Part shown: positions 1 through 64,000 of the stretch, in pieces
How positions within the stretch are numbered: position 1 is the stretch's first letter
Layout of the letters: every line of letters begins with the position of its first letter
From: Candidatus Poribacteria bacterium
GTDB taxonomy: Bacteria; Poribacteria; WGA-4E; PCPOR2b
Reading direction: 5' to 3'
NCBI GenBank assembly: GCA_965208675.1
Contig: OZ242351.1
Span: 1,024,001-1,088,000, forward strand
DNA length: 64,000 nt
The notes under the pieces: model-generated
What the model saw: only the letters and a program-made list of their open reading frames with translations
Databases searched by the model: none
Told to the model about the DNA's origin: nothing
Program-made: the position numbers and the translations under genes

Positions 1-133
1 AAATGTGTCTTTTTCATACCAACATTCCGAACACAATTTTCCCCAAATGAAACTTTTTGAACTGTTCGAATTCCTTACTGCATCTGGCTTTCCAAGACAA
101 AGCAAGGCTTAAATTCGGAGATTGGTATGGACT

Positions 134-149
134 TGGCACAGAATTTGCT
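134..149 (+). promoter_or_regulatory. sigma54 (-24/-12) promoter
   Basis: TGGCAC-AGAAT-TTGCT is an exact match to the TGGCAC-N5-TTGCW consensus; a sigma54 activator gene lies ~2.8 kb downstream. Confidence 0.75.
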
Positions 150-380
150 ATTTAACGACTGTCGAACAGTCTGATTGCGTCTAATCGAGGGACATCGGTT
201 TTCCTAGCAAGGGTTTTCGTTGTCCCGTCTTATGTCTTAATGTCTCGGTGCCTGTATTGTTTTCGCAATCATAACCAAAGTAATCAGCCAACAAAACAGA
301 CTCTGAACAAGGCAGCATTGGGTATCGCTGCTCACGCGCCCCACCCAACATTTTACACTCTGGGAAGAGGAGGGTTTACA

Positions 381-566
381 TTGACAACCCATAATGAAAG
401 CCATAGAAAATCCACCACAGAAAATTCTGACGAATTCAATGCGCTCATCGATGCCATCTCAGACTTGCGAAAAGCTATCGCTGCGTACCACAATGATTTC
501 AAAAAGAGAAAAGTAGAACTGTTGGTTGAGATTGTGCGTCTTCGGGACCTTAATGCCGGACGATAG
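381..566 (+). CDS. small hypothetical protein (61 aa, coiled-coil-like)
   Basis: AGGAGGG Shine-Dalgarno followed by an in-frame TTG at 381 inside ORF 240..566; downstream of the sigma54 promoter. Confidence 0.5.
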   Translation: MTTHNESHRKSTTENSDEFNALIDAISDLRKAIAAYHNDFKKRKVELLVEIVRLRDLNAGR

Positions 567-740
567 TGGAGAAGTCTGGTAGTGTCTGCGCGTGTCAATA
601 CCCCGGCGACGACGCAGCTTGTTAAATTTAATACGCCGTTCACACGCCTTTTCTCCACAAATGCGAAACCTGAAAAGACAATTGGACGAGCGCTGAAGCA
701 TTACCATAGCAGCACATCGCAAGGAGCATATAAACTAACT

Positions 741-968
741 ATGAAAGAATTTCGCGCACGTTTTTGGCATCCTGCTCTCTTGATTTGTCATGTTGTCCTA
801 ATCTTCGTTGGATGCAGCGGGCACCATCCCACAGAATTTCGCCCTGCGGCGGAACACCATGAGGAGACCATTGACCTCTTCAGTGATGAAGAATGGGAGT
901 CTGTGATAAGTTTGTCTCCCTTACCATATGCCCCGCCGCCCGATCTTACAGATTGTGATACCAAATGA
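741..968 (+). CDS. small putative lipoprotein (75 aa)
   Basis: AAGGAG at 721, ATG 741; MKEFRARF...LIFVGC signal peptide/lipobox followed by an acidic, Pro-rich tail. Confidence 0.5.
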   Translation: MKEFRARFWHPALLICHVVLIFVGCSGHHPTEFRPAAEHHEETIDLFSDEEWESVISLSPLPYAPPPDLTDCDTK

Positions 969-1297
969 ACAAGCGTGACCTTTGCCGCATCCTTTCGAAT
1001 GGCTCCTAATAATTCCCGTTTGAGTTGCTCCAATGTTACTTGTTGGGTTTAGTGCTGAGTTAGATCAACGAAAACACCTGCGGCGATGGAATCTACCGAT
1101 ATTAAACTGCCGGTGAAAATTTTTGCGGCGAATGAAAATTGACAATTTGTGAAAAAATTGTGTTACACTGTAGCAAATTGTCGAGAAATTAAACATTCGC
1201 GTTTGCCCAACATTATCAGCCAAAGTTATCGGCAGCAACAAATCACGTGTATGATATTCTCGGCAGAATTTTAACCACTTGCTTCTACAGGGGAGAA

Positions 1298-2935
1298 ATG
1301 AAGGACGAGAATAAGTCGCAGGCGGAACTAATTGACGAATTACAGGAGATGCGCAAGCGAGTCATACAACTAGAACGTGAACGAGCTCAATACAAACAGA
1401 TGGCGCAAGCGGATCCCTACTATAACACGCCGGAGATGTTTGCATCCGTTGACACACAATCGGAGAGGGTACTGCACTGCAATGAGTCGCTCATCATGGC
1501 GTTGGGTTATACCGAATCGGAAATTGTCGGTTCGTCAATATTCAAGATGTATCATGCGGACTGCTTAGAAAACGCAAAGCGGGTGTTCGCTAATCTCATA
1601 AAAACCGGCGAAATCCGCGATACCGAACTGGTTTTGCGGAAAAAAGACGGCGGCATAATCGATGTAAGCTTGAGCGCTTCTACAGTCTGTGATGAAAGTG
1701 GGGACCCGCTTTACAGCCGTTGTTTCTGGACGGACATCACGGAACATAAGGAGACAGAAAGAAAACTTCGCAGGAGTGACCTAAGTTTCCGTCAGCTTGC
1801 GGAGAGCATCCGCGAGGTGTTCTGGCTGATGTCGCTGGATGGTGACGAGATTTTCTACCTGAGTCCCGGATATGAAGATGTATGGGGCAGGCCTAGTGAA
1901 GACCTCATCGCACATCCGATGTCGTGGGTAGAGCACATTCACCCGGAGGACCGAGAGCGCGTAGTCAGTAAATTTCAACGACGGACACAAGGGCACTTTA
2001 CTGAACCCGGCACTGAATTTCGAATTAACCGGCCTGATGGATCCGTCCGCTGGATTCTTGGGCGATCGTTTCCTGTCGAAGATGAGAACGGTAAGGTTTA
2101 CCGCATGGCGGGTTTTGCACTGGATATTACTGAACGCAAACATGCCGAAGAATTGTCTGCGATGCAGCAGCAGCAGCTAATTCAAGCGGATAGAATGACC
2201 TCGTTAGGGATTTTAACCGCTGGCGTAGCACACGAGATTAACAACCCGAACAATTTTATCATACTCAACGGGGAAATGCTTGAGAAGGCGTGGAACGACG
2301 TTTTACCAATTCTAGAGACGTATTGCGAGGAACACGGTGATTTCACTTGTGCGGGCATGCCGTACGCTCAAGCGCGCGGGAGCATCAAAAATCTTACTGC
2401 GGGGATTATTCTTGGGGCGACTCGAATTCAGAAAATAGTGAACGTCCTTGGCGATTTTGTGCAACAAGATGAGGAGAATTTGAGTCAACTGGTGGACTGC
2501 AACGCTGTTGTTGGCTCTGCTATCGTCATTGCGGAAAACCTGATTAAGATATCGACGAACAATTTCTCGACTGACTTGCAGCCAAATCTACCGAAAATTT
2601 CGGGAAACCGACAACAACTTGAACAGGTCCTAATTAACTTAATCTCCAATTCTTGCCAAGCGCTTTCTAATTCTAACAAGAGCGTAGTAATTTCAACTCG
2701 GCACAGTACCGATCAAGTAATGATTGAAGTTCGTGACGAAGGAGAAGGGATTCCGTCTGAAAATTTGCAACAGGTCATGGGAGCCTTATTCACCACAAAG
2801 CGTGAAACTGGCGGCACAGGTCTAGGGCTATCCGTCTCTTACAATATAATCCAGAATCACGGCGGGGATATTACCTTCAACTCCGAAATCGGCAAGGGGA
2901 CGGTAGCCACCGTAACGCTGCCAGCGGTCAATTGA
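1298..2935 (+). CDS. PAS-domain sensor histidine kinase (NtrB-like)
   Basis: Two PAS/PAC repeats (DITEHK, DITERK), H-box AHEINNP, N-box QVLINLISNS, G boxes DEGEGI and GTGLGL; SD GGGGAG before ATG 1298. Confidence 0.93.
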   Translation: MKDENKSQAELIDELQEMRKRVIQLERERAQYKQMAQADPYYNTPEMFASVDTQSERVLHCNESLIMALGYTESEIVGSSIFKMYHADCLENAKRVFANLIKTGEIRDTELVLRKKDGGIIDVSLSASTVCDESGDPLYSRCFWTDITEHKETERKLRRSDLSFRQLAESIREVFWLMSLDGDEIFYLSPGYEDVWGRPSEDLIAHPMSWVEHIHPEDRERVVSKFQRRTQGHFTEPGTEFRINRPDGSVRWILGRSFPVEDENGKVYRMAGFALDITERKHAEELSAMQQQQLIQADRMTSLGILTAGVAHEINNPNNFIILNGEMLEKAWNDVLPILETYCEEHGDFTCAGMPYAQARGSIKNLTAGIILGATRIQKIVNVLGDFVQQDEENLSQLVDCNAVVGSAIVIAENLIKISTNNFSTDLQPNLPKISGNRQQLEQVLINLISNSCQALSNSNKSVVISTRHSTDQVMIEVRDEGEGIPSENLQQVMGALFTTKRETGGTGLGLSVSYNIIQNHGGDITFNSEIGKGTVATVTLPAVN

Positions 2936-2968
2936 TACTCGCCGCGTCTTCAATATGGAGGGAAATCC

Positions 2969-4402
2969 ATGGATACTACGTACTTCCCTACTCGTCCAGT
3001 TCTGCTCGTAGACGATGAAGAGCAATTTTTGTTCAGCGCAAGTTTTGCGTTGATGTCAGAGGGAATTAATCATGTCCGCAAGTGTCACGATAGCCGTGAA
3101 GTCATGTCGATACTGTCGGAAGAGGATTTCTCGGTTGTGGTACTGGATATGTTGATGCCTGGCCTTTCGGGTCGAGACCTTCTACCGTTGATATTGGGTG
3201 AATTCCCTGAACTCCCCGTAACGGTTGTCACCGCTGAAAACAAAGTCGAAATTGCGGTAGAGTGCATGAGAACTGGCGCGTACGACTTCCTCCTAAAACC
3301 GGTGAACAGGACCCGACTCGTTGCAACAGTTCTGCGCGGCATAGAAATTAGCGAACTGCGGCGCGAAAATCGGCAACTCAAAGACCGCCTGCTTTCGCAC
3401 ACGTTAGAACAGCCTGAAGCGTTCTCCGGCATTATTACGCAAGACCGATCTATGTATTCCATATTCCAGTACGTAGAGGCGATCGCCCGAACCAACCTAC
3501 CAGTGTTAATTACAGGGGAAACCGGTGTTGGAAAAGAACTGATTGCGGCAGCAATCCACAAGGTGAGCGGGCGGGAAGGGGCATTTGTTCCGGTCAATGT
3601 GGCGGAGCTTGATGACCATCTATTTGCGGACACGCTCTTTGGTCACCGGAAAGGGGCATATACCGGCGCAGATTCATCCCGTAAGGGGTTGATTGAGCGC
3701 GCGTCAGATGGCACGCTATTCCTTGACGAAATCGGCGACCTACGCATGGAGTCTCAAGTCAAGCTGCTCCGCCTCCTTCAAGAAGGAAAATACTACCAGC
3801 TTGGCACAGATATGCCGAAGGCTAGTAACGCTAGAACAGTAGTCTCCACCAATCGAGACATTCAATTTCTGAGAAATACAGAATCTTTTCGCAAAGACCT
3901 CTATTTCCGTCTGCAGACCCATCATATTCACCTTCCGCCGCTTCGTGATCGCGCAGGTGATATACCACTATTGGTTTCCCATTTCATTGATGAAGCTGCC
4001 GAGTCACTAGGTAAATCTATACCAGCCCCGCCGCCTGAACTATTTTCCTTACTCGTTAATCACCGTTTCCCGGGAAACATCAGGGAACTTCAAGGAATGG
4101 TTTTGGATGCCGTCAGCCGACACAAAGGCGGAAGACTTTCTATTCAGTCCTTCCAAGAAAAAATTAACTACAAATCTTCAGATTCTAGCGGCAACGGGGA
4201 ATCAGCCGAAAATGTATTTGCAGACGGGTTGTCTACGCTGCCTCAATTGCCATCCTTGAAAGCTACCGAGCAGCTTATGATTGATGAAGCCCTGAAGCGC
4301 GCCAATGGAAATCAGACCGTTGCCGCAAAAATATTGGGTATGTCAAGACAAGCGCTGCACAACCGTCTAGCCCGCGCACGGTCTTCAGCGAACGACGTGT
4401 GA
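2969..4402 (+). CDS. sigma54-dependent response regulator (NtrC/AtoC family)
   Basis: REC domain (LVDDE, LDMLMP), AAA+ GETGVGKE, GAYTGA loop, FLDEIGD, C-terminal Fis-type HTH. Confidence 0.95.
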   Translation: MDTTYFPTRPVLLVDDEEQFLFSASFALMSEGINHVRKCHDSREVMSILSEEDFSVVVLDMLMPGLSGRDLLPLILGEFPELPVTVVTAENKVEIAVECMRTGAYDFLLKPVNRTRLVATVLRGIEISELRRENRQLKDRLLSHTLEQPEAFSGIITQDRSMYSIFQYVEAIARTNLPVLITGETGVGKELIAAAIHKVSGREGAFVPVNVAELDDHLFADTLFGHRKGAYTGADSSRKGLIERASDGTLFLDEIGDLRMESQVKLLRLLQEGKYYQLGTDMPKASNARTVVSTNRDIQFLRNTESFRKDLYFRLQTHHIHLPPLRDRAGDIPLLVSHFIDEAAESLGKSIPAPPPELFSLLVNHRFPGNIRELQGMVLDAVSRHKGGRLSIQSFQEKINYKSSDSSGNGESAENVFADGLSTLPQLPSLKATEQLMIDEALKRANGNQTVAAKILGMSRQALHNRLARARSSANDV

Positions 4403-4888
4403 AACCTCGTTTGATTGCACCAAACGCTAATTCCAATCTTGTAACAACCCGCCTTTCTATCCCCCGCTCTCATACCGGTGCGGCATGCGTCGGACTCCTC
4501 ATCGTTTGATCCTAGTCATGGCATCCAGTAACTTCAAATCCTAACGGGAAATGCCATTCTGCCGCGCCGCTATGTATCAGTACGTGAGATTCTATTGCAG
4601 GATGCGCCTTCGGAAGGTGACGCTGAAAACTCGTAACAGTATAACACAATTCACGTCCGGCCATCGGTGCGCGAAAAGCAAAACAAACTCCCCGATTGAC
4701 GCCAATTCGAAAAACCTGACCTCTGGACCGGTCTTCTTTTTGCTTGATCTTCGTATGGGCATGACATATAATTTCAACCACGATCCTTTTTTAAAACCGA
4801 GTTTTTTCTTCAAAACTCGGTTTCTTCATTACATTATGGCTGGACAAGACGAAATGGATTGGATACGCTCTAAATCAGGAGACAAAAT

Positions 4889-5683
4889 GTGGGATTACTA
4901 ACAGACAAAGTTGCTGTTGTGACGGGCGCCGGACGGGGCGTTGGCAGAGCGGTCGCAGACGAGTTAGCCGAGGCTGGAGCGGCGGTTGCGCTGGCTGCCC
5001 GAACTGTCAGTGAAATCGAGAGTGCCGCAGAGACAATCCGGGCGGACGGGCGCCGCGCAATTACGGTACCCACCGACGTAACGCGCCAATCAGAGGTTGA
5101 TGCGCTATTCGCCCGTACCCGCGAAGAACTGGGGGAAGTCGATATTCTTGTGAACAACGCAGCGATTATTGGTCCTACGGGCAAACTATGGGAAACGAAT
5201 CTGTCGGATTGGCACGATATTTTTGACATCAACCTATTCAGTATGGTGCGGTGCGCATCGGCAGCTCTTCCCTCCATGGTTGAACGCGGTTACGGCAAGA
5301 TAATCAACGTCGGATCGACCGCAGGCTGGACGGATTCGTGGGTACCCGGAAATGCGGAACAGGCGGCGTATGCGGCGACTAAAGCCGCAATCATGCGTTT
5401 CAGCGTGTGTCTGGCGCAACAAGTCAAAGGCGATGGCGTGAACGTAAATTGTGTCGGCGTAAGTGCACACACTCGCATGAGCGACGAGGCGCGCCTGGCG
5501 TTAGCGCGGGTGCGCGGCACGCCCCCGCCGCCGACCATGGATGACCTCCCAATCAGTCAGCAGGTGCTGCCAGAGACGAACGCACCGCTGTTTGTCTTTT
5601 TGGCGTCATCTATGTCGGATCACATCACCGGCCAGTATCTTGAAGCTAACCAGATGCCCCACCGCAAGCCTAGGCACCGTTAA
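4889..5683 (+). CDS. short-chain dehydrogenase/reductase (SDR)
   Basis: TGAGRGVG, NNAA and YAATK motifs. Confidence 0.93.
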   Translation: MGLLTDKVAVVTGAGRGVGRAVADELAEAGAAVALAARTVSEIESAAETIRADGRRAITVPTDVTRQSEVDALFARTREELGEVDILVNNAAIIGPTGKLWETNLSDWHDIFDINLFSMVRCASAALPSMVERGYGKIINVGSTAGWTDSWVPGNAEQAAYAATKAAIMRFSVCLAQQVKGDGVNVNCVGVSAHTRMSDEARLALARVRGTPPPPTMDDLPISQQVLPETNAPLFVFLASSMSDHITGQYLEANQMPHRKPRHR

Positions 5684-5692
5684 AAAAAGCCG

Positions 5693-5715
5693 GTAGGCGC
5701 GGTTTCCAACCGCAC
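5693..5715 (+). repeat. GTAG-type REP hairpin
   Basis: GTAG followed by GCGCGGTT-TCC-AACCGCAC palindrome just after the SDR stop codon. Confidence 0.55.
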
Positions 5716-5794
5716 AGGTTTTCACCCAAAATTAAAAATTAATGAGATCGACTATAACCGAATCCCAAGGCAAATCTACGGCTAAAGAGGGGAC

Positions 5795-6988
5795 ATGAAA
5801 CAATCACCTATTCGCGTCGGGTTAGTTGGATCGGGTTTCGTCGCTAAATTCCACAGCTTGGCTTACAACAATCTATCCTTAGTGTACAATTCTGCGCTGC
5901 CTGCGGTCGTACGGACTAGACTCTTTGATGTGACGCCTGAACTCGCTGCGGAGGGCGCTGCACAGTTTGGTTGGCAAGAAGCGACGGACGATTGGCGAAA
6001 CATCACACGCGCCGACGACATCGATCTTGTCGATATTGTTGCGCCGAACTACGCGCACGCGGAGATTGCCATTGATGCGGCGAAGCACGGCAAACACATT
6101 TTCTGTGAAAAACCGCTTGCGCACGATGTTGCCTCGGCGCGTCAAATGGTCGAAGCGGTTCTTCAAGCAGGATGTGTTCACCAAGTGGGATTTGTGTACC
6201 GTATGTGGCCCGCTGTCGCTTTTGCCAAAGAAATCATTGACACCGGTAAAATCGGTCGGATAATCCACTTCCATTCACGGTTCCTACACGATTACGGACT
6301 AGATCCTTCACTGCCGATGAGTTGGCGGTTCGAATCGGGGAAAGCCGGTGCCGGCAGCATCGGCGACATCGGGTCCCACGCGATTGATATTGGTAGATAC
6401 CTTGTTGGCGACATTGTCCGTGTTTTCGCTCGGTCACAAACATTTGTAGGGAAAAGATTAATTGCCCCGCCGGGATTAAGCAACGCCTTTCGCCGCGGTG
6501 ACGGCGAAATCCAAGAATCATCGGAGTACGGCACCGTGGATGTCGATGATGCAACTGACATGTTGGTCGAATTTGAAGACGGCACGATGGGAAATTTTGA
6601 GACAAATTGGGCGGCAGCGGGTCACGAGAACGAACTCAGTTTTGAGGTGAGCGGTGAGCGCGGCGCCATAAAGTTCAGTTGGCGCCACGCGAATGAATTG
6701 TTAGTGCATTCGGCGGATGATCCGGAGAATCTGAACGGTTTTCGCACCGTCATTATTGGCCCCATGCATCCGAATGCGGAGTCTTTCGGGCCAGTGCCCG
6801 GTCTTGGCATGGGTTATACTGATGCATTTTATATCGCAATGCGTCAGATGGTTGAATCAATCTCCCGTGGAAAGGCGGATAGCCCGAATTTTATAGACGG
6901 CTTGAAAGCCTGCGAGGTAGTGGATGCTGCTGTGCGTTCATCTGCTTCAGCGCAATGGGAAGAGGTCTATCGTAATTCGGCAGAGTGA
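5795..6988 (+). CDS. Gfo/Idh/MocA family oxidoreductase
   Basis: GLVGSGFVA, HIFCEKPLA and GDIGSHAID motifs. Confidence 0.93.
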   Translation: MKQSPIRVGLVGSGFVAKFHSLAYNNLSLVYNSALPAVVRTRLFDVTPELAAEGAAQFGWQEATDDWRNITRADDIDLVDIVAPNYAHAEIAIDAAKHGKHIFCEKPLAHDVASARQMVEAVLQAGCVHQVGFVYRMWPAVAFAKEIIDTGKIGRIIHFHSRFLHDYGLDPSLPMSWRFESGKAGAGSIGDIGSHAIDIGRYLVGDIVRVFARSQTFVGKRLIAPPGLSNAFRRGDGEIQESSEYGTVDVDDATDMLVEFEDGTMGNFETNWAAAGHENELSFEVSGERGAIKFSWRHANELLVHSADDPENLNGFRTVIIGPMHPNAESFGPVPGLGMGYTDAFYIAMRQMVESISRGKADSPNFIDGLKACEVVDAAVRSSASAQWEEVYRNSAE

Positions 6989-7002
6989 AGGATTCTCTAC
7001 AA

Positions 7003-7154
7003 TAGGACTTGCGCAATAAGTTCAAAAGTCCCCCTGATAAGGGATCAAGCAAACGAATAGTGAGTGCGATAGTCTTGAGGGGGGTTAAAAACACTGAAAT
7101 AACGACTTTCTAAGTCCAAAATTCCCTTTTTCTGCTCAATTTGCGTAAGTCCTA
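7003..7154. mobile_element. MITE with TAGGACTT(A/G)CGCA terminal inverted repeats
   Basis: TAGGACTTGCGCAA at 7003 and TTGCGTAAGTCCTA ending at 7154; TA at both ends; non-coding interior. Confidence 0.7.
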
Positions 7155-7336
7155 TACAAATTATTATCGCATTCATCAACACTGTGAGTTTGTGCCCTTC
7201 ACTAACTAGTTGTCCAGAAAAGACATTTCCTTAGTCTCTCCCAAAGCGCTGGGTAGTAATGTAATTTCAGAGGACAAAGCGGCATCTCAACCAATCAATC
7301 CCCCTAAATCACTATTTCAGAAAGGATAAGTCGCAA

Positions 7337-8203
7337 ATGAAGCGTAAGTGGAAAACAGCGTTTCTCACAATCTTGGACTATAGCACCATGCCGTCAACCG
7401 ATGTGATTGAGTCCTTGCGTCGTTTGGGGTATGAAGGTATCGAGTGGACGATGGATCACTTCGATCCCGATTTGCCGATTGCACAATTGCGCGAACTCGT
7501 CTGGCGCACCCGCGACGCTGGCATGGAAGTATCCCAGATTATGGCGCATACCGACCTGATTTCGCTCGACGACGCCGTACGCAAGCAAAAAATCGATCGG
7601 ATTGTGCGCGGTATAAGAGCCGCCGGCGAGTGCGGGGTAAGTGCGGTCAGTGTGTTGACGGGACCGTCGATTTGGGAGTCCGACCACGTCCGAATCGGCG
7701 AAGATATGAGCGAGACGGCTGCCTGGGATCAGGCGATTGAAGCGATTGAGACTTTCGTCGAAGCCGCTCAGGATTCCAACGTTGTCATCACGTCTGAAGC
7801 AGTCTACGGCATGCTTGCCCACGATTTCTATACGCATAAATGGCTGGTAGATCAAGTAGACCATCCCGCGCACAAGGTCAATTTCGATCCGTCGCACCAC
7901 GTCCTCTACGGCATAGAAGATATGCGTTGGTTAATTCACCAGTGGGGAGATAGAATTGCACATGTTCACATCAAGGACGCGGTTGGGATACCGCAACTCA
8001 ACAAATTTGTCTTTCCGCTGCTTGGCGAAGGCAGAGTCAACTGGAAAGATTTCTTCATTGGTCTCGAGGAGATTGACTACCGTGGATTCTGCAGCCTCGA
8101 GTTCGAGTCCTTTCGGTTCTACCGCCAAGTCCTCAAAAACAACCCGGAAGCCGCCGCCCAAATTTTGCTCGAACAGCTAAATGTTCTTCTCGTAGATGAT
8201 TGA
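7337..8203 (+). CDS. sugar phosphate isomerase/epimerase (xylose-isomerase-like TIM barrel)
   Basis: GYEGIE, NFDPSH, HVHIKD and SLEFE motifs. Confidence 0.9.
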   Translation: MKRKWKTAFLTILDYSTMPSTDVIESLRRLGYEGIEWTMDHFDPDLPIAQLRELVWRTRDAGMEVSQIMAHTDLISLDDAVRKQKIDRIVRGIRAAGECGVSAVSVLTGPSIWESDHVRIGEDMSETAAWDQAIEAIETFVEAAQDSNVVITSEAVYGMLAHDFYTHKWLVDQVDHPAHKVNFDPSHHVLYGIEDMRWLIHQWGDRIAHVHIKDAVGIPQLNKFVFPLLGEGRVNWKDFFIGLEEIDYRGFCSLEFESFRFYRQVLKNNPEAAAQILLEQLNVLLVDD

Positions 8204-8251
8204 GTGCGCCCACCGTGATGTAATAACCCACAATCTTGAATTTCGTTTTTT

Positions 8252-9540
8252 GTAGGTTGGGTTAAGCGGATTCGTGAATAACGCTGCATAATAGCCATGA
8301 GCGCCGCACCTTGATTTAGTTTCAAATTCCTCATGGCGTAGCGAACCCAACGCTTTTCTCGTTCCTGCGTGTGAAACCGTCGAAATTTCATCCTAGGGTG
8401 ACGCAAACGTTTCAATCACGAACTGCAATTAAGGTAGAAACGGAGCATGTTGCGCCAATCTAGTTTTTGCAGGTTGGATAGAGCGATCAACCGACCGAAC
8501 AGTTCTTGTAGGTTGGGTTAAGCGGATTCGCGAATAACGCTGCAAAAGAGCCATGTACGCCGCTCCTTGATTCAGTCTCAAACTCCTCATGGCGTAGCGA
8601 ACCCAACGCTTTTCATGTCTGTCATTTCGAAAGCATCCAGACATCGTATCGCGTTCGCCAAGGCAATAACACACCGTGCCTCCATGTCACAACCCGGTGA
8701 GAACCACAAACATGAACACCGATGCCAAATCTATTTGGTTACCTTAAGTTCCTGTAGGTTGGGTTAAGCGATCAACCGACCGAATAGGGAGGGCGATAGT
8801 TCTAACCTTTAAAGACTAAACGCTGCATAATAGCCGTGAGCGCCACACCTTGATTCAGTCTCAAACTCCTCATGGCGTAGCGAACCCAACGCTTTTCTCT
8901 ATTTTGCCTGTGAAACCGTATTGAGGAATCTCAAAAATGAACCGAAGCAACCATTACGTCAAGATTGTTGAATGGTCCGATGAAGATCAAAGTTATATTG
9001 GCAGTTGCCCGGGACTCTTTTATGGTGGATGCCACGGGGATAATGAACAAAAGGTATTCGCTGAACTGTGTCGCATCGTTGAAGAGACGATTGAACTATA
9101 TCAGCGAGATGCCAGACCCCTACCATCAGCGACATCCGGCAAAAACTACGCTAACAAGATGTTGGAATTTGCCGAACAGACCGTAACGCTTTAGCGAGTG
9201 ATGTTCTTCTAGTTCTTGTAGGTTGGGTTAAGCGGATTCGTGAACAACGCTGCATAAGAGCCATGAACGCCAAACCTAGATTCCCTCTCAAGATTGTCAC
9301 GACGCAGCGAACCCAACGCTTTTCCTAAATCCGAATCTGGTTTGTTCTGCGAAATACGTGCCCGTTTTGACCGACGTATCAAGAGACCGATGAGTTCTTG
9401 TGGGTTGGGTAGAGCGATCAACCGACCGAATAGGGAGGGCGATAGTCTTCTCTATTTTTTGCGTGTATCTTGAACATGCAAGCAGTTTTTTGAATGCGTC
9501 CAAGGTTTGTTTGCGCGTAGCGAAACCCAACGCTTTTCCT
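8252..9540 (+). repeat. cluster of GTAG-REP/REPIN-like ~110-bp repeats
   Basis: GTAGGTTGGGTTAAGCG...CGTAGCGAACCCAACGCTTTTC units starting at ~8252, 8508, 8754, 9218 and 9399, plus a partial arm at 8469. Confidence 0.85.
8937..9194 (+). CDS. HicB-family antitoxin-like protein
   Basis: EWSDED.YIGSCPGL..GCHGD..E..F.EL...PLP pattern typical of HicB; GAGG SD; no hicA adjacent. Confidence 0.75.
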   Translation: MNRSNHYVKIVEWSDEDQSYIGSCPGLFYGGCHGDNEQKVFAELCRIVEETIELYQRDARPLPSATSGKNYANKMLEFAEQTVTL

Positions 9541-9635
9541 GTCCGTCATTACGAAAGCGTCTAGACTTCGTATTGCGTTCGCCAAGGAAATAACGCTCCG
9601 TATGTCCTAGGCACAACCCGTTTAGAATCGAAATC

Positions 9636-9962
9636 ATGAATACCGATACGAAATCAATTTGGTTACCCCAAGCCATTGTCATTGCGATGTTAATGGCCGC
9701 TCCTTTTTTGATGGACTCTGACGTGTTTTTCGGATTGCTCAAATTGGTCTGCTGTCCAGTGTTTGCGTATCTTGCATATCACGCGTGGAAGCAAAATAAA
9801 ACCGTTTGGGTTTGGGTTCTTGGGATCACCGCAGTTATATTCAATCCCATTATCCGCGTATACTCAATTTGGGACATGTCGCTACTTGTGGTCTTGGCTA
9901 GTATCGGAATAGCCTTCGCCGCTCTCTTCGTGCTGAATCCCAACAATCCAAAAAATGACTAA
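9636..9962 (+). CDS. small membrane protein (DUF6804-like)
   Basis: Hydrophobic helices with FAYLAY...WVWVLGITAVIFNPII motif. Confidence 0.65.
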   Translation: MNTDTKSIWLPQAIVIAMLMAAPFLMDSDVFFGLLKLVCCPVFAYLAYHAWKQNKTVWVWVLGITAVIFNPIIRVYSIWDMSLLVVLASIGIAFAALFVLNPNNPKND

Positions 9963-10029
9963 CGTCAAAATGAGTAGAAAGCATTTGCAGAGATACATTA
10001 TCGAATTTCAGGAAAGGCATTACACAGGT

Positions 10030-10341
10030 CTATCTTATATTATGATAATAAGCTTGCTCTATCAGGGGTTTTATAATTTCAATATCCGATTCGCTGCGTA
10101 CTAAACATTGATAGTCCCACCCTGATTTTCCTATAGGTTTACAAACCCCCATAGGATCATCTATTGACGCGCTGTTAAGGTTTAATTTTACCCTTATAGA
10201 TTTGGCTTGTGGTTCAATTTTTACAAACCTACGATCCATGCTGTTAGCCTTAAAACTAATACCATTTTTGGGCGTTCTTACCTCATCATCAGCATTTGGA
10301 AAACTTTTAATAACATCAATTAACGACTCTTTGAGACTCAT
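10030..10341 (-). CDS. DUF5655-like domain protein
   Basis: K..ISFK...FVKIEPQ.K...V.L...DDP.G...S.SDIE.IKPLIEQAY pattern; GAGG SD; AT-rich. Confidence 0.7.
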   Translation of the reverse strand: MSLKESLIDVIKSFPNADDEVRTPKNGISFKANSMDRRFVKIEPQAKSIRVKLNLNSASIDDPMGVCKPIGKSGWDYQCLVRSESDIEIIKPLIEQAYYHNIR

Positions 10342-10458
10342 AATTTATCTTCCTCTATATAGATATTATAGTATCGCCGAGAATCGTCCAAGTGCGATAG
10401 TTGGTATTGAAATGGTGTAAATCCACCAAACGCCTAATCCTTGCCGTTAGATTTGGTT

Positions 10459-10659
10459 TTACTCTTTGATTTCATTATCGCCTCCGACAGTTTGCTGATG
10501 TGTCTGTCTCTGCAAATCGTGTACTGTCTTTTGTAAACTTCCAAGTAAGTTTATAATGCTTGATATATTCTCGCCATGCGATTTTACCAGTCTTGACAAT
10601 TCCCCGTGTGATTGGTCGATGTGTTCTCGCAAATTGTCGAGTCCGTCGTTAAGATCCAT
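10459..10659 (-). CDS. short coiled-coil hypothetical protein or fragment next to IS
   Basis: 66-aa heptad-rich ORF immediately left of the IS3 element. Confidence 0.35.
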   Translation of the reverse strand: MDLNDGLDNLREHIDQSHGELSRLVKSHGENISSIINLLGSLQKTVHDLQRQTHQQTVGGDNEIKE

Positions 10660-10714
10660 CTTAGTTGCATGATGCCTATCTAATCGGTTAAACTAAGCAT
10701 TGACAGTAGCAAAT

Positions 10715-12049
10715 TGGAATGACCCCAAAAAACTGGACAGTGAGCTAAGAAGGATTTTATAATAATTAACCGTCCAGAAAGGGGCTATCATGTCGAAGAC
10801 AAGACGTCAATTTACACCCGAATTTAAGCTCGAATGTGTACTAGATATCATCAGTGGGCGGAAACGCCCAGTCGAAATTTGTAACGAATATCAAATCAGC
10901 GATACCTTACTGTCCAAATGGCGCCAACACTTCATGGAAAACGCTGCGAATCTCTTTGTGGGTGAGCAGAACCACAAGAACGCCTCCAATGCGCGCATCG
11001 CTGAACTGGAGCGTCTCGTCGGGCAATTGACACTGGAGCTGTCTGCCTCAAAAAAAGTATTGAGTTACTTCGACTCTCGATAAAGCAGAAACGGGAATTG
11101 GCGAAACGCGGCAGCGAAGCATTTCCCATTAGCCTACTGTGTAATGTGCTCGGCTTGTCTCGAAGCAGTTTCTATTACGATTCCAAAGCCGATGGTGATG
11201 CTCAGCTTTGCCGGCATATCGAGCAAATACGTTTATCAAATCACCGCTATGGGTATCGCAGAATCACAAATGAACTGCATCGTCAAGGATTGGTTGTCAA
11301 CCGAAAACGGGTGCAACGTCTGGTTGGCGCACTAGGGCTTCAGGTACGTCCTAGGCGAAAGCGGGTTATCACCACCAACAGTCAACCCGGACGATATGCG
11401 TATCCGAATTTGCTCAAAGATTTATCAGTCACTTATCCTGACCAGATATGGTGTGCAGATATCACCTATGTTCCACTGGCTAGTGGTCAAATGGCTTATC
11501 TGGCGTTATTGTTTGATGTTTTTACTCGAACCATAAGAGGCTGGGAGTTGTCAAAAAACATGTCAGTTAACCTGCTGTCTGGGGCTTTGAGAAAAGCATT
11601 AGCAAGACAGCATCGTCCGCAAATCCATCATTCAGACCGAGGTGGACAGTACATTGCTGAGAAGTATTGTCAGCAATTGAGAGCGATAGCGTGCCGCATT
11701 TCCATGACGGACCGTGGGAAACCGTGGCAGAATCCATACGTTGAGAGTACGATTGGCAGAATCAAAGACGAGTATATCGTTGACTCCGAGTATCAGAATT
11801 TCCGGGATGCATACAACCAACTTAGTCTAGTATTAGATGTCGTGTATAATCAGAAAAGGCCTCATTCAGCGCTAGGCTATCGGACACCTGCTGAATTCGA
11901 GGCAGCGTATAATGCACACTAGAACACCAATCGATATTTAATCTTGAATTAACAACGCAGCACTAACACAGTTATAGGTTAAGTCCTAAACTTCAAAATA
12001 CCTTCTTAACATCGACATTTTCGTGTCCAAACAATTGGGGTCACTGCCA
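10715..12049 (+). mobile_element. IS3-family insertion sequence (copy A)
   Basis: Imperfect IRs TGGAATGACCCCAAAAAACTGGACA / TGTCCAAACAATTGGGGTCACTGCCA enclosing orfA and orfB. Confidence 0.9.
10790..11922 (+). CDS. IS3 transposase OrfA (10790-11083) / OrfB (to 11922), -1 frameshift
   Basis: HTH OrfA (RRQFTPEFK); A7G slippery run at 11050-11057; OrfB DDE motifs WCADITY, HHSDRGGQY, NPYVES. Confidence 0.92.
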
Positions 12050-12051
12050 AT

Positions 12052-13367
12052 TATAATTACCCCCAAAAACTAGACAGTGTCTTAAGGTGGAATTGTTGCT
12101 GTCAAAACGGCCATGTTATGAGCCATAATAAGGCTCAGCAATGCCAAGAATTGCGAAAGGAGTTTGTTTAACATGGCTCGTAGAAAACAGTACGATAATC
12201 GATTCAAAGCGCAGGTGGCGATTGAAGCCATTAAAAATGAACGCACCATGGCGCAGATTGCCAGTGACTACGAAGTCCACCCGAATCAGGTCAGGCAGTG
12301 GAAAAGACAGATTCTGGAACAATCACCCCAGCTATTTGCGAACGGACACACGCAATCAACTTCCGACAACGACCGCCTTATAGCTGAACTCTACCGGCAA
12401 ATCGGTCAGTTGAAGGTAGAACTAGACTGGCTTCAAAAAAAAACTCGAATGCTCCATTAGCACAGAAGCGGCGGCTTGTCAAGCAAGAGCGCGGTGCTCC
12501 ATCGGTTTCGAGACAGTGCGAACTGTTAGGGTTGCCGCGCGCTTCGTATTATTATCAACCCGCAGCGGAAGAATCGCCGGAAAACCTGCTTTATATGCGT
12601 CTGATTGATGAACAGTACATTAAAACGCCGTGCTACGGTGTCCCTCGAATGACGGACTGGCTATGTGATAATGGCCACGCTGTCAACCGGAAACGGATTG
12701 CTCGGTTGATGCGAAAGATGGACTTAGTTGCCATCTATCCCAAGCCCCGTCTCTCCAAGCACGGCAGGCCGTCGAAAAAGTATGCTTATCTACTGAAGGA
12801 TTCAATTATCACTCGACCGGACCAGGTATGGGCAACTGATATCACCTATATCCGTTTGAACACCGGCTTTGTGTATCTAGTGGCGATTATGGATTGGTAC
12901 TCTCGATATGTGTTATCATGGGAATTGTCAAATACACTAGACGTTTACTTTTGTCTATCGGCACTGGAACGGGCATTGAGTTGTTCTAGCCCTTTGATAT
13001 TCAATAGCGACCAGGGCGCGCAGTTCACGTCAGATGCCTTTACGACTCGGCTTGAATCGGCTAACATTGCCATCAGTTGGACTGGTGCTGGCAGCGTGTT
13101 TGACAACATTTTAATTGAGCGGCTCTGGCGGACCGTCAAGTATGAACATGTGTATCTTCACGCTTATGACTCAGTTCACGCGGTTTGGTGTGGCTTGAAC
13201 AACTATTTCAAGTTTTATAATGAGGAGCGGCTTCATACGTCGCTCAATACTAGAACACCTCATGAGGTGTATTTTCAAAAATCCTAGGTGTTGAAGCATA
13301 GCCGGATTGTCTAGCAATTACACCTTAATAGACGAGCATTACTGTCTAAACATTGGGGGTAAGTAAA
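12052..13367 (+). mobile_element. IS3-family insertion sequence (copy B, a different element)
   Basis: IRs TATAATTACCCCCAAAAACTAGACAG / CTGTCTAAACATTGGGGGTAAGTAAA. Confidence 0.9.
12173..13287 (+). CDS. IS3 transposase OrfA (12173-12460) / OrfB (to 13287), -1 frameshift
   Basis: AAGGAG SD before ATG 12173; A9C run at 12435-12444; OrfB WATDITY, FNSDQGAQF, NILIERLWRTVKYE. Confidence 0.92.
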
Positions 13368-13581
13368 CCTTCCTATGACCAAAATGCGTTGGCTTACGCT
13401 CCACCAATCACATTTACTTACGCAACCAAACCACGCTATGCGCGGGCACATTGAGAATCCTGCTGCCTGCCCCGCAAAACGCAACCTACTTCAACTTGCC
13501 CGCCTTTCAGGTTTAGCCACAAACTACGCATTGAGTTTTACTGTCCGACTTTGGTATGATATGGGGGCTAGGAGAATGGCT

Positions 13582-15207
13582 ATGAATATGCTGTATTACG
13601 GAGATAACCTCGAAATCCTAAGAGAGCATATCCCCGATGAAAGCGTAGATTTGATATACATTGATCCGCCGTTCAACTCAAATCAGGCCTACAATGTCAT
13701 TTTCAGTGAGACAGACGGCACAGCATCACAAGCGCAAATTCAAGCCTTCGAGGACACATGGCGGTGGGGCGACGCCACTGAGCAGGCATACCATGAGTTG
13801 GTCGGCACCGCGCCGCACGTTCTAGTTGAGACAATCAAGAGTTTTCGCGGCTTCCTTACCGAGACGAACCTGATGGCATATCTCGTGATGATGGCGCTGC
13901 GATTAGTGGAGCTGCACCGCGTCCTTAAGCCGACTGGGAGTTTTTATCTCCATTGTGACCCGAAAGCATCGCATTATCTGAAGATCATTTTAGACCAGGT
14001 GTTTGGAGTTCAGAATTTCCGGAACGAAATTTATTGGAAAAGAAAGACAGGGCGTGCCGGCCCAACCAACCGCTTTGGAACATCCTGTGATATACTCCTT
14101 TGGTATTCTAAATCTAATGACTATACGTTTACTCCTCAATTTCGCAAGAGTAATACTGAATATATAGAAAAGATGTTTCGCTTTACCGATGAGGATGGAC
14201 GAATCTATATGACTGATAACCTTGCAAGCCCTAATCCAAGGCCGAATCTAACGTATGAGTATAAAGGCTATAAACCGCCGGAGAAAGGATGGGCAATATC
14301 ACGGGAAAAAATGGAACAGTGGGATAGAGAGGGCAGGCTCCATTTTCCTAAATCTCCTAATGGTCGCATCCAGCGGAAACGATACTTGGATGAGTTGATA
14401 GGAGAAGAAGTTCCCTCGCTTTGGGACGACATTCTTGCCATTGGGTCACAAGCTAAAGAACGTCTAGGCTATCCAACCCAAAAACCTGAAGCACTGCTAG
14501 AGCGGGTAATTGAAGCCAGTAGTAACGAGGGCGATGTTGTTTTGGACGCCTTCTGTGGTTGCGGCACGGCTGTCGCCGTTGGCGAACGGCTCAACCGCCA
14601 GTGGATTGGGATTGACATTACGCACCTTGCTATCTCCTTATTGAAGTATCGCCTTGCAGATGCCTTCGGCGATGATGCGGAATATGAAATCGTCGGTGAG
14701 CCAAAAGACATGGCCAGCGCGGAGGCTTTAGCCGTTCAGGATCGTTATCAATTCCAATGGTGGGCGTTGAGCCTGATTCGGGCAAGACCTTATAAGGAGA
14801 AAAAAAGAGGGGCTGACGAAGGCGTGGACGGGGTTATCTATTATCAAGACGTTGAGCCGGATAACACGAAAAAGGTGCTAACTCGGAAGATTGTCGTTCA
14901 AGTCAAAAGCGGGAAGGTTTCTGTCAAGGACATACGAGAACTCAAATCGGTCGTCGAAAATCAAGACGCTGTAATCGGTGTCTTTATCACTCTCAACACC
15001 CCAACCCAGCCGATGCTCAAGGAAGCGGCAGCGGCAGGTCGATTTCAATGGCTTCACGTCAAAGACATCACGTATCCAAAGATTCAGATTCGCACGATAC
15101 AAGAATTGCTAGATGGGAAGGGTATCGAGTATCCGCGTACACCTACTGATGTCACGTTTCGCAAAGCGAAGCGGGCAAACCCGAAAGTCGATCAGCTGGA
15201 GCTTTAG
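13582..15207 (+). CDS. N6/N4 DNA methyltransferase fused to a C-terminal Mrr-like PD-(D/E)xK endonuclease domain
   Basis: LYYGDNL, DPPF (motif IV), YPTQKP, DAFCGCGT (motif I); C-terminal DEGVDG...VQVKSG; AGGAG SD at 13570. Confidence 0.88.
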   Translation: MNMLYYGDNLEILREHIPDESVDLIYIDPPFNSNQAYNVIFSETDGTASQAQIQAFEDTWRWGDATEQAYHELVGTAPHVLVETIKSFRGFLTETNLMAYLVMMALRLVELHRVLKPTGSFYLHCDPKASHYLKIILDQVFGVQNFRNEIYWKRKTGRAGPTNRFGTSCDILLWYSKSNDYTFTPQFRKSNTEYIEKMFRFTDEDGRIYMTDNLASPNPRPNLTYEYKGYKPPEKGWAISREKMEQWDREGRLHFPKSPNGRIQRKRYLDELIGEEVPSLWDDILAIGSQAKERLGYPTQKPEALLERVIEASSNEGDVVLDAFCGCGTAVAVGERLNRQWIGIDITHLAISLLKYRLADAFGDDAEYEIVGEPKDMASAEALAVQDRYQFQWWALSLIRARPYKEKKRGADEGVDGVIYYQDVEPDNTKKVLTRKIVVQVKSGKVSVKDIRELKSVVENQDAVIGVFITLNTPTQPMLKEAAAAGRFQWLHVKDITYPKIQIRTIQELLDGKGIEYPRTPTDVTFRKAKRANPKVDQLEL

Positions 15208-15278
15208 TCGGAAATCATGGTTTTCCGGTTCAACACACCGTCTTAAATGGGGGCTGCGTAACTCAGCATCCTTAGCAC

Positions 15279-15659
15279 TCACTCCGCATTTATAATATCC
15301 TCAAACTCCGAACACCGATGCGCTTTTGCATATTCTCGGCACACATCCCGCCACAAACGGCTCTCCCACAACGCTAAAATCAAGTCCTTCACCTCGGTAT
15401 AGTGTGTAAATCCTACCTCCCGCCTTAACTCACCCTCAAAAGCGCCCCAACTAACATTTTCTCCATCTATGTATCTGTTATGATATTTTTCGCAAATATC
15501 ATCGACTATCCTCATCCGAGGGTCTCGCCGTGCCCAGCCCTTGTGTATTTTGAATCGGTCAAGCGGCCATTGACTCTTGTCCTTGCTTTCGCTAAGTATG
15601 AAAGTAATCGCATCCGCAATCATCTCAATATGGTCTCTAATTGTGTTTTCATCCGACAT
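15279..15659 (-). CDS. hypothetical protein (126 aa)
   Basis: Open ORF with AAGGA SD and protein-like composition; no recognised motif. Confidence 0.65.
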   Translation of the reverse strand: MSDENTIRDHIEMIADAITFILSESKDKSQWPLDRFKIHKGWARRDPRMRIVDDICEKYHNRYIDGENVSWGAFEGELRREVGFTHYTEVKDLILALWESRLWRDVCREYAKAHRCSEFEDIINAE

Positions 15660-15819
15660 TTTTAGTTCCTTTCTGAAAATATTACGAGTTCCGCACTAAC
15701 GTCGCGCAAACATAACTATGACATATTCAAAAACTCATAAATTCATCCAAACAGCCCGTTATAATACCTGTGATCCCACTATCCTCTTCCCATGCCATTG
15801 TTGTTGTCCTCGACTGTGT

Positions 15820-15848
15820 TTGACAAACTAAATAAAAAGGGATAAAAT
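15820..15848 (+). promoter_or_regulatory. sigma70 promoter, probably producing a leaderless transcript
   Basis: TTGACA-17nt-TAAAAT; GTG start lies 8 nt after the -10 box. Confidence 0.7.
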
Positions 15849-15856
15849 TTAGAATT

Positions 15857-16285
15857 GTGCTAGAACGTACTGATGAACAAAAAAGAGAAATTGAGGACAT
15901 TAAGGAACGGATGAGAGCGAAAATCCGGGAGGCGCTTCCGGGGATAAGACGACGTGTTATTCGGGAACAGGGCCCGGAGATTATGCGCCGCGCTCTCGAA
16001 CGAACTTACGCTGACATTCCCGGCGAAATAGGTAAAGAGGTTCAAGAAGCATTTGCTGCATACGTCGCTCATTTGCCATTTGAAACGATGCCGACTGATA
16101 TCAAAGTGAGATACAAACGAATAGAAGGTTCACTGTATTATATTCGATTTGGACTTGGATTGCGCCTCAACGATCCGAAGATTGGTGACATGAAGTTAGC
16201 GGACTTGCCCGGAGTAAAAGAGGACCAGGAATTAGAGCGAACCGGCAAAGTACGTACTAATTCCAATCGCCCTGTTGTTCCGTAA
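15857..16285 (+). CDS. hypothetical protein, paralog of the downstream ORF
   Basis: Shares PG..G.E..EAF, RY.RI and LN...I...L.D.P motifs with 16298..16627. Confidence 0.7.
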   Translation: MLERTDEQKREIEDIKERMRAKIREALPGIRRRVIREQGPEIMRRALERTYADIPGEIGKEVQEAFAAYVAHLPFETMPTDIKVRYKRIEGSLYYIRFGLGLRLNDPKIGDMKLADLPGVKEDQELERTGKVRTNSNRPVVP

Positions 16286-16297
16286 CAGGAGAAACTG

Positions 16298-16627
16298 ATG
16301 CGTATTGATTCAACAAAGCAAGCACGTTTTGAATCTTTGATTCGAACACGTACTGAATTTGAACCCGGCACGGTCGGAGCGGAATTTAACGAAGCGTTTG
16401 AGGAATTTAAAAAAACATACCCAATACCAGATTCTGTATTGGAATCCGATGCTTACGACGAATGGGATTCACGAAATGAAGTGCAGCGGTACCGGCGGAT
16501 TAAATTGATAATATGGGATATAAAGAGAAGGCAACCGGAATTGAATTCAACGCAAATCCATGAACTCATGCTTTCAGATGTGCCAGAGTGGACTGAGTCG
16601 CCTTACCTTTTGCCCTTGTCGGAGTAA
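16298..16627 (+). CDS. hypothetical protein, paralog of the upstream ORF
   Basis: AGGAG SD; 12 nt after the previous stop; shared motifs. Confidence 0.75.
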   Translation: MRIDSTKQARFESLIRTRTEFEPGTVGAEFNEAFEEFKKTYPIPDSVLESDAYDEWDSRNEVQRYRRIKLIIWDIKRRQPELNSTQIHELMLSDVPEWTESPYLLPLSE

Positions 16628-17433
16628 AGTTATACTTTTACTTTTTGTACTTTCCCTTTTGCATGTCGTAAGTGTTCAGGGGGATGCTTGTGCCCATTAG
16701 CTCGTGGACTGCGTCTTCAAATTCTTCGCTCCATTAAAAACCGAAAATGGTGTCCGCGTGAAATATTACAATACCATCGCAGGTCCGCGTCCGGGTGCGT
16801 GCATCACCCCGTAAAACGTGGATTACTGGGTATGGCGTTTGGTGCCCCTCCGAGTCCAATCCCAGCCGCTGCGTGAGGCGATATTTAGCGCCTAATCTAC
16901 ACCAAAGAGATTTTCAGCCGCATTTGGGGATCGATAAATGGACGTAGACACTCCCTCCCGAAAAAATTCTTCCCCCTCCATTGCAAACCCATCACTATGA
17001 TTGACACTTCGGAAGAATGCTGCCCTTTCGCTGGCGTCAAAATCTTCAATATACGTAAATTTCGTAATTTTGCATGGCATAACCGCGGAGTTAAATTGTT
17101 CATCACACGGATCGTGATCTTAAAAATTTTCATTGAACGCCGTAGCTTAGTTTACTAAATCCTGTCTAACCTGTCAACCTCCCCACTGTCCCTTCGCGCA
17201 CTTCCTACCAGAGGTTCTCGAATAAATACAAAATTCACCTATTCTCGACCAAACCAATCCCGAAGCAAACCAAAAACTTCCCTGCATAAAAAATCTCATT
17301 GACTCGTTCTGCAAAATGCTAAACGCATGTTTACGTGGATGTCAACTTTTTTATCGTGATTTTTACACATTTACGATATTTTACAATATTAGTCAAGGAT
17401 TTTTTCGTTCGCTTTCCATTTTTGTATTTCCTC

Positions 17434-17463
17434 TTGACACTAGTGTAAATTGTATTGTATCAT
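17434..17463 (+). promoter_or_regulatory. sigma70-type promoter of terminase module 1
   Basis: TTGACA-18nt-TATCAT, 307 nt upstream of ATG 17770. Confidence 0.6.
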
Positions 17464-17610
17464 TTAACAGTAGTAAAACCATCATTACCAATAAGACGTA
17501 CTACATCATCTTCTAACCCCAATACACGACCTCACGGGTACGCTAGATGCCGCAGCGGGGATATTGTTTTCGCGCCGTATGCACCAAAAAATCGAGGCTT
17601 TGACCGGTAA

Positions 17611-17628
17611 AATTACACCCGTGTAATT
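17611..17628. promoter_or_regulatory. palindromic protein-binding site AATTACAC-CC-GTGTAATT
   Basis: Perfect 8-bp inverted repeat; extra half-site AATTACACCC at 17739; same motif upstream of module 2. Confidence 0.7.
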
Positions 17629-17769
17629 CGCAAATCGCACGGAGGCGCTCTAATACTAAATCCATTAAGATTTCTGATGTGTAAATGTAATGCCTATCTC
17701 CCTAAAACCGCACCAACACTAGCTTCCGGCGATTCCAAAATTACACCCGCCGGCACAGGAGGGCAATAA

Positions 17770-18354
17770 ATGAACGGCAATCCAACCTGGTTGGAAGCCC
17801 TGCAAGACGATGATGTTAGAAAACATATCGCATACCACATCACGCTGGTCGGCACCACCAAAGCGGTCAATGCAATCTATCATAATCCGGCTTTCGCAGG
17901 TTGCCGAACCGGTGACGCAAAGCAGGATCGTAACGCCATACGCTCCGCAATTCAGGTTTGCAATCCGAGAAATAGAGACCGCTTCAACAGCCAAAAATAC
18001 GGTGCCGCCGTCGCAGATGCGATGAGCCACCTTTTGGAGTATTTAGTCTCAAAATCCATCCCGAACCTTGAACAAACCCAGGAACGGTTGCAAAAAGTCG
18101 ACGACCAAGCCGCCAAAACGGAGGACATCGATGACCTTAAACAACTCCTACTGCAACAGCAAATTCACATTCGACATCAAGGAGCCCTATTATCCCAGAT
18201 GCAATGGGCTTTTCAGTTCCTGCAATGGCGCGCGCAACATGCCGGTCCCGGTGCAGCCCAACCCCGGCTTGATTCGGAAGATGCGCTCGGGGAACTCCCC
18301 GAACCTCCTGAGTCGCTACGAGGAAATTCGACGCCGGCGCAAAGTCCTGAATGA
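17770..18354 (+). CDS. putative terminase small subunit-like protein (module 1)
   Basis: AGGAGGG SD; helical 194 aa; overlaps the TerL gene; clear paralog of 49177..49725. The TerS role is inferred from position only. Confidence 0.6.
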   Translation: MNGNPTWLEALQDDDVRKHIAYHITLVGTTKAVNAIYHNPAFAGCRTGDAKQDRNAIRSAIQVCNPRNRDRFNSQKYGAAVADAMSHLLEYLVSKSIPNLEQTQERLQKVDDQAAKTEDIDDLKQLLLQQQIHIRHQGALLSQMQWAFQFLQWRAQHAGPGAAQPRLDSEDALGELPEPPESLRGNSTPAQSPE

Positions 18355-20059
18355 TGACGACCGGGCGCTAATCGTCCACATGGCTTATCTCGATCCGAGG
18401 TTCTTTGTCGAATACTACCTCCACGACCCGCAGTCCATGTCCCCCCTGCAGCCCCACCATGTCCGCCTGCTCAACCTCATCCCCTACGACAAAACCGGCG
18501 TCAAAGTCAACGTCCAAGCCCCGCGCGGCTCCGCCAAGACAACCTGCTGCGCCGTCTGGTACCCGCTCTGGAGAATCTGTTTCAAATCATTTCAACTCGC
18601 TGAAGGCGTCCCGGAAGAAAAATTCATCCTCATCATCAGCCGCAATCAAACCATGGCAAAGGGCATTCTCGAAAACCTCAAACGTCTAACCGAAAATGAG
18701 AATATTGTCCGGGACTTTGGTAACCTATCTGGTCGTGTATGGAAAAAAGATGAATGCGAGACCGCTAACGGCGTCGCTGTCCGAGTGCTCGGACGAAAGC
18801 AGTCCCCGCGCGGCGCTCTCGTCGCCGGTAAACGCCCCTCGCTCGTCGTCGTCGACGACCTCGAAGACCCGAAACGCTGCTTAAACCCCGATCTGCGTGA
18901 GGAAGATGCGGACTGGTTCTTTTCGGACATCATGTTCGCCTCCGACATCGGCGGAAACCTTAACGTCATCTACGCCGACACCGTCAAGCATCCGGACAGC
19001 CTGTCCATGCGTCTAACACAAACCCCCGGCTGGAACAAAGTCCACTTCAAAGCAATCCTCGACCCCGAAGACCTCTACCACCCCACCCACGAACATCTCT
19101 GGAAAGGTTGGGACGCAATTTATAGTGACTTGTCGTTAGACGACGCAGAACGAGAAGCCAAAGCCGACGAATTCTACAACGCGCATGAGGAGCAGTTGAA
19201 CGCCGGCGTCACCGCTCTTTGGCCCGAAGAGCTGTCCTACCTGAAAGTCCGCAAGATGATCGCAGAGCGCGGATACCACTACACCCTGCGCGAACTGCAA
19301 AACATCGCTCGCGACCCAAGCATGTCATTGTTCGACATTGAGAACGCCATGACGTTTGAGGTCGTTGACGCAGGCTTAAAACGAGGCGACGGTCGCATCG
19401 TCGAATGGCATCAGATCGGCGGCTTCACCACCTACATCGACACCATGGGCGGCCGCGACGCGCAGCAGAATTCCTACGCCTGCGCTGTCGTCGTCGTATG
19501 GGAGCCGCTGCCCGGCGGACGCAAATCCCACCCCGATTCGTTAGCCGGTGTCAACGCTTACGTGCTGGACTGCTGGATGGGCAAAGCTGGACGCGCCGAA
19601 CAGTTCGAGAACGGCATTCTTAAACACCAGCGTTCGGACGCCGTGCTGTACAGAGCCGTACCAAAATCGTATTTTGTGGCTGAGGAGCGTCCGGACCCGG
19701 ACCGCTCCATCCGAACGTCTTACGATAATGTATTCAACGCGCTAAAAGAAGAACTCAAATTTGAAAAGCCGCTGGTCTATCACCCGCAGACACAAAATAA
19801 AGAAGAACGCATTGCAAACTTGGAGCCGCCCATCAAGAACGGTTGGCTCGCATTCAATAAGGTAGGTTTGCCGAGTGAGTTCTGGAAGCAGATGCGCGAA
19901 TTCCCGACTTCCGAGCACAACGACGCCCCCGACGCTGTTCAGGGCGCGCTTCGCCACAGAATCACCACCACCCCCAAGCAGCGCGAACACGACGAACGGC
20001 GTCAACGCGCACGCGACGAGTGGTATGGCGAATACGGACGTCCAACCGTCCATCTATAA
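18239..20059 (+). CDS. phage terminase large subunit-like protein (module 1)
   Basis: Walker A APRGSAKTT, Walker B LVVVDDLED, nuclease-domain motifs YIDTMGG, NKEERIANLEPPIKNG, FPTSEHNDAPDA; start uncertain (frame open from 18068). Confidence 0.88.
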   Translation: MPVPVQPNPGLIRKMRSGNSPNLLSRYEEIRRRRKVLNDDDRALIVHMAYLDPRFFVEYYLHDPQSMSPLQPHHVRLLNLIPYDKTGVKVNVQAPRGSAKTTCCAVWYPLWRICFKSFQLAEGVPEEKFILIISRNQTMAKGILENLKRLTENENIVRDFGNLSGRVWKKDECETANGVAVRVLGRKQSPRGALVAGKRPSLVVVDDLEDPKRCLNPDLREEDADWFFSDIMFASDIGGNLNVIYADTVKHPDSLSMRLTQTPGWNKVHFKAILDPEDLYHPTHEHLWKGWDAIYSDLSLDDAEREAKADEFYNAHEEQLNAGVTALWPEELSYLKVRKMIAERGYHYTLRELQNIARDPSMSLFDIENAMTFEVVDAGLKRGDGRIVEWHQIGGFTTYIDTMGGRDAQQNSYACAVVVVWEPLPGGRKSHPDSLAGVNAYVLDCWMGKAGRAEQFENGILKHQRSDAVLYRAVPKSYFVAEERPDPDRSIRTSYDNVFNALKEELKFEKPLVYHPQTQNKEERIANLEPPIKNGWLAFNKVGLPSEFWKQMREFPTSEHNDAPDAVQGALRHRITTTPKQREHDERRQRARDEWYGEYGRPTVHL

Positions 20060-20198
20060 CGCCGCGAAAACCGCACTGTTAGCAGGCATTCAGGATTGAC
20101 CGTCCAGGTTTAAATTTGATATACTATTCCTGACGGCGGCTAATGACACGCTGCGCCTGAACATTACGGCTTAGGAGAAGCGGTTACCGAATTTTAAT

Positions 20199-20228
20199 TT
20201 GATTTTTGTCGCGAGAGTTTAGTATAAT
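20199..20228 (+). promoter_or_regulatory. sigma70 promoter upstream of the structured RNA candidate
   Basis: TTGATT-18nt-TATAAT; a second promoter TTGACC-18-TATACT with extended TG lies at 20096-20125. Confidence 0.6.
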
Positions 20229-20234
20229 TAATAC

Positions 20235-20578
20235 TAGTTCTGGTCAGATTAAAAATCTCATTTCGAGCTTACAAGGAACCCGGACGATGGCGATTTGTGA
20301 ATGCTAAAAAACTAGGTTGTTCTGGATATCAATACTCGCACAAGGTAAGCACGCGCATTCGGCAATAAGCTGCCCTCTGATATGACGTGGAAACACGCCT
20401 ACGCGCAAATGTTGAGTTCGCCAGGACATCCCAGTTGCATAATCGAGTCCCCTTTTCGTGGCCGGAGAAAGGAAAGCATATCCGACAGCAATAATTTGAA
20501 GTAAGCTCAATCCATGACCAGATGGTTTTCTTACATCGGAAACGGACCACGATTCAAAAAGGGATCGTGGTTTTTTTG
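20235..20578 (+). ncRNA. putative structured ncRNA or cis-regulatory leader (family not recognised)
   Basis: Nested long-range pairings TCTGGTCA/TGACCAGA, GAGCTTAC/GTAAGCTC, GGTTGTTCTGG/CCAGGACATCC; GAAA-tetraloop hairpin; bounded by a promoter and a terminator. Confidence 0.6.
20546..20577 (+). terminator. intrinsic terminator
   Basis: ACCACGATTC-AAAAAG-GGATCGTGGT hairpin followed by a T7 run. Confidence 0.8.
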
Positions 20579-20692
20579 TTGCCATTTATTGAAATCCGCA
20601 CTCTAAAAATGGACCTCTCGCAGCCAAAAATTGATTTTTAAATTCAATTCTTACGAAAGCCATACACCTCCTGAAAAACGGGGGAGTTTATC

Positions 20693-22924
20693 ATGAAACT
20701 GATCGAACCAATGCCAAATCCAGTCAGACAAAAGATACAAGGGTTACTTGCGCCCGGCGAAGATGAGCTAATCTGCGTATCTGCTGACATGAACCGCGAT
20801 GGCCGTTACGGCACACGCTGGATTGTGGTCACAAACAAGCGCATCGTAATAATTTCGGAAGATGCCGTCGATGATGTTGTACAGATACTCATTGAAGATG
20901 TCGTATCCGTACGGACCGAACCCCTAGTGGGCGGAGGACGTTTGGAGATAGAGCGGAAGGCAAGCCCAACCGCCATTGTCCGGTACTCCAACTCTATGGC
21001 GGTGAAGTTCTCCGAAGTCGCGCGGGGCATTGAACAGCTCCGCAAGCAGGAACCGTTCCAAATTGATAGCCAACTTGAACGCACACGATGTGAAAAATGC
21101 GGCAGACTGTTGCCTGAAAAGGACGGCATCTGCCCGGCTTGTATTCAGCGGTTAGCGACGCTGCGGCGAATCGGAAGCTACCTAATGCCCTACAAATGGC
21201 GTGCTGCACTTCTCGCAATGGCGTCTCTCATTGGAACGCTGACAGAGATTTTACCGCCGCTGATTACCCGGCACATCGTGGACGATGCGTTGGTACCCGC
21301 GAAAGAATCAGCCATCGGCATGGAGGAACGGTTAACGCTGCTCGGTTGGTTTGTGCTGGGCTTAGTCGGTGTGCGGGTGTTGGGTTGGGGCGCGGAATGG
21401 GTACACGGCTGGACGGTGACCTGGTTGGGCGCCCGCGTCACAGCCGATATCCGAAGCCGGTTATACCGCCAACTCGAGCTGCTTTCACTGCAGTTTTATG
21501 ACAAGCGGCAGGTCGGCGCGGTGATGTCACGCGTGACAAGAGACGCCGGCAGGTTACAGGACTTCCTCGTGGATGGCATGCCCTATCTGATCATTAATGG
21601 ATTGATGATTGTTGGCATACTGGTATTCCTGTTTCTGATGAGTTGGCGGTTGACACTATACATTTTATTGCCGATCCCGATTCTGCTAGCGTGGGGAGTC
21701 CTCTTCTGGCGGCGGATGCGCCGGTACTTCCATAAGTGGGATCAGAGATGGTCAGATCTCATGTCTACGGTGAACGAAACGTTGTCTGGAATTCGCGTGG
21801 TAAAGGCATTCGCACAGGAGATGCGCGAGGTTGCCTCGTTTAATAGACGAAATAAGGTGCTGCGGCGGATAGCTGTAAGGACGGAAATCAACTGGGAAAT
21901 CTTTTTCGCCACATCGAGTCTTGTGACTAGCTTGGGGGTACTGATAATTTGGCTTTTCGGAGGGATAGAGATGTTCAAGGGCGAGTTTTCTATCGGTAAG
22001 CTATTGGCATTCTACGGCTTCATGTGGCTCGTCTACGGTCCCATCCAATGGTTCGGGCAGGTCAACAATTGGATGACACGTGCGTTCGCGGGAGCCGAGC
22101 GAATCTTCGAGGTCATCGACACGCCGCCTGAAGCTTACGACGATGCAGACGCCGTACCCATGCCTAACATTGAGGGCAGGATCGATTTTCAGAAAGTCAC
22201 GTTTGGTTACGATAAGAGCAAGCCGGTGCTGCATGAAATTAACCTCGAAGTCACACCGGGGGAGATGGTAGGACTTGTCGGCAAGTCAGGTGTGGGTAAG
22301 ACGACCACCGTGAACCTAATCTCCCGGTTTTACGACGTAGATCACGGCGCAATTGAGATTGACGGCGTGGATAACCGAACAATCCGGTTGGAAGATCTGC
22401 GCAGCCAGATTGGCATCGTCGCCCAAGAACCTTTTTTGTTCAGCGGTACAATTTCTGAGAACATCGGCTACGGCAAACCCGGCGCAGGCTTTGAAGAACT
22501 CATGGACGCCGCACAAGCCGCCAACGCTCACAATTTTATCGTCGCCAAGCCAGACGGCTATGATACCCAGGTGGGAGAACGGGGAAACAACCTGTCAGGC
22601 GGTGAAAAGCAGCGAATCGCTATTGCCCGGGCAATCCTCCACAATCCGAGGATTTTAATTTTGGATGAAGCGACTTCGTCGGTGGACGTGGAGACGGAAA
22701 AGCAGATTCAGGAAGCCGTTTCCCGGCTAACCAAGGGCCGCACCACCATCGCAATTGCCCACCGGTTGTCAACGCTGCGGAACGCGAACCGGTTAGTCGT
22801 GCTTGAGGAGGGGCGTATCGTGGAGGTTGGGACACATAGCGAATTGATGGAAAAACGAGGGATTTTCTACGACCTTGTTCAATTACAGCGGCAGACATCA
22901 GAAATTATCGCAGTTAAAGCGTAG
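20693..22924 (+). CDS. ABC exporter (TMD+NBD) with N-terminal extra domain and CxxC-CxxC zinc ribbon
   Basis: GKSGVGKT, LSGGEKQR, ILDEATS; CEKCG...CPAC before the TMD; GGGGAG SD. Confidence 0.93.
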   Translation: MKLIEPMPNPVRQKIQGLLAPGEDELICVSADMNRDGRYGTRWIVVTNKRIVIISEDAVDDVVQILIEDVVSVRTEPLVGGGRLEIERKASPTAIVRYSNSMAVKFSEVARGIEQLRKQEPFQIDSQLERTRCEKCGRLLPEKDGICPACIQRLATLRRIGSYLMPYKWRAALLAMASLIGTLTEILPPLITRHIVDDALVPAKESAIGMEERLTLLGWFVLGLVGVRVLGWGAEWVHGWTVTWLGARVTADIRSRLYRQLELLSLQFYDKRQVGAVMSRVTRDAGRLQDFLVDGMPYLIINGLMIVGILVFLFLMSWRLTLYILLPIPILLAWGVLFWRRMRRYFHKWDQRWSDLMSTVNETLSGIRVVKAFAQEMREVASFNRRNKVLRRIAVRTEINWEIFFATSSLVTSLGVLIIWLFGGIEMFKGEFSIGKLLAFYGFMWLVYGPIQWFGQVNNWMTRAFAGAERIFEVIDTPPEAYDDADAVPMPNIEGRIDFQKVTFGYDKSKPVLHEINLEVTPGEMVGLVGKSGVGKTTTVNLISRFYDVDHGAIEIDGVDNRTIRLEDLRSQIGIVAQEPFLFSGTISENIGYGKPGAGFEELMDAAQAANAHNFIVAKPDGYDTQVGERGNNLSGGEKQRIAIARAILHNPRILILDEATSSVDVETEKQIQEAVSRLTKGRTTIAIAHRLSTLRNANRLVVLEEGRIVEVGTHSELMEKRGIFYDLVQLQRQTSEIIAVKA

Positions 22925-23090
22925 CGTCCGCATATCTCCTCATGTACACCTTGACAATATTACCGCGAATTTTGGATTATGGCATATTCAAGCTTAAGGT
23001 CAGTAATTCTATCGCACTCCACGAAAATGCCGCGCATCGACGTGGCATTCAATCGTGCCAGCGCAAACTCGGACAAATGGAACACCAATA

Positions 23091-25319
23091 ATGCAACCGT
23101 TTATTGAATCGCTGCCTCCTGAGGTGGATGCGAAACTGCAAAGCGCGAAACCTTCGGATGAACAGGTACTTATCCAGGTCTCCGCGGATCTCACCACCGA
23201 CCAAGCATTTGGGGAAAAGTGGTTGGTAGCAACCAAATTCCGTCTACTGGTCGTGCCCGCTGATGGCGTCGTTGAGCAAATACCGCTCGACACAATTCAG
23301 GACATCAAAACTGAAGAACTGGTCGGCGGCGGCTGCCTAGTCGTTGAACGAAAATCGGGCGCACCCGTCTATCTGCACTATTCCAGCTCTTTAATTCCAA
23401 AATTCGCTGAGGTAGCGCAAGGAATCGGTCAACTCTCCAAAGGCAAACCGCTTGAGCTGCCGACGGAGATGGAACGGACGCGATGCGAAAAGTGCGGACG
23501 GCTGCTCCCGGAGAAAGACAGCAAATGTGTAGCCTGCATTAAAAAATGGAACACCTTAATGCGAATCCAAAGCTACGTTAACCCTTACCGCGTTCAACTC
23601 ACGTTGGTTGTAGTAATCACAGTGATCGGCGTGTTGATAAATTTGCTTCCGCCGCTAATTACTGAACGCATCATCGACGATGTGCTTATACCGTTGTCAA
23701 ACTTTAATCTTTTAGTTTGGCTTGTGGCGGGGTTATTGGGCGCCTATCTTTTTAGTTGGCTGTCCGAAATCGGGCATACGGCATTAAGCTGTTGGCTGGG
23801 TTTCCGCGCGGCTGAGGACATCCGGGCTAAACTCTATCGTTGTTTGCAGTTCCTGCCCATTAGATTTTACGACAAACATAAAGTGGGCGCGCTAATATCT
23901 CGCATGACCAACGACGCAGATCGGTTGGAGGATTTTATCGCCTTTGAGGTTCCCTACGTCATTTCCAACGCACTGTTATTAGTGGGTATTTTCTGCCTGC
24001 TGTTGTACAAAAATTGGGTGCTTACGCTCTATGTGTTGCTCCCCGTGCCGCCGATTGTTCTGGGGGGAATCTTCATGTGGAATCGTTTGACGCGTTTTTG
24101 GCGCCTTTGGTCTGCGAGGTGGGGGCGGTTCTCCTCGCACCTGAACGAGTCGATCACGGGGATTCGATTGGTGAAGGCTTTCGCGCAGGAAGACCGTGAA
24201 AGCACAGTGTTTGACCGGCATAACGACGCACTGCGGCAGGTAAACGTTTCGGGCAATCGGGCATGGTTCGTTTTCTACACCATCACAAACTTTCTGATGA
24301 GTTTCGGCGCCTTCTTTGTCTGGTATTTTGGCGGGAAACAGGTTCTGGGTGAGGAGTTTAAACTCGGAGAATTGACTGCATTCATTAGTTACCTTTGGAT
24401 GCTTTATCAACCGCTTCGGTGGTTTGGCGACTCCTACAACTTCATGCTTCGCGCTTTTGCCGGCGCCGAGCGAATTTTTGAAGTGATGGACGCGCCTTCT
24501 GATCCGTTTGATAATCCAAATGCCAGAAATATGCCAAAAATTGACGGGCGGATTACCTTCAAAGATGTCAAGTTTGGTTACGATCCAGGCAAGCCGGTCC
24601 TCAGAGATATTAATCTAACGGTAGAACCGGGAGAAATGATTGGCTTAGTCGGCAAATCCGGCGTGGGTAAAAGCACGATGGTCAATCTGATATGCCGATT
24701 CTACGATGTGACTCACGGCACTTTGCAGGTTGATGACGAGGATATCCGGAACATCCGTATCGAGGATTTGCGGTCTCAAATCGGCATAGTCCTACAGGAG
24801 CCATTTCTGTTTAACAGGACAATTGCGGAAAACATCCACTACGGCAATCCGGATGCGTCGTTTGACGAAGTCATGCGCGCAGCGATTGCTGCAGAAGCGC
24901 ATGATTTCATCGTTGCTAAACCCGACGGATATGACACGATGGTCGGCGAGCGCGGGAATAAACTCTCCGGCGGCGAAGGGCAGCGTATCGCTATCGCGAG
25001 AGCCATCCTGCATAATCCAAAAATTTTGATTCTCGACGAAGCGACATCATCGCTCGACACCGCAACAGAAAAGAAGATTCAGGCTGCTATTGCTAAGTTA
25101 ATCGAAGGACGGACGACGTTTGCCATTGCGCACCGGCTTTCCACGCTGCGCAACGCCGACCGGCTGATTGTTCTGGATGAGGGAAAAATCGAAGAGATTG
25201 GCACCCATGAGGAATTGATGGATCGGAAAGGGCGCTTCTACAATTTAGTCCAGACGCAAAAGGAAACATCGGCAGTCATGGCGGTCGGCGGCGGGAAAGA
25301 CGATCCGGGCAATGAATAG
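23091..25319 (+). CDS. ABC exporter paralog with N-terminal extra domain and zinc ribbon
   Basis: GKSGVGKS, LSGGEGQR, ILDEATS; CEKCG...CVAC; end-to-end paralog of the upstream gene. Confidence 0.93.
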   Translation: MQPFIESLPPEVDAKLQSAKPSDEQVLIQVSADLTTDQAFGEKWLVATKFRLLVVPADGVVEQIPLDTIQDIKTEELVGGGCLVVERKSGAPVYLHYSSSLIPKFAEVAQGIGQLSKGKPLELPTEMERTRCEKCGRLLPEKDSKCVACIKKWNTLMRIQSYVNPYRVQLTLVVVITVIGVLINLLPPLITERIIDDVLIPLSNFNLLVWLVAGLLGAYLFSWLSEIGHTALSCWLGFRAAEDIRAKLYRCLQFLPIRFYDKHKVGALISRMTNDADRLEDFIAFEVPYVISNALLLVGIFCLLLYKNWVLTLYVLLPVPPIVLGGIFMWNRLTRFWRLWSARWGRFSSHLNESITGIRLVKAFAQEDRESTVFDRHNDALRQVNVSGNRAWFVFYTITNFLMSFGAFFVWYFGGKQVLGEEFKLGELTAFISYLWMLYQPLRWFGDSYNFMLRAFAGAERIFEVMDAPSDPFDNPNARNMPKIDGRITFKDVKFGYDPGKPVLRDINLTVEPGEMIGLVGKSGVGKSTMVNLICRFYDVTHGTLQVDDEDIRNIRIEDLRSQIGIVLQEPFLFNRTIAENIHYGNPDASFDEVMRAAIAAEAHDFIVAKPDGYDTMVGERGNKLSGGEGQRIAIARAILHNPKILILDEATSSLDTATEKKIQAAIAKLIEGRTTFAIAHRLSTLRNADRLIVLDEGKIEEIGTHEELMDRKGRFYNLVQTQKETSAVMAVGGGKDDPGNE

Positions 25320-25412
25320 AACTGCCTTCCTTAACGCGGCATTCCTCTTCGTAGACCAAGAAAAACTCTCAACGCATTTTTTGCCGCATCTATATTAAAT
25401 CCGGAGAATACC

Positions 25413-25973
25413 ATGGAAAATACTAAATCTTTTAGTGATAAAGACAAGCCTAAAGCACAGCATTCAGTTACGCCGATTCAGACACCGCCGCCGGAATGCG
25501 TCAATCCAAAGGACATTCGATTGTTCCGAGAACCCCCGTGGAAACTGCGATTAACCATTGCCGGCGACCGTTCCTACCTCATGGTGCGAGTCGCTCGCGC
25601 AGCGCCGCTATCTCAACCGTCGAGGTATATCTGCTTTCTTGATGAAAAGAATGAGGTAATCTGGACTGTCGAAGACCCAAGCATCCTGGACGCTGACACT
25701 CGCCGAATCTTAAAGGAAGAACTCGACCAACGGTATATGACCGCTGTTATTGAGGTAGTCAACTCGCTCCGGAACGAATTCGGGGTGTCGTATTGGGACG
25801 TACAGACCAACCGAGGAAATCGGGAGTTTGTGGTACGGAACGTGTCCGAGAGCGCACAATGGATTTCTCCACGCCGTCTATTGCTAATTGACGTGGACGG
25901 CAACCGATTCGAAATCCCGGATATCGACGTGCTCGACAAGCGGAGTTTTGGTCTGATAGATATGGTGATTTAG
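25413..25973 (+). CDS. DUF1854 family protein
   Basis: RAAPLS.P.RYI, W.VQTNRG..EF, LLIDVDGNRFEIPD...LD..S motifs; usual partner of this ABC family. Confidence 0.85.
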   Translation: MENTKSFSDKDKPKAQHSVTPIQTPPPECVNPKDIRLFREPPWKLRLTIAGDRSYLMVRVARAAPLSQPSRYICFLDEKNEVIWTVEDPSILDADTRRILKEELDQRYMTAVIEVVNSLRNEFGVSYWDVQTNRGNREFVVRNVSESAQWISPRRLLLIDVDGNRFEIPDIDVLDKRSFGLIDMVI

Positions 25974-26366
25974 ATGAATATAAACTCGAATTACAGGTTC
26001 ATAGAAAATGCTGCTGCAACCCACCGATTCCGCAATTTATCTGGGCTACTAACGTGGAGTTACCAAAGGCCATTTTCACCGATACCGAGTTATAGTAATT
26101 CTCAAATTGAATTGCATAGAAACGTTCTGAATTTATTGCAATAAACGTCCAGATGTGATAGAATATCTATTTAATATTTTCTGGCGCCGATGTCATTTAT
26201 AATCCCGTAAATTGGCGTAAGCAACTGCGCTATCCGTAATGAGGTTCGATTGGCAAAGCGTCATGCACTCGTTTCCGTTTGTGTATTTCGGGCGTAGCGG
26301 CGATTGACTAAACCAGTCTTCGGACCGCTTAGCCCTGCCCACCTAGGTACAAAGGAGGCGATTTCA

Positions 26367-27860
26367 GTGGATATGAAATTTTCGGAGTCGGTGTCTCCAA
26401 AATTTTCCAAAATGGGATTGACGTTTGACGATGTTTCATTAATTCCCGGCGAATCAAACGTACTTCCCAATGAAATTGACACATGCACACGATTGACCCG
26501 CCATATAGGCCTTAACATCCCTATCTGCAGCGCCGCAATGGACACCGTGACGGAAGCGGAACTTGCGATCGCTCTTGCGCGCGAGGGCGGCATTGGGATG
26601 ATCCACTTTAACTGCTCCATTGATGAGCAGGTCAAAGAAGTGGACAAAGTCAAACGCTCGGAAAGCGGCATGATTGACGATCCTATCACGTTAACCCCTG
26701 ACAAAACGGTGCGCGACGCCTTGGCAGTAGCCGCCCGCTACCGGATTGGCGGTGTTCCGATTGTGACGAATGAAGGATTCCTCCTTGGCTTAATCACGAA
26801 CAGAGATTTGAAATACGAAACCGATTTAGATTTACCGGTGACAGCCTTGATGACGTCAAGCGACCAGCTCACCACAGCTTCACAGGGGGTTACGCTCGAA
26901 AAGGCGAAGCAAATCTTGCATCAAATTCGCAAGGAAAAATTACCAATTGTGGATGAGAATTTTCGTCTCTGCGGGTTAATTACAATTAAAGATATTGACA
27001 AAGTCCAGAAATATCCCGCAGCTTGTAAAGATGAATCGGGGAAATTGAGAGTTGGGGCAGCCATCAGTCCGCATTGGGGATTAGATAAAGTCGGAATGCT
27101 GGTTGACGCGGGCGCGGATGTATTAGATATCGACACAGCGCACGGTCATCATCAGAATGTGATTCGTTCGACGCGTAGGATTAAGACGGAATTTCCGGGC
27201 GTAGAGTTGATTGCCGGCAATGTAGTGACTGCCGACGCGACCAACCAACTGATTGATGCTGGCGCCGACGCGGTAAAAGTTGGCATGGGACCAGGTTCGA
27301 TTTGTACAACTCGCGTAGTCTCCGGAATCGGCGTACCGCAGATAACGGCGGTTTACGACTGCGCACGAGAGGCTGACAAAAACGGTATACCGGTAATCGC
27401 AGACGGCGGCATCCGATATTCAGGCGATGTTGCGAAGGCAATCGGCGCAGGCGCAAGTTCGGTCATGATAGGCAGCCTTCTCGCCGGAACGGAGGAGAGC
27501 CCCGGAGAAACAGTTATCTATCAAGGACGGACGTATAAAATCCACAGAGGTATGGGGTCGCTGTCTGCCATGAAAGAACGCGGCGGCAGTGAGCGATACG
27601 GTCAGAAGAACCTCAGTCTATCGAACCTCATACCAGAAGGAATCGAAGGACGAGTTCCTTACAAGGGCAAGCTAGATGACTTTGTCTATCAATTGGTCGG
27701 CGGACTCCGTCTAGCAATGGGATATTGCGGTATACCTGACATCGAATCGCTTCGCGAGGAAAGCAAATTCATTCGAGTGACGGGTAGCGGCTACCGTGAA
27801 AGTCATCCGCATGACATCGCCATTACGGAAGAAGCGCCCAATTATAGCGTGATGCCCTAA
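26367..27860 (+). CDS. guaB: IMP dehydrogenase
   Basis: [18 protein letters not shown] pair, [13 protein letters not shown] active-site loop, ESHPHD; AAGGAGG SD before GTG 26367. Confidence 0.97.
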
Positions 27861-28428
27861 TGACATTCTTTCGGAACTAACAAGCTATCAACACTAACCA
27901 ATCGTAATGGGTTGAATTTGGAGGTCAATAGGAATACAAAACGCTTGTTCTCTTTCGCCGATAGTAAATTGTGCGGTATGAGTTGACTTCGTCAACAATA
28001 TTCGGGTTATGTAATTCTCGATTGGCGGGAGAAATTCCAAATTCTTGACTACATAAATTTTATCGAGACAAATTATAGCAGGCCGCTGACAATCTTTTAA
28101 ACGCACAATTCCACTATTAGAACCAAACTACACCCTGTGATTCTGGCAGGGTTCCTCCCCTTGCCCCCATCGGGAACCGAACCTTCCTATTTCTGGATGC
28201 AAAACAACTACATGCCGCGGCTAGCAAATTTATCCGAATGCCCCGTTATTCAATTCGCTCGAACCGCCGTGGACGCCACTCTGACCATTGATGCCAAGTG
28301 CTTAAATTTACATGACAACTGTTGATGCAACAACTGACTAACGCGTCAACAATTCAGAAATGGCGCGTTTCTCAGCGTCATTTACAAAATTACTAATACC
28401 AAAGATTTCAATCGCGTAGGATTATACT

Positions 28429-31308
28429 GTGGGGGACAAATTCCAACAAGCGGAACAAACTCAGGGAATTTCGTTAAATTTTAATTCGGATTCCCTTCTT
28501 AATTTAACCGACAAAATTAAATCCAGCATTGAAGGACGCATGGATTGGGGAGATACTTTTGGTGTAGGGCTTAGCACCAAAAACAGCAAATACTTGCTGG
28601 TCTGGACCCCGAAAAAATCTTCAGAAGGGAAAATTCTGCCGGGATTTGATTCAGAAGACGGCAAACTTACACTTAAAATGAAGCCTCGGCCGGGAGCGTG
28701 GGTTTCCTGGATTGATGAAGCAAAAGTAGCCGAGGAAGCGGTCGATGACTACGACCGTGTTCGAAAGAGTGTGCAGGAACTTGAGCGGAATACAAGGCAG
28801 ATGATTGATTTCGCGGATGGTGTTCTCAAAGACATTACTGTCTTGCATCTCGGTAAACCGCTCACGTTATCTGAACTCGCGCTTGAGATTTTGGACGTCG
28901 AATTGACAATACCGACGACCATAAAAATTGGAGGGTATGTCTTATCGCAATCTCAGTCGCCAGACGCCGCTGCAGCCAATGTGATTATTCCTGAGCAAAC
29001 GAACATCCATCGGATTCATTTGAATGAGGATGCATTGTTCGAGGCGATTGGAACGGATGGATATGACCAAGTTTTTGTGGTTTACCGCACACATATCAAG
29101 CGTTACCCAGACCTTCTTGACATTAATTACTGTTTAGCGCTTAATGAATATTTTGATGGTGGATCGCCGCCGGAAGATATTGTATCAAATGTTGATCGTT
29201 CCAACTTGACGCAAAGTGCAAAGGAAATAGAGACTTTTCCTACGGCTGCCATCTACGATCCTTTGCAGCCTGATTCAGTTCTATTTGTTGCGATGACATT
29301 CAATGCTTCTTCCGAACAGCTTCGCGAAACGATTTCACAATGTTCGACAGAGATTGACAGTTATGTGTCGAAAGCCAATCAGCGGGCTTCCGAAGTCATG
29401 GCGAATTTTCAAGGGCGAATTGATAGCCGCATTCAAGCCCTTAGCCTTCGATCGAATCAGCGGGTCCACGAAAAAATATGGGATGAAATTGCCAACCACG
29501 AATTGCAGAATCGTATGGTTGAGTTGATAGATTTTTTCGGTGAATACTTTGGCGAAAAATTTGAACCGGATTTAGCTGCTGCCAAAAAAGATCAACTCAA
29601 AACGAGCATTGATTCCATGGTTCAGGATTGGCAACTTCAGGATTTGCGGCAAACTACGCTCAAGCAACTCATACTTACGAGTTACAAATTGGCAAATCAG
29701 GTACTTGACCGCGCTACCGCAATGTTCTACGATCTGGCATTCGAAAAACACTTCATCCAAACGGGACAGATTAAGCCCGTTAATTTACAGGTGCTAGAGG
29801 AAGGCAAAGCTCTAAACCAAGTACACCTGCCTGAGTGGACAAAAAAAACAGTGCGAGACCGACTGCATCTGTTTGCCCTGAAACCGTCCGTCCACCCGAA
29901 CCAGATTGAGAGACTCCGAGGGTTATGGTTGGAATTTCTGGAGATTGCCAACTTTGCCAGCCGAAACAACCAGCAGTTTGATATCATCATGGAACCATTG
30001 GTCGATATCCTGCTCTCTCCTAAACCCTCTCGCAAGACTTCGGCAGATCGGCGCAGGTCGAGGGCGGTTCCTGCCCGGAGGAAACCGGGATTCGACGGAT
30101 TTGAGATTTCTGACGAGGAACTTTCGCGCGTACTTAGCCGAGTCAGAAGTCACTCACACTTAATTGAACGCTGGATTTTGAGTCTGCCCGAACCGAATTA
30201 CAAAAATCAACAGCACCATGCAACGTTGTGGATGATTTTGACTGACGGTATTGTTCGAGAACGGCTTTACAGGAATTTTCAACCGACCTGTGATATCAAT
30301 TTAAGCCTTCCGATAGCGACAAAAAGATTGGTCGATATTGTATTTGGCGGACAGGTTGTCGTATGTGATGAAAAAGATTTGAAACCGCTAAAACGCAATT
30401 TAGACCGCGCACTATCCGAAAGAACGGGGCACGGACTACCAGAAATATCAACGCCTTCCACACTTAAAATACATAGTGACACATTGCTCTGCTTGCTGTA
30501 CGAAAAACTCGCAGCGTACCGGGGGCAATTGGAAAAACGGTTAGCTCAAATTACAAACGCAAAACCTCAGAGCAAAACGGCTAAGTCGAAAAAGGGGCGA
30601 AAGAAGCAGCAATCTAAAACCGATACAGACACAGTTAATACCATCGAATCGGAAATGTCTAATACTGCCGAAATCATAACATTTCTGACTCCATACACCG
30701 AGGCGGCGGAATCGTTGCTTCAAAATGCTATCAACCCCAAGTCAAGGCAACTGAATCAGATTCGTCAGCATCAAGTGTTGAATTTCGATTTGCAAGCGTT
30801 GCCCCCGATCTCGGAATCTTGGTTGGAAGACTTAAAGTCACTTGAGGATTATACAAACCTGCGCGCATTTCTGCTCGAAAACCAACTTCCCATCTCGACA
30901 ACCGGGCGGCTGTTGATGAATTACAGGAGGAGTTTTGAAAACGCCTCGCCTGTCGGGGCGGATGCTGCGGATGACTTTGATGTCGCATTAAATCTCATCC
31001 AAGAACTGAAATCGCTACAAGAAGCAGGATACGCCGGTGAAACGCTCAAGCGATTCAAAAATTACATCGCCGAGAAGTTATGGAGATGGGAATTGACTCA
31101 AATTACAGAAGCAAAATTGGCGGCGTTAATCAAGGAGAAAGTATTGGTGTCAGTTATCTGTTACGAGAAAGACGTTGAAGCTCTACTAGAATTTGCTGAG
31201 CGCTACGAACAACTAATTGAGGCAAAGTTTAACGACAATTTCAAGATGAACGAACAAGCGAAAATGCTAGAAGAAAAATTCAGCGCGCTCGCAAAATCGA
31301 TTTTGTGA
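28429..31308 (+). CDS. large hypothetical protein (959 aa, largely helical)
   Basis: Long uninterrupted ORF with no recognisable catalytic motif; 13 nt before the next gene. Confidence 0.8.
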   Translation: MGDKFQQAEQTQGISLNFNSDSLLNLTDKIKSSIEGRMDWGDTFGVGLSTKNSKYLLVWTPKKSSEGKILPGFDSEDGKLTLKMKPRPGAWVSWIDEAKVAEEAVDDYDRVRKSVQELERNTRQMIDFADGVLKDITVLHLGKPLTLSELALEILDVELTIPTTIKIGGYVLSQSQSPDAAAANVIIPEQTNIHRIHLNEDALFEAIGTDGYDQVFVVYRTHIKRYPDLLDINYCLALNEYFDGGSPPEDIVSNVDRSNLTQSAKEIETFPTAAIYDPLQPDSVLFVAMTFNASSEQLRETISQCSTEIDSYVSKANQRASEVMANFQGRIDSRIQALSLRSNQRVHEKIWDEIANHELQNRMVELIDFFGEYFGEKFEPDLAAAKKDQLKTSIDSMVQDWQLQDLRQTTLKQLILTSYKLANQVLDRATAMFYDLAFEKHFIQTGQIKPVNLQVLEEGKALNQVHLPEWTKKTVRDRLHLFALKPSVHPNQIERLRGLWLEFLEIANFASRNNQQFDIIMEPLVDILLSPKPSRKTSADRRRSRAVPARRKPGFDGFEISDEELSRVLSRVRSHSHLIERWILSLPEPNYKNQQHHATLWMILTDGIVRERLYRNFQPTCDINLSLPIATKRLVDIVFGGQVVVCDEKDLKPLKRNLDRALSERTGHGLPEISTPSTLKIHSDTLLCLLYEKLAAYRGQLEKRLAQITNAKPQSKTAKSKKGRKKQQSKTDTDTVNTIESEMSNTAEIITFLTPYTEAAESLLQNAINPKSRQLNQIRQHQVLNFDLQALPPISESWLEDLKSLEDYTNLRAFLLENQLPISTTGRLLMNYRRSFENASPVGADAADDFDVALNLIQELKSLQEAGYAGETLKRFKNYIAEKLWRWELTQITEAKLAALIKEKVLVSVICYEKDVEALLEFAERYEQLIEAKFNDNFKMNEQAKMLEEKFSALAKSIL

Positions 31309-31321
31309 ATCAATCATTTAG

Positions 31322-32209
31322 ATGAAGGTTAGCATCATTGGACAAGGCGATAATTTACTCCCTGTAGCTTCAGCAATTTGTCAACTTGGTCTTGCGACTG
31401 AGGTTATGCTGATGAACGGGGATCAACGGGTGTCTATGGCGGTCATTCAAGACTTTCGCGCGGCAGCCGCCAGTGTTGGATCTGACACTAATATACTTAC
31501 GGCGAGTAACCTTACAGCGCTCGTAGGCTCCGAAATTGTCATCCTTTTGCCATCATTGTCTCGACACGGTTGGACAAATGCCCAACGACGTTCAAATGCC
31601 GCCCTTGTTCGCCATTTTGCCCAAGGTATAAATCAACACGCCCCTGCAGCGAAAATAGTGGTTGCCATACCGCCAGCGGCTGCTATGGCTTATGTAATTT
31701 ATCGTGAAATCGGTGCAGAGCCGAGACGAGTGATTGGAGTTTGCGGCAGTATAGTGCATGCCAACCTGAATGGGCGGATTGCCGATAAACTAGGCGTCTC
31801 GGTCCGCGACGTTACGGCGTTAGCGATTGGCGACGACCACACCGTTATCCCGCTTACCCAATATTGTTGTGTAAACGGAATTCCTGTGGATCAACTTCTA
31901 AACGCGGGACAGATTCGTGAGGTTACCGAAGGTGTAAATGATACTCCCAATCAGGCGCTGGCAAATCAGCCGTACAACCTGTCTTCGTGGCTTACAAAAA
32001 TTGTGACGGCGATTGCTGTCGATAAGAAAAGGATTATGACGGTGAGTTCGCTGATTAAAGTAGGCGCCTCGGAGGTTTACCTCAATGTTCCTACAAAAAT
32101 TGGAATGCGCGGCGCTGAAGAAATTGTTCAATTAAACCTAACAGATTCCCAACGGGAACGGTTCACAAAATTAGTCGCGCGAAGCGTATCAGAACAGCAA
32201 CGCTTCTAG
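31322..32209 (+). CDS. malate/lactate dehydrogenase-fold protein with degenerate active site
   Basis: MKVSIIG, RVIG, IADKLGVSVRDV, VNGIPV, LNVPTKIG..G.EEIV.L.L recall MDH/LDH, but GxGxxG, NPxD, DxxR and GxHG are not intact. Confidence 0.75.
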   Translation: MKVSIIGQGDNLLPVASAICQLGLATEVMLMNGDQRVSMAVIQDFRAAAASVGSDTNILTASNLTALVGSEIVILLPSLSRHGWTNAQRRSNAALVRHFAQGINQHAPAAKIVVAIPPAAAMAYVIYREIGAEPRRVIGVCGSIVHANLNGRIADKLGVSVRDVTALAIGDDHTVIPLTQYCCVNGIPVDQLLNAGQIREVTEGVNDTPNQALANQPYNLSSWLTKIVTAIAVDKKRIMTVSSLIKVGASEVYLNVPTKIGMRGAEEIVQLNLTDSQRERFTKLVARSVSEQQRF

Positions 32210-32281
32210 GGCAAACTAATTTAACCACGCCATTGGGAAGCGGCGAGGGAATTGAGCTTTTCAGCATGAAACGGACGATTC

Positions 32282-33397
32282 ATGAGAGAAATACATCGAA
32301 AAATTCCTGAATTGATTGAAGCAGAAGAAATTGGCGCTTACTGTACTGTTGTGGAGTCGAAAGGCTCCACGCCGCAAAAGCCGGGCTCAAAGTTGCTGAT
32401 TTTGCCTGATTTACGGAATATCGGAACGCTGGGCGGCGGGTGCGTAGAAGCCGAAGCGCGTCGGCAGGCGATTGGGTTAATGCAAGGCGGAATCCCGCGT
32501 CTGCTAGATTTTCGGCTAGACAGCGACTATGGATGGGACGATGGGCTGATTTGCGGCGGGAACATGAAAATTTTTATTGATTTGCCCCAGAGCAACGATG
32601 ATGCTTTTATGTTTACGCGTTTGGAAGATTTAATCGGCGAGAAAGTACCGCATGTTTTTGCTACGGTTGTGAAGAGCGAAATTAACGATATAAATGTCGG
32701 TATGAAAATGATTGCCGCATCCAATGGCGATTGTATCGGTTCTCTGGGAAACTCCAATCTGGAAACCGCTATGCAACGTGAATCTACGGAAGTGCTCGCG
32801 GAAAACTCGCCGCGAATTTTTCGCTGGAATTCAGGTGATGTCTGGGTTTTCATGGATCCGGTACAGCCCCGGCCAACACTGCTCATCGCTGGCGCCGGGC
32901 ATGTCGGGCAAGCGCTGTGCCATCTCGGGGACTGGCTCGACTTTGATATTGTAATCGTTGATGACCGCCCAGATTTTGCGTCTAAGGAACGCTTACCCGA
33001 AGCCGACCAGATTATCATCGGCGATATCGCGGATGAATTGCGGAAATTCCCTATTGATAACATGACCTACGCCGTAATTGTCACGCGCGGCCACCGGCAC
33101 GACGAGGAGGCGCTTTACAGCGTGGTGGAGTCCGACGCCTGTTATGTTGGTTTAATCGGCAGCCGTAGGAAAATAAAACTCATTTACGATGATTTGCTTG
33201 CGCTCGGCGTCTCCAGAGAGCGGTTGGCTCGTGTCTACGCCCCGATTGGATTGGATATCAATTCCAAGACTGTGCCCGAGATCGCTGTGAGCATTGCGGC
33301 TCAACTGATTCAAATTCGGAACAGTGTCAATAAAGATGTTCGCTTCGATGCACAACCCGCACGTATGCCCACCGTTAACGTAAGCGATAGTACCTAA
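32282..33397 (+). CDS. xdhC: XdhC/CoxI family molybdenum cofactor chaperone
   Basis: GSTPQKPG, GTLGGGCVE, GLICGG, GAGHVG, TRGH..D, APIGLDI...PEIAVSI motifs. Confidence 0.9.
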   Translation: MREIHRKIPELIEAEEIGAYCTVVESKGSTPQKPGSKLLILPDLRNIGTLGGGCVEAEARRQAIGLMQGGIPRLLDFRLDSDYGWDDGLICGGNMKIFIDLPQSNDDAFMFTRLEDLIGEKVPHVFATVVKSEINDINVGMKMIAASNGDCIGSLGNSNLETAMQRESTEVLAENSPRIFRWNSGDVWVFMDPVQPRPTLLIAGAGHVGQALCHLGDWLDFDIVIVDDRPDFASKERLPEADQIIIGDIADELRKFPIDNMTYAVIVTRGHRHDEEALYSVVESDACYVGLIGSRRKIKLIYDDLLALGVSRERLARVYAPIGLDINSKTVPEIAVSIAAQLIQIRNSVNKDVRFDAQPARMPTVNVSDST

Positions 33398-33501
33398 TAC
33401 CTAATAATGCAGCCTTGTTAGGTGAGGCGCCGCTAGATTAAAGCCAGCACATCCTAATCGCATTTTAAATAGGAATATACCTGAGTTTTGGCACCAGAAC
33501 T

Positions 33502-33843
33502 ATGCTGACAGTTCAATTAGATTCCGACAAAACCCATACAAAAAACGAAGTCGTCGAAATCGTAATGCAATCCCTGAATTTCGTTAGGGAACAGTCTACT
33601 CAAAATACCCTTCAGTATTCTTCATCGGATGTTTATTGGGTGTTGAAGAACCTGCTCAATTATATAAATAGGCGAGTAGATGGAGAATTTGTCCTGAAAC
33701 GCCTCAAAAAGGGCGCTTGGGGAATCGAATATGCTGATGCAAGCCTTGCGAAGCGCAAAGCAGATGAACGCCACAAAAAAGAGCTCCGCAGAACAGCCGA
33801 CTACATTCAGCAGATGACCACCGATGCCCCGTCCCGGGGGTGA
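33502..33843 (+). CDS. hypothetical protein (113 aa)
   Basis: Open ORF with plausible composition; no motif recognised. Confidence 0.55.
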   Translation: MLTVQLDSDKTHTKNEVVEIVMQSLNFVREQSTQNTLQYSSSDVYWVLKNLLNYINRRVDGEFVLKRLKKGAWGIEYADASLAKRKADERHKKELRRTADYIQQMTTDAPSRG

Positions 33844-33959
33844 TTCGCCGGCAAGATGTCGTTGGATTCCTGCGTTGACGCTTCTGGAAGGATATTCGAT
33901 TGATGAAATTAGCAAAAACGGCAGCCACGGTTTAGCGGATTGGCTGTCATCTCGCGAGA

Positions 33960-34829
33960 TTATGACAGCAGCCGATAAAGCGCCGCGGCGATTCCATAGA
34001 TAATACCCGCTAGAACTGTCCCGGCAATAGTATCGACCGCGTAATGAAATCTTCCGTACACGGTTCCGATGACTAGTCCAACGCAGAACGGACATAAGAT
34101 GATAAAGGCGAGCGTATCATACCGCATCGCATAGAGCAGTACGACTACGGCAATGGCAGCATGCGAGCTGGGAAAGGCGGTGCCCTTAGATGAACCCATC
34201 GAAAGGATAATATGCGTGAGCCGATGGAAAGGACCATTGGCAAGCCGTTCGCTAATCTTGTCAAACACGTAGCGCGGGCCGGCGACCGGCAGGAAAATAT
34301 AACAGATGAGGCACACATTGAAGGCAAAACATTCGGCAAAGACTACCTCACGGAATGCACCAATTCTACCTTGGAAATAAAGTACCGCCGGGAGAGATAG
34401 TACGATTGCATAATAACTAAAATAACACAGATGCAGAACCTCCGAAAGTGCTATTTTCTGAAGATGTTTGTTCAGATACATGCTGGGTTGCCCCATAAAA
34501 AGCCGATTCTCCCACCGAATAACCGCATCATCAAAGTAGCCCTTGCGTATCATTTGGGTGAGCGGCGAGACTCCCCAGTAAAATACCGGGATTGTCGCGA
34601 GGGGATACCATTCACGTACGAAACGAAACGGAAGCGGCAACGATCCACTTAATAAACTGAGGCACAATATGGCAATAACTAGGGTTGCATGGGCAAGAAG
34701 ATTGAGATACCACCGCACTAAATGCTTACGAAAGGCGGCAATCAATACACTTGTCAATCCCAGGTAGGCGATGACAACCCAGTCGACGGGAAGCAGGCTT
34801 GCAGACAGTCGTACAATGATTTGGTCCAT
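33960..34829 (-). CDS. PAP2/AUR1-like membrane phosphatase or phosphotransferase
   Basis: Multi-TM; PVAGPRY, AFPSSH and RFHYAVD motifs. Confidence 0.88.
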   Translation of the reverse strand: MDQIIVRLSASLLPVDWVVIAYLGLTSVLIAAFRKHLVRWYLNLLAHATLVIAILCLSLLSGSLPLPFRFVREWYPLATIPVFYWGVSPLTQMIRKGYFDDAVIRWENRLFMGQPSMYLNKHLQKIALSEVLHLCYFSYYAIVLSLPAVLYFQGRIGAFREVVFAECFAFNVCLICYIFLPVAGPRYVFDKISERLANGPFHRLTHIILSMGSSKGTAFPSSHAAIAVVVLLYAMRYDTLAFIILCPFCVGLVIGTVYGRFHYAVDTIAGTVLAGIIYGIAAALYRLLS

Positions 34830-35002
34830 GGGTTCAGGTCAGTGAGAAAAAAGCGAGGGAATCACTATTCCAACTCGTTGCGCATAGTATCAACGATTGA
34901 TGTCTAATTTGCAATAAAAGGAATATCTTACTTTCGCGTGCAAAGCGTGTCAAGCGGAAAAAAGGCAGATTAGCCCTTTTAGATGCTGACACCGGGCGGG
35001 TT

Positions 35003-35329
35003 ATGGCACCTGAAAACACCGATCTCCCACTAATCCTTGATGAAATTCCGCAATCCGACCAGCGAGACCTCCTCAAGAAGGTCGCAACCCAGGTTGTAAA
35101 GCGCCGGTTAACTGCGCCGGCGATTTTGTTTCTCGAGATGTGCAAACCGCTGAACTTTCTTGGGAGTCAAATACTTATCGCACTGAATCCATTTGTACAA
35201 ACCATTTTCAAATCGACCGAATACCAGAAATTTGCGCTAATCATTGAGAAAGATGCCAACGTTGAGCTGCTGATTCGATTAATTGAAGAGTTAGATGTGG
35301 AGGAGCAAAGGAATGCCGGATCACTCTAA
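35003..35329 (+). CDS. conserved hypothetical protein upstream of glmL
   Basis: LTAPAILFLE..KPLNFLGSQ motif; overlaps the start of the next gene. Confidence 0.7.
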   Translation: MAPENTDLPLILDEIPQSDQRDLLKKVATQVVKRRLTAPAILFLEMCKPLNFLGSQILIALNPFVQTIFKSTEYQKFALIIEKDANVELLIRLIEELDVEEQRNAGSL

Positions 35330-37133
35330 CGGGATGCGTTCAATCCTCGCAACAGATTGCGGCAGCACGACCACCAAAGCAATCCTAATTGAAAAACGGG
35401 GCGATGAATATCACCTTGTTGTGCGCGGAGAAGCTCCGACAACGGTCGAAGCACCGGTTGAGGATGTCACCGCCGGCGTCATCAACGCAATAACAGAGGT
35501 GGAGGAACTCGCCGGACGAAAGCTCCTAAACGGTGGACAGCTCATAAAACCCCAGCAGGACGATGTTGGTGTTGACCTGTATATATCGACCAGCAGCGCA
35601 GGCGGCGGGTTACAGATGATGGTTGCTGGCGTAGTGCTAAACCTCACCGCGGAGAGCGCGGAGCGAGCTGCGCTAGGCGCCGGGGCGATTGTCATGGACA
35701 CGATTGCTTCTAACGACAAACGATTGCCGCACGAACGGATTGAGCGCATTCGCCATCTCCGTCCGGACATGCTTCTGCTTTCAGGCGGGGTTGACGGCGG
35801 CACAACTTCCCATGTCGCGGAACTAGCAGAAATTATCGCTGCTGCCAGCCCCAAACCGCGTTTAGGGTTGGACTACAAACTTCCCGTCATCTTTGCAGGA
35901 AACAAAAATGCGCATGACCTCGTCCGCGAAAGGCTTGGAGACGAAATGGCGCTCGAGGTTGTCGATAATCTACGCCCCGTGCTCGAACGTGAGAATCTGA
36001 TGCCGACCCGCCTGAAGATTCAGAGCCAGTTCCTGGAGCACGTCATGGCGCATGCGCCAGGCTACAAAAAATTGATTTCATGGACAGACGAGCCAATTAT
36101 GCCAACGCCTGGTGCCGTGGGGGCAATCATTCAGACTATCGCGGAGCAGCGGGAAATCCAAGTCGTGGGCGTGGATATCGGCGGCGCTACCACAGACGTG
36201 TTCTCCGTATTTAAAAACCAACATAACGAAGGCGTTTTCAACCGAACAGTGAGCGCGAATCTTGGGATGAGCTACAGCGTTTCCAATGTGCTGGCGGAAG
36301 CCGGGATGGAGAATATTTTACGCTGGGCGCCGTTTGAAATTGACGCGGGCGATTTAGGCAATCGAATCAAGAACAAAACCATTCGCCCGACTACTATCCC
36401 GCAAACACTCCAAGAGTTGATAATCGAGCAAGCCATTGCGCGCGAAGCCTTGCGGTTAGCCTTTGAACAACACAAACGCCTTGCCGTCGAATTGCGCGGC
36501 GTGCAGCAACAGCGCACAATTTCCGAAGCATTCTCCCAAACCGAAACGGGCGAAACGCTTGTAGATATGCAATCGTTGGATTTAATTATCGGAAGCGGAG
36601 GCGTGCTTTCGCATGCACCGCGCCGAAATCAGGCGATGTTGATGATGATTGACGCATTCCAACCAGAAGGAATCACTCACCTCGCCGTTGACAGCATTTT
36701 CATGATGCCGCAGCTTGGCGTTTTGGCGCAAGTCAACACAGAGGCTGCTGGTCAGGTTTTTGAGCGCGATTGCCTCATCCACCTCGGGACTTGCATTGCA
36801 CCGGTTGGCAAAACGAAAAGAGGCGAATCTTGTGTGACAATCACCGCTAACCTGCCCGGCAGTGGTGATGTATCGGAAGCTGTACCGTTTGGCAATCTGC
36901 GCTTGTTTCCACTTAAAGCCGGGGAGAAAGCCAAGGTGGCGGTTCAACCGGAACGCAATTTCGATCTGGGTGCAGGACGCGGCAATGCGGTCGAAGCTGA
37001 AGTTTCTGGCGGGATAGTTGGATTGGTTGTGGATACGCGCGGCCGCCCTTTGGACATCGCGACTGATTCGACGCAGCGCATCGCCGACCTAAAGCGGTGG
37101 ACTCAAGCACTTGCGGTGTATCCTGAAACGTAA
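35313..37133 (+). CDS. glmL: glutamate mutase L (GlmL/MutL-like ASKHA ATPase)
   Basis: DCGSTTTK, SSAGGGL, GGVDGG, VDIGGATTDV, RTVSANLGMSYS, IGSGGVL; GGAGG SD. Confidence 0.85.
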   Translation: MPDHSNGMRSILATDCGSTTTKAILIEKRGDEYHLVVRGEAPTTVEAPVEDVTAGVINAITEVEELAGRKLLNGGQLIKPQQDDVGVDLYISTSSAGGGLQMMVAGVVLNLTAESAERAALGAGAIVMDTIASNDKRLPHERIERIRHLRPDMLLLSGGVDGGTTSHVAELAEIIAAASPKPRLGLDYKLPVIFAGNKNAHDLVRERLGDEMALEVVDNLRPVLERENLMPTRLKIQSQFLEHVMAHAPGYKKLISWTDEPIMPTPGAVGAIIQTIAEQREIQVVGVDIGGATTDVFSVFKNQHNEGVFNRTVSANLGMSYSVSNVLAEAGMENILRWAPFEIDAGDLGNRIKNKTIRPTTIPQTLQELIIEQAIAREALRLAFEQHKRLAVELRGVQQQRTISEAFSQTETGETLVDMQSLDLIIGSGGVLSHAPRRNQAMLMMIDAFQPEGITHLAVDSIFMMPQLGVLAQVNTEAAGQVFERDCLIHLGTCIAPVGKTKRGESCVTITANLPGSGDVSEAVPFGNLRLFPLKAGEKAKVAVQPERNFDLGAGRGNAVEAEVSGGIVGLVVDTRGRPLDIATDSTQRIADLKRWTQALAVYPET

Positions 37134-37271
37134 CAAATAGTTTTTAGTTCACGCCCGCGGACTCTCTCATCTCTAAGGGTTCTGAATGAAATCAGAATCT
37201 CTCTTCGTTCAACAACGCTATCCTCTCTTGCAATTCGCGTCTACCATCGGGAATTTTGCCCAAAAATGCCT

Positions 37272-38462
37272 TCACGCCTCACGCGGTGCGAAGCATTTTC
37301 GGTACAACGCAACAATCTCCTCCTGCGACGCTTGACGAGGGTTATTGCCCGGGCTTCCGCTAGCAATTGCATCTGATGCCATCCGTTCAATGACAGCGTC
37401 AAACTTATCCGGCGCTATACCAATTTCCCCTAGGCGCGGCATCTGAATGTCGTTAATCATGCGTTCAACCGCAGCAACGGCGCAATCCGCCTGACGCATT
37501 ACAGATAGACCTTCGATCGATTCCCCCATGGCGCGGGCGATATGGGCAAAGCGGTCAGGCGAACCCGCTAAGCTGTATTCCATGACATCAAGCAGCAGCA
37601 CAGCGTTTGATAAACCGTGATGTATATGGAAATATGCGCCGATGGGGCGGGACATTCCATGTACTAATGCAACGGACGCGTTGCTGAACGCCATTCCGGC
37701 AACGGTGGCTCCTATCATCATCTCCGTTCGCGCTTTTATGTTGCCGCCGTCCGCCCATGCTTGCCGAATTGAACCAGAAATTAACCGAATCGCTTCCAGC
37801 GCAAGCGCATCAGTGATCGGTTGAGCACGTTTTGAGATATAGGCTTCGATGGCATGCGTCAGCGCGTCAACGCCAACAGCGCTAGTCAAGTGCGGCGGAG
37901 TGGTGAGCGACAGAACCGGGTCCACAAGCGCGGCTTGCGCCAGCAAACATGGGCTGCTCAACATCATCTTCACATTTTTTTCAGTGTCGGTAATCACCGT
38001 GACTTTCGTGACTTCGCTGCCGGTACCGGCTGTCGTTGGGATGGCGATTAAGGGCGCGCCGGGATTCGGAATTTTGTCGACACCCATATAATCCGCCAGC
38101 TCACCGTCGTTGGTCAACTTCACCGCGATTGCTTTGCCGCAGTCGATTGCACTGCCGCCGCCGATGCTCACAATGAGGCTGCACCCGTCCGTACAATATT
38201 GCTTCAAGCCGTCATTAACGTTTTGCAGCGTAGGATCGGGGGTGACATCGGCATAGAGCGAGGTGTCAACCCCGGAAAGGTTAAGCTGTTTTACGACCTG
38301 ATCAACGTAGCCGATTTTAACAATTCCTGGGTCAGAAACAACCAATGCCCTGTTTGCGCCTAAACGCTTTGCCTGTTCGCCAACCCGCTTAGACGCATCA
38401 ATGCCGGTGATAATTGTAGGGGGTATGTTAAACGAAGAGACTGTCGATGTTAAATCGTCCAT
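37272..38462 (-). CDS. iron-containing alcohol dehydrogenase
   Basis: GGGSAID, PTTAGTGSE, DALTHAIE, HGMS and HHGL motifs. Confidence 0.95.
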   Translation of the reverse strand: MDDLTSTVSSFNIPPTIITGIDASKRVGEQAKRLGANRALVVSDPGIVKIGYVDQVVKQLNLSGVDTSLYADVTPDPTLQNVNDGLKQYCTDGCSLIVSIGGGSAIDCGKAIAVKLTNDGELADYMGVDKIPNPGAPLIAIPTTAGTGSEVTKVTVITDTEKNVKMMLSSPCLLAQAALVDPVLSLTTPPHLTSAVGVDALTHAIEAYISKRAQPITDALALEAIRLISGSIRQAWADGGNIKARTEMMIGATVAGMAFSNASVALVHGMSRPIGAYFHIHHGLSNAVLLLDVMEYSLAGSPDRFAHIARAMGESIEGLSVMRQADCAVAAVERMINDIQMPRLGEIGIAPDKFDAVIERMASDAIASGSPGNNPRQASQEEIVALYRKCFAPREA

Positions 38463-38547
38463 TCTTCTGTTCCGTTAATTCGAGCTGAACCGAATTGCAG
38501 GTTTATCAAGATTTTTGCGGCGCGTCAACGCTTGTACGGCAGTTCAT

Positions 38548-40116
38548 CTAATGCCGAAAATGCCGCACGCCTGTGAAAACCATTGCCATACCGTAGCGAT
38601 CTGCCGCCTCAATGACCGATGCATCTCCAGCAGAACCGCCGGGTTGAATAATCCCGCATACACCCGCCGCGCCCGCTACTTCAATATTGTCCGGAAATGG
38701 GATATAGGCATCTGATGCAAGCAGTGCCGCTTTCGCCCTTTCTTCGCCGGCTTTCCTGACAGCGGTAATGCTTGCATCAACCCGGCTCATTTGGCCCGCA
38801 CCGATGCCGACGGTCTTGGTTCCACGAGCAAGCACGATACTATTTGATTTGACGTGCTTACACGCCTTCCAGGCAAACAGTAAGGATTCAATCTCCGCTT
38901 CGGTCGGTTGGCGCTTGGTAACAACCTGTAAGGTGTTAGGCGTAGTCTCGTGCATATCCCGACTCTGGAGTAGCACGCCTCCGACGACGTTTCGAATCTG
39001 CTTAACCGCCGGATTATGAGATAATTCGTTCGTTTCCAAGATTCGGCGGTGTTTCACGCGAGAAAGCGTTTTCAACGCTCTGTCCGTGTAGCACGGTGCG
39101 ATGATTGCCTCCACTTTAATCCCGGCTCTTGCCGCTTCGCGAATCGCGTTTGCGGCTTCTAAATCAACTTCACGGTTAAGACCGATGACACATCCAAAGG
39201 CGGAGAGGCGATCGCAATCGAGGGCATCACTGAACGCGCCCGCCAAATTTGAGGCAGCCGCCAACCCGCACGGGTTGTTGTGCTTGATTATGGCGCAGGC
39301 AGGTTCGGTGAAATCCTTTACTATCTCAATTGCCGCTTCTAGATCGAGGATATTGTTGTATGAAAGTTCTTGGCCGCTAAGTTGATTCGCCCATGCCGCG
39401 CAGGGCTCGGGCGAGGAATGCGCGCGATAGAAAGCCGCCGCTTGGTGGGGATTCTCGCCGTACCGGAGCGACTGGGCTTTTTCATAGCGAACGTCAAGAA
39501 TCTCGGGAAATTCTCCGTGCGATGACTCCAGGTTAGCCAAGTAACGCGATATAACTGCATCGTAATGAGCGGTATGGGCAAATGCAGCTTTTGCCAATCT
39601 AAACCGGGTTTCGTGCGATAGGCAACCATCGTTCGCCTCCAACTCAGCAACGGTGTCAGGATACTGGCTTGGATTGCTGAGCACAGCGACATCGCGGTAA
39701 TTCTTGGCTGCGGATCGGATCATTGCGGGACCGCCGATGTCGATGTTTTCAATCACTTCAGTAAGATCGATGCCTTTCTTCGCAATCGTCGCCTCAAACG
39801 GATATAGATTGCACACGACGAGATCAATCATCCCGATGCCGTTTTCCGAAGCCTGCGCAATGTGCTCAGGATTATCTCGAACAGCGAGCAACCCCGCATG
39901 TATCCTCGGATGGAGCGTTTTCACACGCCCGTCAAGCATTTCCGGAAAACCGGTGTGGTCGGAAACCTCGCGGATTCCAATTCCCAACTCCTGAAGGTGT
40001 TTGGCGGTGCCGCCCGTCGAAAGGATTTCCACACCTCTATGGACTAGGGACTTTGCGAGATTACCCAAGTCCGTCTTGTCGTAAACACTCACTAATGCAC
40101 GTCGGATATTTTTCAT
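38548..40116 (-). CDS. purH: bifunctional AICAR transformylase/IMP cyclohydrolase
   Basis: RALVSVYDKT, GRVKTLHP, IDIGGP, LRYGENPHQ, KHNNPCG, IIQPGGS, RHFRH; real start ATG 40116. Confidence 0.97.
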   Translation of the reverse strand: MKNIRRALVSVYDKTDLGNLAKSLVHRGVEILSTGGTAKHLQELGIGIREVSDHTGFPEMLDGRVKTLHPRIHAGLLAVRDNPEHIAQASENGIGMIDLVVCNLYPFEATIAKKGIDLTEVIENIDIGGPAMIRSAAKNYRDVAVLSNPSQYPDTVAELEANDGCLSHETRFRLAKAAFAHTAHYDAVISRYLANLESSHGEFPEILDVRYEKAQSLRYGENPHQAAAFYRAHSSPEPCAAWANQLSGQELSYNNILDLEAAIEIVKDFTEPACAIIKHNNPCGLAAASNLAGAFSDALDCDRLSAFGCVIGLNREVDLEAANAIREAARAGIKVEAIIAPCYTDRALKTLSRVKHRRILETNELSHNPAVKQIRNVVGGVLLQSRDMHETTPNTLQVVTKRQPTEAEIESLLFAWKACKHVKSNSIVLARGTKTVGIGAGQMSRVDASITAVRKAGEERAKAALLASDAYIPFPDNIEVAGAAGVCGIIQPGGSAGDASVIEAADRYGMAMVFTGVRHFRH

Positions 40117-40202
40117 AATATTTATTGCCTTATTTACGCAACAAGAGAAACCGGCACGAAAATCAGCTATTTCACGCACACTTCTCTTCAGGATTTTTCG
40201 TT

Positions 40203-40970
40203 TCAGCGCTGAAGTGCGCGTACATGCTGCTGGACGGATTTCAACAAAAAAGTCTCCGCGTTGCCGCAGCTTAACACGCGAAAGCCCCGTTCCATGGCTT
40301 GAAGCGCATCCTCGACGGTGCCCGCCGGACATCCTACAGCGATATTTTTCGGCGCCGCGGCAGCCAGCACCCTCTCGGCTGCTTCAATAACTTTAGGGTG
40401 TGATGTCTGCCCCGTCACTCCCAAGGAAGCAGCGAGATCGCTCTTTCCTATGCTCAGCACATCAATTCCTTCGACTTCTACAATTTCATCAATGTTTTCG
40501 ACGGCTTCGGCGTCCTCAATCATAGCGGCGACAACGACTTCATCGTTGATGCCCGAATAATAATCCTCGGTCGATACCGCCCCGAACTTGATACTTCTGC
40601 CCGGACCAACACCGCGCTTCCCCTGCGGCGGGTAGAGCGCGCCATCGACAATCTGTTGCGCATCTTCTGCGTTACGGCAGTGCGGGACAAGAATACCCAT
40701 CGCCCCGAGGTCTAGCGCACGCATAATCATCGCCGTGTTAATTTCGTGAATACGTACGATTGGCGTAATACCGACCGCATAGGCAGCCAAAATCATCCGC
40801 TCCATCTCCGTCCAACCGATGGAACCGTGTTCGCCATCAATTCGGACATAATCTAAGCCGGCGTAACCGAGAATTTCCACGATTCCCGGTTCAGGCAGCC
40901 GAGCCCCAACGCCGAAGACAGTTGCGCCGCCTTTGAGTTTCCGTTTCATTGAATTCGTTCTGATGTGCAT
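40203..40970 (-). CDS. HpcH/HpaI aldolase/citrate lyase family protein
   Basis: DGEHG, ALDLGAMGILVPH, YPPQGKRG, MIED.EAVENIDEI, IG.SDL motifs. Confidence 0.92.
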   Translation of the reverse strand: MHIRTNSMKRKLKGGATVFGVGARLPEPGIVEILGYAGLDYVRIDGEHGSIGWTEMERMILAAYAVGITPIVRIHEINTAMIMRALDLGAMGILVPHCRNAEDAQQIVDGALYPPQGKRGVGPGRSIKFGAVSTEDYYSGINDEVVVAAMIEDAEAVENIDEIVEVEGIDVLSIGKSDLAASLGVTGQTSHPKVIEAAERVLAAAAPKNIAVGCPAGTVEDALQAMERGFRVLSCGNAETFLLKSVQQHVRALQR

Positions 40971-41278
40971 GTCCTATTCTCCCCGTATAACATCCCGCCA
41001 CATAATAGTGGAATATTCAGATATTTAAAATTCCAGAGGCATTATAGCATTCAATACGGCTCCGGTCAAGATCGACTTTCAATGCGGCAATCTTCCCTCT
41101 TTAGATTCATTACAATTCGAGTTTTCCAGATAATTATCGGGATTTTCTCACGGTTCGCAAACGGGGATATGCGTCCGTCTTTCTACTTGACTTCCTATGT
41201 ATTCGGCTGATAAAATCGTATGTAGATTCTAACTTCAATGACAGCGGCGGGAAAATTTTGAATGGGAGGAAGATTTGT

Positions 41279-42010
41279 ATGTCGAAACAGAATTGGCAAA
41301 CTTTAGCCAAAGCGTTAAACCGCGAACTCGGCTTGAAACACGCACCCATCGCGATTACGTTTTCTCACGATGCACCGAGTGATGCGGCGCAATACGAAGG
41401 AGAGATGCCAGAACCTTCAGCCGATGGTAGGACGGGGAAGGTCCCAGCCGGGTGCGTGTTTTGGACAGCGGCTACCGAAAAGACCTTTACTACTGAGCCC
41501 GAGGACCACTACAATTGCAGCGTTGGATGTGTCACGCATGGATTGAAAACGCTGGAAGATGTCATGGATAATGAAGATGTTCAGGGGCTCGTCGGATCCG
41601 GATGGGTTTCAGCGGAAGAAGCGATGCAGCTTCCATTTGTAAAACAGCGTTACAACCATATCACGTACGGTCCCCTAGGAGAAATTACTGTCGATCCCGA
41701 CGTGATACTCTTGCGGATAAACGCTTTTCAGGCGATGGTGATTCATGATGCGTTCAATGACATAGCAATTGTGAACAAACCACAATGCCACATCGTGCCA
41801 ATCGCTAAGGAGCAAAACAGACTCGCCATGAGTACGGGCTGCATCTTGAGCCGGGTACGAACGGGTATGCCGCCAGACGAGATGACGTGCACTATTCCGG
41901 CGCCGCAGTTGGAAGCAATCCTTGAAAAGTTAAAGGTTCGGCGGGAAGCGAATGCGGCGGCTTCTGCTTATGCAAACCAAGACGGGCGGCGTTTTGCTGA
42001 TCTGGCTTAA
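41279..42010 (+). CDS. DUF169 family protein
   Basis: PIAITF, DPDVIL, conserved Cys and GC..SR..G...DEM pattern; GGAGG SD; promoter TTGACT-18-TAAAAT at 41187-41216. Confidence 0.8.
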   Translation: MSKQNWQTLAKALNRELGLKHAPIAITFSHDAPSDAAQYEGEMPEPSADGRTGKVPAGCVFWTAATEKTFTTEPEDHYNCSVGCVTHGLKTLEDVMDNEDVQGLVGSGWVSAEEAMQLPFVKQRYNHITYGPLGEITVDPDVILLRINAFQAMVIHDAFNDIAIVNKPQCHIVPIAKEQNRLAMSTGCILSRVRTGMPPDEMTCTIPAPQLEAILEKLKVRREANAAASAYANQDGRRFADLA

Positions 42011-42310
42011 GCCTCGGCTAATCCGGACTTGACGGCAAGAACTTACACAATCTGCGCGCTCAGTCTATTTTGAGCCTCGCCATATTTGAATCTTTCGTCT
42101 GAAAAACCACGCAAATTAACGGTGTCCGCCAGAGAATGTATAGCGGGTGATAGTCCGTATCTGCTCCGGCGGTATCAAATTCCGTACCGGAGTCTGACTC
42201 AAGGGCAGCGGGGAGGAACGCACATAGCTTGTGCAATCATCCTGACAGGAGCGATTTTTGCTGTCGTACCCACGCTACCGCCGCTAGTGTGGTTTCCCCA
42301 TCTCCCCATT

Positions 42311-43153
42311 TCAGATTAACGCCGTGAATGCGGCATCCTTAGAACGCCGCGCGTATTGTGGAAACAGTTCGTCATGAATGTCGCTGCACTGCCGGAGATG
42401 GATATGGCGATTCGCGTCGGCAGTGTCAACTATCGTGGGATAGAACATCCCCGCGCCCGTCTCAACTTTATATCCGCCCGGGGAATGGACGCTCAAGTAC
42501 TTATGCAGCGTCTCTAAATCCGGTTTGGTTTTACAATGTTTTGTGCAATTCATGGTGAACATCCGACGCCGTGTACCACCGCCAAATGATGCGTGATAGG
42601 TATCGTGATTGAAAATCACGACATCACCGGGTGTATTTTCCAGTGCAACACTCGTTGGGAAGCCGCACGGCGGTATACCATACAGCGATTCCGAATGGTT
42701 CGGATCTATGTTTTCTGCTCTAACAAAGTGTAAAGGGTTTTGGCTGCCTGGGATGATGCGTAAGCAGCCCGACTCTTCAGTCAGCGGATCAAGATAAAAC
42801 GCCACCTTACAGGCGAAGAGCCGTCCCCAATTTCCGTCCGGATGCCAACCTGTGTTTCCGGTGTAATAGTTCCCGTCACCGCCTGCGAAGTTAAAATCTT
42901 CCCCGATTACGCCGCCGATTATTCCTTTGATACGTGCATCATCTAGCAGGGCACAGAGCCGAGGACGATGCTCCATCGGACCGCCGAACATTGTACGGCT
43001 TGATCCATCGTGGTCTTTACCGCCCCCGAATTGCTGAATCGTTATCTCAAATTCTTCCGTAATCCAATCCATCTCGTTCGGCGCAAACATACCGGGTATT
43101 GCGAGATAACCGAATGTGTTGAAGAAATTCACCTGATGTGCTGTTAGTTTCAT
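42311..43153 (-). CDS. phytanoyl-CoA dioxygenase (PhyH) family protein
   Basis: F.TFGYL, WHPD, GCLRIIPGS, PGDVVIFN...YHAS...RR motifs. Confidence 0.9.
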   Translation of the reverse strand: MKLTAHQVNFFNTFGYLAIPGMFAPNEMDWITEEFEITIQQFGGGKDHDGSSRTMFGGPMEHRPRLCALLDDARIKGIIGGVIGEDFNFAGGDGNYYTGNTGWHPDGNWGRLFACKVAFYLDPLTEESGCLRIIPGSQNPLHFVRAENIDPNHSESLYGIPPCGFPTSVALENTPGDVVIFNHDTYHASFGGGTRRRMFTMNCTKHCKTKPDLETLHKYLSVHSPGGYKVETGAGMFYPTIVDTADANRHIHLRQCSDIHDELFPQYARRSKDAAFTALI

Positions 43154-43262
43154 TGTGCGGCCTTCAGCGTAAAAGTACGGGAATTCGGTTATAGAGGTAA
43201 ATTGCTTGATTTCTCCTCACATCTCAGGCAAGGGCTAGGGTCGAAACACAGAACTCTCATGA

Positions 43263-44057
43263 CTAGCGCGCCTTAATCAACGCCCGCACGCGAACGGGGT
43301 CGACTTCGTTCGTTGTCACGCCGCCGCGTTTGATTGAGGTGCCGACGATAACGCCGTCCGCACACCGCAGGGTCTCAGCAAGGTTGTCGGCAGCGACGCC
43401 GCTTCCGGCGAACACCTTCCCTTGAGGAACTGCATCTTTGACGATTTTCAATTGCTTGAGGTCGGTGCGCTCGCCTGTGCCCGCTCCAGTGACGATTAGG
43501 GCATCAGCAAGCCCGCGATAATAAGTATCTCGGGCAACTGAAGCGAGGTCAATTCGTCCAAGCGGCACAGCGTGCTTGACAGCCACATCGGCGAAATTCT
43601 TGACATCGCTACCAAGGACGGACCGATAGCGCACGGTTTCATAAGCCTTGCCTTGCAGAACGCCCTGATCCGTGAGCATTGCGCCGGTGTGCACGTTGAT
43701 TCGGATAAAATCTGCGTTCGCCGCTGCGGCAATAGCTGTTGCGGACTTTGCGTCATTACGCAGTACATTTACGCCGATGGGTATCTTGGGAAAACGCTCT
43801 TGATGTTCGTTGACGATGATTGCCATAGCGGCAACGGTGTGCGCCTCTACGTAATCCGGGAAAAATGGCGCATCACCGTAGTTTTCTACGATAACCCCGT
43901 CGATGCCGTTGTCAATCAGCGCTTCAGCGTCCGCCAACGCCCGCGCACGTACCTCATTTAATGGAGATGCCTGTCTCGGACTGCCTAGCAGCGGGAGCAG
44001 ATGGACAACACCAACAATTGGTTTAGCACGGCTAAAGACGCCACTGATTCCTTGCAT
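43263..44057 (-). CDS. BtpA/SgcQ family protein
   Basis: GVVHLLPL, ENYGDAPF, GVNVLRND, DVAVKH, GSGV, IVGTSIK motifs. Confidence 0.92.
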   Translation of the reverse strand: MQGISGVFSRAKPIVGVVHLLPLLGSPRQASPLNEVRARALADAEALIDNGIDGVIVENYGDAPFFPDYVEAHTVAAMAIIVNEHQERFPKIPIGVNVLRNDAKSATAIAAAANADFIRINVHTGAMLTDQGVLQGKAYETVRYRSVLGSDVKNFADVAVKHAVPLGRIDLASVARDTYYRGLADALIVTGAGTGERTDLKQLKIVKDAVPQGKVFAGSGVAADNLAETLRCADGVIVGTSIKRGGVTTNEVDPVRVRALIKAR

Positions 44058-44191
44058 AGATGGTGATTGCGACTGACTTTACTATGATTGGCGGTTTCAA
44101 CCACAACGGGGAACTAATGCCCGCATCAATACAATTGATTTCCCAATTGACGTTGAGAAACAAACACGCATTGTGTGTCGAACATTAGACC

Positions 44192-45042
44192 TCACTCCGA
44201 TTCCGGAAAATCCCAGATTTGAAGAGCGGTTTTTCCCAATATCCATTCCATATCCTCCGGTGCGAAAAAGTCCATTTCGTCTCGCACGACAGACAATGTT
44301 TGCGGATACGCTGCGGCATTCAGACAGACCGGCCAATCCGTCCCCCACATAATCCGCCGCCCGCCAAACGTGTGGTACACCTTCTTTACCATATCGTGCG
44401 TATCAGCCCAGGGATAAGCCGTCTTCGATAGCCACCAGGTGTGACTAATTTTGACGTATACGTTTGGGAATGCCGCCAGGTTGAGCAGAAGTTTCAAATG
44501 ATCCGGCCGATCGATGGCGCAGTCCGCCATGTGATCAATGACCATGGTTAGACCGCTGTGGCGTTCCAGTAATTTTGCCAATTCCGGCAAACGATCTGGG
44601 GCAGCATTTTCGGCGCCGTGCTTTTTTGTGACAAGCAACATGGGAACACCCAGTTCTTCAGCGCGGCTGAAGATTCTACGCGTTAACTCGCCGCCGTACC
44701 AAGCCCCCGCGCGCCTGCGGCAGGACTCAACCGCACGCCGTGAAATCCTTGGTCTTCCGTCCAATAACTAAGATGATCCGGCGCATCCGGGTCTTCAGGA
44801 TTAATACGACAGACGCCCATGAATTTATCCGGATAAGATTTCATCGCATGTGCAGTATAGGTGTTGTCCCAGCGATAGTGAATTGACTGTACAAGAACGG
44901 TCTTCTCCACACCGTTCGCCGCCATCAACTCCAACAACATCTCTGGCGTCGCGTCATGGTTAGGGGGAACGACGGTCTCTGGCGCCCAAGGGAACTGGGG
45001 ATCGTTTTTCCAAACGTGAACGTGTGGGTCGATAATTCGCAT
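44192..45042 (-). pseudogene. amidohydrolase_2 family protein split by a 1-nt frameshift
   Basis: N-half (IIDPHVHVW, ORF 44683..45090) and C-half (IDHMA, YVKIS, MWGTDWP, ORF 44192..44764) are in different frames; junction at a GC run ~44704-44715. Confidence 0.8.
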
Positions 45043-45076
45043 ATGTGTTATTCTCTGAGAGGTCACACAGTGTCTA

Positions 45077-45461
45077 GGGCGTGTTGACATTCATGTGAAG
45101 CTGTCCATAATCGTAGGGGATCAACAGAGTGAATAGCGAGGGCGATAGTGTTTATCTGGTCGCCTCGCCCATTGATTAGCGCTGACTAGGTACGCCCAAA
45201 CCATACAGGATGAGTAGATTTTAGGTCGAATTTCAAACCTCGACAAAATTACCGCCGTGTTGCGCCATAGTCTTGGCTCAATTGAACCGGCAATTCGCGC
45301 TATACGCTAGGGTATTGTCGATTTTGGACGATTGCCTTACGGCAGCCCGAAAATCGTGTCTGATATGTGAACAAAGGGTTAGGAGACCTAACCCCTACGG
45401 AGCGTCATGAGTCTATGCACCGCTATTGATGATCCGGTTGTGATGAAATGTCAAAAAAAAC
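45077..45461. mobile_element. degenerate MITE with nested REP-like arms
   Basis: TA+GGGCGTGTTGACATT left end; decayed AATGTCAAAAAAAAC+TA right end; internal GTAGGGG... and ...ACCCCTAC arms; same end motif recurs at ~57967. Confidence 0.55.
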
Positions 45462-45559
45462 TAAGGCAATCGGCAAGTGAAACCAAACCTCAATTAGATG
45501 TGTCGATGCAAGGTAATTAGGTTCAAAAACAAAGCGAAAGATTTAAGACTAGCTACCGC

Positions 45560-46279
45560 CTAGTAAAGATAGTTTTCAGGCTGATAGCCGGATGGCTCGA
45601 GCACCACAATGACTGGCCGGTCGTCCGCAGATTTAGGAATCGGAAACGTTACTGTGTGATGCCGGACATAAAATATCGGGCTGCGTTGATGGCGCCTAAT
45701 GAATTCGCTCGCCGATACCATTTTGCCTTTGACCGGCGGCAGGTAGTAGTGCATGGGGAAAATCCACTTCGGTTCCAGAATATCAAGCATCGGCTCAAGT
45801 TCGTGCAATTTAAGCGTGAGCCGTTCGCCTACAATGGCAAGCAGTACATCACACCGGCCGATGAAGGGGGCAAGCTGATCCGCATCCAGCTCGTAACCGA
45901 GGTCGCCCATATGCAAGAACCAAAGGCCGCCGGCTTTGAAAGCGTACAGGGCATTATCGTCTGCGCCCTCCGGATGATCCTCCGCTTCGGCTGCTTTAAC
46001 CGTGATTAGCGGTTCGCCGTTGATTACGGCGTTGTCTCGGCCTTCGGCTACAGCCAGCGCATCAATTACGCGCGGGTTTCCCTCAACGAGTTCAACGTAG
46101 GAGTGCCCTCTATCCGTGAGCGAACTCGCGATCACTGTGCCCGCCTTTAGCCGGAAATCGTCATCGCCGGGCAGTCCGAGCGCGGAGGGCGTGTACGGAT
46201 CCATAGCGATAGTCGGTTTTCCGTTCTCCCAAAGCCGAAAGCAGGCAAGCCCTACCCATTCAAGCGAAACGGACATCAT
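45560..46279 (-). CDS. metallo-beta-lactamase-fold hydrolase
   Basis: W.G.ACF, MDPY, HMGDLG and PMHY motifs; AAGGAG SD. Confidence 0.8.
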   Translation of the reverse strand: MMSVSLEWVGLACFRLWENGKPTIAMDPYTPSALGLPGDDDFRLKAGTVIASSLTDRGHSYVELVEGNPRVIDALAVAEGRDNAVINGEPLITVKAAEAEDHPEGADDNALYAFKAGGLWFLHMGDLGYELDADQLAPFIGRCDVLLAIVGERLTLKLHELEPMLDILEPKWIFPMHYYLPPVKGKMVSASEFIRRHQRSPIFYVRHHTVTFPIPKSADDRPVIVVLEPSGYQPENYLY

Positions 46280-46290
46280 CCACGCTCCTT

Positions 46291-47292
46291 TTATTCCTCT
46301 CCGAGACCGCCCGCGCGTTCCATGCCCGCAATCTCCCACCACTTTGCGCCGGGCGACTTCTCGAGTACGATTGGCTTGAGAAAATCTACCGATTTCCGCA
46401 ACCCTTCATCAAGGTCGAAATATTCCGACTCCATTTCGACCGAAAGCACATGGTCATAACCGATGAAGCGGAGTGTTGTGGCAAACTCGCGCCATTCTAG
46501 TTCGGAGTGCCCCCATCCAACCAGAGTGTATGTCCAGGAACGATCCGCGGGTTGTTCAGGCGTGCTAGAGTCAGTGTTTCCCCGCAACCGCGCATTGTGG
46601 GGGTGGAAGGTTACGTCTTTTACGTGGACGTGCTGAACGAGCGGGCCGAGAAAGCGCGCGGCTTCGATAGGGTCAATGCCCTGATACCACAAATGCGAAA
46701 TATCGAAGTTGCAAGCAACAACATCACCAATTTCATCGTGCAACCGCTTCACGGCGACAGGGTTGTGAATCATATCGCCGCCATGCATCTCGAAACACAG
46801 CGTGACGCCGTGATCGGCGGCAATCTTCCCGTGTTCACGCCAGTAGGGGAGCAGCCGCTTCTCCCACTGCCATTCGAGGGTGTCGCGCAGGAAGGGCCAT
46901 TCGGCGAAAGTCACCCAATTTGGAGCTGTGTCGCCTTCGGCGCCTTCAGGCAACCCGGCAAGCAGCGTCATCCGCCGAATACCGGCTGCTTCCATAAACT
47001 TCCACGCCTCGCGAAGTTCCTGCGAATACTTATCGGCGACCGCCTTATTCGGCATGAGCGGCGCACCGTGCGCACCCATGGCGCTGATTTCGAGTCCATA
47101 CCGAGCATAGGTGTCATGCCAGCGGTCAATTTCACCTTTGTCTGCGAGGAGCTTCTGCGGATCACAGTATTTTCTCGCCCAAAGCCCCGCGATTCCAACC
47201 TCGATCGCCTGAAACCCCAGCTCTTGCGCATACCGCAGTCCATCCTCAAAATCTAAATGCATCAAGTTCTGTGAAATCACTCCGAGTTTCAT
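46291..47292 (-). CDS. sugar phosphate isomerase/epimerase (IolE/IolI-like TIM barrel)
   Basis: FEMHG, NFDISHL, HVHVKD and LSVEME motifs; AGGAG SD. Confidence 0.9.
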   Translation of the reverse strand: MKLGVISQNLMHLDFEDGLRYAQELGFQAIEVGIAGLWARKYCDPQKLLADKGEIDRWHDTYARYGLEISAMGAHGAPLMPNKAVADKYSQELREAWKFMEAAGIRRMTLLAGLPEGAEGDTAPNWVTFAEWPFLRDTLEWQWEKRLLPYWREHGKIAADHGVTLCFEMHGGDMIHNPVAVKRLHDEIGDVVACNFDISHLWYQGIDPIEAARFLGPLVQHVHVKDVTFHPHNARLRGNTDSSTPEQPADRSWTYTLVGWGHSELEWREFATTLRFIGYDHVLSVEMESEYFDLDEGLRKSVDFLKPIVLEKSPGAKWWEIAGMERAGGLGEE

Positions 47293-47462
47293 GAAAAACT
47301 CCTTTTTCTCCTAAACCTACCTGTACGTTAATACTCACTTGATATTTGCCCAAATAGATAATGCAGTTGCAAATTCTTAATTAGATTATTTCAGTCACCT
47401 TGCGATTTTAGTATATCACGGTATATGATTTTTTTTCAATACATTTGCGAGTCAATATTGGG

Positions 47463-49328
47463 TTATATGTGAACGATGTTTCTTCTTCGTTCTCGGCGGC
47501 GTTCGTCAAGTTCGCGTTGATTTGCGGTTGTCGTGACTCTGGCGCGGAGTGCACCTTGAACGGCATCGGGCGCGTCGTTGTGCTCCGAGGTCGGGAATTG
47601 TCGAAACTGTGTCCAGAACTCCGCGGGCAAACCTTGTTCATTGAACGCGAGCCACCCGTTTTTGATCGCGGGTTCAAGGGTTGCGATTCGTTCCTCTTTG
47701 TTTTGGTTTTGGCGGTGGTAATAGATGTTCTTGTCGAAGTTTAGCTTACTTTTCATGGCGTTGAACGCTGAAGTATTCGCTTGTTGGATAGTGTAGTCCG
47801 GGTCGGGTCGCTGTTCGCAAACGAATTTAGATTCAGGATTTGTGTGTCCAAGCATTGCATCCGCACGTTGGTGGAGCAGGATGGCATTCTCCATCTGTTC
47901 TGTGAGCGGAACGCGACCCATCCAGCAGAGCAGGATGTATGCGTTGACTCCAGCAAGGGAGTCCACATTGTATTCGCGACCACCGGGGAGGGGTTCCCAA
48001 GCGACGACGACGGCGCAGGCGAAAGCGTTTTCGCGAGTATCTTTCCCACCCATGGAGTCGAGATAGGTGGTAAAGCCCCCGACGTTATTCCAAAAGACGA
48101 GCCGCCCGTCCGAACGCCGGAGTCCGTTGCCTTCAACCCGGAATGTGACGGCGTTGTCCATATCGAAGAGCGACATGCTGGGGTCGCGGGCAATGTTCTG
48201 GAGTTCGCGCAAACAGAAGTGGTATCCTCGCTCAACAATCATCTTCCGGACTTTGAGATAGGATAGCTTCTCGGACCAGAGCGCAGTGACGCCAAGGTTC
48301 ATATCCTCCGCGTTGGCATTATAGAATTTGTCCGCCTTTGCTTCGCGTTCAGCATCATCTAATGTCAAGTCGCGATAAATGGCTTCCCATTCTTTCCATA
48401 GGTATTCGTGGGTCGGGTGGTACAGGTCTTTGGGGGAACGGATAGCTTTGTAGTGTACGTTTTTCCAGCCGGCTGTCTTCGTTAGCCGCATGGAGATGCT
48501 ATCCGGGTGTTTTACGGTATCGGCGAAGATAAGGTTGATGTTCCCTCCGATGTCGGAAGTGAACATGACGTCCGTAAAGAACCAATCCCAATCTTCTTCA
48601 CGCAGATCGGGGTTTACGCAGCGTTTCGGGTCTTCGAGGTCGTCGACGATGACGAGCGACGGTCGTTTGTCCTCGACGAGTGCACCGCGCGGGGATTGGT
48701 TGCGTCCGAGGGGCAAGAGGGTGACGCCGTTGGCAGTCTCGCATTCGTTCGCTTTCCAGAAGGGACCGCGGAGGACTCCGAAGTCCTCGGCAATTTTAGG
48801 CTTTTCCATCAGTCCTTTGATATTGCGCAGATTTCTTTTTGCCATGAATTCGTTGCGGCTGATGATTAGGATAAATTTCTCGTCCGGGACGCCTTCAGCG
48901 AGTTGGAAGGCTTTGAAACAGATTCTCCACAGCGGATACCAGATAGCGCAGCAGGTTGTCTTTGCGGAACCGCGCGGGGCTTGGACGTTGACTTTGGCGT
49001 CGGTTTTGTCATACGGGATGGGATTGAGCAGCCGCACATGATGGGGCTGAAGCGACGACATTGTGTTCGGGTTGTGGAGGTAGTATTCCACAAAGAATTC
49101 GGGAAAGATATAAGCCATGTGCACCAATAGCGCCCGGTCGTCATCATTCCGGATTACTTCTTGCCGTCGGATTTTCTCATAATGACTTCGGAGTTTCCGG
49201 CAGTTTCCGTCCCGTATCTCGCGGATTAGATTGGGATTGGGTTGAATCGGCGCCCGTTTCGTCGGCAGGGCGCCGGTTGAATTGAACAGACCCCGCGAGC
49301 GACGATAAGGCTGATCTATGCTTATCAT
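47463..49328 (-). CDS. phage terminase large subunit-like protein (module 2)
   Basis: APRGSAKTT, LVIVDDLED, YLDSMGG, NKEERIATLEPAIKNG, FPTSEHNDAPDA; colinear paralog of 18239..20059. Confidence 0.88.
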   Translation of the reverse strand: MISIDQPYRRSRGLFNSTGALPTKRAPIQPNPNLIREIRDGNCRKLRSHYEKIRRQEVIRNDDDRALLVHMAYIFPEFFVEYYLHNPNTMSSLQPHHVRLLNPIPYDKTDAKVNVQAPRGSAKTTCCAIWYPLWRICFKAFQLAEGVPDEKFILIISRNEFMAKRNLRNIKGLMEKPKIAEDFGVLRGPFWKANECETANGVTLLPLGRNQSPRGALVEDKRPSLVIVDDLEDPKRCVNPDLREEDWDWFFTDVMFTSDIGGNINLIFADTVKHPDSISMRLTKTAGWKNVHYKAIRSPKDLYHPTHEYLWKEWEAIYRDLTLDDAEREAKADKFYNANAEDMNLGVTALWSEKLSYLKVRKMIVERGYHFCLRELQNIARDPSMSLFDMDNAVTFRVEGNGLRRSDGRLVFWNNVGGFTTYLDSMGGKDTRENAFACAVVVAWEPLPGGREYNVDSLAGVNAYILLCWMGRVPLTEQMENAILLHQRADAMLGHTNPESKFVCEQRPDPDYTIQQANTSAFNAMKSKLNFDKNIYYHRQNQNKEERIATLEPAIKNGWLAFNEQGLPAEFWTQFRQFPTSEHNDAPDAVQGALRARVTTTANQRELDERRRERRRNIVHI

Positions 49329-49725
49329 GAATTTGCTGCCTCAATTTGAGCCGTTTAAGGTCATCAATATTTTCGGTTTCCGCCGCCAAGTCATCAACTT
49401 GTTGCATCCGTTTGAGGGATTGATCGAGGTTTGGCAGGTGTTCCGCAACCAAAAACTCGTATTGGTCTCTCAAGGCGTCTACGAGGGCATCGCCATATTT
49501 TTGGGTGTTGAAGCGATCTTTAATTTTTGGATTGCAGGTCTGAATGGCGGAACGTATAGTTTTTCGATCCTGCACCGCGTTGTCGGTTCTGCATTCTGCG
49601 TAGTTAGGGCTTTGGAAAATGGCATCAACGGTCTTCGTGGTACCGAATCGCGCGATGCTGTAGGCGATACTTTTTCGGATGTCTTCGTCTTTCAAGGCTT
49701 CCAACCAAGTGGTTTTATCTAGCAT
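49177..49725 (-). CDS. putative terminase small subunit-like protein (module 2)
   Basis: TWLEAL.D.D.RK.IAY.I...GTTK, IRSAIQ.CNP...DRFN.QKYG shared with 17770..18354; AGAGG SD. Confidence 0.6.
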   Translation of the reverse strand: MLDKTTWLEALKDEDIRKSIAYSIARFGTTKTVDAIFQSPNYAECRTDNAVQDRKTIRSAIQTCNPKIKDRFNTQKYGDALVDALRDQYEFLVAEHLPNLDQSLKRMQQVDDLAAETENIDDLKRLKLRQQIHDKHRSALSSLAGSVQFNRRPADETGADSTQSQSNPRDTGRKLPETPKSL

Positions 49726-49760
49726 TTTATTATCCTCTGGGTATTTTTTTGAATTATTCG

Positions 49761-49853
49761 GTTACACCGGGTTACACTGAAATTACGCCGGTGTAATTCT
49801 CGGATTGCTGGGATTTAATCCCGGAGCGGATTTGGGGATTTATGAATTACACC
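49761..49853. promoter_or_regulatory. array of TTACAC sites including palindrome AATTACGC-CG-GTGTAATT
   Basis: GTTACAC at 49761 and 49771, palindrome at 49781-49798, AATTACACC at 49845. Confidence 0.7.
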
Positions 49854-49918
49854 GTTTTGTTTTTTTTTGCACATCGCGCCGATTGGTTAGTGAATTGTAC
49901 TACAGGCGTTAGCGGGGC

Positions 49919-49977
49919 AAAAAAAAACCCAAAAGCGACAGTTCTTAGTTTCAAGACCGTCCACTTTTGGGTTTGCC
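49919..49977 (-). terminator. intrinsic terminator/attenuator in the leader of terminase module 2
   Basis: Minus strand AAACCCAAAAG...CTTTTGGGTTT stem followed by a long T run. Confidence 0.6.
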
Positions 49978-50081
49978 TTGTCCGCTTGCGCGGTGGTTAT
50001 TTAGTTATAGCGGTTATTGTGCAGCGCACTTCTTTGAGTTTGCTGAAAAGCCGAAAATTAGCGTAAAATGTTAATGCTGTT

Positions 50082-50111
50082 ATTATACGGCAAAGCATTA
50101 TTGGTTGTCAA
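50082..50111 (-). promoter_or_regulatory. consensus sigma70 promoter of terminase module 2
   Basis: TTGACA-18nt-TATAAT on the minus strand, 357 nt upstream of ATG 49725. Confidence 0.75.
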
Positions 50112-50279
50112 GTTTTTTTTATCATTTCGTTAAATTCAGTGGAGAGTGGGAAGAGCAGTGGTTAGTGTCTAGTAGTCAGTGAGTAGTCTAGTTTTGGGTT
50201 TCGCTATGGCGCAACTCAACCTATGTGCCTTCAAATCTTGTGCATATTTTCACCCGAAAAGGAGCGATTTGCCCCTTCA

Positions 50280-50753
50280 TCAATATTTGAAGTCGTAATA
50301 GCTATCATTCTGGGATTTTGCGATTAGAAGCAGAACTCCCACGCCAACCACAATGCCCCCTATCAAAACCGCGTCCGTCTCTGGGTCGTTGATAAACCCT
50401 TCCGCTCGCCAAGTATATATAATCCCTTGCGCGTCCACGTAAAACATCCGCACCTTGTCGCCTTCCAAAACAAGAGGCGGCGTATAAGTTGTCTTGCTCT
50501 TAAATGTTGATGAATATGCGTCGTAGGTTCCACGTGTTTCTGTCTTGCCTTTGGTAAACGGAAGATAAATACTGTCGCTCCAGACATAGATTTTACCCCC
50601 GGCTCCGTCAGGCACCACTTGTTGTGGAGGTCCCCAACTTCTAATAAGCCTCGATACATGACTACCCTTCCAAGAATTCATAATCTCCTTGGTACTGGGG
50701 CCACAGCCAACAAGAGCCACCAACAAGCTTATCAATAAGCAATGCAAACGCAT
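50280..50753 (-). CDS. putative lipoprotein
   Basis: LLVALVGC lipobox; MNSWKG.....LI.SWGPP motif; C-terminal hydrophobic helix; GGAGG SD. Confidence 0.75.
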   Translation of the reverse strand: MRLHCLLISLLVALVGCGPSTKEIMNSWKGSHVSRLIRSWGPPQQVVPDGAGGKIYVWSDSIYLPFTKGKTETRGTYDAYSSTFKSKTTYTPPLVLEGDKVRMFYVDAQGIIYTWRAEGFINDPETDAVLIGGIVVGVGVLLLIAKSQNDSYYDFKY

Positions 50754-50858
50754 AACAATCTCCTCCCTAGTGTTTTTGGTTTATTAGAAGAATCATATCT
50801 ATATGTCAAAAGAGTTAGGATTTTTTTGAATTTTCGCTTTCCACTAGCCACTTTCTTT

Positions 50859-51608
50859 TTACTGTCGATAGCCGTTTTTGTCCCAAGTGGACACGGCGCC
50901 GTTGCCGTATTCGTTGATTCCTATGGCAGCCGTGCCTTCACCTTTGCCGTTTACTTGGACACGTCCGCCGTGTTCATTGACGCCGAGACTCGCGGCTACT
51001 TTCCCATCTATTCGATACACATTGACCTCCCCGCCATGTTCATTGACGCGAAACTTCGCGCCCGGTTTCAAGTCGTTACTATGGGTTTGGACACACCCGC
51101 CATCTTCATCAGAATAAAGGGATACGGTTGTTACAGGGACACGCACATCTTTATTATTATACTTATACTTATACGTACTATACGCAAACGTGTCAAACCT
51201 CCCACCACGATCGTCCACACGGAGAGACGCTTGTAATTCCTTATTATTGCGATAAACAGTAACCGTCCCGCCAACTCCAAGGGTTTCCAGCATCATTGAT
51301 TCAGTGTCAGTGCTACGGGTAACTATGGAGGCGCTCGCAAGCTTTACCGCCACATCCCCGTTTGGGGTATACACCTCGACACTACCACCAATTCCAAGCT
51401 CGGTTCGCTTGATGAGGTCAATCACGCTGTCACGACCAAGCTTCACCACTACGTTCCCGTCCGAATCAATCACCCTCAACTCAGAACACTCAATTACTCC
51501 AAACTTATCCCTTTCCGCGGTGACTGGTGAAACCAACAACGCGGTCAACAAACTCCCTATGACCCCGCCAACTATACCGCTTATAATCAGATAGTGTTTC
51601 GTATTCAT
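50859..51608 (-). CDS. secreted or membrane-anchored beta-repeat hypothetical protein
   Basis: N-terminal hydrophobic segment; repeated (N/D)E.GG.V.V...G...A.L units; AGGAG SD. Confidence 0.75.
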   Translation of the reverse strand: MNTKHYLIISGIVGGVIGSLLTALLVSPVTAERDKFGVIECSELRVIDSDGNVVVKLGRDSVIDLIKRTELGIGGSVEVYTPNGDVAVKLASASIVTRSTDTESMMLETLGVGGTVTVYRNNKELQASLRVDDRGGRFDTFAYSTYKYKYNNKDVRVPVTTVSLYSDEDGGCVQTHSNDLKPGAKFRVNEHGGEVNVYRIDGKVAASLGVNEHGGRVQVNGKGEGTAAIGINEYGNGAVSTWDKNGYRQ

Positions 51609-52330
51609 CGCAAATTCTCCTTATATTAGAAACAGTGGTCAGTAGACAGTGGCTAGTGACCTGTTTGTTAATGACTACTGAATACTCTACGCACCTTTAC
51701 TTAACATAATACAATAGAATTCGCTAGGTGTCAACTCCAAATTTAGAGGTAGTGGGCAGTATCCAGTTGCCAGTGACCTGTCCATTGCTTTCAGCTTGCA
51801 GGTCTAGCGTGAGCGGTAGCGGCGAAACGCGATAATTATGACGAATGAGACGCGTTCGGTTGAATGCGTTCGTGACTTGTTGGGCGTAGGGAAATTCACC
51901 CCGCAAGAACTAGGAAGAACTCTAAAAACTATCGCCTTCCCTATTCGGTCAGTTGATCCTCCTTATTAAGGAGGGGAATGGATATTGAATGAACCGAAAA
52001 GGATTGTCCGGTGTTGGCGTGAGGTTTAGGACTATCGCACTCGCTATTCAGTCGCTTGAACGTTGGGTTACGATCTGTCATAAAATGGGTACTGAGATCT
52101 TCCAGAAAGGCAGACCTGTTGGATTCATACGATTTCATTTATACTTGACAGTTACAGGAATTCATGAAAGTATGGGAAGGCTTACGATTGAGCGGCGAAT
52201 GTCGGTATACCTGGATCGGCGAGGGTGCTATGCAATCGGTGCGCCTGAATTGAATAGGTTTTCAGAACTAAATTTTGGCGTACCTACGTTAATGTCAAGT
52301 GTTTATATTCTATTTGAAAGAGAAGAGCCA

Positions 52331-55321
52331 ATGCCAGAAACGGATCAACTTTACGTGGCAGTGCCATCGGCAGGAAGACTCCACGAACATACGTTCAACA
52401 TTGAGTTTGGAAAGGTGCTGGCGGAAACAGATGCCCGCTGGCGTGCCCATTTTGATGAATACATTTTGCCAGAACGGTCGGGCACTCTTAGTTCTGGTCG
52501 GGCGGATATCTTAATTGATGACCCGCAAATGCCCGCGGCAGCCATTGAGGCGTCATTTAATCCGGCGGACGCTGATAGGGATGCTGAGGCCAGGCTAGGT
52601 CAGAATACGACACGAGGAGGTAGACCTCTGCTCGCAGTTCTGGCGTTACACATTCCGGAGGAATATTAAGGGCTTTCTGCAGATGCCGTATCCGACAAGC
52701 TAAAGGACGGATCGCAGCAGATTGGGTACGCACTGCATCAAAGCGGGTTGCGTGACGCAGATAATCGTCGGTGGCCCGCTGAAGGATTCATCCAAGGTAC
52801 CGTTCATGATGCGAGCCGCCTGATCGCCGCCTCTGCGATGCCTAATGAAGTGATAAACGCCCGCTCTGAAGAGGTGGCTCAGTTAATAAAGCAGGCGGCG
52901 GAAACGTTGAAATCGAGCCTTCACGAGAACGCACAACGGACAATAGCGGGACAAGTGGGGCAAAACTCTCCATTGGAGGGATTGAGGACTACGATGGTAC
53001 TCTGGTTGAACGCGCTATTAATCCAGCAGCGGCTGCAAGTTCAGGGAGTTAATGGCATTCCACCAGTTCCAACTGTATCGGGTGTCTCTCCGAATCCATC
53101 GGATCAGGTCGAAACGTGGCGGCGAATAATTGAAATCAACTGGCGGTCGATTTTTGAGCCAGCCGTCAACGCGTTAGCGGTTTGCGGCGACTTCCATCGC
53201 GCCGGCACTACCAAAGCTCTCAAACGTTTGATTGACGCGGTAGGTCTGATCGAAGATGCGGATTTGGGGCAACACATAAACGTGGGGGCTGAGTTATTTC
53301 CGAAGCTGGCTTCAGACCGGAAGAAGAGTGCGGCGTTCTATACGCAGCCGGCAACGGCGGAGTTACTTGCGAGTCTGACGATTAGGCAATCGGACAAACC
53401 CGAGTCGGAATGGACGCGGTCAGACTTTTTGCGCCGGTACGTCATCGCGGACTTGGCTTGCGGCACGGGCACGCTGTTACGGGAAGGCTATTTGCGTGTG
53501 CAATCTCTGCATGAATGGGCCGGAGGAACGGCGGAATCTGTCGCAGAACTGCATCGCGGTGCGATGGAACACGGGTTAAGAGGTACCGACATCAGTCCGA
53601 TTGCAGCGCACCTGACCTCATCAAGTCTCGCGAATATCGGAAAGGGTGAAAGTTACAGTGAAACTCAGATTGGTTGGGTAAGGGTTGGCGGTACAACAGC
53701 ACTGACTGGTGCTCTCGAATACCTCGCTAATCAGTTTGCAGAAGATTTGTTTGGGGTAAGTTTCGGCAGGGCTAGCGGTGTTCAAAACGAGGCGACGAGC
53801 GTGAAGATGCATGACGGCAGCGTGGACTGGGTTCTTATGAATCCACCGTATTCTAGAACACGCGGCGGCCAAAGCGCTTTTGATTTGACAAACTTAACGA
53901 AAGAGGATCGGAAGCGATGCCAGAAACGGTGGAAGGAATTGGTTAAGGACGAACCCGCGAGTTTGCGTGCTGGCATGGCTGCATCGTTCCTAGCGCTAGC
54001 CAAACACAAGGTCAAGGCAGGAACAGGTCGAATTGGATTTGTACTGCCCCTCACATGCGCTTTCGCCGATACGTGGACGAAAACGCGTCGAATGATTGAA
54101 GCGGAATTCACGGATATAGTCTTGATTGCGACCGCAAGCGGGGCTTCGCTTAAGCATGAGAGTTTTTCCGCGGACACGGGCATGGAGGAGATGTTATTGG
54201 TCGCAACGCGGCGGGAAAATCCCCAGGAGAGGGTTCGTGCCGTGTTACATTGTGTAACGCTCTATAAGCCTTGCACTAGGAATGGGGAGGCAGGGGAAGT
54301 GGCACGGGCAATCGAGCAAGCGAGGGTGCGGTGCACCACGACCAACATGACACATCCGATTACCGTAGGAGACAGCGAAATTGGGTGTATCACAATGATG
54401 CACGCTAACGGTCAGGGATCGCCGTGGAACATGGTTGGAGTGACACATGGCGGGTTGGCACTAGCCGCCGATGCACTTACACGGGGGACGCTTGACTATG
54501 TTGTGAATACACCAATTCCTTTAGGAACGGAGATGGGAACCATTGAAGAGGTTTTTACTGTCGGACCAACACACGACCTAATTGGTCATCCAAGAAATGG
54601 AGATCCGAGAGGCGCATTCGAATTTCATTCGGTGACGAGCGAGGTTGACGCGATTGGAGCAGATAGGGCGTTATGGGAAGCAAGTTCTAAAAGGCAACGC
54701 TCGCTGCGTGTGTTACCGACTCACAAGGGATTTGCACCCCCGGGGGTAGGGACACCGGATCAGCGCGCACAGATGAGATTGTATGCCAGCACATTGTTTT
54801 ATGCGCGTAATATCAGGTGGACGAGCCAGGCGCTATTGTCCGCATCAACCGAGCAACCCGTACTTGGCGGACGTGCATGGACTGCGCTCATACATGAGGA
54901 TGTGCGAGTGCGGAAGGCGTTTGCGCTGTGGTGGAACTCCACTCTTGGAATGATTGTGCACTGGACACAGGGGCAACGGACGCAAAACGGACGCTCGACG
55001 ACGCAGATTGGTGCGCTGAAGAAGATTCCCTGTCCGCGCCTAGACAGACTCGCGGAGGCGGTCCTCGAAATGGCAGCCGCCCGATTTGATGATTTGTCTA
55101 ACCAAGAGTTGCTTCCGGCAAAAAATGCGGTCGAGGACCCTGTGCGGGCGCAGATTGACGCTGCGGTGACGAATATGTTTGAGATTCATAAAGCACAGTC
55201 TGTCTCAGAAGAAGTAATGCCGTTACAGAGCGTTCCAGATTCGGGCATCAGAAATGCTGTTGAAATCTTGCGGCAGTTATGGTGCGCAGAGCCATCCGTG
55301 TACGGTCAGAGAATGTCGTAG
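52331..55321 (+). pseudogene. type IIG-like fused restriction endonuclease-methyltransferase with one in-frame stop (TAA 52667-52669)
   Basis: N-terminal RADILI...IEAS nuclease-like motif; the same frame continues after TAA into AFYTQP, DLACGTG, MNPPY and a TRD-like C-terminus. Confidence 0.8.
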
Positions 55322-55569
55322 ATTTTGTAGGTGGGGTAGAAATCAACGCAGTGGATAGCGAAGGCGATAGTATTTGCCGACCCATAAAATATCGCACTCC
55401 CTGCGTGGTCGATTGATTGTTGGGTTTCATTACATGCATATCGCTAACTGTTTTGATTCATATGCTGCGCTAATCTCACCCTAAAGACGGTCTTTGAATT
55501 ACCCGTTCAATCCACCCTTCAAAAACTAACTGTTGATATTTAAAGACCGAATGCAAAGAAGAAAATTGA

Positions 55570-56526
55570 ATGAATGAAGGAAAACTGAATTTGGAAGTTG
55601 GACCTTTGCGGGAGGAAGATCCGCCTGGATTCAAAATTGAATCTTTGACATCTTATTTTGAAAAGCCGTCATATACAGTGGTAATCCGCACCCTGGATTG
55701 GAAACAATTCCCTTTTCCCTTCCACACTAACCCTCCAATTTCAGAAATACAAAGCGTAACCAAATATTCTGAGGAGCAGAATTCTCCTGTTTCAGCGACA
55801 CCGACAGATTATATAAAATTGGGAACCCCGTTGCATTACAAATCTTCCAATTCCAAGAATAACTCGGAGTTAATGGCTGACGACAGAGAAAGCGCGTACG
55901 CTGAGAATCTGGATTGGGGAAGGGTTGGGAGTCCAGCGATGGAGAGCATGAAAAAGCACGCAAAGTCAACTTTTTATGGCGTGGCGAATAATTTTCAACT
56001 GGATATAACATGGGTTAATCATAACGTCTTTATGTATTGTACTTCAACTACACCTAACACTAGCTATGAGAGAAAATTGCAACGCGAGTGCTTATCTCCG
56101 GATTACAATTTCGGGACACGCATCGCAAGTCCATCTTGTTTCGCCGCACAACTCGGTTATGAGTTCGGCAAACAAGTTGACTTCGAGAAAAACCTGAAAT
56201 CCGATCCCCCGGGCTGGCACTTGATTAACGCTTACTTCCGACGACAATCCAAGTGCTTAGGTGAGTATCTCATCCATGTAGATCATGGTCCGGTATGCTA
56301 TTTGCCGGAAGAAAAAATCGAGAGAACGATGAATCAGGTATTTGATTCAGATTCTGATAATATCTTACCATTTTTAAAAAGGACAGAATACCAAGGGCAG
56401 CAGGAGTACAGGTTTGTAATCAGCGTTCAGTTTCAAAGAATTGCCAACCATAAGGATGAAAAAAATCAAACCTTCTTCCTGAAGGTATCAGGCAAGCTCA
56501 GGAACCTTATGACTCCATTGACTTGA
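55570..56526 (+). CDS. hypothetical protein (weak DUF2971-like motifs)
   Basis: 318-aa ORF; FMYCTS and FLK..EY..Q.EYRF motifs. Confidence 0.7.
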   Translation: MNEGKLNLEVGPLREEDPPGFKIESLTSYFEKPSYTVVIRTLDWKQFPFPFHTNPPISEIQSVTKYSEEQNSPVSATPTDYIKLGTPLHYKSSNSKNNSELMADDRESAYAENLDWGRVGSPAMESMKKHAKSTFYGVANNFQLDITWVNHNVFMYCTSTTPNTSYERKLQRECLSPDYNFGTRIASPSCFAAQLGYEFGKQVDFEKNLKSDPPGWHLINAYFRRQSKCLGEYLIHVDHGPVCYLPEEKIERTMNQVFDSDSDNILPFLKRTEYQGQQEYRFVISVQFQRIANHKDEKNQTFFLKVSGKLRNLMTPLT

Positions 56527-56622
56527 GGGTAGAAGTAACTTTATTCGAGCGCACAGTTAGAAAAATAAGAGGGCATTTGATTGGCGCCGTTTGCACTTAA
56601 TAATGGACAACGCCATAGCTCT

Positions 56623-57332
56623 TGTGGGATGGGTTGAGCGGGTAATTCGGCAATCAATTCTAAGGTAAGATTCGTCTAGAGGGTTTAACACCGCACTTAG
56701 CGAAATGCGTTTAGCGAAAACCAACGCTTTTGGTAATTGCGGCAATTATCCTACAATGGAGTCCGTTCGGATTTACGAAAAGCGTTCGGTTACGCTACAT
56801 CATTCGCGTAATTAAACAATCTGAACAATACGAACGACTATTAAAATATTGTGTGCTTTTTACCGTGTCCGCTCTACCCAACCTACAAGAGCTTGTCAAC
56901 ACTAGACGTATAGCGTACCGCTGGCAATCGGAATTCTCTCTTACTAAAATTCAACCCCTTGTAGGACCAATCTCCGAATCGCGGCACTTAATCCCGCAAT
57001 CTCAGCCTTTGTAAGTTGGGTAGACCGGCAAATAACAAAACCGTTCTGATTGCATTAACCGTGCAGGACGCGAAACAACCCGGATTGCCAATTAGGTGCA
57101 GCAAAACCCAACGCTTTTCTGCCGTCTAGAGATTTCAAAAGCGTTGGGTTTCGCTACCCACTACCAATGCTTGAACGCAGTCAACACACCAAACTTATGC
57201 CTCATAATCCACATGTTGCAACAATCCCGCTCTACCCAACCTAAAAGAGCGAGGAAGAACTATCGCGCTCCTTGTTCAGTCGCTTGATCCTTCGCTATTC
57301 GGTCAGTTAATCGATTCGGAGATTGCTGCGAC
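56623..57332. repeat. REPIN-like elements (56623-56886, 57011-57244), the second nested in another REP pair (56961/57332)
   Basis: GT(A/G)(A/G)G.TGGGT..A.CGG ... AACGCTTTT / AAAAGCGTT ... CCGCTCTACCCAACCTA; outer GTAGGACCAATCTCCGAATCG / CGATTCGGAGATTGCTGCGAC. Confidence 0.75.
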
Positions 57333-57355
57333 AGAATTTAATATGGGGATAGTGA

Positions 57356-57775
57356 TTACTGGGGTGGGGGGCGGCGGAGAGATTTGGGACGTCCGAGGAT
57401 TTCGGACAGGATTATGCCCTGGCGCACAGTCTGTGACGACAGGGAAATGCCAGCGATGGTGTCCACGTGCGGTAACTGCGCGCCGGCAGCGCGGTCCACC
57501 TCGCTTGGAGGGATTTCAGACTCGTCGGCAGAATCTTCATCGTGGGATGGTGTTTCCTCCGGCGTGGGCGGCGGTTCTTCGGTCTGCGCATGCGGCGCGG
57601 GCTGAAATTCTTCTTCCAATGGGTCGAGATTGCCCCAAGGCGGCAGAAAAACGCCATCTTCATCCTCAAGTACCTCATCGGGTTCTGACCGTTGGCGATT
57701 TTGCCTCCGCACCGCACTCACCAGCGCTATCAAGGCGAATATTACGAAAGGAATGTATTGAATCAATTCTTCCAT
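57356..57775 (-). CDS. small membrane-anchored acidic protein at the end of the floA operon
   Basis: N-terminal TM helix, acidic/Pro linker, C-terminal RQGIILSEILGRPKS motif. Confidence 0.75.
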   Translation of the reverse strand: MEELIQYIPFVIFALIALVSAVRRQNRQRSEPDEVLEDEDGVFLPPWGNLDPLEEEFQPAPHAQTEEPPPTPEETPSHDEDSADESEIPPSEVDRAAGAQLPHVDTIAGISLSSQTVRQGIILSEILGRPKSLRRPPPQ

Positions 57776-57792
57776 TGACTTTTGCCTCGTTT

Positions 57793-57822
57793 AATGCGTA
57801 ATACGTAATGCGTAATGCGTAA
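57793..57822. repeat. heptamer tandem repeat (GCGTAAT)n
   Basis: AATGCGT AATACGT AATGCGT AATGCGT AA. Confidence 0.7.
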
Positions 57823-57986
57823 GGATTTGATTAGGTCGACAAAACTCTACACATCGGCACTCAATCTTAAGGCCATCAAAAAATTGGGCTGAACCGCCCA
57901 AAGACTATCGCCTTCCGTGGGGATTTAGCGGGTTCCACAATCGTTCGGTTGACTTGGCACGCCAAAATGTCAACACGCCTCGGGCT

Positions 57987-59012
57987 TTACGAAACTCCCA
58001 GTGAATGGGATGACCGCGTTGTGTCACGATCGCCGCCCGGAACGGCGATGGATTGGCGCATCTCCGTGTCCGCAATGATGTTTCGGAGATTGTAGTAATC
58101 CATAACATTCATCCGGCTAGAAGTGAATGCGTCCGCAATACCGCGAGGCACTTCGGCTTCAGCCTCAATAAGTCCGACTGTCATCTCTTCGACGAGGGCT
58201 TTGTTTTCTTCTTCTTCCGCCTGCGCTCTCGCACGCCGTTCTTCGGCTTTAGCCCGAGCAATCTTTAATTCCGCTTGTGCTTGGTCTGTCTGCAATTTCG
58301 CCCCGACATTTTCGCCGACATTAATGTCCGCAATGTCAATGGACAAAATCTCGAATGCGGTGCCGGCTGATAACCCTTTCTCAAGGACCGTCTCTGAAAT
58401 TCGTACGGGATTTTCCAAGACCTGCTTATGGCTGGTTGCCGATCCGATTGTCGTGATGATGCCCTCACCGACTCTGGCAATAATTGTCTCTTCCCCAGCA
58501 CCGCCAACAAGCCGATCGATATTTGCTCTGACCGTCACCCTCGCCTTAACAACGAGCTGAATACCATCACGCGCAACCGCGGTGATGCCAACCCTATCGT
58601 CTCCTTTTGCAGGGATATCAATAATCTCCGGTGTGACGCTTACCTGCACGGCTTGCAGCACATCGCGCCCAGCAAGGTCGATAGCGGCTGCCCGCGCAAA
58701 GCCAAGGGTGATGTTAGCTTTATCCGCGGCGATGAGTGCGGCAACCACGCTTGCGACGTTCCCCCCTGCGAGGTAATGTGCTTCGAGATTATCGAGTGAA
58801 AGGTTTAGTCCGGCTTTCGTCGCATTTATTTGCGGGTCAATTATGCCTTTTGGCGGCACGCGGCGCAACCGCATAGCAATTAACGAAAAGATTCCAACGC
58901 GGACGTTTGCGGCGATGGCAGTAATCCATAATCGGACTGGGATGAAGGAAATCAGAAAAATGAAACCTATGACTACGACAACAGCAAGAAGGATAATTGG
59001 CAAGGTCAGCAT
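57987..59012 (-). CDS. floA: flotillin-like protein FloA (copy 2)
   Basis: [61 protein letters not shown]. Confidence 0.93.
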
Positions 59013-59032
59013 TTGTAAAGTCTCCTATAGAT

Positions 59033-59935
59033 TTACGACGTTAAGTTTCCTTCTCTGAACGCTGCGGCGACAGCGCGAGGGACGGACGCTTCAGCTTCAA
59101 CCACTCTTGCCCGCCTATCTTGGACATTCGCGGTCATCTCTTGCTTACGTGCGACGGCCATAGCACGGCGCTCCTCGGCTTTCGCTTGGGCAACAACAAG
59201 ATCGGCTTCAGCCTGCTCTGCCTGCAGTTCCGCACCGATATTTTTTCCAACGTTTACATCGGCGATATCAATAGAAAGAATTTCATATGCGGTGCCTGCA
59301 TCTAGCCCGCGGTCGAGCACAGTCTTGGAAATAATATCGGGGTTTTCGAGGACATCTTCGTAGGTGTCTGATGCGCCGATTGCGCTGATAATGCCCTCAC
59401 CGACGCGTGCGAGAATTGTCTCCTCACCCGCACCGCCAACGAGGCGGTTAATATTTGCCCTGACGGTGATGCGAACGGTAGCAATGAGTTCAACTCCGTC
59501 GAGAGCAACCGCACTGATCCTAGTCGTTGTGATAACGCGCGGATTTACACTCACCTGCACAGCATCAAGTACATCGCGCCCCGCTAAATCAATGGCTGCA
59601 GCGCGTTGAAAATTAAGGTCAATCTTTGCTTTATCCGCGGCAATTAATGCATTCACGACTCGCAGAACGTTACCACCTGCTAGATAGTGCGCCTCTAATT
59701 CAGGGGTAATAACTGTCAGTCCTGCTTTAGTCGCACTAACCTGTCCATTTACAATTACATTGGGGTTCACGCGACGTAAGCGCATCCCCACCAGATCGCT
59801 GACGATGCGAATACGCACACCCGCCGCCCGGGCGGCGATCCAAAGTCCAACCGGCACGAAGTAAAAAAAGATGAACAAAAAAAACAGAATTACTACGGCG
59901 AAAATTGCGATAGGCAATTGTCCCAATTCTTCCAT
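59033..59935 (-). CDS. floA: flotillin-like protein FloA (copy 1, short C-terminus)
   Basis: Same FloA motifs; AGGAG SD before ATG 59935; ends at FREGNLTS. Confidence 0.92.
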
Positions 59936-60069
59936 GTCGAATCTCCTTACAATTACCGATGGCGCCACTTAGCGCTGGATTTAACTACTCAAATCCGGAA
60001 TTCTCACACTGTGTTTTTGGACTCGATAACCCACACGCAGAATAGATTGCCAAAGGATATTCACATCAT

Positions 60070-60552
60070 TCAAAAACTGCGGACTACAACTCGGTTGCTC
60101 TCAACAACAATCACTTCCACTTCTGCATCAGTCTCGATGAATTCTCCACTTGTTACAACATCTACTCTGTGACCGTCAATTAAAGCTGCACCGGCTGGCC
60201 TTAGCGGCGTAATCGCACGACCGGATTTCCCAACAAGATTACCCAGACTCTCAGACGGCGCTTGAAAACCATCGGCGCTCTTTTGAGCGGTGTCAAGAAT
60301 AAAAGTCTTGCCGAGTCTCGTGCGAGGGGCAAGCCACAGCCCAAATATTGCAATCGGAATAGTCACGATGACGACGCCGCCAGCGTACATCAATGCCGTT
60401 TCCCAGCCTGCGGATAACCACACGCTCGCCACACCAATGGAAATTAATACAATTCCCGGTATACCTGCAGCGCCAAAACCGGGGAGCAAGATAATTTCAA
60501 TGAATACCAACAAAAGACCTAAACCGATGAGGAAGATGGGCAACCAAGACAT
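60070..60552 (-). CDS. short NfeD family protein
   Basis: EIILLPGFG..GI.G TM hairpin; G.A.TPLRPAG...RVDVVT.GEFI OB domain. Confidence 0.88.
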   Translation of the reverse strand: MSWLPIFLIGLGLLLVFIEIILLPGFGAAGIPGIVLISIGVASVWLSAGWETALMYAGGVVIVTIPIAIFGLWLAPRTRLGKTFILDTAQKSADGFQAPSESLGNLVGKSGRAITPLRPAGAALIDGHRVDVVTSGEFIETDAEVEVIVVESNRVVVRSF

Positions 60553-60710
60553 GGGAATATGTAACACCTAATGCGAAAATTTTAAGGTTTATCCAATTGA
60601 ACGCTCAAGGCATTTTATTAGGTACACTCCGTGTACCATCGCGACACATATCGTTTTAAAACCCGATGTCAGCATTGTGACGCGGGTTACGGTTACTATT
60701 ATGTTTTTTA

Positions 60711-62240
60711 TCAGGTTTTGTCTATTCCTTCAACGAATATTTTGGAACCTTCAACGTCAACAATCTTTACGGACGCTTCCGCATCAACAAAATCTCCCAC
60801 GGTTACAACATCGAGCCTTTTGTTTTCAAGGCGAACGGTTCCAGACGGACGCAGCGGCGTAAGGGCGGTTGCGGTTTTGCCGAGATAGCTCTGAAAATCT
60901 TCCCTTGACGCGGAATGATAACCCAGTTCCGAATCCATGGCTGTTTCCAAAACAAAACGGTTCCAGGTACGCGTTTTGGGCAAGAGGTAAGCCAGAATTA
61001 TGGAGAATCCGAATGTCATTATAACCGACACAGAAAGCCAGAGGATTGCATCCTCAATTTCGTAAGCATTTTTGAATATATATAAGACGCTGCCGAACAT
61101 AAAAGCGATGCCCGCGATTCCTGCGACGCCAAATCCCGGAATGACAAAAATTTCTAACAACAACAATCCAATGCCGAGAACAAATGCAGTTGCAGCCCAT
61201 TCCGCTTTAATTTGAAGAAGCATATGACCACCGAAAAACAGACCGATACATAGTAGTCCAAGTACGCCGGGGACACCGAACCCGGGCGTCCGAAATTCCA
61301 CAAATAGCCCAAGTGCGCCTAATGAAAGTAGGATTGAGCTCGCCCAAGGACTCGTGAGAAAGAAAACAACCCTATCTGCCAGCGTTACCGAGACTTCTTC
61401 GATGATACTCTCTTTGAGCGATTTGATTTCTTTCACGTTATCGGAACCGAGTTCTGTCTGTTTCTGTAATATTGCTTCTTGAGTCAATGCCAAGCTGGTT
61501 CCGTTTATGTCGACTATCTTGTACAACGCCAACAGTTCTTCAACGGACTCTGCTTGTGCATCAGCCAAGTCGTACCGCGATGCTTCCTCCGCGGTGAGTG
61601 TCAACAGTTCACCGTCATCACCGCCAGCCACGATGACTTCCAGCTGCTCTCCAGCGGCTTTTCGTTCGTCATACTTGGCAGGTCTAATAGCCTCAATTTC
61701 TCCATTTTCCCCTCTGACGAGATAGAGCCGCTTATCCACCATTGCCGCGGCGACACCTGTATTCCTGCCTTGACGTTCCGCTGTTGATTTAATGGTGCCC
61801 CGGATGTACGAAACCGCTTTCTCACCGAGCGCTTCTCCTTGCATGGTAACGGGTGCAGCGTCGCCAATTGTTCCTCCGGATGTAATTACAATCTGGTCAC
61901 ATGCAAGTGAAATGAGCGCTCCCGCCGAGATAGCCTGCCGATTCACATAGGCGATTGTCGGAATCATAGTTTCCTGGATTGAGCGGACGATTTCAACAGC
62001 CGCATCTACACGGCCGCCGGGGGTGTCAATATCAAAAATTATCGCGTCGGCATTGACTTTCTCGCTCTCACGAATGCCGTTATTGATGTAGACGCTTAAA
62101 CCTCTGCCTATTTCAGTTCGTATACTGATGATGTAGACATACGCGTCGTCCTCTAAGGCAATTAGCGCGGAAATTGACAACAAACCTGCCAACATAATGA
62201 GAATGTAGGCGGCGATGCGCGTTTTTCGCTTGGTTTTCAT
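60711..62240 (-). CDS. long NfeD family membrane-bound serine protease
   Basis: IDTPGG, AISAGALI, LLTLTAEEA, TM region PGFGVAGI, C-terminal TPLRPSG OB domain. Confidence 0.9.
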   Translation of the reverse strand: MKTKRKTRIAAYILIMLAGLLSISALIALEDDAYVYIISIRTEIGRGLSVYINNGIRESEKVNADAIIFDIDTPGGRVDAAVEIVRSIQETMIPTIAYVNRQAISAGALISLACDQIVITSGGTIGDAAPVTMQGEALGEKAVSYIRGTIKSTAERQGRNTGVAAAMVDKRLYLVRGENGEIEAIRPAKYDERKAAGEQLEVIVAGGDDGELLTLTAEEASRYDLADAQAESVEELLALYKIVDINGTSLALTQEAILQKQTELGSDNVKEIKSLKESIIEEVSVTLADRVVFFLTSPWASSILLSLGALGLFVEFRTPGFGVPGVLGLLCIGLFFGGHMLLQIKAEWAATAFVLGIGLLLLEIFVIPGFGVAGIAGIAFMFGSVLYIFKNAYEIEDAILWLSVSVIMTFGFSIILAYLLPKTRTWNRFVLETAMDSELGYHSASREDFQSYLGKTATALTPLRPSGTVRLENKRLDVVTVGDFVDAEASVKIVDVEGSKIFVEGIDKT

Positions 62241-62573
62241 ATCTAACACCTGCTTTCCCCGATGGTATTATATCTTTGGCGCGTGATGTTGTCAAGCGTT
62301 TTGAGAAGCGAAATTCTCAGAATTCATACCAATTGCTCCGCATATTCCGACCGGATGACCATGCTCAAACAGGAAACAACACCTCCTTAAAATTCACGAG
62401 AGTTTTTTTGTTTAAAGCGGACGATGTGTGTTATAATTAGGCAGTGCCGTTAGCGCTTTTATTCACAGCAATATTGAGTTGCACAATATACAGCGAGGCA
62501 ATACACCGTCAGGGTTTTTCACCGCGCTAACGGCTTAACGCCGAATGTCTGCAATGCAGGAGTTCCCGCTGAT

Positions 62574-64000
62574 ATGTCTATTCCGAAAATTTCCGTGAGC
62601 AATCCCGTACTAGCGAACCTGCTCATGATTACTATAATCCTGTTTGGCGCATATTCTTGGATTGTTCTTCCAAGAGATTTAACGCCGGAAATCTCATTTC
62701 GAATTGCAACTGTCACGACCTTCTATCCCGGCGCCTCATCGGAAGAGGTTGAAAAACTTGTCACTGCACCAATCGAAGAGGCAATTGAAGAAGGCGTGAA
62801 TTATGTTGACCTTATGCTGTCCGTTTCATCGGAAGCGCGGTCAGTCATCTCAGTTCAATTTGAGGAGATTAGCGACCGCGATTTCGACAAAGAGTTTCAG
62901 AATCTCCGCACCTCGGTCGATAGGGTGAATGATCTCCCAAATGAAATTCCAGATGAACCTCAGGTTATGTCACTCGACACATCAACGGGTTTTCCGATGC
63001 TGACTATCGCTGTTGGCGGCAATATTTCGGAGAATGAGATGAAACAGATTGCCGAAAACCTGAAAGATGACATTCTGGAAATCGAAAATATTTCCACGGT
63101 GCGTTTGGTGGGTTTACGCGAAAGAGAAATATGGGTTGAAGCGGATCCGGATAGACTCAGGGCGCATAACCTTCCAATCAACGAGGTAATCAATGCGTTA
63201 AAAACGCATAACCTGAATGTCCCTGCAGGAACTTTGGAGATTGGCGCATCTGAATACTTGGTTCGCACGATGGGAGAGTTTGGGAATTTAGAAGAGATTG
63301 AAGATACTATCATTCGTGTCCGCGGTACAGGGACGCCCTTGCGCGTGAGCGACATTGCCAAGGTATCGGACACCTATGAGAAACCGCGAACCCTTTCGCA
63401 TATCAACGGCGCCCCATCCATCAGCTTGACCATCCAGAAGAAAACAGAGGGCAACACTATCAGGCTGGTTAAGCAGATTCGCGAACTAGTTGAGAAAAGA
63501 AAGCGTGATATACCTGAACAGGCTGAAATCTCCGTGGTGAATGACTACTCCGTCGTGTTGAGCGAGCGGCTCGGAATTCTGCAAAACAACGCCGTGTTTG
63601 GCATTATTCTTGTTGTTATTTTACTCTTCCTGTTTATGGGATGGCGGAATGCGCTGTTTGCGGCATTGGGCATCCCGGTCGCATTCATGGCGACATTTTT
63701 CTTTATGCAAGCAACAGGGTATATACTCAGCGGGGTTGCGTTATTCGGTTTAATTCTCGTGGTCGGTATTGTTGTTGACGACGCTATTGTAGTGATAGAG
63801 AATGTATTCCGCCACATTCAGCAAGGCAAGTCTCCCAAAGAAGCCGCGGTTGCAGGCGCCGAAGAGGTTGGGTGGCCAGTTCTGTCAGCCAGCTTAACTA
63901 CGATTGCCGCTTTTGGGCCGCTGATGTTCATGTCGGGCGTTTCGGGACAATTCATGCGTGTTGTCCCTATCGTCGCCATTTTGGTGATAATTGCGTCGCT
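62574..64000 (+). CDS. AcrB/AcrD/AcrF family RND efflux permease (truncated by window end)
   Basis: MSIPKISVSNPVLANLLM, YPGASSEEVEKLVTAPIEE, GIVVDDAIVVIENVFRH; frame open to the end of the window. Confidence 0.93.
   Translation, partial: MSIPKISVSNPVLANLLMITIILFGAYSWIVLPRDLTPEISFRIATVTTFYPGASSEEVEKLVTAPIEEAIEEGVNYVDLMLSVSSEARSVISVQFEEISDRDFDKEFQNLRTSVDRVNDLPNEIPDEPQVMSLDTSTGFPMLTIAVGGNISENEMKQIAENLKDDILEIENISTVRLVGLREREIWVEADPDRLRAHNLPINEVINALKTHNLNVPAGTLEIGASEYLVRTMGEFGNLEEIEDTIIRVRGTGTPLRVSDIAKVSDTYEKPRTLSHINGAPSISLTIQKKTEGNTIRLVKQIRELVEKRKRDIPEQAEISVVNDYSVVLSERLGILQNNAVFGIILVVILLFLFMGWRNALFAALGIPVAFMATFFFMQATGYILSGVALFGLILVVGIVVDDAIVVIENVFRHIQQGKSPKEAAVAGAEEVGWPVLSASLTTIAAFGPLMFMSGVSGQFMRVVPIVAILVIIAS

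Follow-up and report, generated by a model that had tools for sequence, protein, structure and literature searches.

The question raised by this locus is why a bacterium would carry the genes of a phage-type packaging motor with no phage structural genes beside them. The host is a sponge-associated Candidatus Poribacteria bacterium with a chromosome of 4.89 Mb. The window, which is the 64-kb stretch of this chromosome that was analyzed, had been predicted to hold two modules. Both were found where they had been predicted, module A at 17770–20059 (+ strand) and module B at 47463–49725 (− strand), and the ORF positions and a TerL profile match showed them to be real. The genes guaB (26304–27860) and purH (38548–40332), which had been named as lying between the modules, were also confirmed. 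In the case of the copy number, the prediction of two copies was correct for the window but not for the genome, as the genome-wide count gave six intact pairs of small ORF and TerL, of which the window holds two. TerL domesticated without structural genes in six copies on one chromosome is more extensive than the earlier two-copy observation.

It is very probable that these pairs represent an orphan terminase cassette specific to Poribacteria, taken from a tailed phage nearest to the Mu-like phages, kept without capsid, portal, or tail genes, and duplicated into at least three subtypes, with a promoter-like site for every cassette. The cassette is domesticated and maintained and is not prophage debris. 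When this identity is combined with the mechanism considered below, the explanation as a whole falls somewhat short of an even chance.

Composition of the modules

Every module consisted of a small helical ORF overlapping a gene for a TerL-type ATPase-nuclease. In module A, the small ORF (17770–18354, + strand; 194 aa) encodes a helical N-terminal domain, a long helix, and a disordered tail, and is TerS-like by position. The overlapping TerL-like gene has its longest open frame at 18068–20059 (+ strand; 663 aa from a TTG codon), and a likelier start, read from the sequence, is the ATG at 18131, located 6 nt after GGAGG. In module B, the TerL-like gene (47463–49328, − strand; 621 aa) starts with an ATG preceded by GAGG, and the final 152 nt of the small ORF (49177–49725, − strand; 182 aa) overlap it. 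Identity between the two TerL-like proteins was 69% over 602 aa, and that between the two small proteins was 51%. Moreover, at each of the 21 Poribacteria loci (six of this genome and 15 of others), the small gene directly preceded terL on the same strand and overlapped it by approximately 20–220 nt.

The TerL identity was determined from the PHROG 38 "terminase large subunit" profile, which matched all six copies (E-values of 2.6e-58 for A, 3.5e-53 for B, 2.2e-53 for D, and 6.1e-41 for F). None of the four window proteins had a Pfam match above threshold, and the best sub-threshold terminase match was Terminase_6N with copy D (E 0.0078). A PDB profile search with TerL gave 0 matches, as did the PADLOC 2.0 defence models for TerL-A and TerL-B. 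The original prediction had described the Walker A, Walker B, and nuclease motifs as intact, and this was borne out by an alignment of 39 homologues. In TerL-B numbering, R119, G120, and K123 of Walker A were invariant and T125 was at least 90% conserved; D229 and D230 of Walker B were invariant and the catalytic glutamate E232 was at least 90% conserved; and D424, D430, E505, D509, D585, and D588 of the nuclease part were invariant. The residues assigned to the ATPase and the nuclease are intact in the TerL-like proteins. The confident AlphaFold2 model of TerL-B (pLDDT 84, pTM 0.81) showed an alpha/beta N-terminal half and a beta-rich C-terminal half with a beta-alpha-beta arrangement. The C-terminal tail of TerL, which in phages binds the portal, was conserved inside the A/B/C and g7 clade and was unlike that of the viral sisters described below. 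A conserved, family-specific tail is more readily reconciled with a single conserved partner than with a variety of phage portals.

The small ORF subtypes were homologous to one another (hhalign, 91%, E 9e-7), but searches against Pfam, PHROG, and PDB gave no match to any known TerS family. Comparison by hhalign with the TerS of Faecalibacterium phage FP_Mushu and with the Mannheimia DNA-binding protein gave probabilities of <1%, and PADLOC 2.0 returned a single chance-level match (E 0.082) for one small ORF. TerS proteins typically have a helical domain at the N terminus that binds DNA and a helix or barrel for oligomerisation, and they end in a flexible tail. In the AlphaFold2 model of small ORF B, helices were predicted at residues 7–60 (pLDDT >94), a single helix at 74–144, and a disordered tail at 146–182. 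The small ORF may therefore be called TerS-like by its position, overlap, and predicted architecture alone; this part of the earlier "TerS" label was retained, whereas homology to any TerS family was not found.

Ancestry, maintenance, and the search for structural genes

The 21 Poribacteria TerLs tested formed one clade with a support of 100/100 and a long stem. Its sister clade consisted of uncultivated viral contigs from IMG/VR (L038–L044), the nearest relatives found beyond Poribacteria, with 27–30% identity to the Poribacteria TerLs, and their gene order was TerS (phrog_51), TerL, and portal (phrog_64). The overlap of small and large genes is common to these contigs and the cassettes, but the Poribacteria small ORF matches neither family, and the portal family is absent. 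The nearest named phages were Mu-like, with the order TerS-TerL-portal. The TerLs of FP_Mushu and Mannheimia phage vB_MhM_3927AP2 (PHROG 38) have the same two-domain ATPase and nuclease layout and motifs, are approximately 26–27% identical to those of the cassettes over approximately 80% of the length, and likewise follow an overlapping small upstream gene. Unlike the phage proteins, the cassette TerLs have no Pfam terminase match, carry a family-specific C-terminal tail, and are multi-copy and chromosomal. Moreover, portal, MuF, and protease genes follow TerL in the Mu-like phages, whereas none of the kind was found in the Poribacteria genome.

The reported lack of phage structural genes was confirmed and extended from the window to the whole genome by profile and tblastn searches. 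No match in the genome was obtained with any of six portal or capsid profiles, although the zero for Portal_Mu is weak because this profile matched no control genome. When 1240 ORFs of the related viral contigs were searched against the genome by tblastn, no structural gene and no cluster of matches was found. No portal or capsid gene was found beside any of the 21 loci, so the relatives do not keep such genes next to the cassette either, and no gene apart from the small ORF recurred there. The portal family phrog_64 was found in none of 135 genomes, namely, those of the three families that house all modules (f1–f3) plus G000. As the motor genes were kept without a capsid or portal, their purpose is seemingly the cell's own.

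At least three diverged cassette subtypes were distinguished, namely, A/B/C, D/E, and F. The family was present in 31 of 151 Poribacteria genomes, and in six of 20 in the sister genus, with 1 to 8 matches per genome; gene fragments were present in some genomes. Among the 15 loci of other genomes, one TerL ORF was shortened to 507 aa. The dN/dS was 0.16–0.27 for TerL and 0.23–0.35 for the small ORF, far below the value near 1 expected of decaying genes, and the paralogues were old (dS of approximately 1.0–1.3). Module A was found at the orthologous place in two of three congeneric genomes (G038 and G005). Orthologues had diverged to a degree like that of their flanks (78–82% against 78–86%). 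Misassembled phage fragments were also not indicated, as short-read contigs bridged the junctions at flat depth. Consequently, the prediction of a maintained multi-copy unit was upheld by the six intact pairs, the single clade, the orthologous place, and the low dN/dS.

Three known kinds of element were compared with the cassettes. A Mu-like prophage was rejected: Portal_Mu was silent (as in the controls), the Mu-like_gpT profile gave 0 matches in the genome, and tblastn with the portal, MuF, and G proteins of the Mushu and Mannheimia phages gave no match. PICIs and other satellites are chromosomal, carry packaging genes without a full virion set, and interfere with helper packaging. Classical PICIs have terS only, together with an integrase, replication and regulatory modules, and att sites, and capsid-forming PICIs carry capsid genes. 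The cassettes are likewise chromosomal packaging genes without a full virion set, but they consist of two genes and have no common flanks. DNA similarity among the copies extended from the leader to the stop codon and no further, no terminal repeats or common flanks were found, and Phage_integrase occurred in two of 124 neighbours of the 21 loci (among the 25 commonest families listed); a discrete PICI-like element was thus not recovered from these comparisons, which covered part of the ORFs of the two window islands. Gene transfer agents (GTAs) are vertically inherited and host-controlled, and keep their phage-derived packaging genes in a head-tail cluster with terL beside the portal. Phage-derived packaging genes with vertical inheritance and host control are common to both, but no head-tail genes were found with the cassettes, as the genome-wide searches detected no cluster of capsid, portal, and tail.

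Islands and leaders of the cassettes

Both modules were located in variable islands. The island with module A (9229–19874) was delimited by comparison with the closest relative, G021, in which it was replaced by approximately 1.2 kb of IS debris, with the last 190 nt of TerL-A left. The island with module B (47305–57346) was delimited using G021, in which 47310–57346 was replaced by 2.9 kb, and a related strain in run X5, in which 47305–52118 was replaced by 576 nt. Copies of the cassette come and go within these and similar variable islands, which also hold restriction and defence genes, in a birth-and-death turnover. The loss of module A in G021 without obvious replacement fits an accessory role and does not indicate which role.

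Restriction–modification genes had been placed beside both modules. This was correct for module A, near which a DNA methylase-Mrr fusion with the Pfam domains N6_N4_Mtase and Mrr_cat was located (13375–15207, + strand). Near module B, the candidate is a methyltransferase-like protein of 857 aa (52748–55321, + strand), whose NPPY and SAM-binding motifs were read by eye and which had no Pfam match; its relatives were found near modules in three other loci. An "EHGG" repeat protein (50859–51608, − strand) belongs to a membrane-anchored family that clusters with the modules. Among the 25 commonest families listed for the 124 neighbours of the 21 loci, restriction, MADS, type IV, and HEC-06 matches and transposases were present, and this apparent association with defence genes was counted at the 21 loci only. 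IS elements were also found near modules.

In the A/B/C-type modules, a promoter-like site was accompanied by a long leader that contains a heptamer-repeat element. The ends of the originally predicted span, 17434 and 50111, coincided with consensus-like sigma-70 promoter sites, namely, TTGACA-18-TATCAT for module A (17434–17463, + strand; 11/12 matches; approximately 310 nt upstream of the small ORF) and TTGACA-18-TATAAT for module B (50082–50111, − strand; 12/12 matches; approximately 360 nt upstream), both called by a consensus scan that is not evidence of function. Leader element A (17608–17760, + strand) contains the palindrome AATTACACCCGTGTAATT (17611–17628), the core CCGC..CTAGC..GGCGAT, and a second AATTACACC copy, and was detected by nhmmer at 1041660–1041747 of the genome (E 2.6e-15). 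Leader element B (49757–49869, − strand; nhmmer E 3.8e-24) contains GTGTAAT repeats, the core, and the palindrome AATTACACCGGCGTAATT. The repeat array varied concertedly within each locus, and the base preceding TGTAA co-varied within each locus. The only other occurrence of this element of approximately 110 nt in the genome was the nrdR-nrdJ intergenic region, upstream of nrdJ, and the identities of nrdR and of the class II ribonucleotide reductase gene nrdJ were confirmed. In G005 and G038, too, nrdJ was preceded by this element. It was not found at the D/E/F modules, and it did not match the canonical NrdR box.

Possible functions of the cassette

Our leading guess for the function is that the cassette hijacks phage packaging or interferes with it. 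As a tentative mechanism, a site-bound small protein would recruit the TerL-like enzyme and act on phage packaging. The small protein would bind a DNA site, with the locus-specific array of heptamer repeats in the cassette leader as the foremost candidate, and would then recruit the TerL-like enzyme, by which DNA would be cut and translocated. As the host does not produce capsids itself, the motor would come into play during phage infection. Either host DNA would be loaded into the empty procapsids of the invader, or the motor would compete for DNA, and cut it, during packaging. Phage packaging would be aborted in either case, and in the former the neighbouring island would be transduced as well. 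What we infer is that the small protein recognises a DNA site, that the cassette is linked with phage infection, and that capsids of foreign origin are used. Several observations count against the packaging-hijack reading: no helper phage is known, neither PADLOC nor any TerS family was matched, the TerL C-terminal tail is conserved within the A/B/C and g7 clade, and the A/B/C leader element is common to nrdJ.

A more specific form, in which the cassettes would be "pirate terminases", is rather doubtful. Here, each paralogue would recognise its own pac-like heptamer array and load host DNA into phage procapsids, and such specificity would fit the co-variation of the base before TGTAA. If true, loading would start with the adjacent defence island, the phage would be aborted, and the island would spread. 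This would be a capsid-less, host-owned system combining defence and gene transfer, and the nrdJ-type leader would time cassette expression to nucleotide stress.

An unlikely alternative is a role in host DNA metabolism, such as replication, repair, or chromosome processing, co-expressed with deoxynucleotide synthesis. The leader element, otherwise confined to nrdR-nrdJ in this genome and kept upstream of nrdJ in G005 and G038, indicates host DNA metabolism as much as defence, and the purifying selection and vertical retention within the genus agree with this role. However, the patchy distribution, the variable copy number, and the position in variable islands argue against it, as do the deletion of module A in G021 and the lack of module B at its site in G021 and the related strain. 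Moreover, the D/E/F modules have no such element, and it is not a canonical NrdR box.

Equally unlikely is a capsid-independent defence nuclease, in which the small protein would sense or target invading DNA and the TerL-like enzyme would degrade it without packaging. The intact nuclease and ATPase residues, the restriction and defence genes and transposases of the neighbourhoods, and the birth-and-death turnover with diverged paralogues favour this reading. However, there was no PADLOC match and no sign of self/non-self discrimination; the conserved family-specific C-terminal tail suggests a protein partner, and the repeat array, being located in the leader of the cassette itself, would be a self target.

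A dispersed GTA-like or virus-like particle, to which the cassettes would contribute the packaging genes and whose structural genes would be too divergent for sequence detection, is improbable. Divergent HK97-fold and portal proteins do escape sequence methods, as these TerLs themselves escape Pfam, and the conserved TerL tail would fit one conserved portal. Against this stand the 0 matches of the six profiles, the lack of structural matches from the 1240 viral ORFs, and the finding that nothing besides the small ORF recurs beside the cassettes. To our knowledge, six diverged terminases for one GTA particle would be unprecedented.

Quite improbable is a selfish mobile or homing two-gene element that would spread when the TerL nuclease cleaves empty sites. 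The copies are multiple, patchy across the phylum, and located at indel edges and at a synteny break, and the putative nuclease would be a member of the RNase H-like superfamily, which also includes transposases. However, the original suggestion of a minimal mobile element found no support, as the similarity stops at the leader and stop codon without terminal repeats or common flanks, the paralogues are old, the orthologues stay in place with a divergence like that of their flanks, and the loss in G021 was an IS-associated deletion and not an excision.

Finally, that the modules are neutral leftovers from the decay of Mu-like or related prophages is very improbable and already contradicted: although their closest relatives among phages are transposable and insert anywhere, and gene fragments and nearby IS elements occur, tblastn found no other phage gene in the genome, and only these two genes survive, intact in six of six own loci and likewise in the 15 others apart from the one shortened TerL, with a low TerL dN/dS and a single Poribacteria clade on a long stem.

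The two window modules and their proteins

Both modules placed in the window by the original prediction were confirmed as pairs of overlapping ORFs. In the case of module A, a small ORF of 194 aa (window 17770–18354, +) overlaps a TerL-like open frame (window 18068–20059, +), and in the case of module B, a small ORF of 182 aa (window 49177–49725, −) overlaps a TerL-like gene of 621 aa (window 47463–49328, −). As expected, guaB and purH were located between the modules, and the restriction-type genes predicted beside both modules were recovered in part, namely for module A, with a methylase-Mrr fusion to its left. The TerL-like proteins A and B were 69% identical across 602 residues, and their small ORFs were 51% identical. 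The possibility that a frameshift joins the small ORF to TerL was set aside because TerL-A (18131) and TerL-B (49328) possess their own start codons preceded by Shine-Dalgarno sequences.

TerL-like A and B matched PHROG 38, "terminase large subunit" (E 2.6e-58 and 3.5e-53, respectively), both matches leaving the first third of the profile uncovered. Moreover, Walker A, Walker B and the nuclease acidic residues were invariant in a 39-sequence alignment. Pfam returned zero matches for all four proteins of modules A and B, PADLOC contained no model for the TerL-like protein or the small ORF, and a profile built from 39 family members found nothing among PDB sequences. The AlphaFold2 model of TerL-B was confident (pLDDT 84, pTM 0.81). 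In the model of the small protein, a helical N-domain that is well defined precedes a single helix of ~70 residues, and the tail is disordered, a layout like that of small terminase subunits. The complex prediction for TerL-B residues 1–340 with the small ORF scored 0.05, which is below the mark and neutral on binding.

Copies, virion genes and origin

The predicted multi-copy character of the unit was extended beyond the window, as tblastn and the PHROG 38 profile identified six TerL-like genes (modules A–F) in the 4.89 Mb single-contig genome. TerL A, B and C shared 62–69% mutual identity; D and E were 82% identical to each other and 36–41% identical to A and B, and F was 37% identical to A and B. 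The six copies form three subtypes, A/B/C, D/E and F. All six TerL reading frames were open, the stops flagged at copy E falling upstream of the TerL-E ORF, and every TerL was preceded by an overlapping small ORF. The three small-ORF types were homologous (hhalign 91%, E 9e-7, 77 columns) and shared an invariant "NP" motif. A resemblance of the F-type small ORF to DUF2280 was unsupported, with no Pfam match at E up to 1. A search of 1.84 billion proteins yielded 71 cluster representatives as remote relatives of the small ORF; the 10 scanned against PHROGs gave 0 matches, and the 10 looked up, seven of them shared with the scan, were all unnamed or "hypothetical". The remote relatives therefore provide no functional lead.

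Pieces resembling the F-type small ORF (tblastn, 35–53% identity over 51–118 aa) were observed at six genome places (1655937–1656176, 2206950–2207282, 411880–412230, 4053835–4054059, 1338767–1338991 and 1657944–1658096), in stretches with no ORF of at least 90 aa and no adjoining TerL; these may be relics of lost cassettes. A short ORF directly after TerL-D (genome 3835382–3835630) and TerL-E (genome 1770471–1770776) belongs to a dispersed repeat with 9–11 genome copies, and is thus probably no gene but a repeat element.

The absence of structural genes, originally claimed for the 64 kb, was borne out and extended genome-wide by profile and ORF searches. Phage_portal, SPP1_portal, Portal_Mu, phrog_64, Phage_capsid and Mu-like_gpT each gave 0 genome matches, the Portal_Mu control also being silent. 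When 1240 ORFs from 80 viral contigs bearing the nearest TerLs were used as queries, the only genome matches beyond the six modules were scattered, in generic domains and without any cluster; the portal, MuF and G proteins of two Mu-like phages had no genome match. Across 23 loci (six own, 15 from other Poribacteria and two from Planctomycetes), the small ORF was the only recurrent neighbour. Among 151 phylum genomes, phrog_64 was found in four, and in none from the three families that hold all modules.

A protein of cluster c10 lying downstream of TerL at four loci was considered as a portal and rejected, being acidic and without a PHROG match. At four loci of genus g7 (L011–L014), a very acidic protein of 526–555 aa with no PHROG match comes after the cassette, 1.8–2.7 kb downstream of the TerL start, and is preceded by conserved small genes (neighbour clusters c13, c14 and c17). 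Cassette, acidic protein and small genes may constitute a larger conserved unit in this genus.

The nearest named phage TerLs were those of Mu-like phages (~26% identity), where the gene order is TerS, TerL, portal and MuF, and the best IMG/VR relatives reached 30% identity. In an unrooted maximum likelihood tree built from 48 sequences, a single clade (bootstrap/SH-aLRT 100/100, stem 1.28) held all 21 Poribacteria TerLs; its sister was a viral clade with recognisable TerS (phrog_51) and portal (phrog_64) at its loci. The two Planctomycete matches (L024 and L025) nested within viral sequences and were excluded from the Poribacteria counts. A single old capture followed by duplication is the simplest reading of this topology; as the tree is unrooted, the direction of capture is judged from the fact that the outgroup terminases occur with virion genes.

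Retention, turnover and surroundings

The orthologous place of module A was kept in the congeneric genomes G038 and G005, with 79–80% nucleotide identity, a level similar to that of its flanks. TerL orthologues showed dN/dS of 0.16–0.27 (dS 0.12–0.79; NG86, own script), and TerL pairs of different module types gave 0.18–0.26 (NG86) rather than values near 1, in agreement with the predicted maintenance. For the small ORF, dN/dS was 0.23–0.35 (NG86), the rows with the G005 copy of B, where a wrong ORF had been picked, being left out.

Losses were also detected. G021, the closest relative, has lost window 9229–19874 to a deletion beside IS debris that spared the last 190 nt of TerL-A; in the same genome, 2.9 kb stands in place of window 47310–57346, module B included. 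An IS3-type insertion sequence (HTH_21 and rve; window 11098–13287) also occurs near module E and has multiple copies both here and in related genomes, and its fragments border the module A deletion in G021. Misassembly, raised originally as a possible objection, was checked for module B, both sides of which were bridged by short-read contigs of one sample with zero differences and flat depth. A ~96%-identical strain from another study joins 47304 to 52119 via 576 other bases and carries a B-like piece elsewhere. Relatives are also present in many sponge metagenomes. Contig depth rose approximately tenfold at window 51818–52051 in all four runs, with many loose ends at 51904–51960, which marks a short repeat common to many other places or organisms.

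The family was carried by 31 of the 151 phylum genomes, and a few family fragments were also present. In the genus of the window, all four genomes (counting G000) were carriers with 5–8 matches each, and carriers in other genera numbered 9/9 (g7), 6/20 (g2), 8/38 (g6) and 3/57 (g8). The overall pattern is that of a family retained over long times while copies arise and are lost locally.

Similarity between the copies at the DNA level extended from the leader to the stop codon and no further, and neither terminal repeats nor shared flanks were found between copies. The neighbourhood scan covered 124 proteins no shorter than 160 aa, encoded at most 5 kb from one of 21 loci. Among the 25 commonest families listed, PADLOC identified MADS components (4, 4 and 3 members), type I, IIG and IV restriction proteins and HEC-06, and Pfam identified three transposase kinds (3 members each) and Phage_integrase (2 members); the defence and transposase counts describe the cassette surroundings alone. 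An ORF of 959 aa amid the housekeeping genes (window 28429–31305, +) had no Pfam match at E 1e-5 and no NCBIfam match at E 1e-10.

Leader element and possible function

Consensus-like predicted promoters were located 310 nt (A, at window 17434) and 360 nt (B, at window 50111) upstream of the small ORFs. An element of ~110 nt is common to the A/B/C-type leaders in four genomes of the genus; it comprises 4–5 (N)TGTAAT heptamers, which occur in either orientation, along with a conserved core and the palindrome AATTACA-N4-TGTAATT. Within a locus, almost every repeat had the same base before TGTAA, and this base differed between paralogues, giving ATGTAA, GTGTAA and TTGTAA variants. The element occurred only four times in the genome, upstream of A, B and C and in the nrdR-nrdJ intergenic region (genome 3112527–3112635; 828–936 of the extracted locus L125). 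Thus, a host housekeeping gene, the class II ribonucleotide reductase gene nrdJ, has a cassette-type leader, and the same association holds in G005 and G038. The nrdR-nrdJ spacer also contains a dispersed repeat of ~130 nt (L125 637–768; genome ~3112336–3112467), with dozens of copies at 75–97% identity in G019, G103, G038 and G021, which looks like a miniature mobile element.

Canonical NrdR boxes have C4, A6, A8, T9, T11 and G13 (PMC13584703). In this genome, canonical boxes sit upstream of nrdR, and three perfect boxes with 32 bp spacing lie at genome 1734720–1734800, presumably the operator of another nrd operon. No box matching all six positions was present in the A, B and C leaders, and the element was accordingly rejected as an NrdR operator. 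An RNA motif was likewise unsupported: Rfam gave no match in the window at the gathering threshold and chance-level matches only in the leaders, and the RNAalifold consensus was weak (−5.9 kcal/mol). The element may be an operator, a recognition site of the small protein, or both.

Taken as a domesticated orphan terminase cassette, the pairs are well accounted for, and this identification is well supported. The favoured prediction for its activity is conflict with phages, through packaging interference or the hijack of foreign procapsids, because the motor is intact, the cassette has no capsid of its own, the diverged paralogues have locus-specific repeat arrays, and the context is that of islands. 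Two other roles, one in host DNA metabolism and one in a hidden particle, stay alive owing to the nrdJ-type leader and a conserved C-terminal tail.

No description of such cassettes was found in full-text searches covering the main bodies of papers. Terminases are treated as viral hallmark genes and are used for prophage calling and phage phylogenies. The terminase pair described here is a long-lived, multi-copy cellular gene family without a virion, and thus advises caution in such hallmark use. It also raises the question of what role a DNA-packaging motor has where the cell makes no capsids. Should the cassette target the capsids of incoming phages, it would represent a new bacterial anti-phage route that also moves defence islands; should host DNA be the target, a viral motor would have been newly exapted. 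Although the organism is uncultivated, the question is testable because the proteins are small enough for expression and assay.

A further family was observed near the modules, with a member at window 50859–51608 (−) and 24 loci genome-wide. Its proteins have a membrane anchor at the N-terminus and carry the motif "SPVTAQRDKFGEIEC..L.VVD" together with "EHGG" repeats; they matched no Pfam or PHROG entry. Members lay within 3.1 kb of four of the six terminase modules (7 of the 24 loci), and random placement reached four in 0 of 20000 trials.

Follow-up and report, generated by a model that had tools for sequence, protein, structure and literature searches.

A clade-specific array of TGTAA half-sites as a putative small-terminase recognition site in stand-alone terminase modules of Candidatus Poribacteria

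What is the function of a repeated word found in front of two terminase gene pairs on a bacterial chromosome? The question arises in a 64-kb stretch of a Candidatus Poribacteria chromosome, referred to here as the window, which carries two such pairs on opposite strands. Module 1 (+ strand) comprises a small ORF of 194 aa (17770..18354) and, overlapping it in the +1 frame, an open frame for a large terminase (TerL; 18068..20059, first ATG at 18239) with catalytic motifs and a match to phrog_38 (E 2e-58). Module 2 (- strand) encodes a small ORF of 182 aa (49177..49725), 51 % identical to the first, and a TerL of 621 aa (47463..49328) with 71 % identity to TerL 1 and a phrog_38 match at E 4e-53. 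Both small ORF products are putative small terminases (TerS) of one clade, called A. A sigma70-type promoter precedes each module, TTGACA-18-TATCAT at 17434..17463 (+, 11/12 consensus matches) and TTGACA-18-TATAAT at 50082..50111 (-, 12/12). Between promoter and array of module 2, RNA folding predicts an intrinsic terminator with a long hairpin and a U-tract (49919..49974, -); the hairpin is also present in loci L005 and L034 and escaped a simple terminator scan. The window contains no tRNA gene and no Rfam match at the gathering score, and the module-2 leader gave none at E up to 1.

An earlier note on this DNA had described a palindrome with accompanying half-sites upstream of both modules. 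The perfect AATTACAC-CC-GTGTAATT of module 1 (17611..17628) and a module-2 copy with one mismatch (49781..49798) were both recovered, as were half-sites at 17739, 49761, 49771 and 49845, and a scan of the 64-kb window at up to 3 mismatches returned these two palindromes only. In shuffled windows the mean count was 0.29, with at least 2 matches in 3 of 100 shuffles; since the search pattern was derived from the module-1 site, only the module-2 site counts as a test. The two leaders are also the only 200-nt stretches of the window with at least four TGTAA/TTACA words. An additional AATTACACC at 13316 lies outside both modules; it is part of an IS3-family element, in its right end.

The motif is real, yet narrower and more orderly than first noted. 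The leaders had been thought not obviously alignable, but about 110 nt preceding the ATG do align. In this alignment the module-2 palindrome pairs with the lone inverted half-site of module 1 (17739..17748, -), and the two palindromes thus match in sequence but not in position: the perfect one at 17611, at position -157, is an extra, non-orthologous copy, the palindrome in the six remaining clade-A leaders lying at -61 to -71. The half-sites listed were correct, but the list had missed a direct TGTAA pair in module 1 (17680 and 17686). Moreover, the 18-mer taken as the conserved unit is matched by only three of the seven related leaders, whereas TTACA-N4-YGTAA is matched by all of them. What is conserved is TGTAA(T): two copies in direct orientation, then a spacer, then a copy in inverted orientation. 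In module 1, the direct pair (17680..17690, +) forms the left arm of this canonical array, and the conserved spacer core AA[AT]CCGC[TA]C, common to the arrays of clades A and B, lies at 17704..17714 (+). In module 2, the left arm is a TGTAA half-site at 49845..49853 (-), followed by the conserved spacer core AAATCCGCTC (49824..49833, -), the canonical palindrome and, between palindrome and RBS, a pair of TGTAA half-sites spaced by 10 bp (49761..49777, -). The spacer core is a candidate cut region or second promoter.

How widely is this array distributed? Each of 12 Ca. Poribacteria genomes carries 2–5 modules, units of about 2.9 kb including leader and array that consist of promoter, terminator, TerS-like ORF and a TerL with catalytic motifs; a promoter pattern like that of module 1 stands upstream in 32 of 40 modules. 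TTACA-N4-YGTAA occurs in all seven clade-A leaders, in none of the 33 others, and at no other place in the 40 loci, flanks included. The TGTAA motif marks clade A only (7/40 modules), not the family as a whole. Loci differ in the base that stands 5' of TGTAA, which is mostly uniform inside a locus. Clade B carries ATGGATTA in 3–4 copies in 3/3 leaders, in a layout resembling that of clade A, and one clade-A locus (L038) has a single ATGGATTA copy. Counting clade B, five further small-ORF clades each have a word of their own, similarly arranged and placed either ahead of the gene or within it, and no array was found in any of the five loci of clade C.

This distribution bears on the earlier suggestion that the palindrome is a host repressor box that governs induction, for which a LexA-like protein would be a candidate. 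Its dyad symmetry near the RBS is indeed that of a classical operator. However, the word is missing from 33/40 leaders, including those of clade-B paralogues that share genomes with clade-A modules, and none of the 40 loci has it in its flanks, which take in a dnaA region and a DNA-polymerase cassette (of another lineage than the window's). Because paralogous modules of one genome bear different words, a host repressor is disfavoured and seems barely plausible.

In clades D, D2, E and F the clade-specific words are located within terS at homologous positions, with a direct pair at 10 bp and an inverted copy 85 bp farther on. Ranked against about 21,600 positions, this geometry comes first in 18/24 loci; in clades E and D2, which were left out of its definition, it ranks first in 6/12 and in the top ten in 10/12. 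Patterns written from each clade itself match A in 7/7, B in 3/3, D in 7/7, F in 6/6, E in 9/9 and D2 in 3/3 loci, with zero matches outside the own clade. Array spacing is 48–55 in A, 70–71 in B and 84–85 in D/E/F. The in-gene words are related to each other (3–5.3 of 7 cross-clade matches); those of D and D2 cannot be separated, and L012 and L013 fit poorly. Since a control in TerL sequence gave a chance geometry match common to relatives (CGACG, 6/7 D loci), sharing within a clade alone was not used as evidence. Coding constraint alone was considered as the origin of the in-gene words and rejected, the inverted copy varying together with the direct copies.

Could the array act in regulation only? 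It might serve the small ORF product solely as an autoregulatory operator or activator site and take no part in cutting or packaging. Its place in clades A and B is between terminator and RBS, in L001–L003 the conserved core is followed first by a -10-like TAGCAT hexamer and then by the palindrome, and the SPP1 TerS is described as repressing its own operon (PMC4737164). On the other hand, the arrays of D, D2, E and F lie deep within the gene, about 215–320 nt into it and some 400–750 nt from the promoter in most loci, which is a poor location for an operator, and a purely regulatory role is improbable. The pac site of P22 is situated within the P22 terS gene. Alternatively, the array might bind a trans-acting, allele-specific late activator of the RinA type, provided by a helper phage or from elsewhere, in which case linkage to terS would be incidental. 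The promoter regions that RinA binds upstream of terS are allele-specific (PMC3152322), and since a terminator stands between the main promoter and terS, some activation or antitermination seems needed. Nevertheless, the in-gene arrays keep one fixed geometry across four clades and no regulator family recurs beside the modules, and we consider such an activator highly improbable.

For clades A and B taken alone, co-segregation of word and small ORF could stem from physical linkage. At one orthologous site, L005 (clade A) and L034 (clade B) have downstream genes, promoter and terminator in common and their TerLs are sisters, while the two loci diverge from immediately past the U-tract up to the start of the TerL core. 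Judging from this comparison, array and small ORF have been exchanged jointly, with promoter, terminator and TerL retained, which favours a cognate TerS site (pac-type, possibly operator too) over a host repressor. The word thus co-varies with the small-ORF clade, moves in the cassette swap and sits inside the small ORF in other clades. On these grounds the main proposal of the earlier note, that the array would be the cognate site of the small ORF product, pac-like and/or an autoregulatory operator, is supported; its interpretation as a whole is supported in part. As in a pac site, the array lies in or next to terS and upstream of terL, and its boxes are specific to the cognate terS allele. 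The TGTAA array is probably the recognition site of the neighbouring small terminase, where binding would lead to cutting and packaging. Against this reading speak the lack of an array in clade C, the kinship of the in-gene words, the differing spacings, the ATGGATTA copy in L038 and the failure to see a portal or capsid for the window's lineage.

Is the small ORF product really a TerS? It is encoded directly upstream of terL in 38/39 loci and in both window modules, and in its predicted fold (mean pLDDT 82.6) a helical N-domain is followed by a hairpin of helices and a loose tail. Its best viral fold match (BFVD) is a small terminase (prob 0.97), at a non-significant E of 0.24. For the N-domain, a PDB fold search gave weak helical-bundle rows (best Z 5.2, rmsd 3.9, 63 aligned), with the G20C TerS at Z 3.8 (rmsd 3.7, 52 aligned) amid many Myb/HTH-like rows, and viral models gave nothing; a further PDB fold search yielded generic coiled-coil rows only. 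No significant sequence or fold match to any known TerS was obtained, the module small proteins match nothing in Pfam, PHROG or NCBIfam, and 1 of 34 distant homologues matches the TerS family phrog_1063 (E 0.007). From its position, predicted architecture and the one non-significant fold match, we infer that the small ORF product is a putative TerS. Matches to phrog_800 (‘TerS’; an L030 gene between dnaN-like and gyrase genes), phrog_53 (L034:7-807), phrog_8510 (two proteins) and phrog_31 (L012) were set aside as host-type proteins.

TerL combines an N-terminal P-loop ATPase with a C-terminal nuclease bearing acidic catalytic residues, as a large terminase does. Its P-loop, Walker B and nuclease aspartate motifs are conserved across 45 sequences; matches to NF033889 and TIGR01630 are both below cut-off, and a PDB sequence search with the TerL profile found no relative. 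The predicted complex of small ORF product and TerL scored 0.00 and was weighed neither for nor against. The modules are under purifying selection: of 39 loci, three (L030, L037, L039) are broken or remnant and the other 36 intact, with dN/dS far below 1 (medians 0.19–0.33 for the small ORF and 0.13–0.22 for TerL).

The modules occupy fixed orthologous chromosomal sites, mostly without head genes nearby. A P22-like portal (PF16510; dN 0.04, dS 0.47) adjoins one site in five genomes; portals lie within 10 kb of a module in only 5/39 loci, L019 having a phrog_511 gene as well, and no major capsid match was found near the 39 loci. A pac site in a phage genome would have both portal and capsid genes around it, a pairing not seen here, and a check for a GTA-type head/tail cluster gave the portal family at a single site, in 5 loci, with no capsid gene within reach. 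Neither portal nor capsid was present among the window proteins scanned or seen for the window's lineage. The portal itself has no relative by sequence in the PDB, and tblastn against the phage collection matched nothing. Upstream of the modules lie genes for restriction-modification, IS elements and nucleases (of 170 upstream family representatives, all but 20 of 110–125 aa were scanned). These neighbours, the three broken loci and the related portals on phage-sized contigs of 33–49 kb would fit an explanation that keeps the array as a TerS site and takes the modules either for defences against phages, working as decoy terminases or as nucleases triggered by infection, or for relics of repeated prophage integration, with nothing useful packaged. 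Since PADLOC matches neither gene, most loci are intact with low dN/dS, and a conserved portal adjoins one site, this explanation appears doubtful.

If the array is the site of its cognate small terminase, a TerS oligomer would bind the direct pair and the inverted half-sites and recruit TerL, which would cut near the array and could begin headful packaging in situ on the chromosome. Once bound, TerS may also dampen its own operon, as the SPP1 protein does, and array plus terS would form an exchangeable specificity cassette on a common TerL. The SF6 TerS domain is described as binding pac without sequence specificity (PMC4737164), so the repeats need not be TerS boxes. Clade-matched words on stand-alone packaging motors suggest built-in starts for packing chromosomal DNA into virus-like particles. 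We think it possible, rather than probable, that a podovirus packaging motor has become domesticated in the Poribacteria of sponges as a multi-origin chromosome-transfer system, in which fixed-site terS-terL units would be programmed starts, TerS-plus-site cassettes would be exchangeable, and heads would come from a single locus or a helper phage. Such a system could also explain why cassettes are swapped and why the defence islands adjoining the modules vary. Should the modules package host DNA, they would provide a host-encoded, site-directed route of gene transfer in an uncultured phylum of sponge symbionts. Recognition of sites by small terminases is still debated, and this family supplies natural TerS/site pairs; with six words, two groups of similar TerL and swaps at orthologous loci, cognate versus non-cognate binding is directly testable. 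In open-access PMC and bioRxiv articles, without supplements, no paper was found on multi-copy stand-alone terminase modules or Poribacteria terminases.

How do the modules compare with known packaging systems? Like the pac sites of headful phages (SPP1 pacL/C/R, P22 pac), they have repeated boxes over the promoter/RBS or the terS coding sequence, directly upstream of terL. The SPP1 pac overlaps promoters, RBS and the terS 5' end and has direct repeats (PMC6316719, PMC4737164), and a terS-terL-pac unit suffices for cleavage (PMC6316719). The modules differ in being stand-alone, in 2–5 chromosomal copies per genome that mostly lack adjacent head genes, and in having several alternative words on one TerL family. 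As in phrog_38 large terminases, their TerL is a full-length ATPase plus nuclease (24–29 % identity). The nearest phrog_38 phages are Mu-like (KS10, Pseudomonas transposable phages), along with the Paenibacillus Tripp group; the KS10 TerS, however, has no similarity to the small ORF, and the portal associated with the modules is P22-like.

Phage satellites such as PICIs carry an integrase, replication genes and flanking att repeats. The proteins scanned around the window's modules included neither a tyrosine integrase nor a replication gene, only IS3 transposases; a tyrosine recombinase lies within 10 kb in 6/39 loci, and no att-like, terminal or common flanking repeats are shared among the 28 loci examined. 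Unlike SaPIs and PICIs, the modules also carry TerL and occupy fixed sites. SaPIs use a TerS and a pac of their own to divert packaging (PMC6687093), and in lateral transduction by prophages and SaPI/PICI, as proposed here, the terminase begins in situ at a bona fide site, from which it runs into host DNA (PMC6687093); defence islands have been described next to lateral-transduction sites (PMC12829572). With GTAs (RcGTA and the podovirus-like FpGTA) the modules share conserved and, on this reading, domesticated phage packaging genes spread over several loci, and here a P22-like portal adjoins one module. Passages in PMC12946183 describe GTA terminases as non-specific and the FpGTA TerS as having no obvious DNA-binding domain. 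In contrast, the modules are multi-copy, have specific arrays, and their small protein keeps a predicted N-terminal helical domain; the clade-specific arrays would argue, indirectly, against GTA-style non-specific packaging. A domesticated motor of this kind would amount to host-encoded lateral transduction, standing between a GTA and a prophage.

The TGTAA half-site array upstream of each of the two terminase modules in the window is a real feature. All the sites named in an earlier note on this DNA were located in the sequence, AATTACACNNGTGTAATT matches twice in the window at up to 3 mismatches (0.29 expected), and at least four copies of TGTAA/TTACA per 200 nt are found within the whole window only in the two leaders, i.e., the DNA upstream of the small ORFs. 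The same note had considered these leaders not alignable, which does not hold: their proximal ~110 nt align and place the module-2 palindrome opposite the lone inverted half-site that module 1 has at 17739. Position 17611, where module 1 carries the perfect palindrome, thus holds an extra copy. A further AATTACACC lies at 13316, within the end of an IS3-family element.

The main proposal of the earlier note, a cognate site of the small-ORF product acting in a pac-like or autoregulatory manner, is supported in part, with the addition that the word tracks the small-ORF clade and swaps with the small ORF. The small ORFs form seven clades (13-32% identity between clades; D vs D2, 48%) and both window modules belong to clade A. 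TTACA-N4-YGTAA is present in 7/7 clade-A leaders, in 0/33 other leaders and nowhere else within 40 loci, while the full 18-mer put forward earlier fits only 3/7. Clade-A leaders usually comprise a left half-site or pair, the core AA[AT]CCGCTC, an inverted half-site 48-55 nt further along and two further direct copies at about 10 bp, which module 1 lacks. Modules 1 and 2 have G as the base 5' of TGTAA, as do most L005 sites, whereas L001-L003 mostly have A and L038 has T (all L loci are from other genomes). Clade B keeps the core and has the word ATGGATTA in 3/3 leaders, as a pair at 11 bp plus an inverted copy 70-71 nt on; one stray ATGGATTA copy is found in L038, a clade-A locus. L005 (A) and L034 (B) lie at one and the same site of the chromosome, have promoter, leader and terminator in common and encode TerLs that are sisters in both domain trees; from one to the other, array, small ORF and TerL N-terminus are replaced as a single block. 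A second swap, with weaker synteny, is probable for L038 (A) and L004/L029 (B), and the second Poribacteria lineage has five site groups with more than one small-ORF clade. In this lineage, the promoter spacer AATCCGCCCCAACATG (e.g., L014 at -407) resembles the clade A/B array core (window 17704-17714), and on this likeness the two could possibly be the site of a shared regulator.

In clades D, D2, E and F, no array is found upstream of the small ORF, and clade-specific words (AGCGCAC, GCGAAC, TCGCA, CAAGCAC) lie inside it at homologous codons, two direct copies being spaced at 10 bp and an inverted copy following after another 85 bp. When ~21,600 positions are ranked with this geometry fixed, the site comes top in 18/24 loci; the geometry was defined from D and F, and in E and D2, the loci not used for it, the site is first in 6/12 and in the top ten in 10/12. 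It does not stand out in L012 and L013, and clade C has no array in 5 loci. The D, E and F words agree better within a locus than across clades but are nonetheless related, and the D2 word is not separable from the D word. Synonymous divergence dips at the array codons in E, D and F. Since the copies change together, including the inverted copy within coding sequence, a binding protein encoded in cis would be the simplest cause; the same co-variation is hard to explain by physical linkage alone as the source of the match between word and clade, and likewise by a single host regulator that binds the words.

The large ORFs of the window match phrog_38 (E 2e-58 and 4e-53) and on sequence grounds are large terminases. 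The two TerLs are 71% identical, with conserved P-loop, Walker B and nuclease aspartate motifs, and their nearest phage relatives (24-29% identity) are mostly Mu-like. The small ORFs, 51% identical between the modules, matched no family in Pfam, PHROG or NCBIfam; a profile search returned 53 relatives at E <=0.001. In their predicted fold, a helical N-domain is followed by a long helical hairpin and then a loose tail, as is usual for TerS proteins. Among viral folds, the top match is a protein annotated as small terminase (probability 0.97, yet E 0.24), the remaining fold searches being uninformative, and the product is best described as a putative TerS. The small ORF overlaps TerL in the +1 frame in 36/36 loci with an intact TerL frame and in both window modules; the overlap measures about 100-300 nt (window 18068-18354, 49177-49328).

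A scan of GTDB genomes with exact peptide patterns, which makes the count a lower bound, gave 39 loci, every one in Ca. Poribacteria (12 genomes, 2-5 copies each). The window would belong to this phylum too, judging from 83% TerL identity to L001, L002 and L039 and from flanking genes that it has in common with them. The small ORF directly precedes TerL in 38/39 loci. Two loci, L030 and L037, are broken, and of L039, at the site orthologous to module 1, only the TerL 3' end is left (L039:10001-10216), without the upstream island and small ORF found at module 1. The IS-disrupted module of L030 lies directly upstream of genes resembling dnaA, dnaN, recF and gyrB. TerL paralogues inside one lineage are 65-93% identical. 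For TerL the median dN/dS is 0.22 over 45 pairs and 0.125 over 378; the small ORF gives 0.19-0.33. With dS near 0.85, these values are rough.

Ahead of the terminase genes, all clades have a promoter and a terminator with a leader of roughly 130-200 nt between them (window 49919-50111), a layout that recalls antiterminator-controlled late promoters. A sigma70-type pattern marks the start of 32/40 modules, followed in most by the leader and a hairpin with U-tract, which looks weak in module 1. Leader types assort independently of small-ORF clade, and an Rfam search of the leader gave no match. Similarity between modules ends near the TerL stop codon.

Within 5 kb per side, downstream genes are common across genomes in 23/40 loci and upstream genes in 9/40. 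The upstream DNA contains restriction-modification, IS and nuclease genes, and a tyrosine recombinase in 6/39 loci. In the window, the island that precedes module 1 contains a tandem of two IS3-family elements (10720-13365), both comprising orfA and orfB, and the islands upstream of the modules also carry a methyltransferase-Mrr fusion (13375-15207) and a large methyltransferase-like gene (51989-55321). A 126-aa ORF (15279-15659) found upstream of four clade-A modules (module 1, L001, L002, L003) had no match in Pfam, PHROG, NCBIfam or PADLOC. Dispersed repeats of several families, up to 112-149 nt in size, occupy intergenic positions (8247-9672, 45096-45152, 51925-52064, 55338-55421, 56700-57316) and are frequent in related loci too. 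Modules 1 and 2 are convergent, with 27.4 kb of mostly housekeeping genes between them (20059-47463); L019 and L022 are in tandem, about 33 kb apart.

Among the family representatives scanned (150/170 upstream, 144/144 downstream), credible virion matches came from only two kinds of protein, a P22-like portal (phrog_156, E 5e-14; PF16510) and a phrog_511 member. The portal gene lies 7-10 kb upstream of one orthologous terS-terL site in five second-lineage genomes (L019:113-5192; L009:408-3864; also L011, L012, L018), accompanied by two conserved, unassigned ORFs and by the phrog_511 gene, placed in L019; the region is a candidate podovirus-derived, GTA-like head locus. The portal is conserved (dN 0.04, dS 0.47 for one pair). 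At this site a 527-aa gene follows terL. No major capsid gene was found within reach of the loci. Of 51 portal relatives, ten show 77-93% identity and many others lie on 33-49-kb contigs; none was recognised as one of the window's lineage, for which no head locus was seen.

The TGTAA array is probably a cognate TerS site of the pac type. We judge it pac-like in its working and assign it neither to a phage nor to a PICI, because tests for membership of either came out negative. The modules may tentatively be seen as programmed packaging starts for host DNA, a role in the cell that is less certain than the reading of the array; that they are defence devices or relics seems unlikely. The SPP1 pac, as described in two papers, contains direct repeats and overlaps promoters, RBS and the terS 5' end; TerS binds it, TerL cuts, and transcription of the complex's own genes is lowered by the complex (PMC6316719, PMC4737164). 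The isolated SF6 TerS domain, according to the latter, binds without sequence specificity, which calls for caution with the pac analogy (PMC4737164). Other papers have lateral transduction driven by a bona fide site that is used in situ and packaging redirected by SaPI TerS to SaPI's own sites (PMC6687093), defence islands mobilised by lateral transduction (PMC12829572), RinA-type activators bound to allele-specific regions upstream of terS (PMC3152322), and GTA terminases described as non-specific (PMC12946183, PMC6854486). A multi-module terminase system around such an array was not found in the open-access PMC/bioRxiv literature searched; the array itself would be a variant of the known pac-type site.

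Follow-up and report, generated by a model that had tools for sequence, protein, structure and literature searches.

The locus and its transcription signals

We analysed a 64-kb stretch of a Candidatus Poribacteria genome (the window), in which a terminase-large-subunit-like gene (TerL-1) is followed by an intergenic element, two genes for half-transporter ABC exporters (ABC1 and ABC2) and genes for a DUF1854 protein and IMPDH (Table 1). The N-terminus of ABC1 shows a weak, sub-threshold bacterial-PH match. Amino-acid polymer export has been proposed for the DUF1854-type exporter system by one fitness study (10.1101/072470). Two rve-type (IS3-like) integrase ORFs, then a DNA-methylase/Mrr-nuclease fusion gene, are located at 11098-13287 and 13375-15207; together they make up a patch of mobile or defence-like character that precedes the element by a few kb. 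ARAGORN found no tRNA or tmRNA, and no TnpB, IscB or reverse-transcriptase gene adjoins the element. The same gene order is observed in three further loci (L001, L002 and L003). The four sequences were aligned (alignment A4) and form two clades, the window with L001 and L002 with L003.

Table 1 Features of the locus and of its orthologues (window coordinates unless a locus is named; R1 is the covariance model of the element)
Feature	Position	Strand	Basis or remark
Terminase-large-subunit-like gene (TerL-1)	18068-20059		phrog_38 match, E = 2.6e-58
P1, upstream promoter-like site, TTGACC-18-TG-TATACT	20096-20125	+	Consensus scan, 10/12 matches
Promoter P2, TTGATT-18-TATAAT	20199-20228	+	Consensus scan; same relative place in 4/4 genomes
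Variable 5′ segment of the predicted transcript	20235-20279	+	52-62% identity in every pair; carries the 5′ arms of both outer helices
Conserved core, ~186-nt irregular hairpin (rod) with 10x6-nt internal loop and variable apical part	20280-20465	+	RNAalifold consensus, A4 columns 50-235
3′ domain without structure common to both clades	20466-20543	+	Holds the nearly invariant 27-nt block 20510-20536
Intrinsic terminator, 10-12-pair stem then 7-8 U	20544-20580	+	Scan matches in 4/4 genomes; 86-100% identity
Spacer, terminator to ABC1 start codon	20581-20692	+	Poorly conserved, mean column identity 46%
ABC1, half-transporter ABC exporter	20693-22924	+	Start codon at 20693
ABC2, half-transporter ABC exporter	23055-25319		
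DUF1854 protein	25413-25973		
IMPDH	26304-27860		
Orthologue in L001	1780-2127		R1 374-395 bits (range over three)
Orthologue in L002	2536-2882		R1 374-395 bits (range over three)
Orthologue in L003	2788-3135		R1 374-395 bits (range over three)

The motifs present indicate that the element is a conserved non-coding transcription unit, comprising a sigma-70-type promoter, an RNA of ~345 nt and a strong intrinsic terminator. Both the promoter at 20199-20228 (P2) and the clean terminator had been described in an earlier note on this DNA (the sequence-only reading); the consensus scan confirmed them, and both occur in all four genomes. In the window the terminator consists of a 12-pair stem (20544-20573) and a T run. 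The AGTATAATTA block at P2 is invariant in all four sequences and the -10 region nearly so. The predicted start of the RNA is at about 20235. The upstream site P1 has an equivalent in L002 and L003; L001 lacks it and carries a deletion of the P1-P2 interval. Transcription from P1 would give a longer isoform of the RNA. We note that a CGCGAAAACCGCACYGTTAGCAGGCATT block just upstream of P1 (20060-20095 in the window, and its counterparts in the orthologues) is also conserved in all four genomes; it may bind a regulator or form the 3′ end of the TerL transcript. The distance from the terminator to the ABC1 start codon ranges from 112 to 386 nt. L002 has ~250 extra nucleotides here (L002 2960-3215), an insertion unique to this genome among the four, with a GC-rich inverted repeat in it. 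We infer that the RNA is transcribed as a discrete species.

Orthologues, selection and coding potential

Eighty related loci, each of 16.5 kb, were fetched from reference genomes with the DUF1854 alignment; the nearest are labelled Candidatus Poribacteria and the remainder are mainly Latescibacterota and Gemmatimonadota. Searches with blastn, nhmmer --max and R1 located orthologues of the element in three of them (L001 to L003), all Candidatus Poribacteria and at the same site each time, and R1 gave no credible match in the other 77. Weak nhmmer --max matches of the four-sequence profile in L007, L009, L019 and L021, and the same motif in L013, were judged not to be homologues; by eye the stretch reads as a coding gene on the opposite strand, since its variation falls mainly at apparent third codon positions. 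The sequence-only reading had asked whether homologues travel with the ABC genes or with terL. The element stands before ABC1 in 4/4 genomes, but it does not require TerL (L001) and is missing from the 77 other loci.

No repeats of the region were found within the window, where the RNA is thus single-copy, and DNA comparison of 20060-20692 with phage and plasmid records gave no match. When a spurious 93-residue minus-strand frame was compared with 5.8 billion predicted proteins, the window's own entry was recovered along with one partial relative (40 of 42 aligned residues identical), which suggests that the element is uncommon or, at any rate, seldom predicted as a gene. A MITE or IS remnant was considered and rejected: the element is single-copy in the window, occurs among 81 sources solely at the orthologous site, and has outer inverted pairings that are not conserved. 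Two other loci show long intervals with few or no sizeable ORFs. L004 has a Poribacteria DUF1854 gene with no ABC gene within 8 kb, and the 1.1 kb upstream of it (L004 6822-7935) contains no ORF of at least 110 codons and no R1 match. The place held by TerL-1 in the other genomes is occupied in L001 by ~1.3 kb (L001 1-1340) with no ORF of at least 60 codons and several copies of a motif resembling GGTGATCAACTGAGCGGATAG...GCGATAGT.

Four-fold sites gave a neutral reference for the comparison of the two clades, at which ABC1, ABC2 and IMPDH are 51-59% identical and DUF1854 48-55%. Between the same clades the core of the RNA is 71-74% identical, the 3′ domain 73-76% and the terminator, its best-conserved part, 86-89%; the terminator stem stays paired through one-sided A-U to G-U changes. 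That the conserved part exceeds the four-fold sites indicates purifying selection. The first ~45 nt of the predicted transcript are no more alike, in any pair, than four-fold sites (52-62% identity) and look unconstrained. Within its clade, the L001 RNA is 85% identical to that of the window overall and 88% in the core.

No ORF is common to all four sequences. In L002 and L003 the 93-codon minus-strand frame is interrupted, and these two loci differ in their frame-breaking single-base indels. All four sequences have a mini-ORF of 6 or 10 codons that encodes MAIC(E/K)C (20288-20308), with AAGGA nine nucleotides upstream; both Cys codons are kept, one by a synonymous change in L002. It was rejected as a leader peptide: most of the substitutions in it are non-synonymous, and ~240 nt separate it from the terminator. 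It is probably a chance occurrence within a conserved helix. The ORF that opens at an invariant ATG (20522) varies in length from 26 to 53 codons and reads through the terminator, and was discounted. A type I toxin-antitoxin (hok-like) locus was likewise set aside, as no conserved small hydrophobic ORF was found in the four sequences.

Folding of the RNA

The + strand of 20235-20578 has a minimum free energy of -103.3 kcal/mol (z = -3.24), matched by none of 100 dinucleotide shuffles; for the - strand z = -2.34. RNAalifold, applied to the four sequences, gives an irregular hairpin (columns 50-235, corresponding to 20280-20465), a small pair of 3′ hairpins and the terminator. In this consensus 96.4% of cells are paired, with 92-100% per helix in the core. 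Compared with 200 column shuffles, the alifold energy is z = -4.14 for the whole RNA (0/200 as good), -2.71 for the core (3/200) and -2.81 for columns 41-315 (1/200). The 3′ domain does not fold better than shuffles. It is the location of the 27-nt block ATCCATGACCAGATGGTTTTCTTACAT, invariant over 20510-18 and 20520-33.

The sequence-only reading had proposed collecting homologues and looking for covariation; three orthologues were indeed found, but with four sequences in two clades the compensatory changes are not above chance, being present in 10 helices compared with 11.2 +/- 3.5 in column-shuffled alignments. Double-sided changes are seen in 4 of 77 pairs, a number reached by 12 of 500 shuffles, with four sequences only. 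Between the window and L002, 20 of 127 paired columns differ, 16 by transitions, as against 51 of 148 unpaired columns, 25 by transitions (Fisher p = 5e-4 and 0.03); this comparison is partly circular because the structure was derived from the same alignment. The stability of the core is also uneven, with z = -1.8 in the window, -4.1 in L001, and unremarkable values of -0.06 in L002 and -1.24 in L003, and the single-sequence minimum-energy folds of L002 and L003 do not match the consensus. All four sequences retain the closing stem 20280-87/20456-65. With two effective lineages, a conserved core fold is no more than plausible.

Every sequence element listed in the sequence-only reading is present in the window at the position it gave, and the orthologues distinguish among them. 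The helix of GGTTGTTCTGG (20315-25) with CCAGGACATCC (20421-31) has 10 of 11 pairs and is kept in all four sequences. The outer pairing of TCTGGTCA (20239-46) with TGACCAGA (20515-22) is complete in the window and in L003 (8/8, there with two G-U pairs) but falls to 7/8 in L002 and 6/8 in L001, and that of GAGCTTAC (20265-72) with GTAAGCTC (20501-08) is confined to the window, with no equivalent in the orthologues. The nested architecture closing the 5′ and 3′ ends, which the reading had described, is partly specific to the window. As to the local hairpins, GGCA..TGCC (20361-74) is present in the window, as are CGTG-GAAA-CACG (20386-97) and CCTTTT..GAAAGG (20451-72); the second of these has a UUAA/CUAA loop and a weakened stem in L002 and L003, however, and the third acquires a mismatch in L002.

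Read in antisense, an ABC2 stretch at 24741-24825 is similar to the 5′ half of the RNA (nhmmer 13 bits, E = 7e-4 within the window), and the same weak match recurs in L002 and L003. We take this part of ABC2 to be the conserved Q-loop coding stretch. As blastx gave no protein-level relation (E >= 0.14), we judged the similarity to be chance plus conserved coding sequence.

Interpretation and comparison with known RNAs

A covariance-model scan of the whole 64-kb window against Rfam 15 returned no match at gathering thresholds, in agreement with the sequence-only reading, which had recognised no known family. Permissive scans (E<=10) of 20000-20750 in the window, of L003 2500-3270 and of L001 1-2240 gave chance-level matches only; the highest-scoring of these, a resemblance of the terminator to TEG147, reached 19.2 bits where the gathering score is 56.1. 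A motif called 'Poribacteria-1' is known; if Rfam 15 includes it, the scan found no match to that motif either. Our literature search found nothing on regulatory RNAs of Poribacteria, nor any relevant paper on 'Poribacteria-1'.

The window holds two copies of a two-gene module, a small ORF and a TerL-like gene, at 17785-20001 (+) and 47497-49710 (-), with 72% DNA identity. The second terminase-like gene, TerL-2 (47463-49328, minus strand), is 69% identical to TerL-1 in amino-acid sequence. Copy 1 of the module is syntenic in L002 and L003, where protein identity is 80%, but in L001 it has decayed. At its four-fold sites the clades show an identity of 0.63-0.67, compared with 0.51-0.55 in neighbouring genes, which could reflect gene conversion or more recent spread.

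The sequence-only reading had allowed for a link between the RNA and the adjacent terminase gene. The RNA might, for example, be a packaging RNA or belong to a TerL element. The two adjoin in the window, L002 and L003, and the scan of the window found no terminator between the TerL stop codon and the RNA. We nevertheless reject the link as extremely improbable because the repeat common to the two modules is confined to 17785-20001 and stops short of the RNA, TerL-2 has no copy of the RNA beside it (nhmmer, model R1), and L001 has kept the RNA, promoter and terminator with only the last ~75 codons of TerL-1 remaining. A 6S-like or other global protein-binding RNA (a mimic or sponge) too divergent for the Rfam models would be in keeping with the ~186-nt rod with its internal loop and with the tandem promoters before the RNA gene, an arrangement also found at E. 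coli ssrS. A 6S RNA is expected to be a rod of ~185 nt with a large central bubble that imitates an open promoter, to bind the sigma-70 holoenzyme and to template pRNA; here the internal loop is just 10x6 nt and the rod is part of a transcript of ~345 nt, almost double the length of 6S. With the cut-off at E<=10, neither 20000-20750 of the window nor the two orthologous regions gave a 6S-family match, and the element is limited to a small subclade among the 16.5-kb loci searched, whereas a housekeeping RNA would be expected in all Poribacteria. GGA motifs number 10 in the window (5.3 expected), 6 in L002 (5.1) and 7 in L003 (5.6), with 5 sites invariant; since the enrichment is not kept in L002 or L003, a CsrB/RsmZ-type sponge was rejected. 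The 6S-like identity raised by the sequence-only reading is not supported by these comparisons, and we regard this whole group of explanations as very unlikely. It is also conceivable that the element has no function as RNA, being either conserved regulatory DNA or the decaying remnant of an inserted or mobile sequence with chance promoter- and terminator-like motifs. Its narrow distribution, covariation not above chance, inconsistent thermodynamic stability and position bordering a region that contains IS3-type transposase genes, the methylase-Mrr fusion and the terminase-like repeat would all fit. We think this unlikely, however, given between-clade identity well above the four-fold level across ~300 nt, a promoter and terminator kept in 4/4 genomes with terminator changes that preserve pairs, the single copy in the window with no phage or plasmid match, and the lack of protein-level similarity to neighbouring genes.

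The choice thus lies mainly between two readings, and neither is held firmly. Tentatively, we favour a lineage-restricted, independently transcribed, stand-alone regulatory RNA gene; a cis-acting leader of the ABC1-ABC2-DUF1854 operon, either a riboswitch or a protein- or RNA-controlled attenuator at which transcription from P1 or P2 stops unless a signal allows read-through, is possible though on the unlikely side. A leader role had been among the proposals of the sequence-only reading, and its position and orientation, directly upstream of ABC1 and on the same strand, hold in 4/4 genomes. In the window and L001 the scan detected no + strand sigma-70-like promoter in the interval from terminator to ABC1, and in L002 and L003 it gave only weak 9-of-12 sites; given this and the constant head-to-tail placement, a cis role fits equally well. 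In addition, among 19 Poribacteria-labelled loci (leaving aside L004 and L005), an ABC1-type gene beside ABC2 occurs in just the three that carry the RNA; the other 16 (L006-L021) lack both the RNA and an ABC1-type gene and show a single ABC2-like gene. Against a leader, in folds of the nascent RNA the partner of the terminator 5′ arm differs in each of the four sequences (columns 294-298 in the window, 226-232 in L001, 52-61 in L002 and 6-15 in L003). The antiterminator suggested earlier, built on TGGTTTTC (20523-30), is present as sequence but is not a conserved alternative and covers only 4 nt of the 12-pair stem. None of ~45 loci of other phyla with ABC1-ABC2-DUF1854 has the element, their upstream gaps being mostly <300 nt and mostly too short for it, and in the 16 other Poribacteria loci the 500 nt preceding the ABC gene contain no terminator. 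The poorly conserved spacer, with its insertion in L002, also argues against a leader, and a hairpin sequestering the ABC1 Shine-Dalgarno sequence was dismissed as no better than shuffles. A bolder form of the leader reading makes the RNA the first example of a novel class of large structured leaders, one that gates expression of a cyanophycin-type polymer exporter (ABC1-ABC2-DUF1854) in response to a sensed metabolite or protein, with terminator read-through as the sole route to operon transcription in this clade; we consider it improbable. The exporter system is still poorly understood, and the RNA would provide a handle on it if it proves to control the exporter.

Several features lead us to prefer a stand-alone RNA gene: the consensus-like promoter, the very strong terminator with the invariant block beside it, tolerance of the 250-nt insertion in L002, the lack of a common antiterminator and the absence of the element from the operon in other lineages. 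Under this preferred reading, transcription would start near 20235 from P2, possibly helped by P1, and would be ended near 20578 by the intrinsic terminator, to yield an RNA of ~345 nt. Its conserved body (~20275-20578) would consist of the ~186-nt irregular hairpin, the 3′ domain with its 27-nt invariant block and the terminator hairpin. Such an RNA would act in trans, by base-pairing or by binding protein, and the invariant block just upstream of the terminator would be the likeliest contact site. A scan for RNA duplexes with start regions in the window returned implausible long-loop structures only. Poribacteria are uncultivated, and an RNA gene that is well delimited and selectively constrained could join the family databases.

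Among known systems, GOLLD, ROOL, HEARO/omega RNA and OLE resemble the present RNA in being larger than a typical sRNA and in lying beside mobile or phage-like genes, but no Rfam match connects them and the RNA is outside the repeated TerL unit. With 6S RNA (RF00013 and related families) it shares the rod-like hairpin with internal loop and the tandem promoters; it differs in giving no covariance-model match, in its length, in the small size of the loop and in its restricted distribution. Like terminating riboswitches and attenuators, it occupies the 5′ region of an operon whose orientation it shares, and has a folded domain followed by an intrinsic terminator. It has, however, no conserved antiterminator and no Rfam riboswitch match, its terminator stands well away from the start codon, and outside one subclade the operon lacks the element. 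With stand-alone bacterial regulatory RNA genes it has in common a conserved promoter of its own, a strong intrinsic terminator, no conserved ORF, a narrow phylogenetic range and a conserved block beside the terminator. Its length exceeds that of most such RNAs, and its conservation extends over ~300 nt rather than a short seed. For now, the RNA is one more lineage-specific candidate with modest structural support. The element belongs to no curated family and, on our analysis, would work most like an ordinary, though long, stand-alone bacterial regulatory RNA gene.
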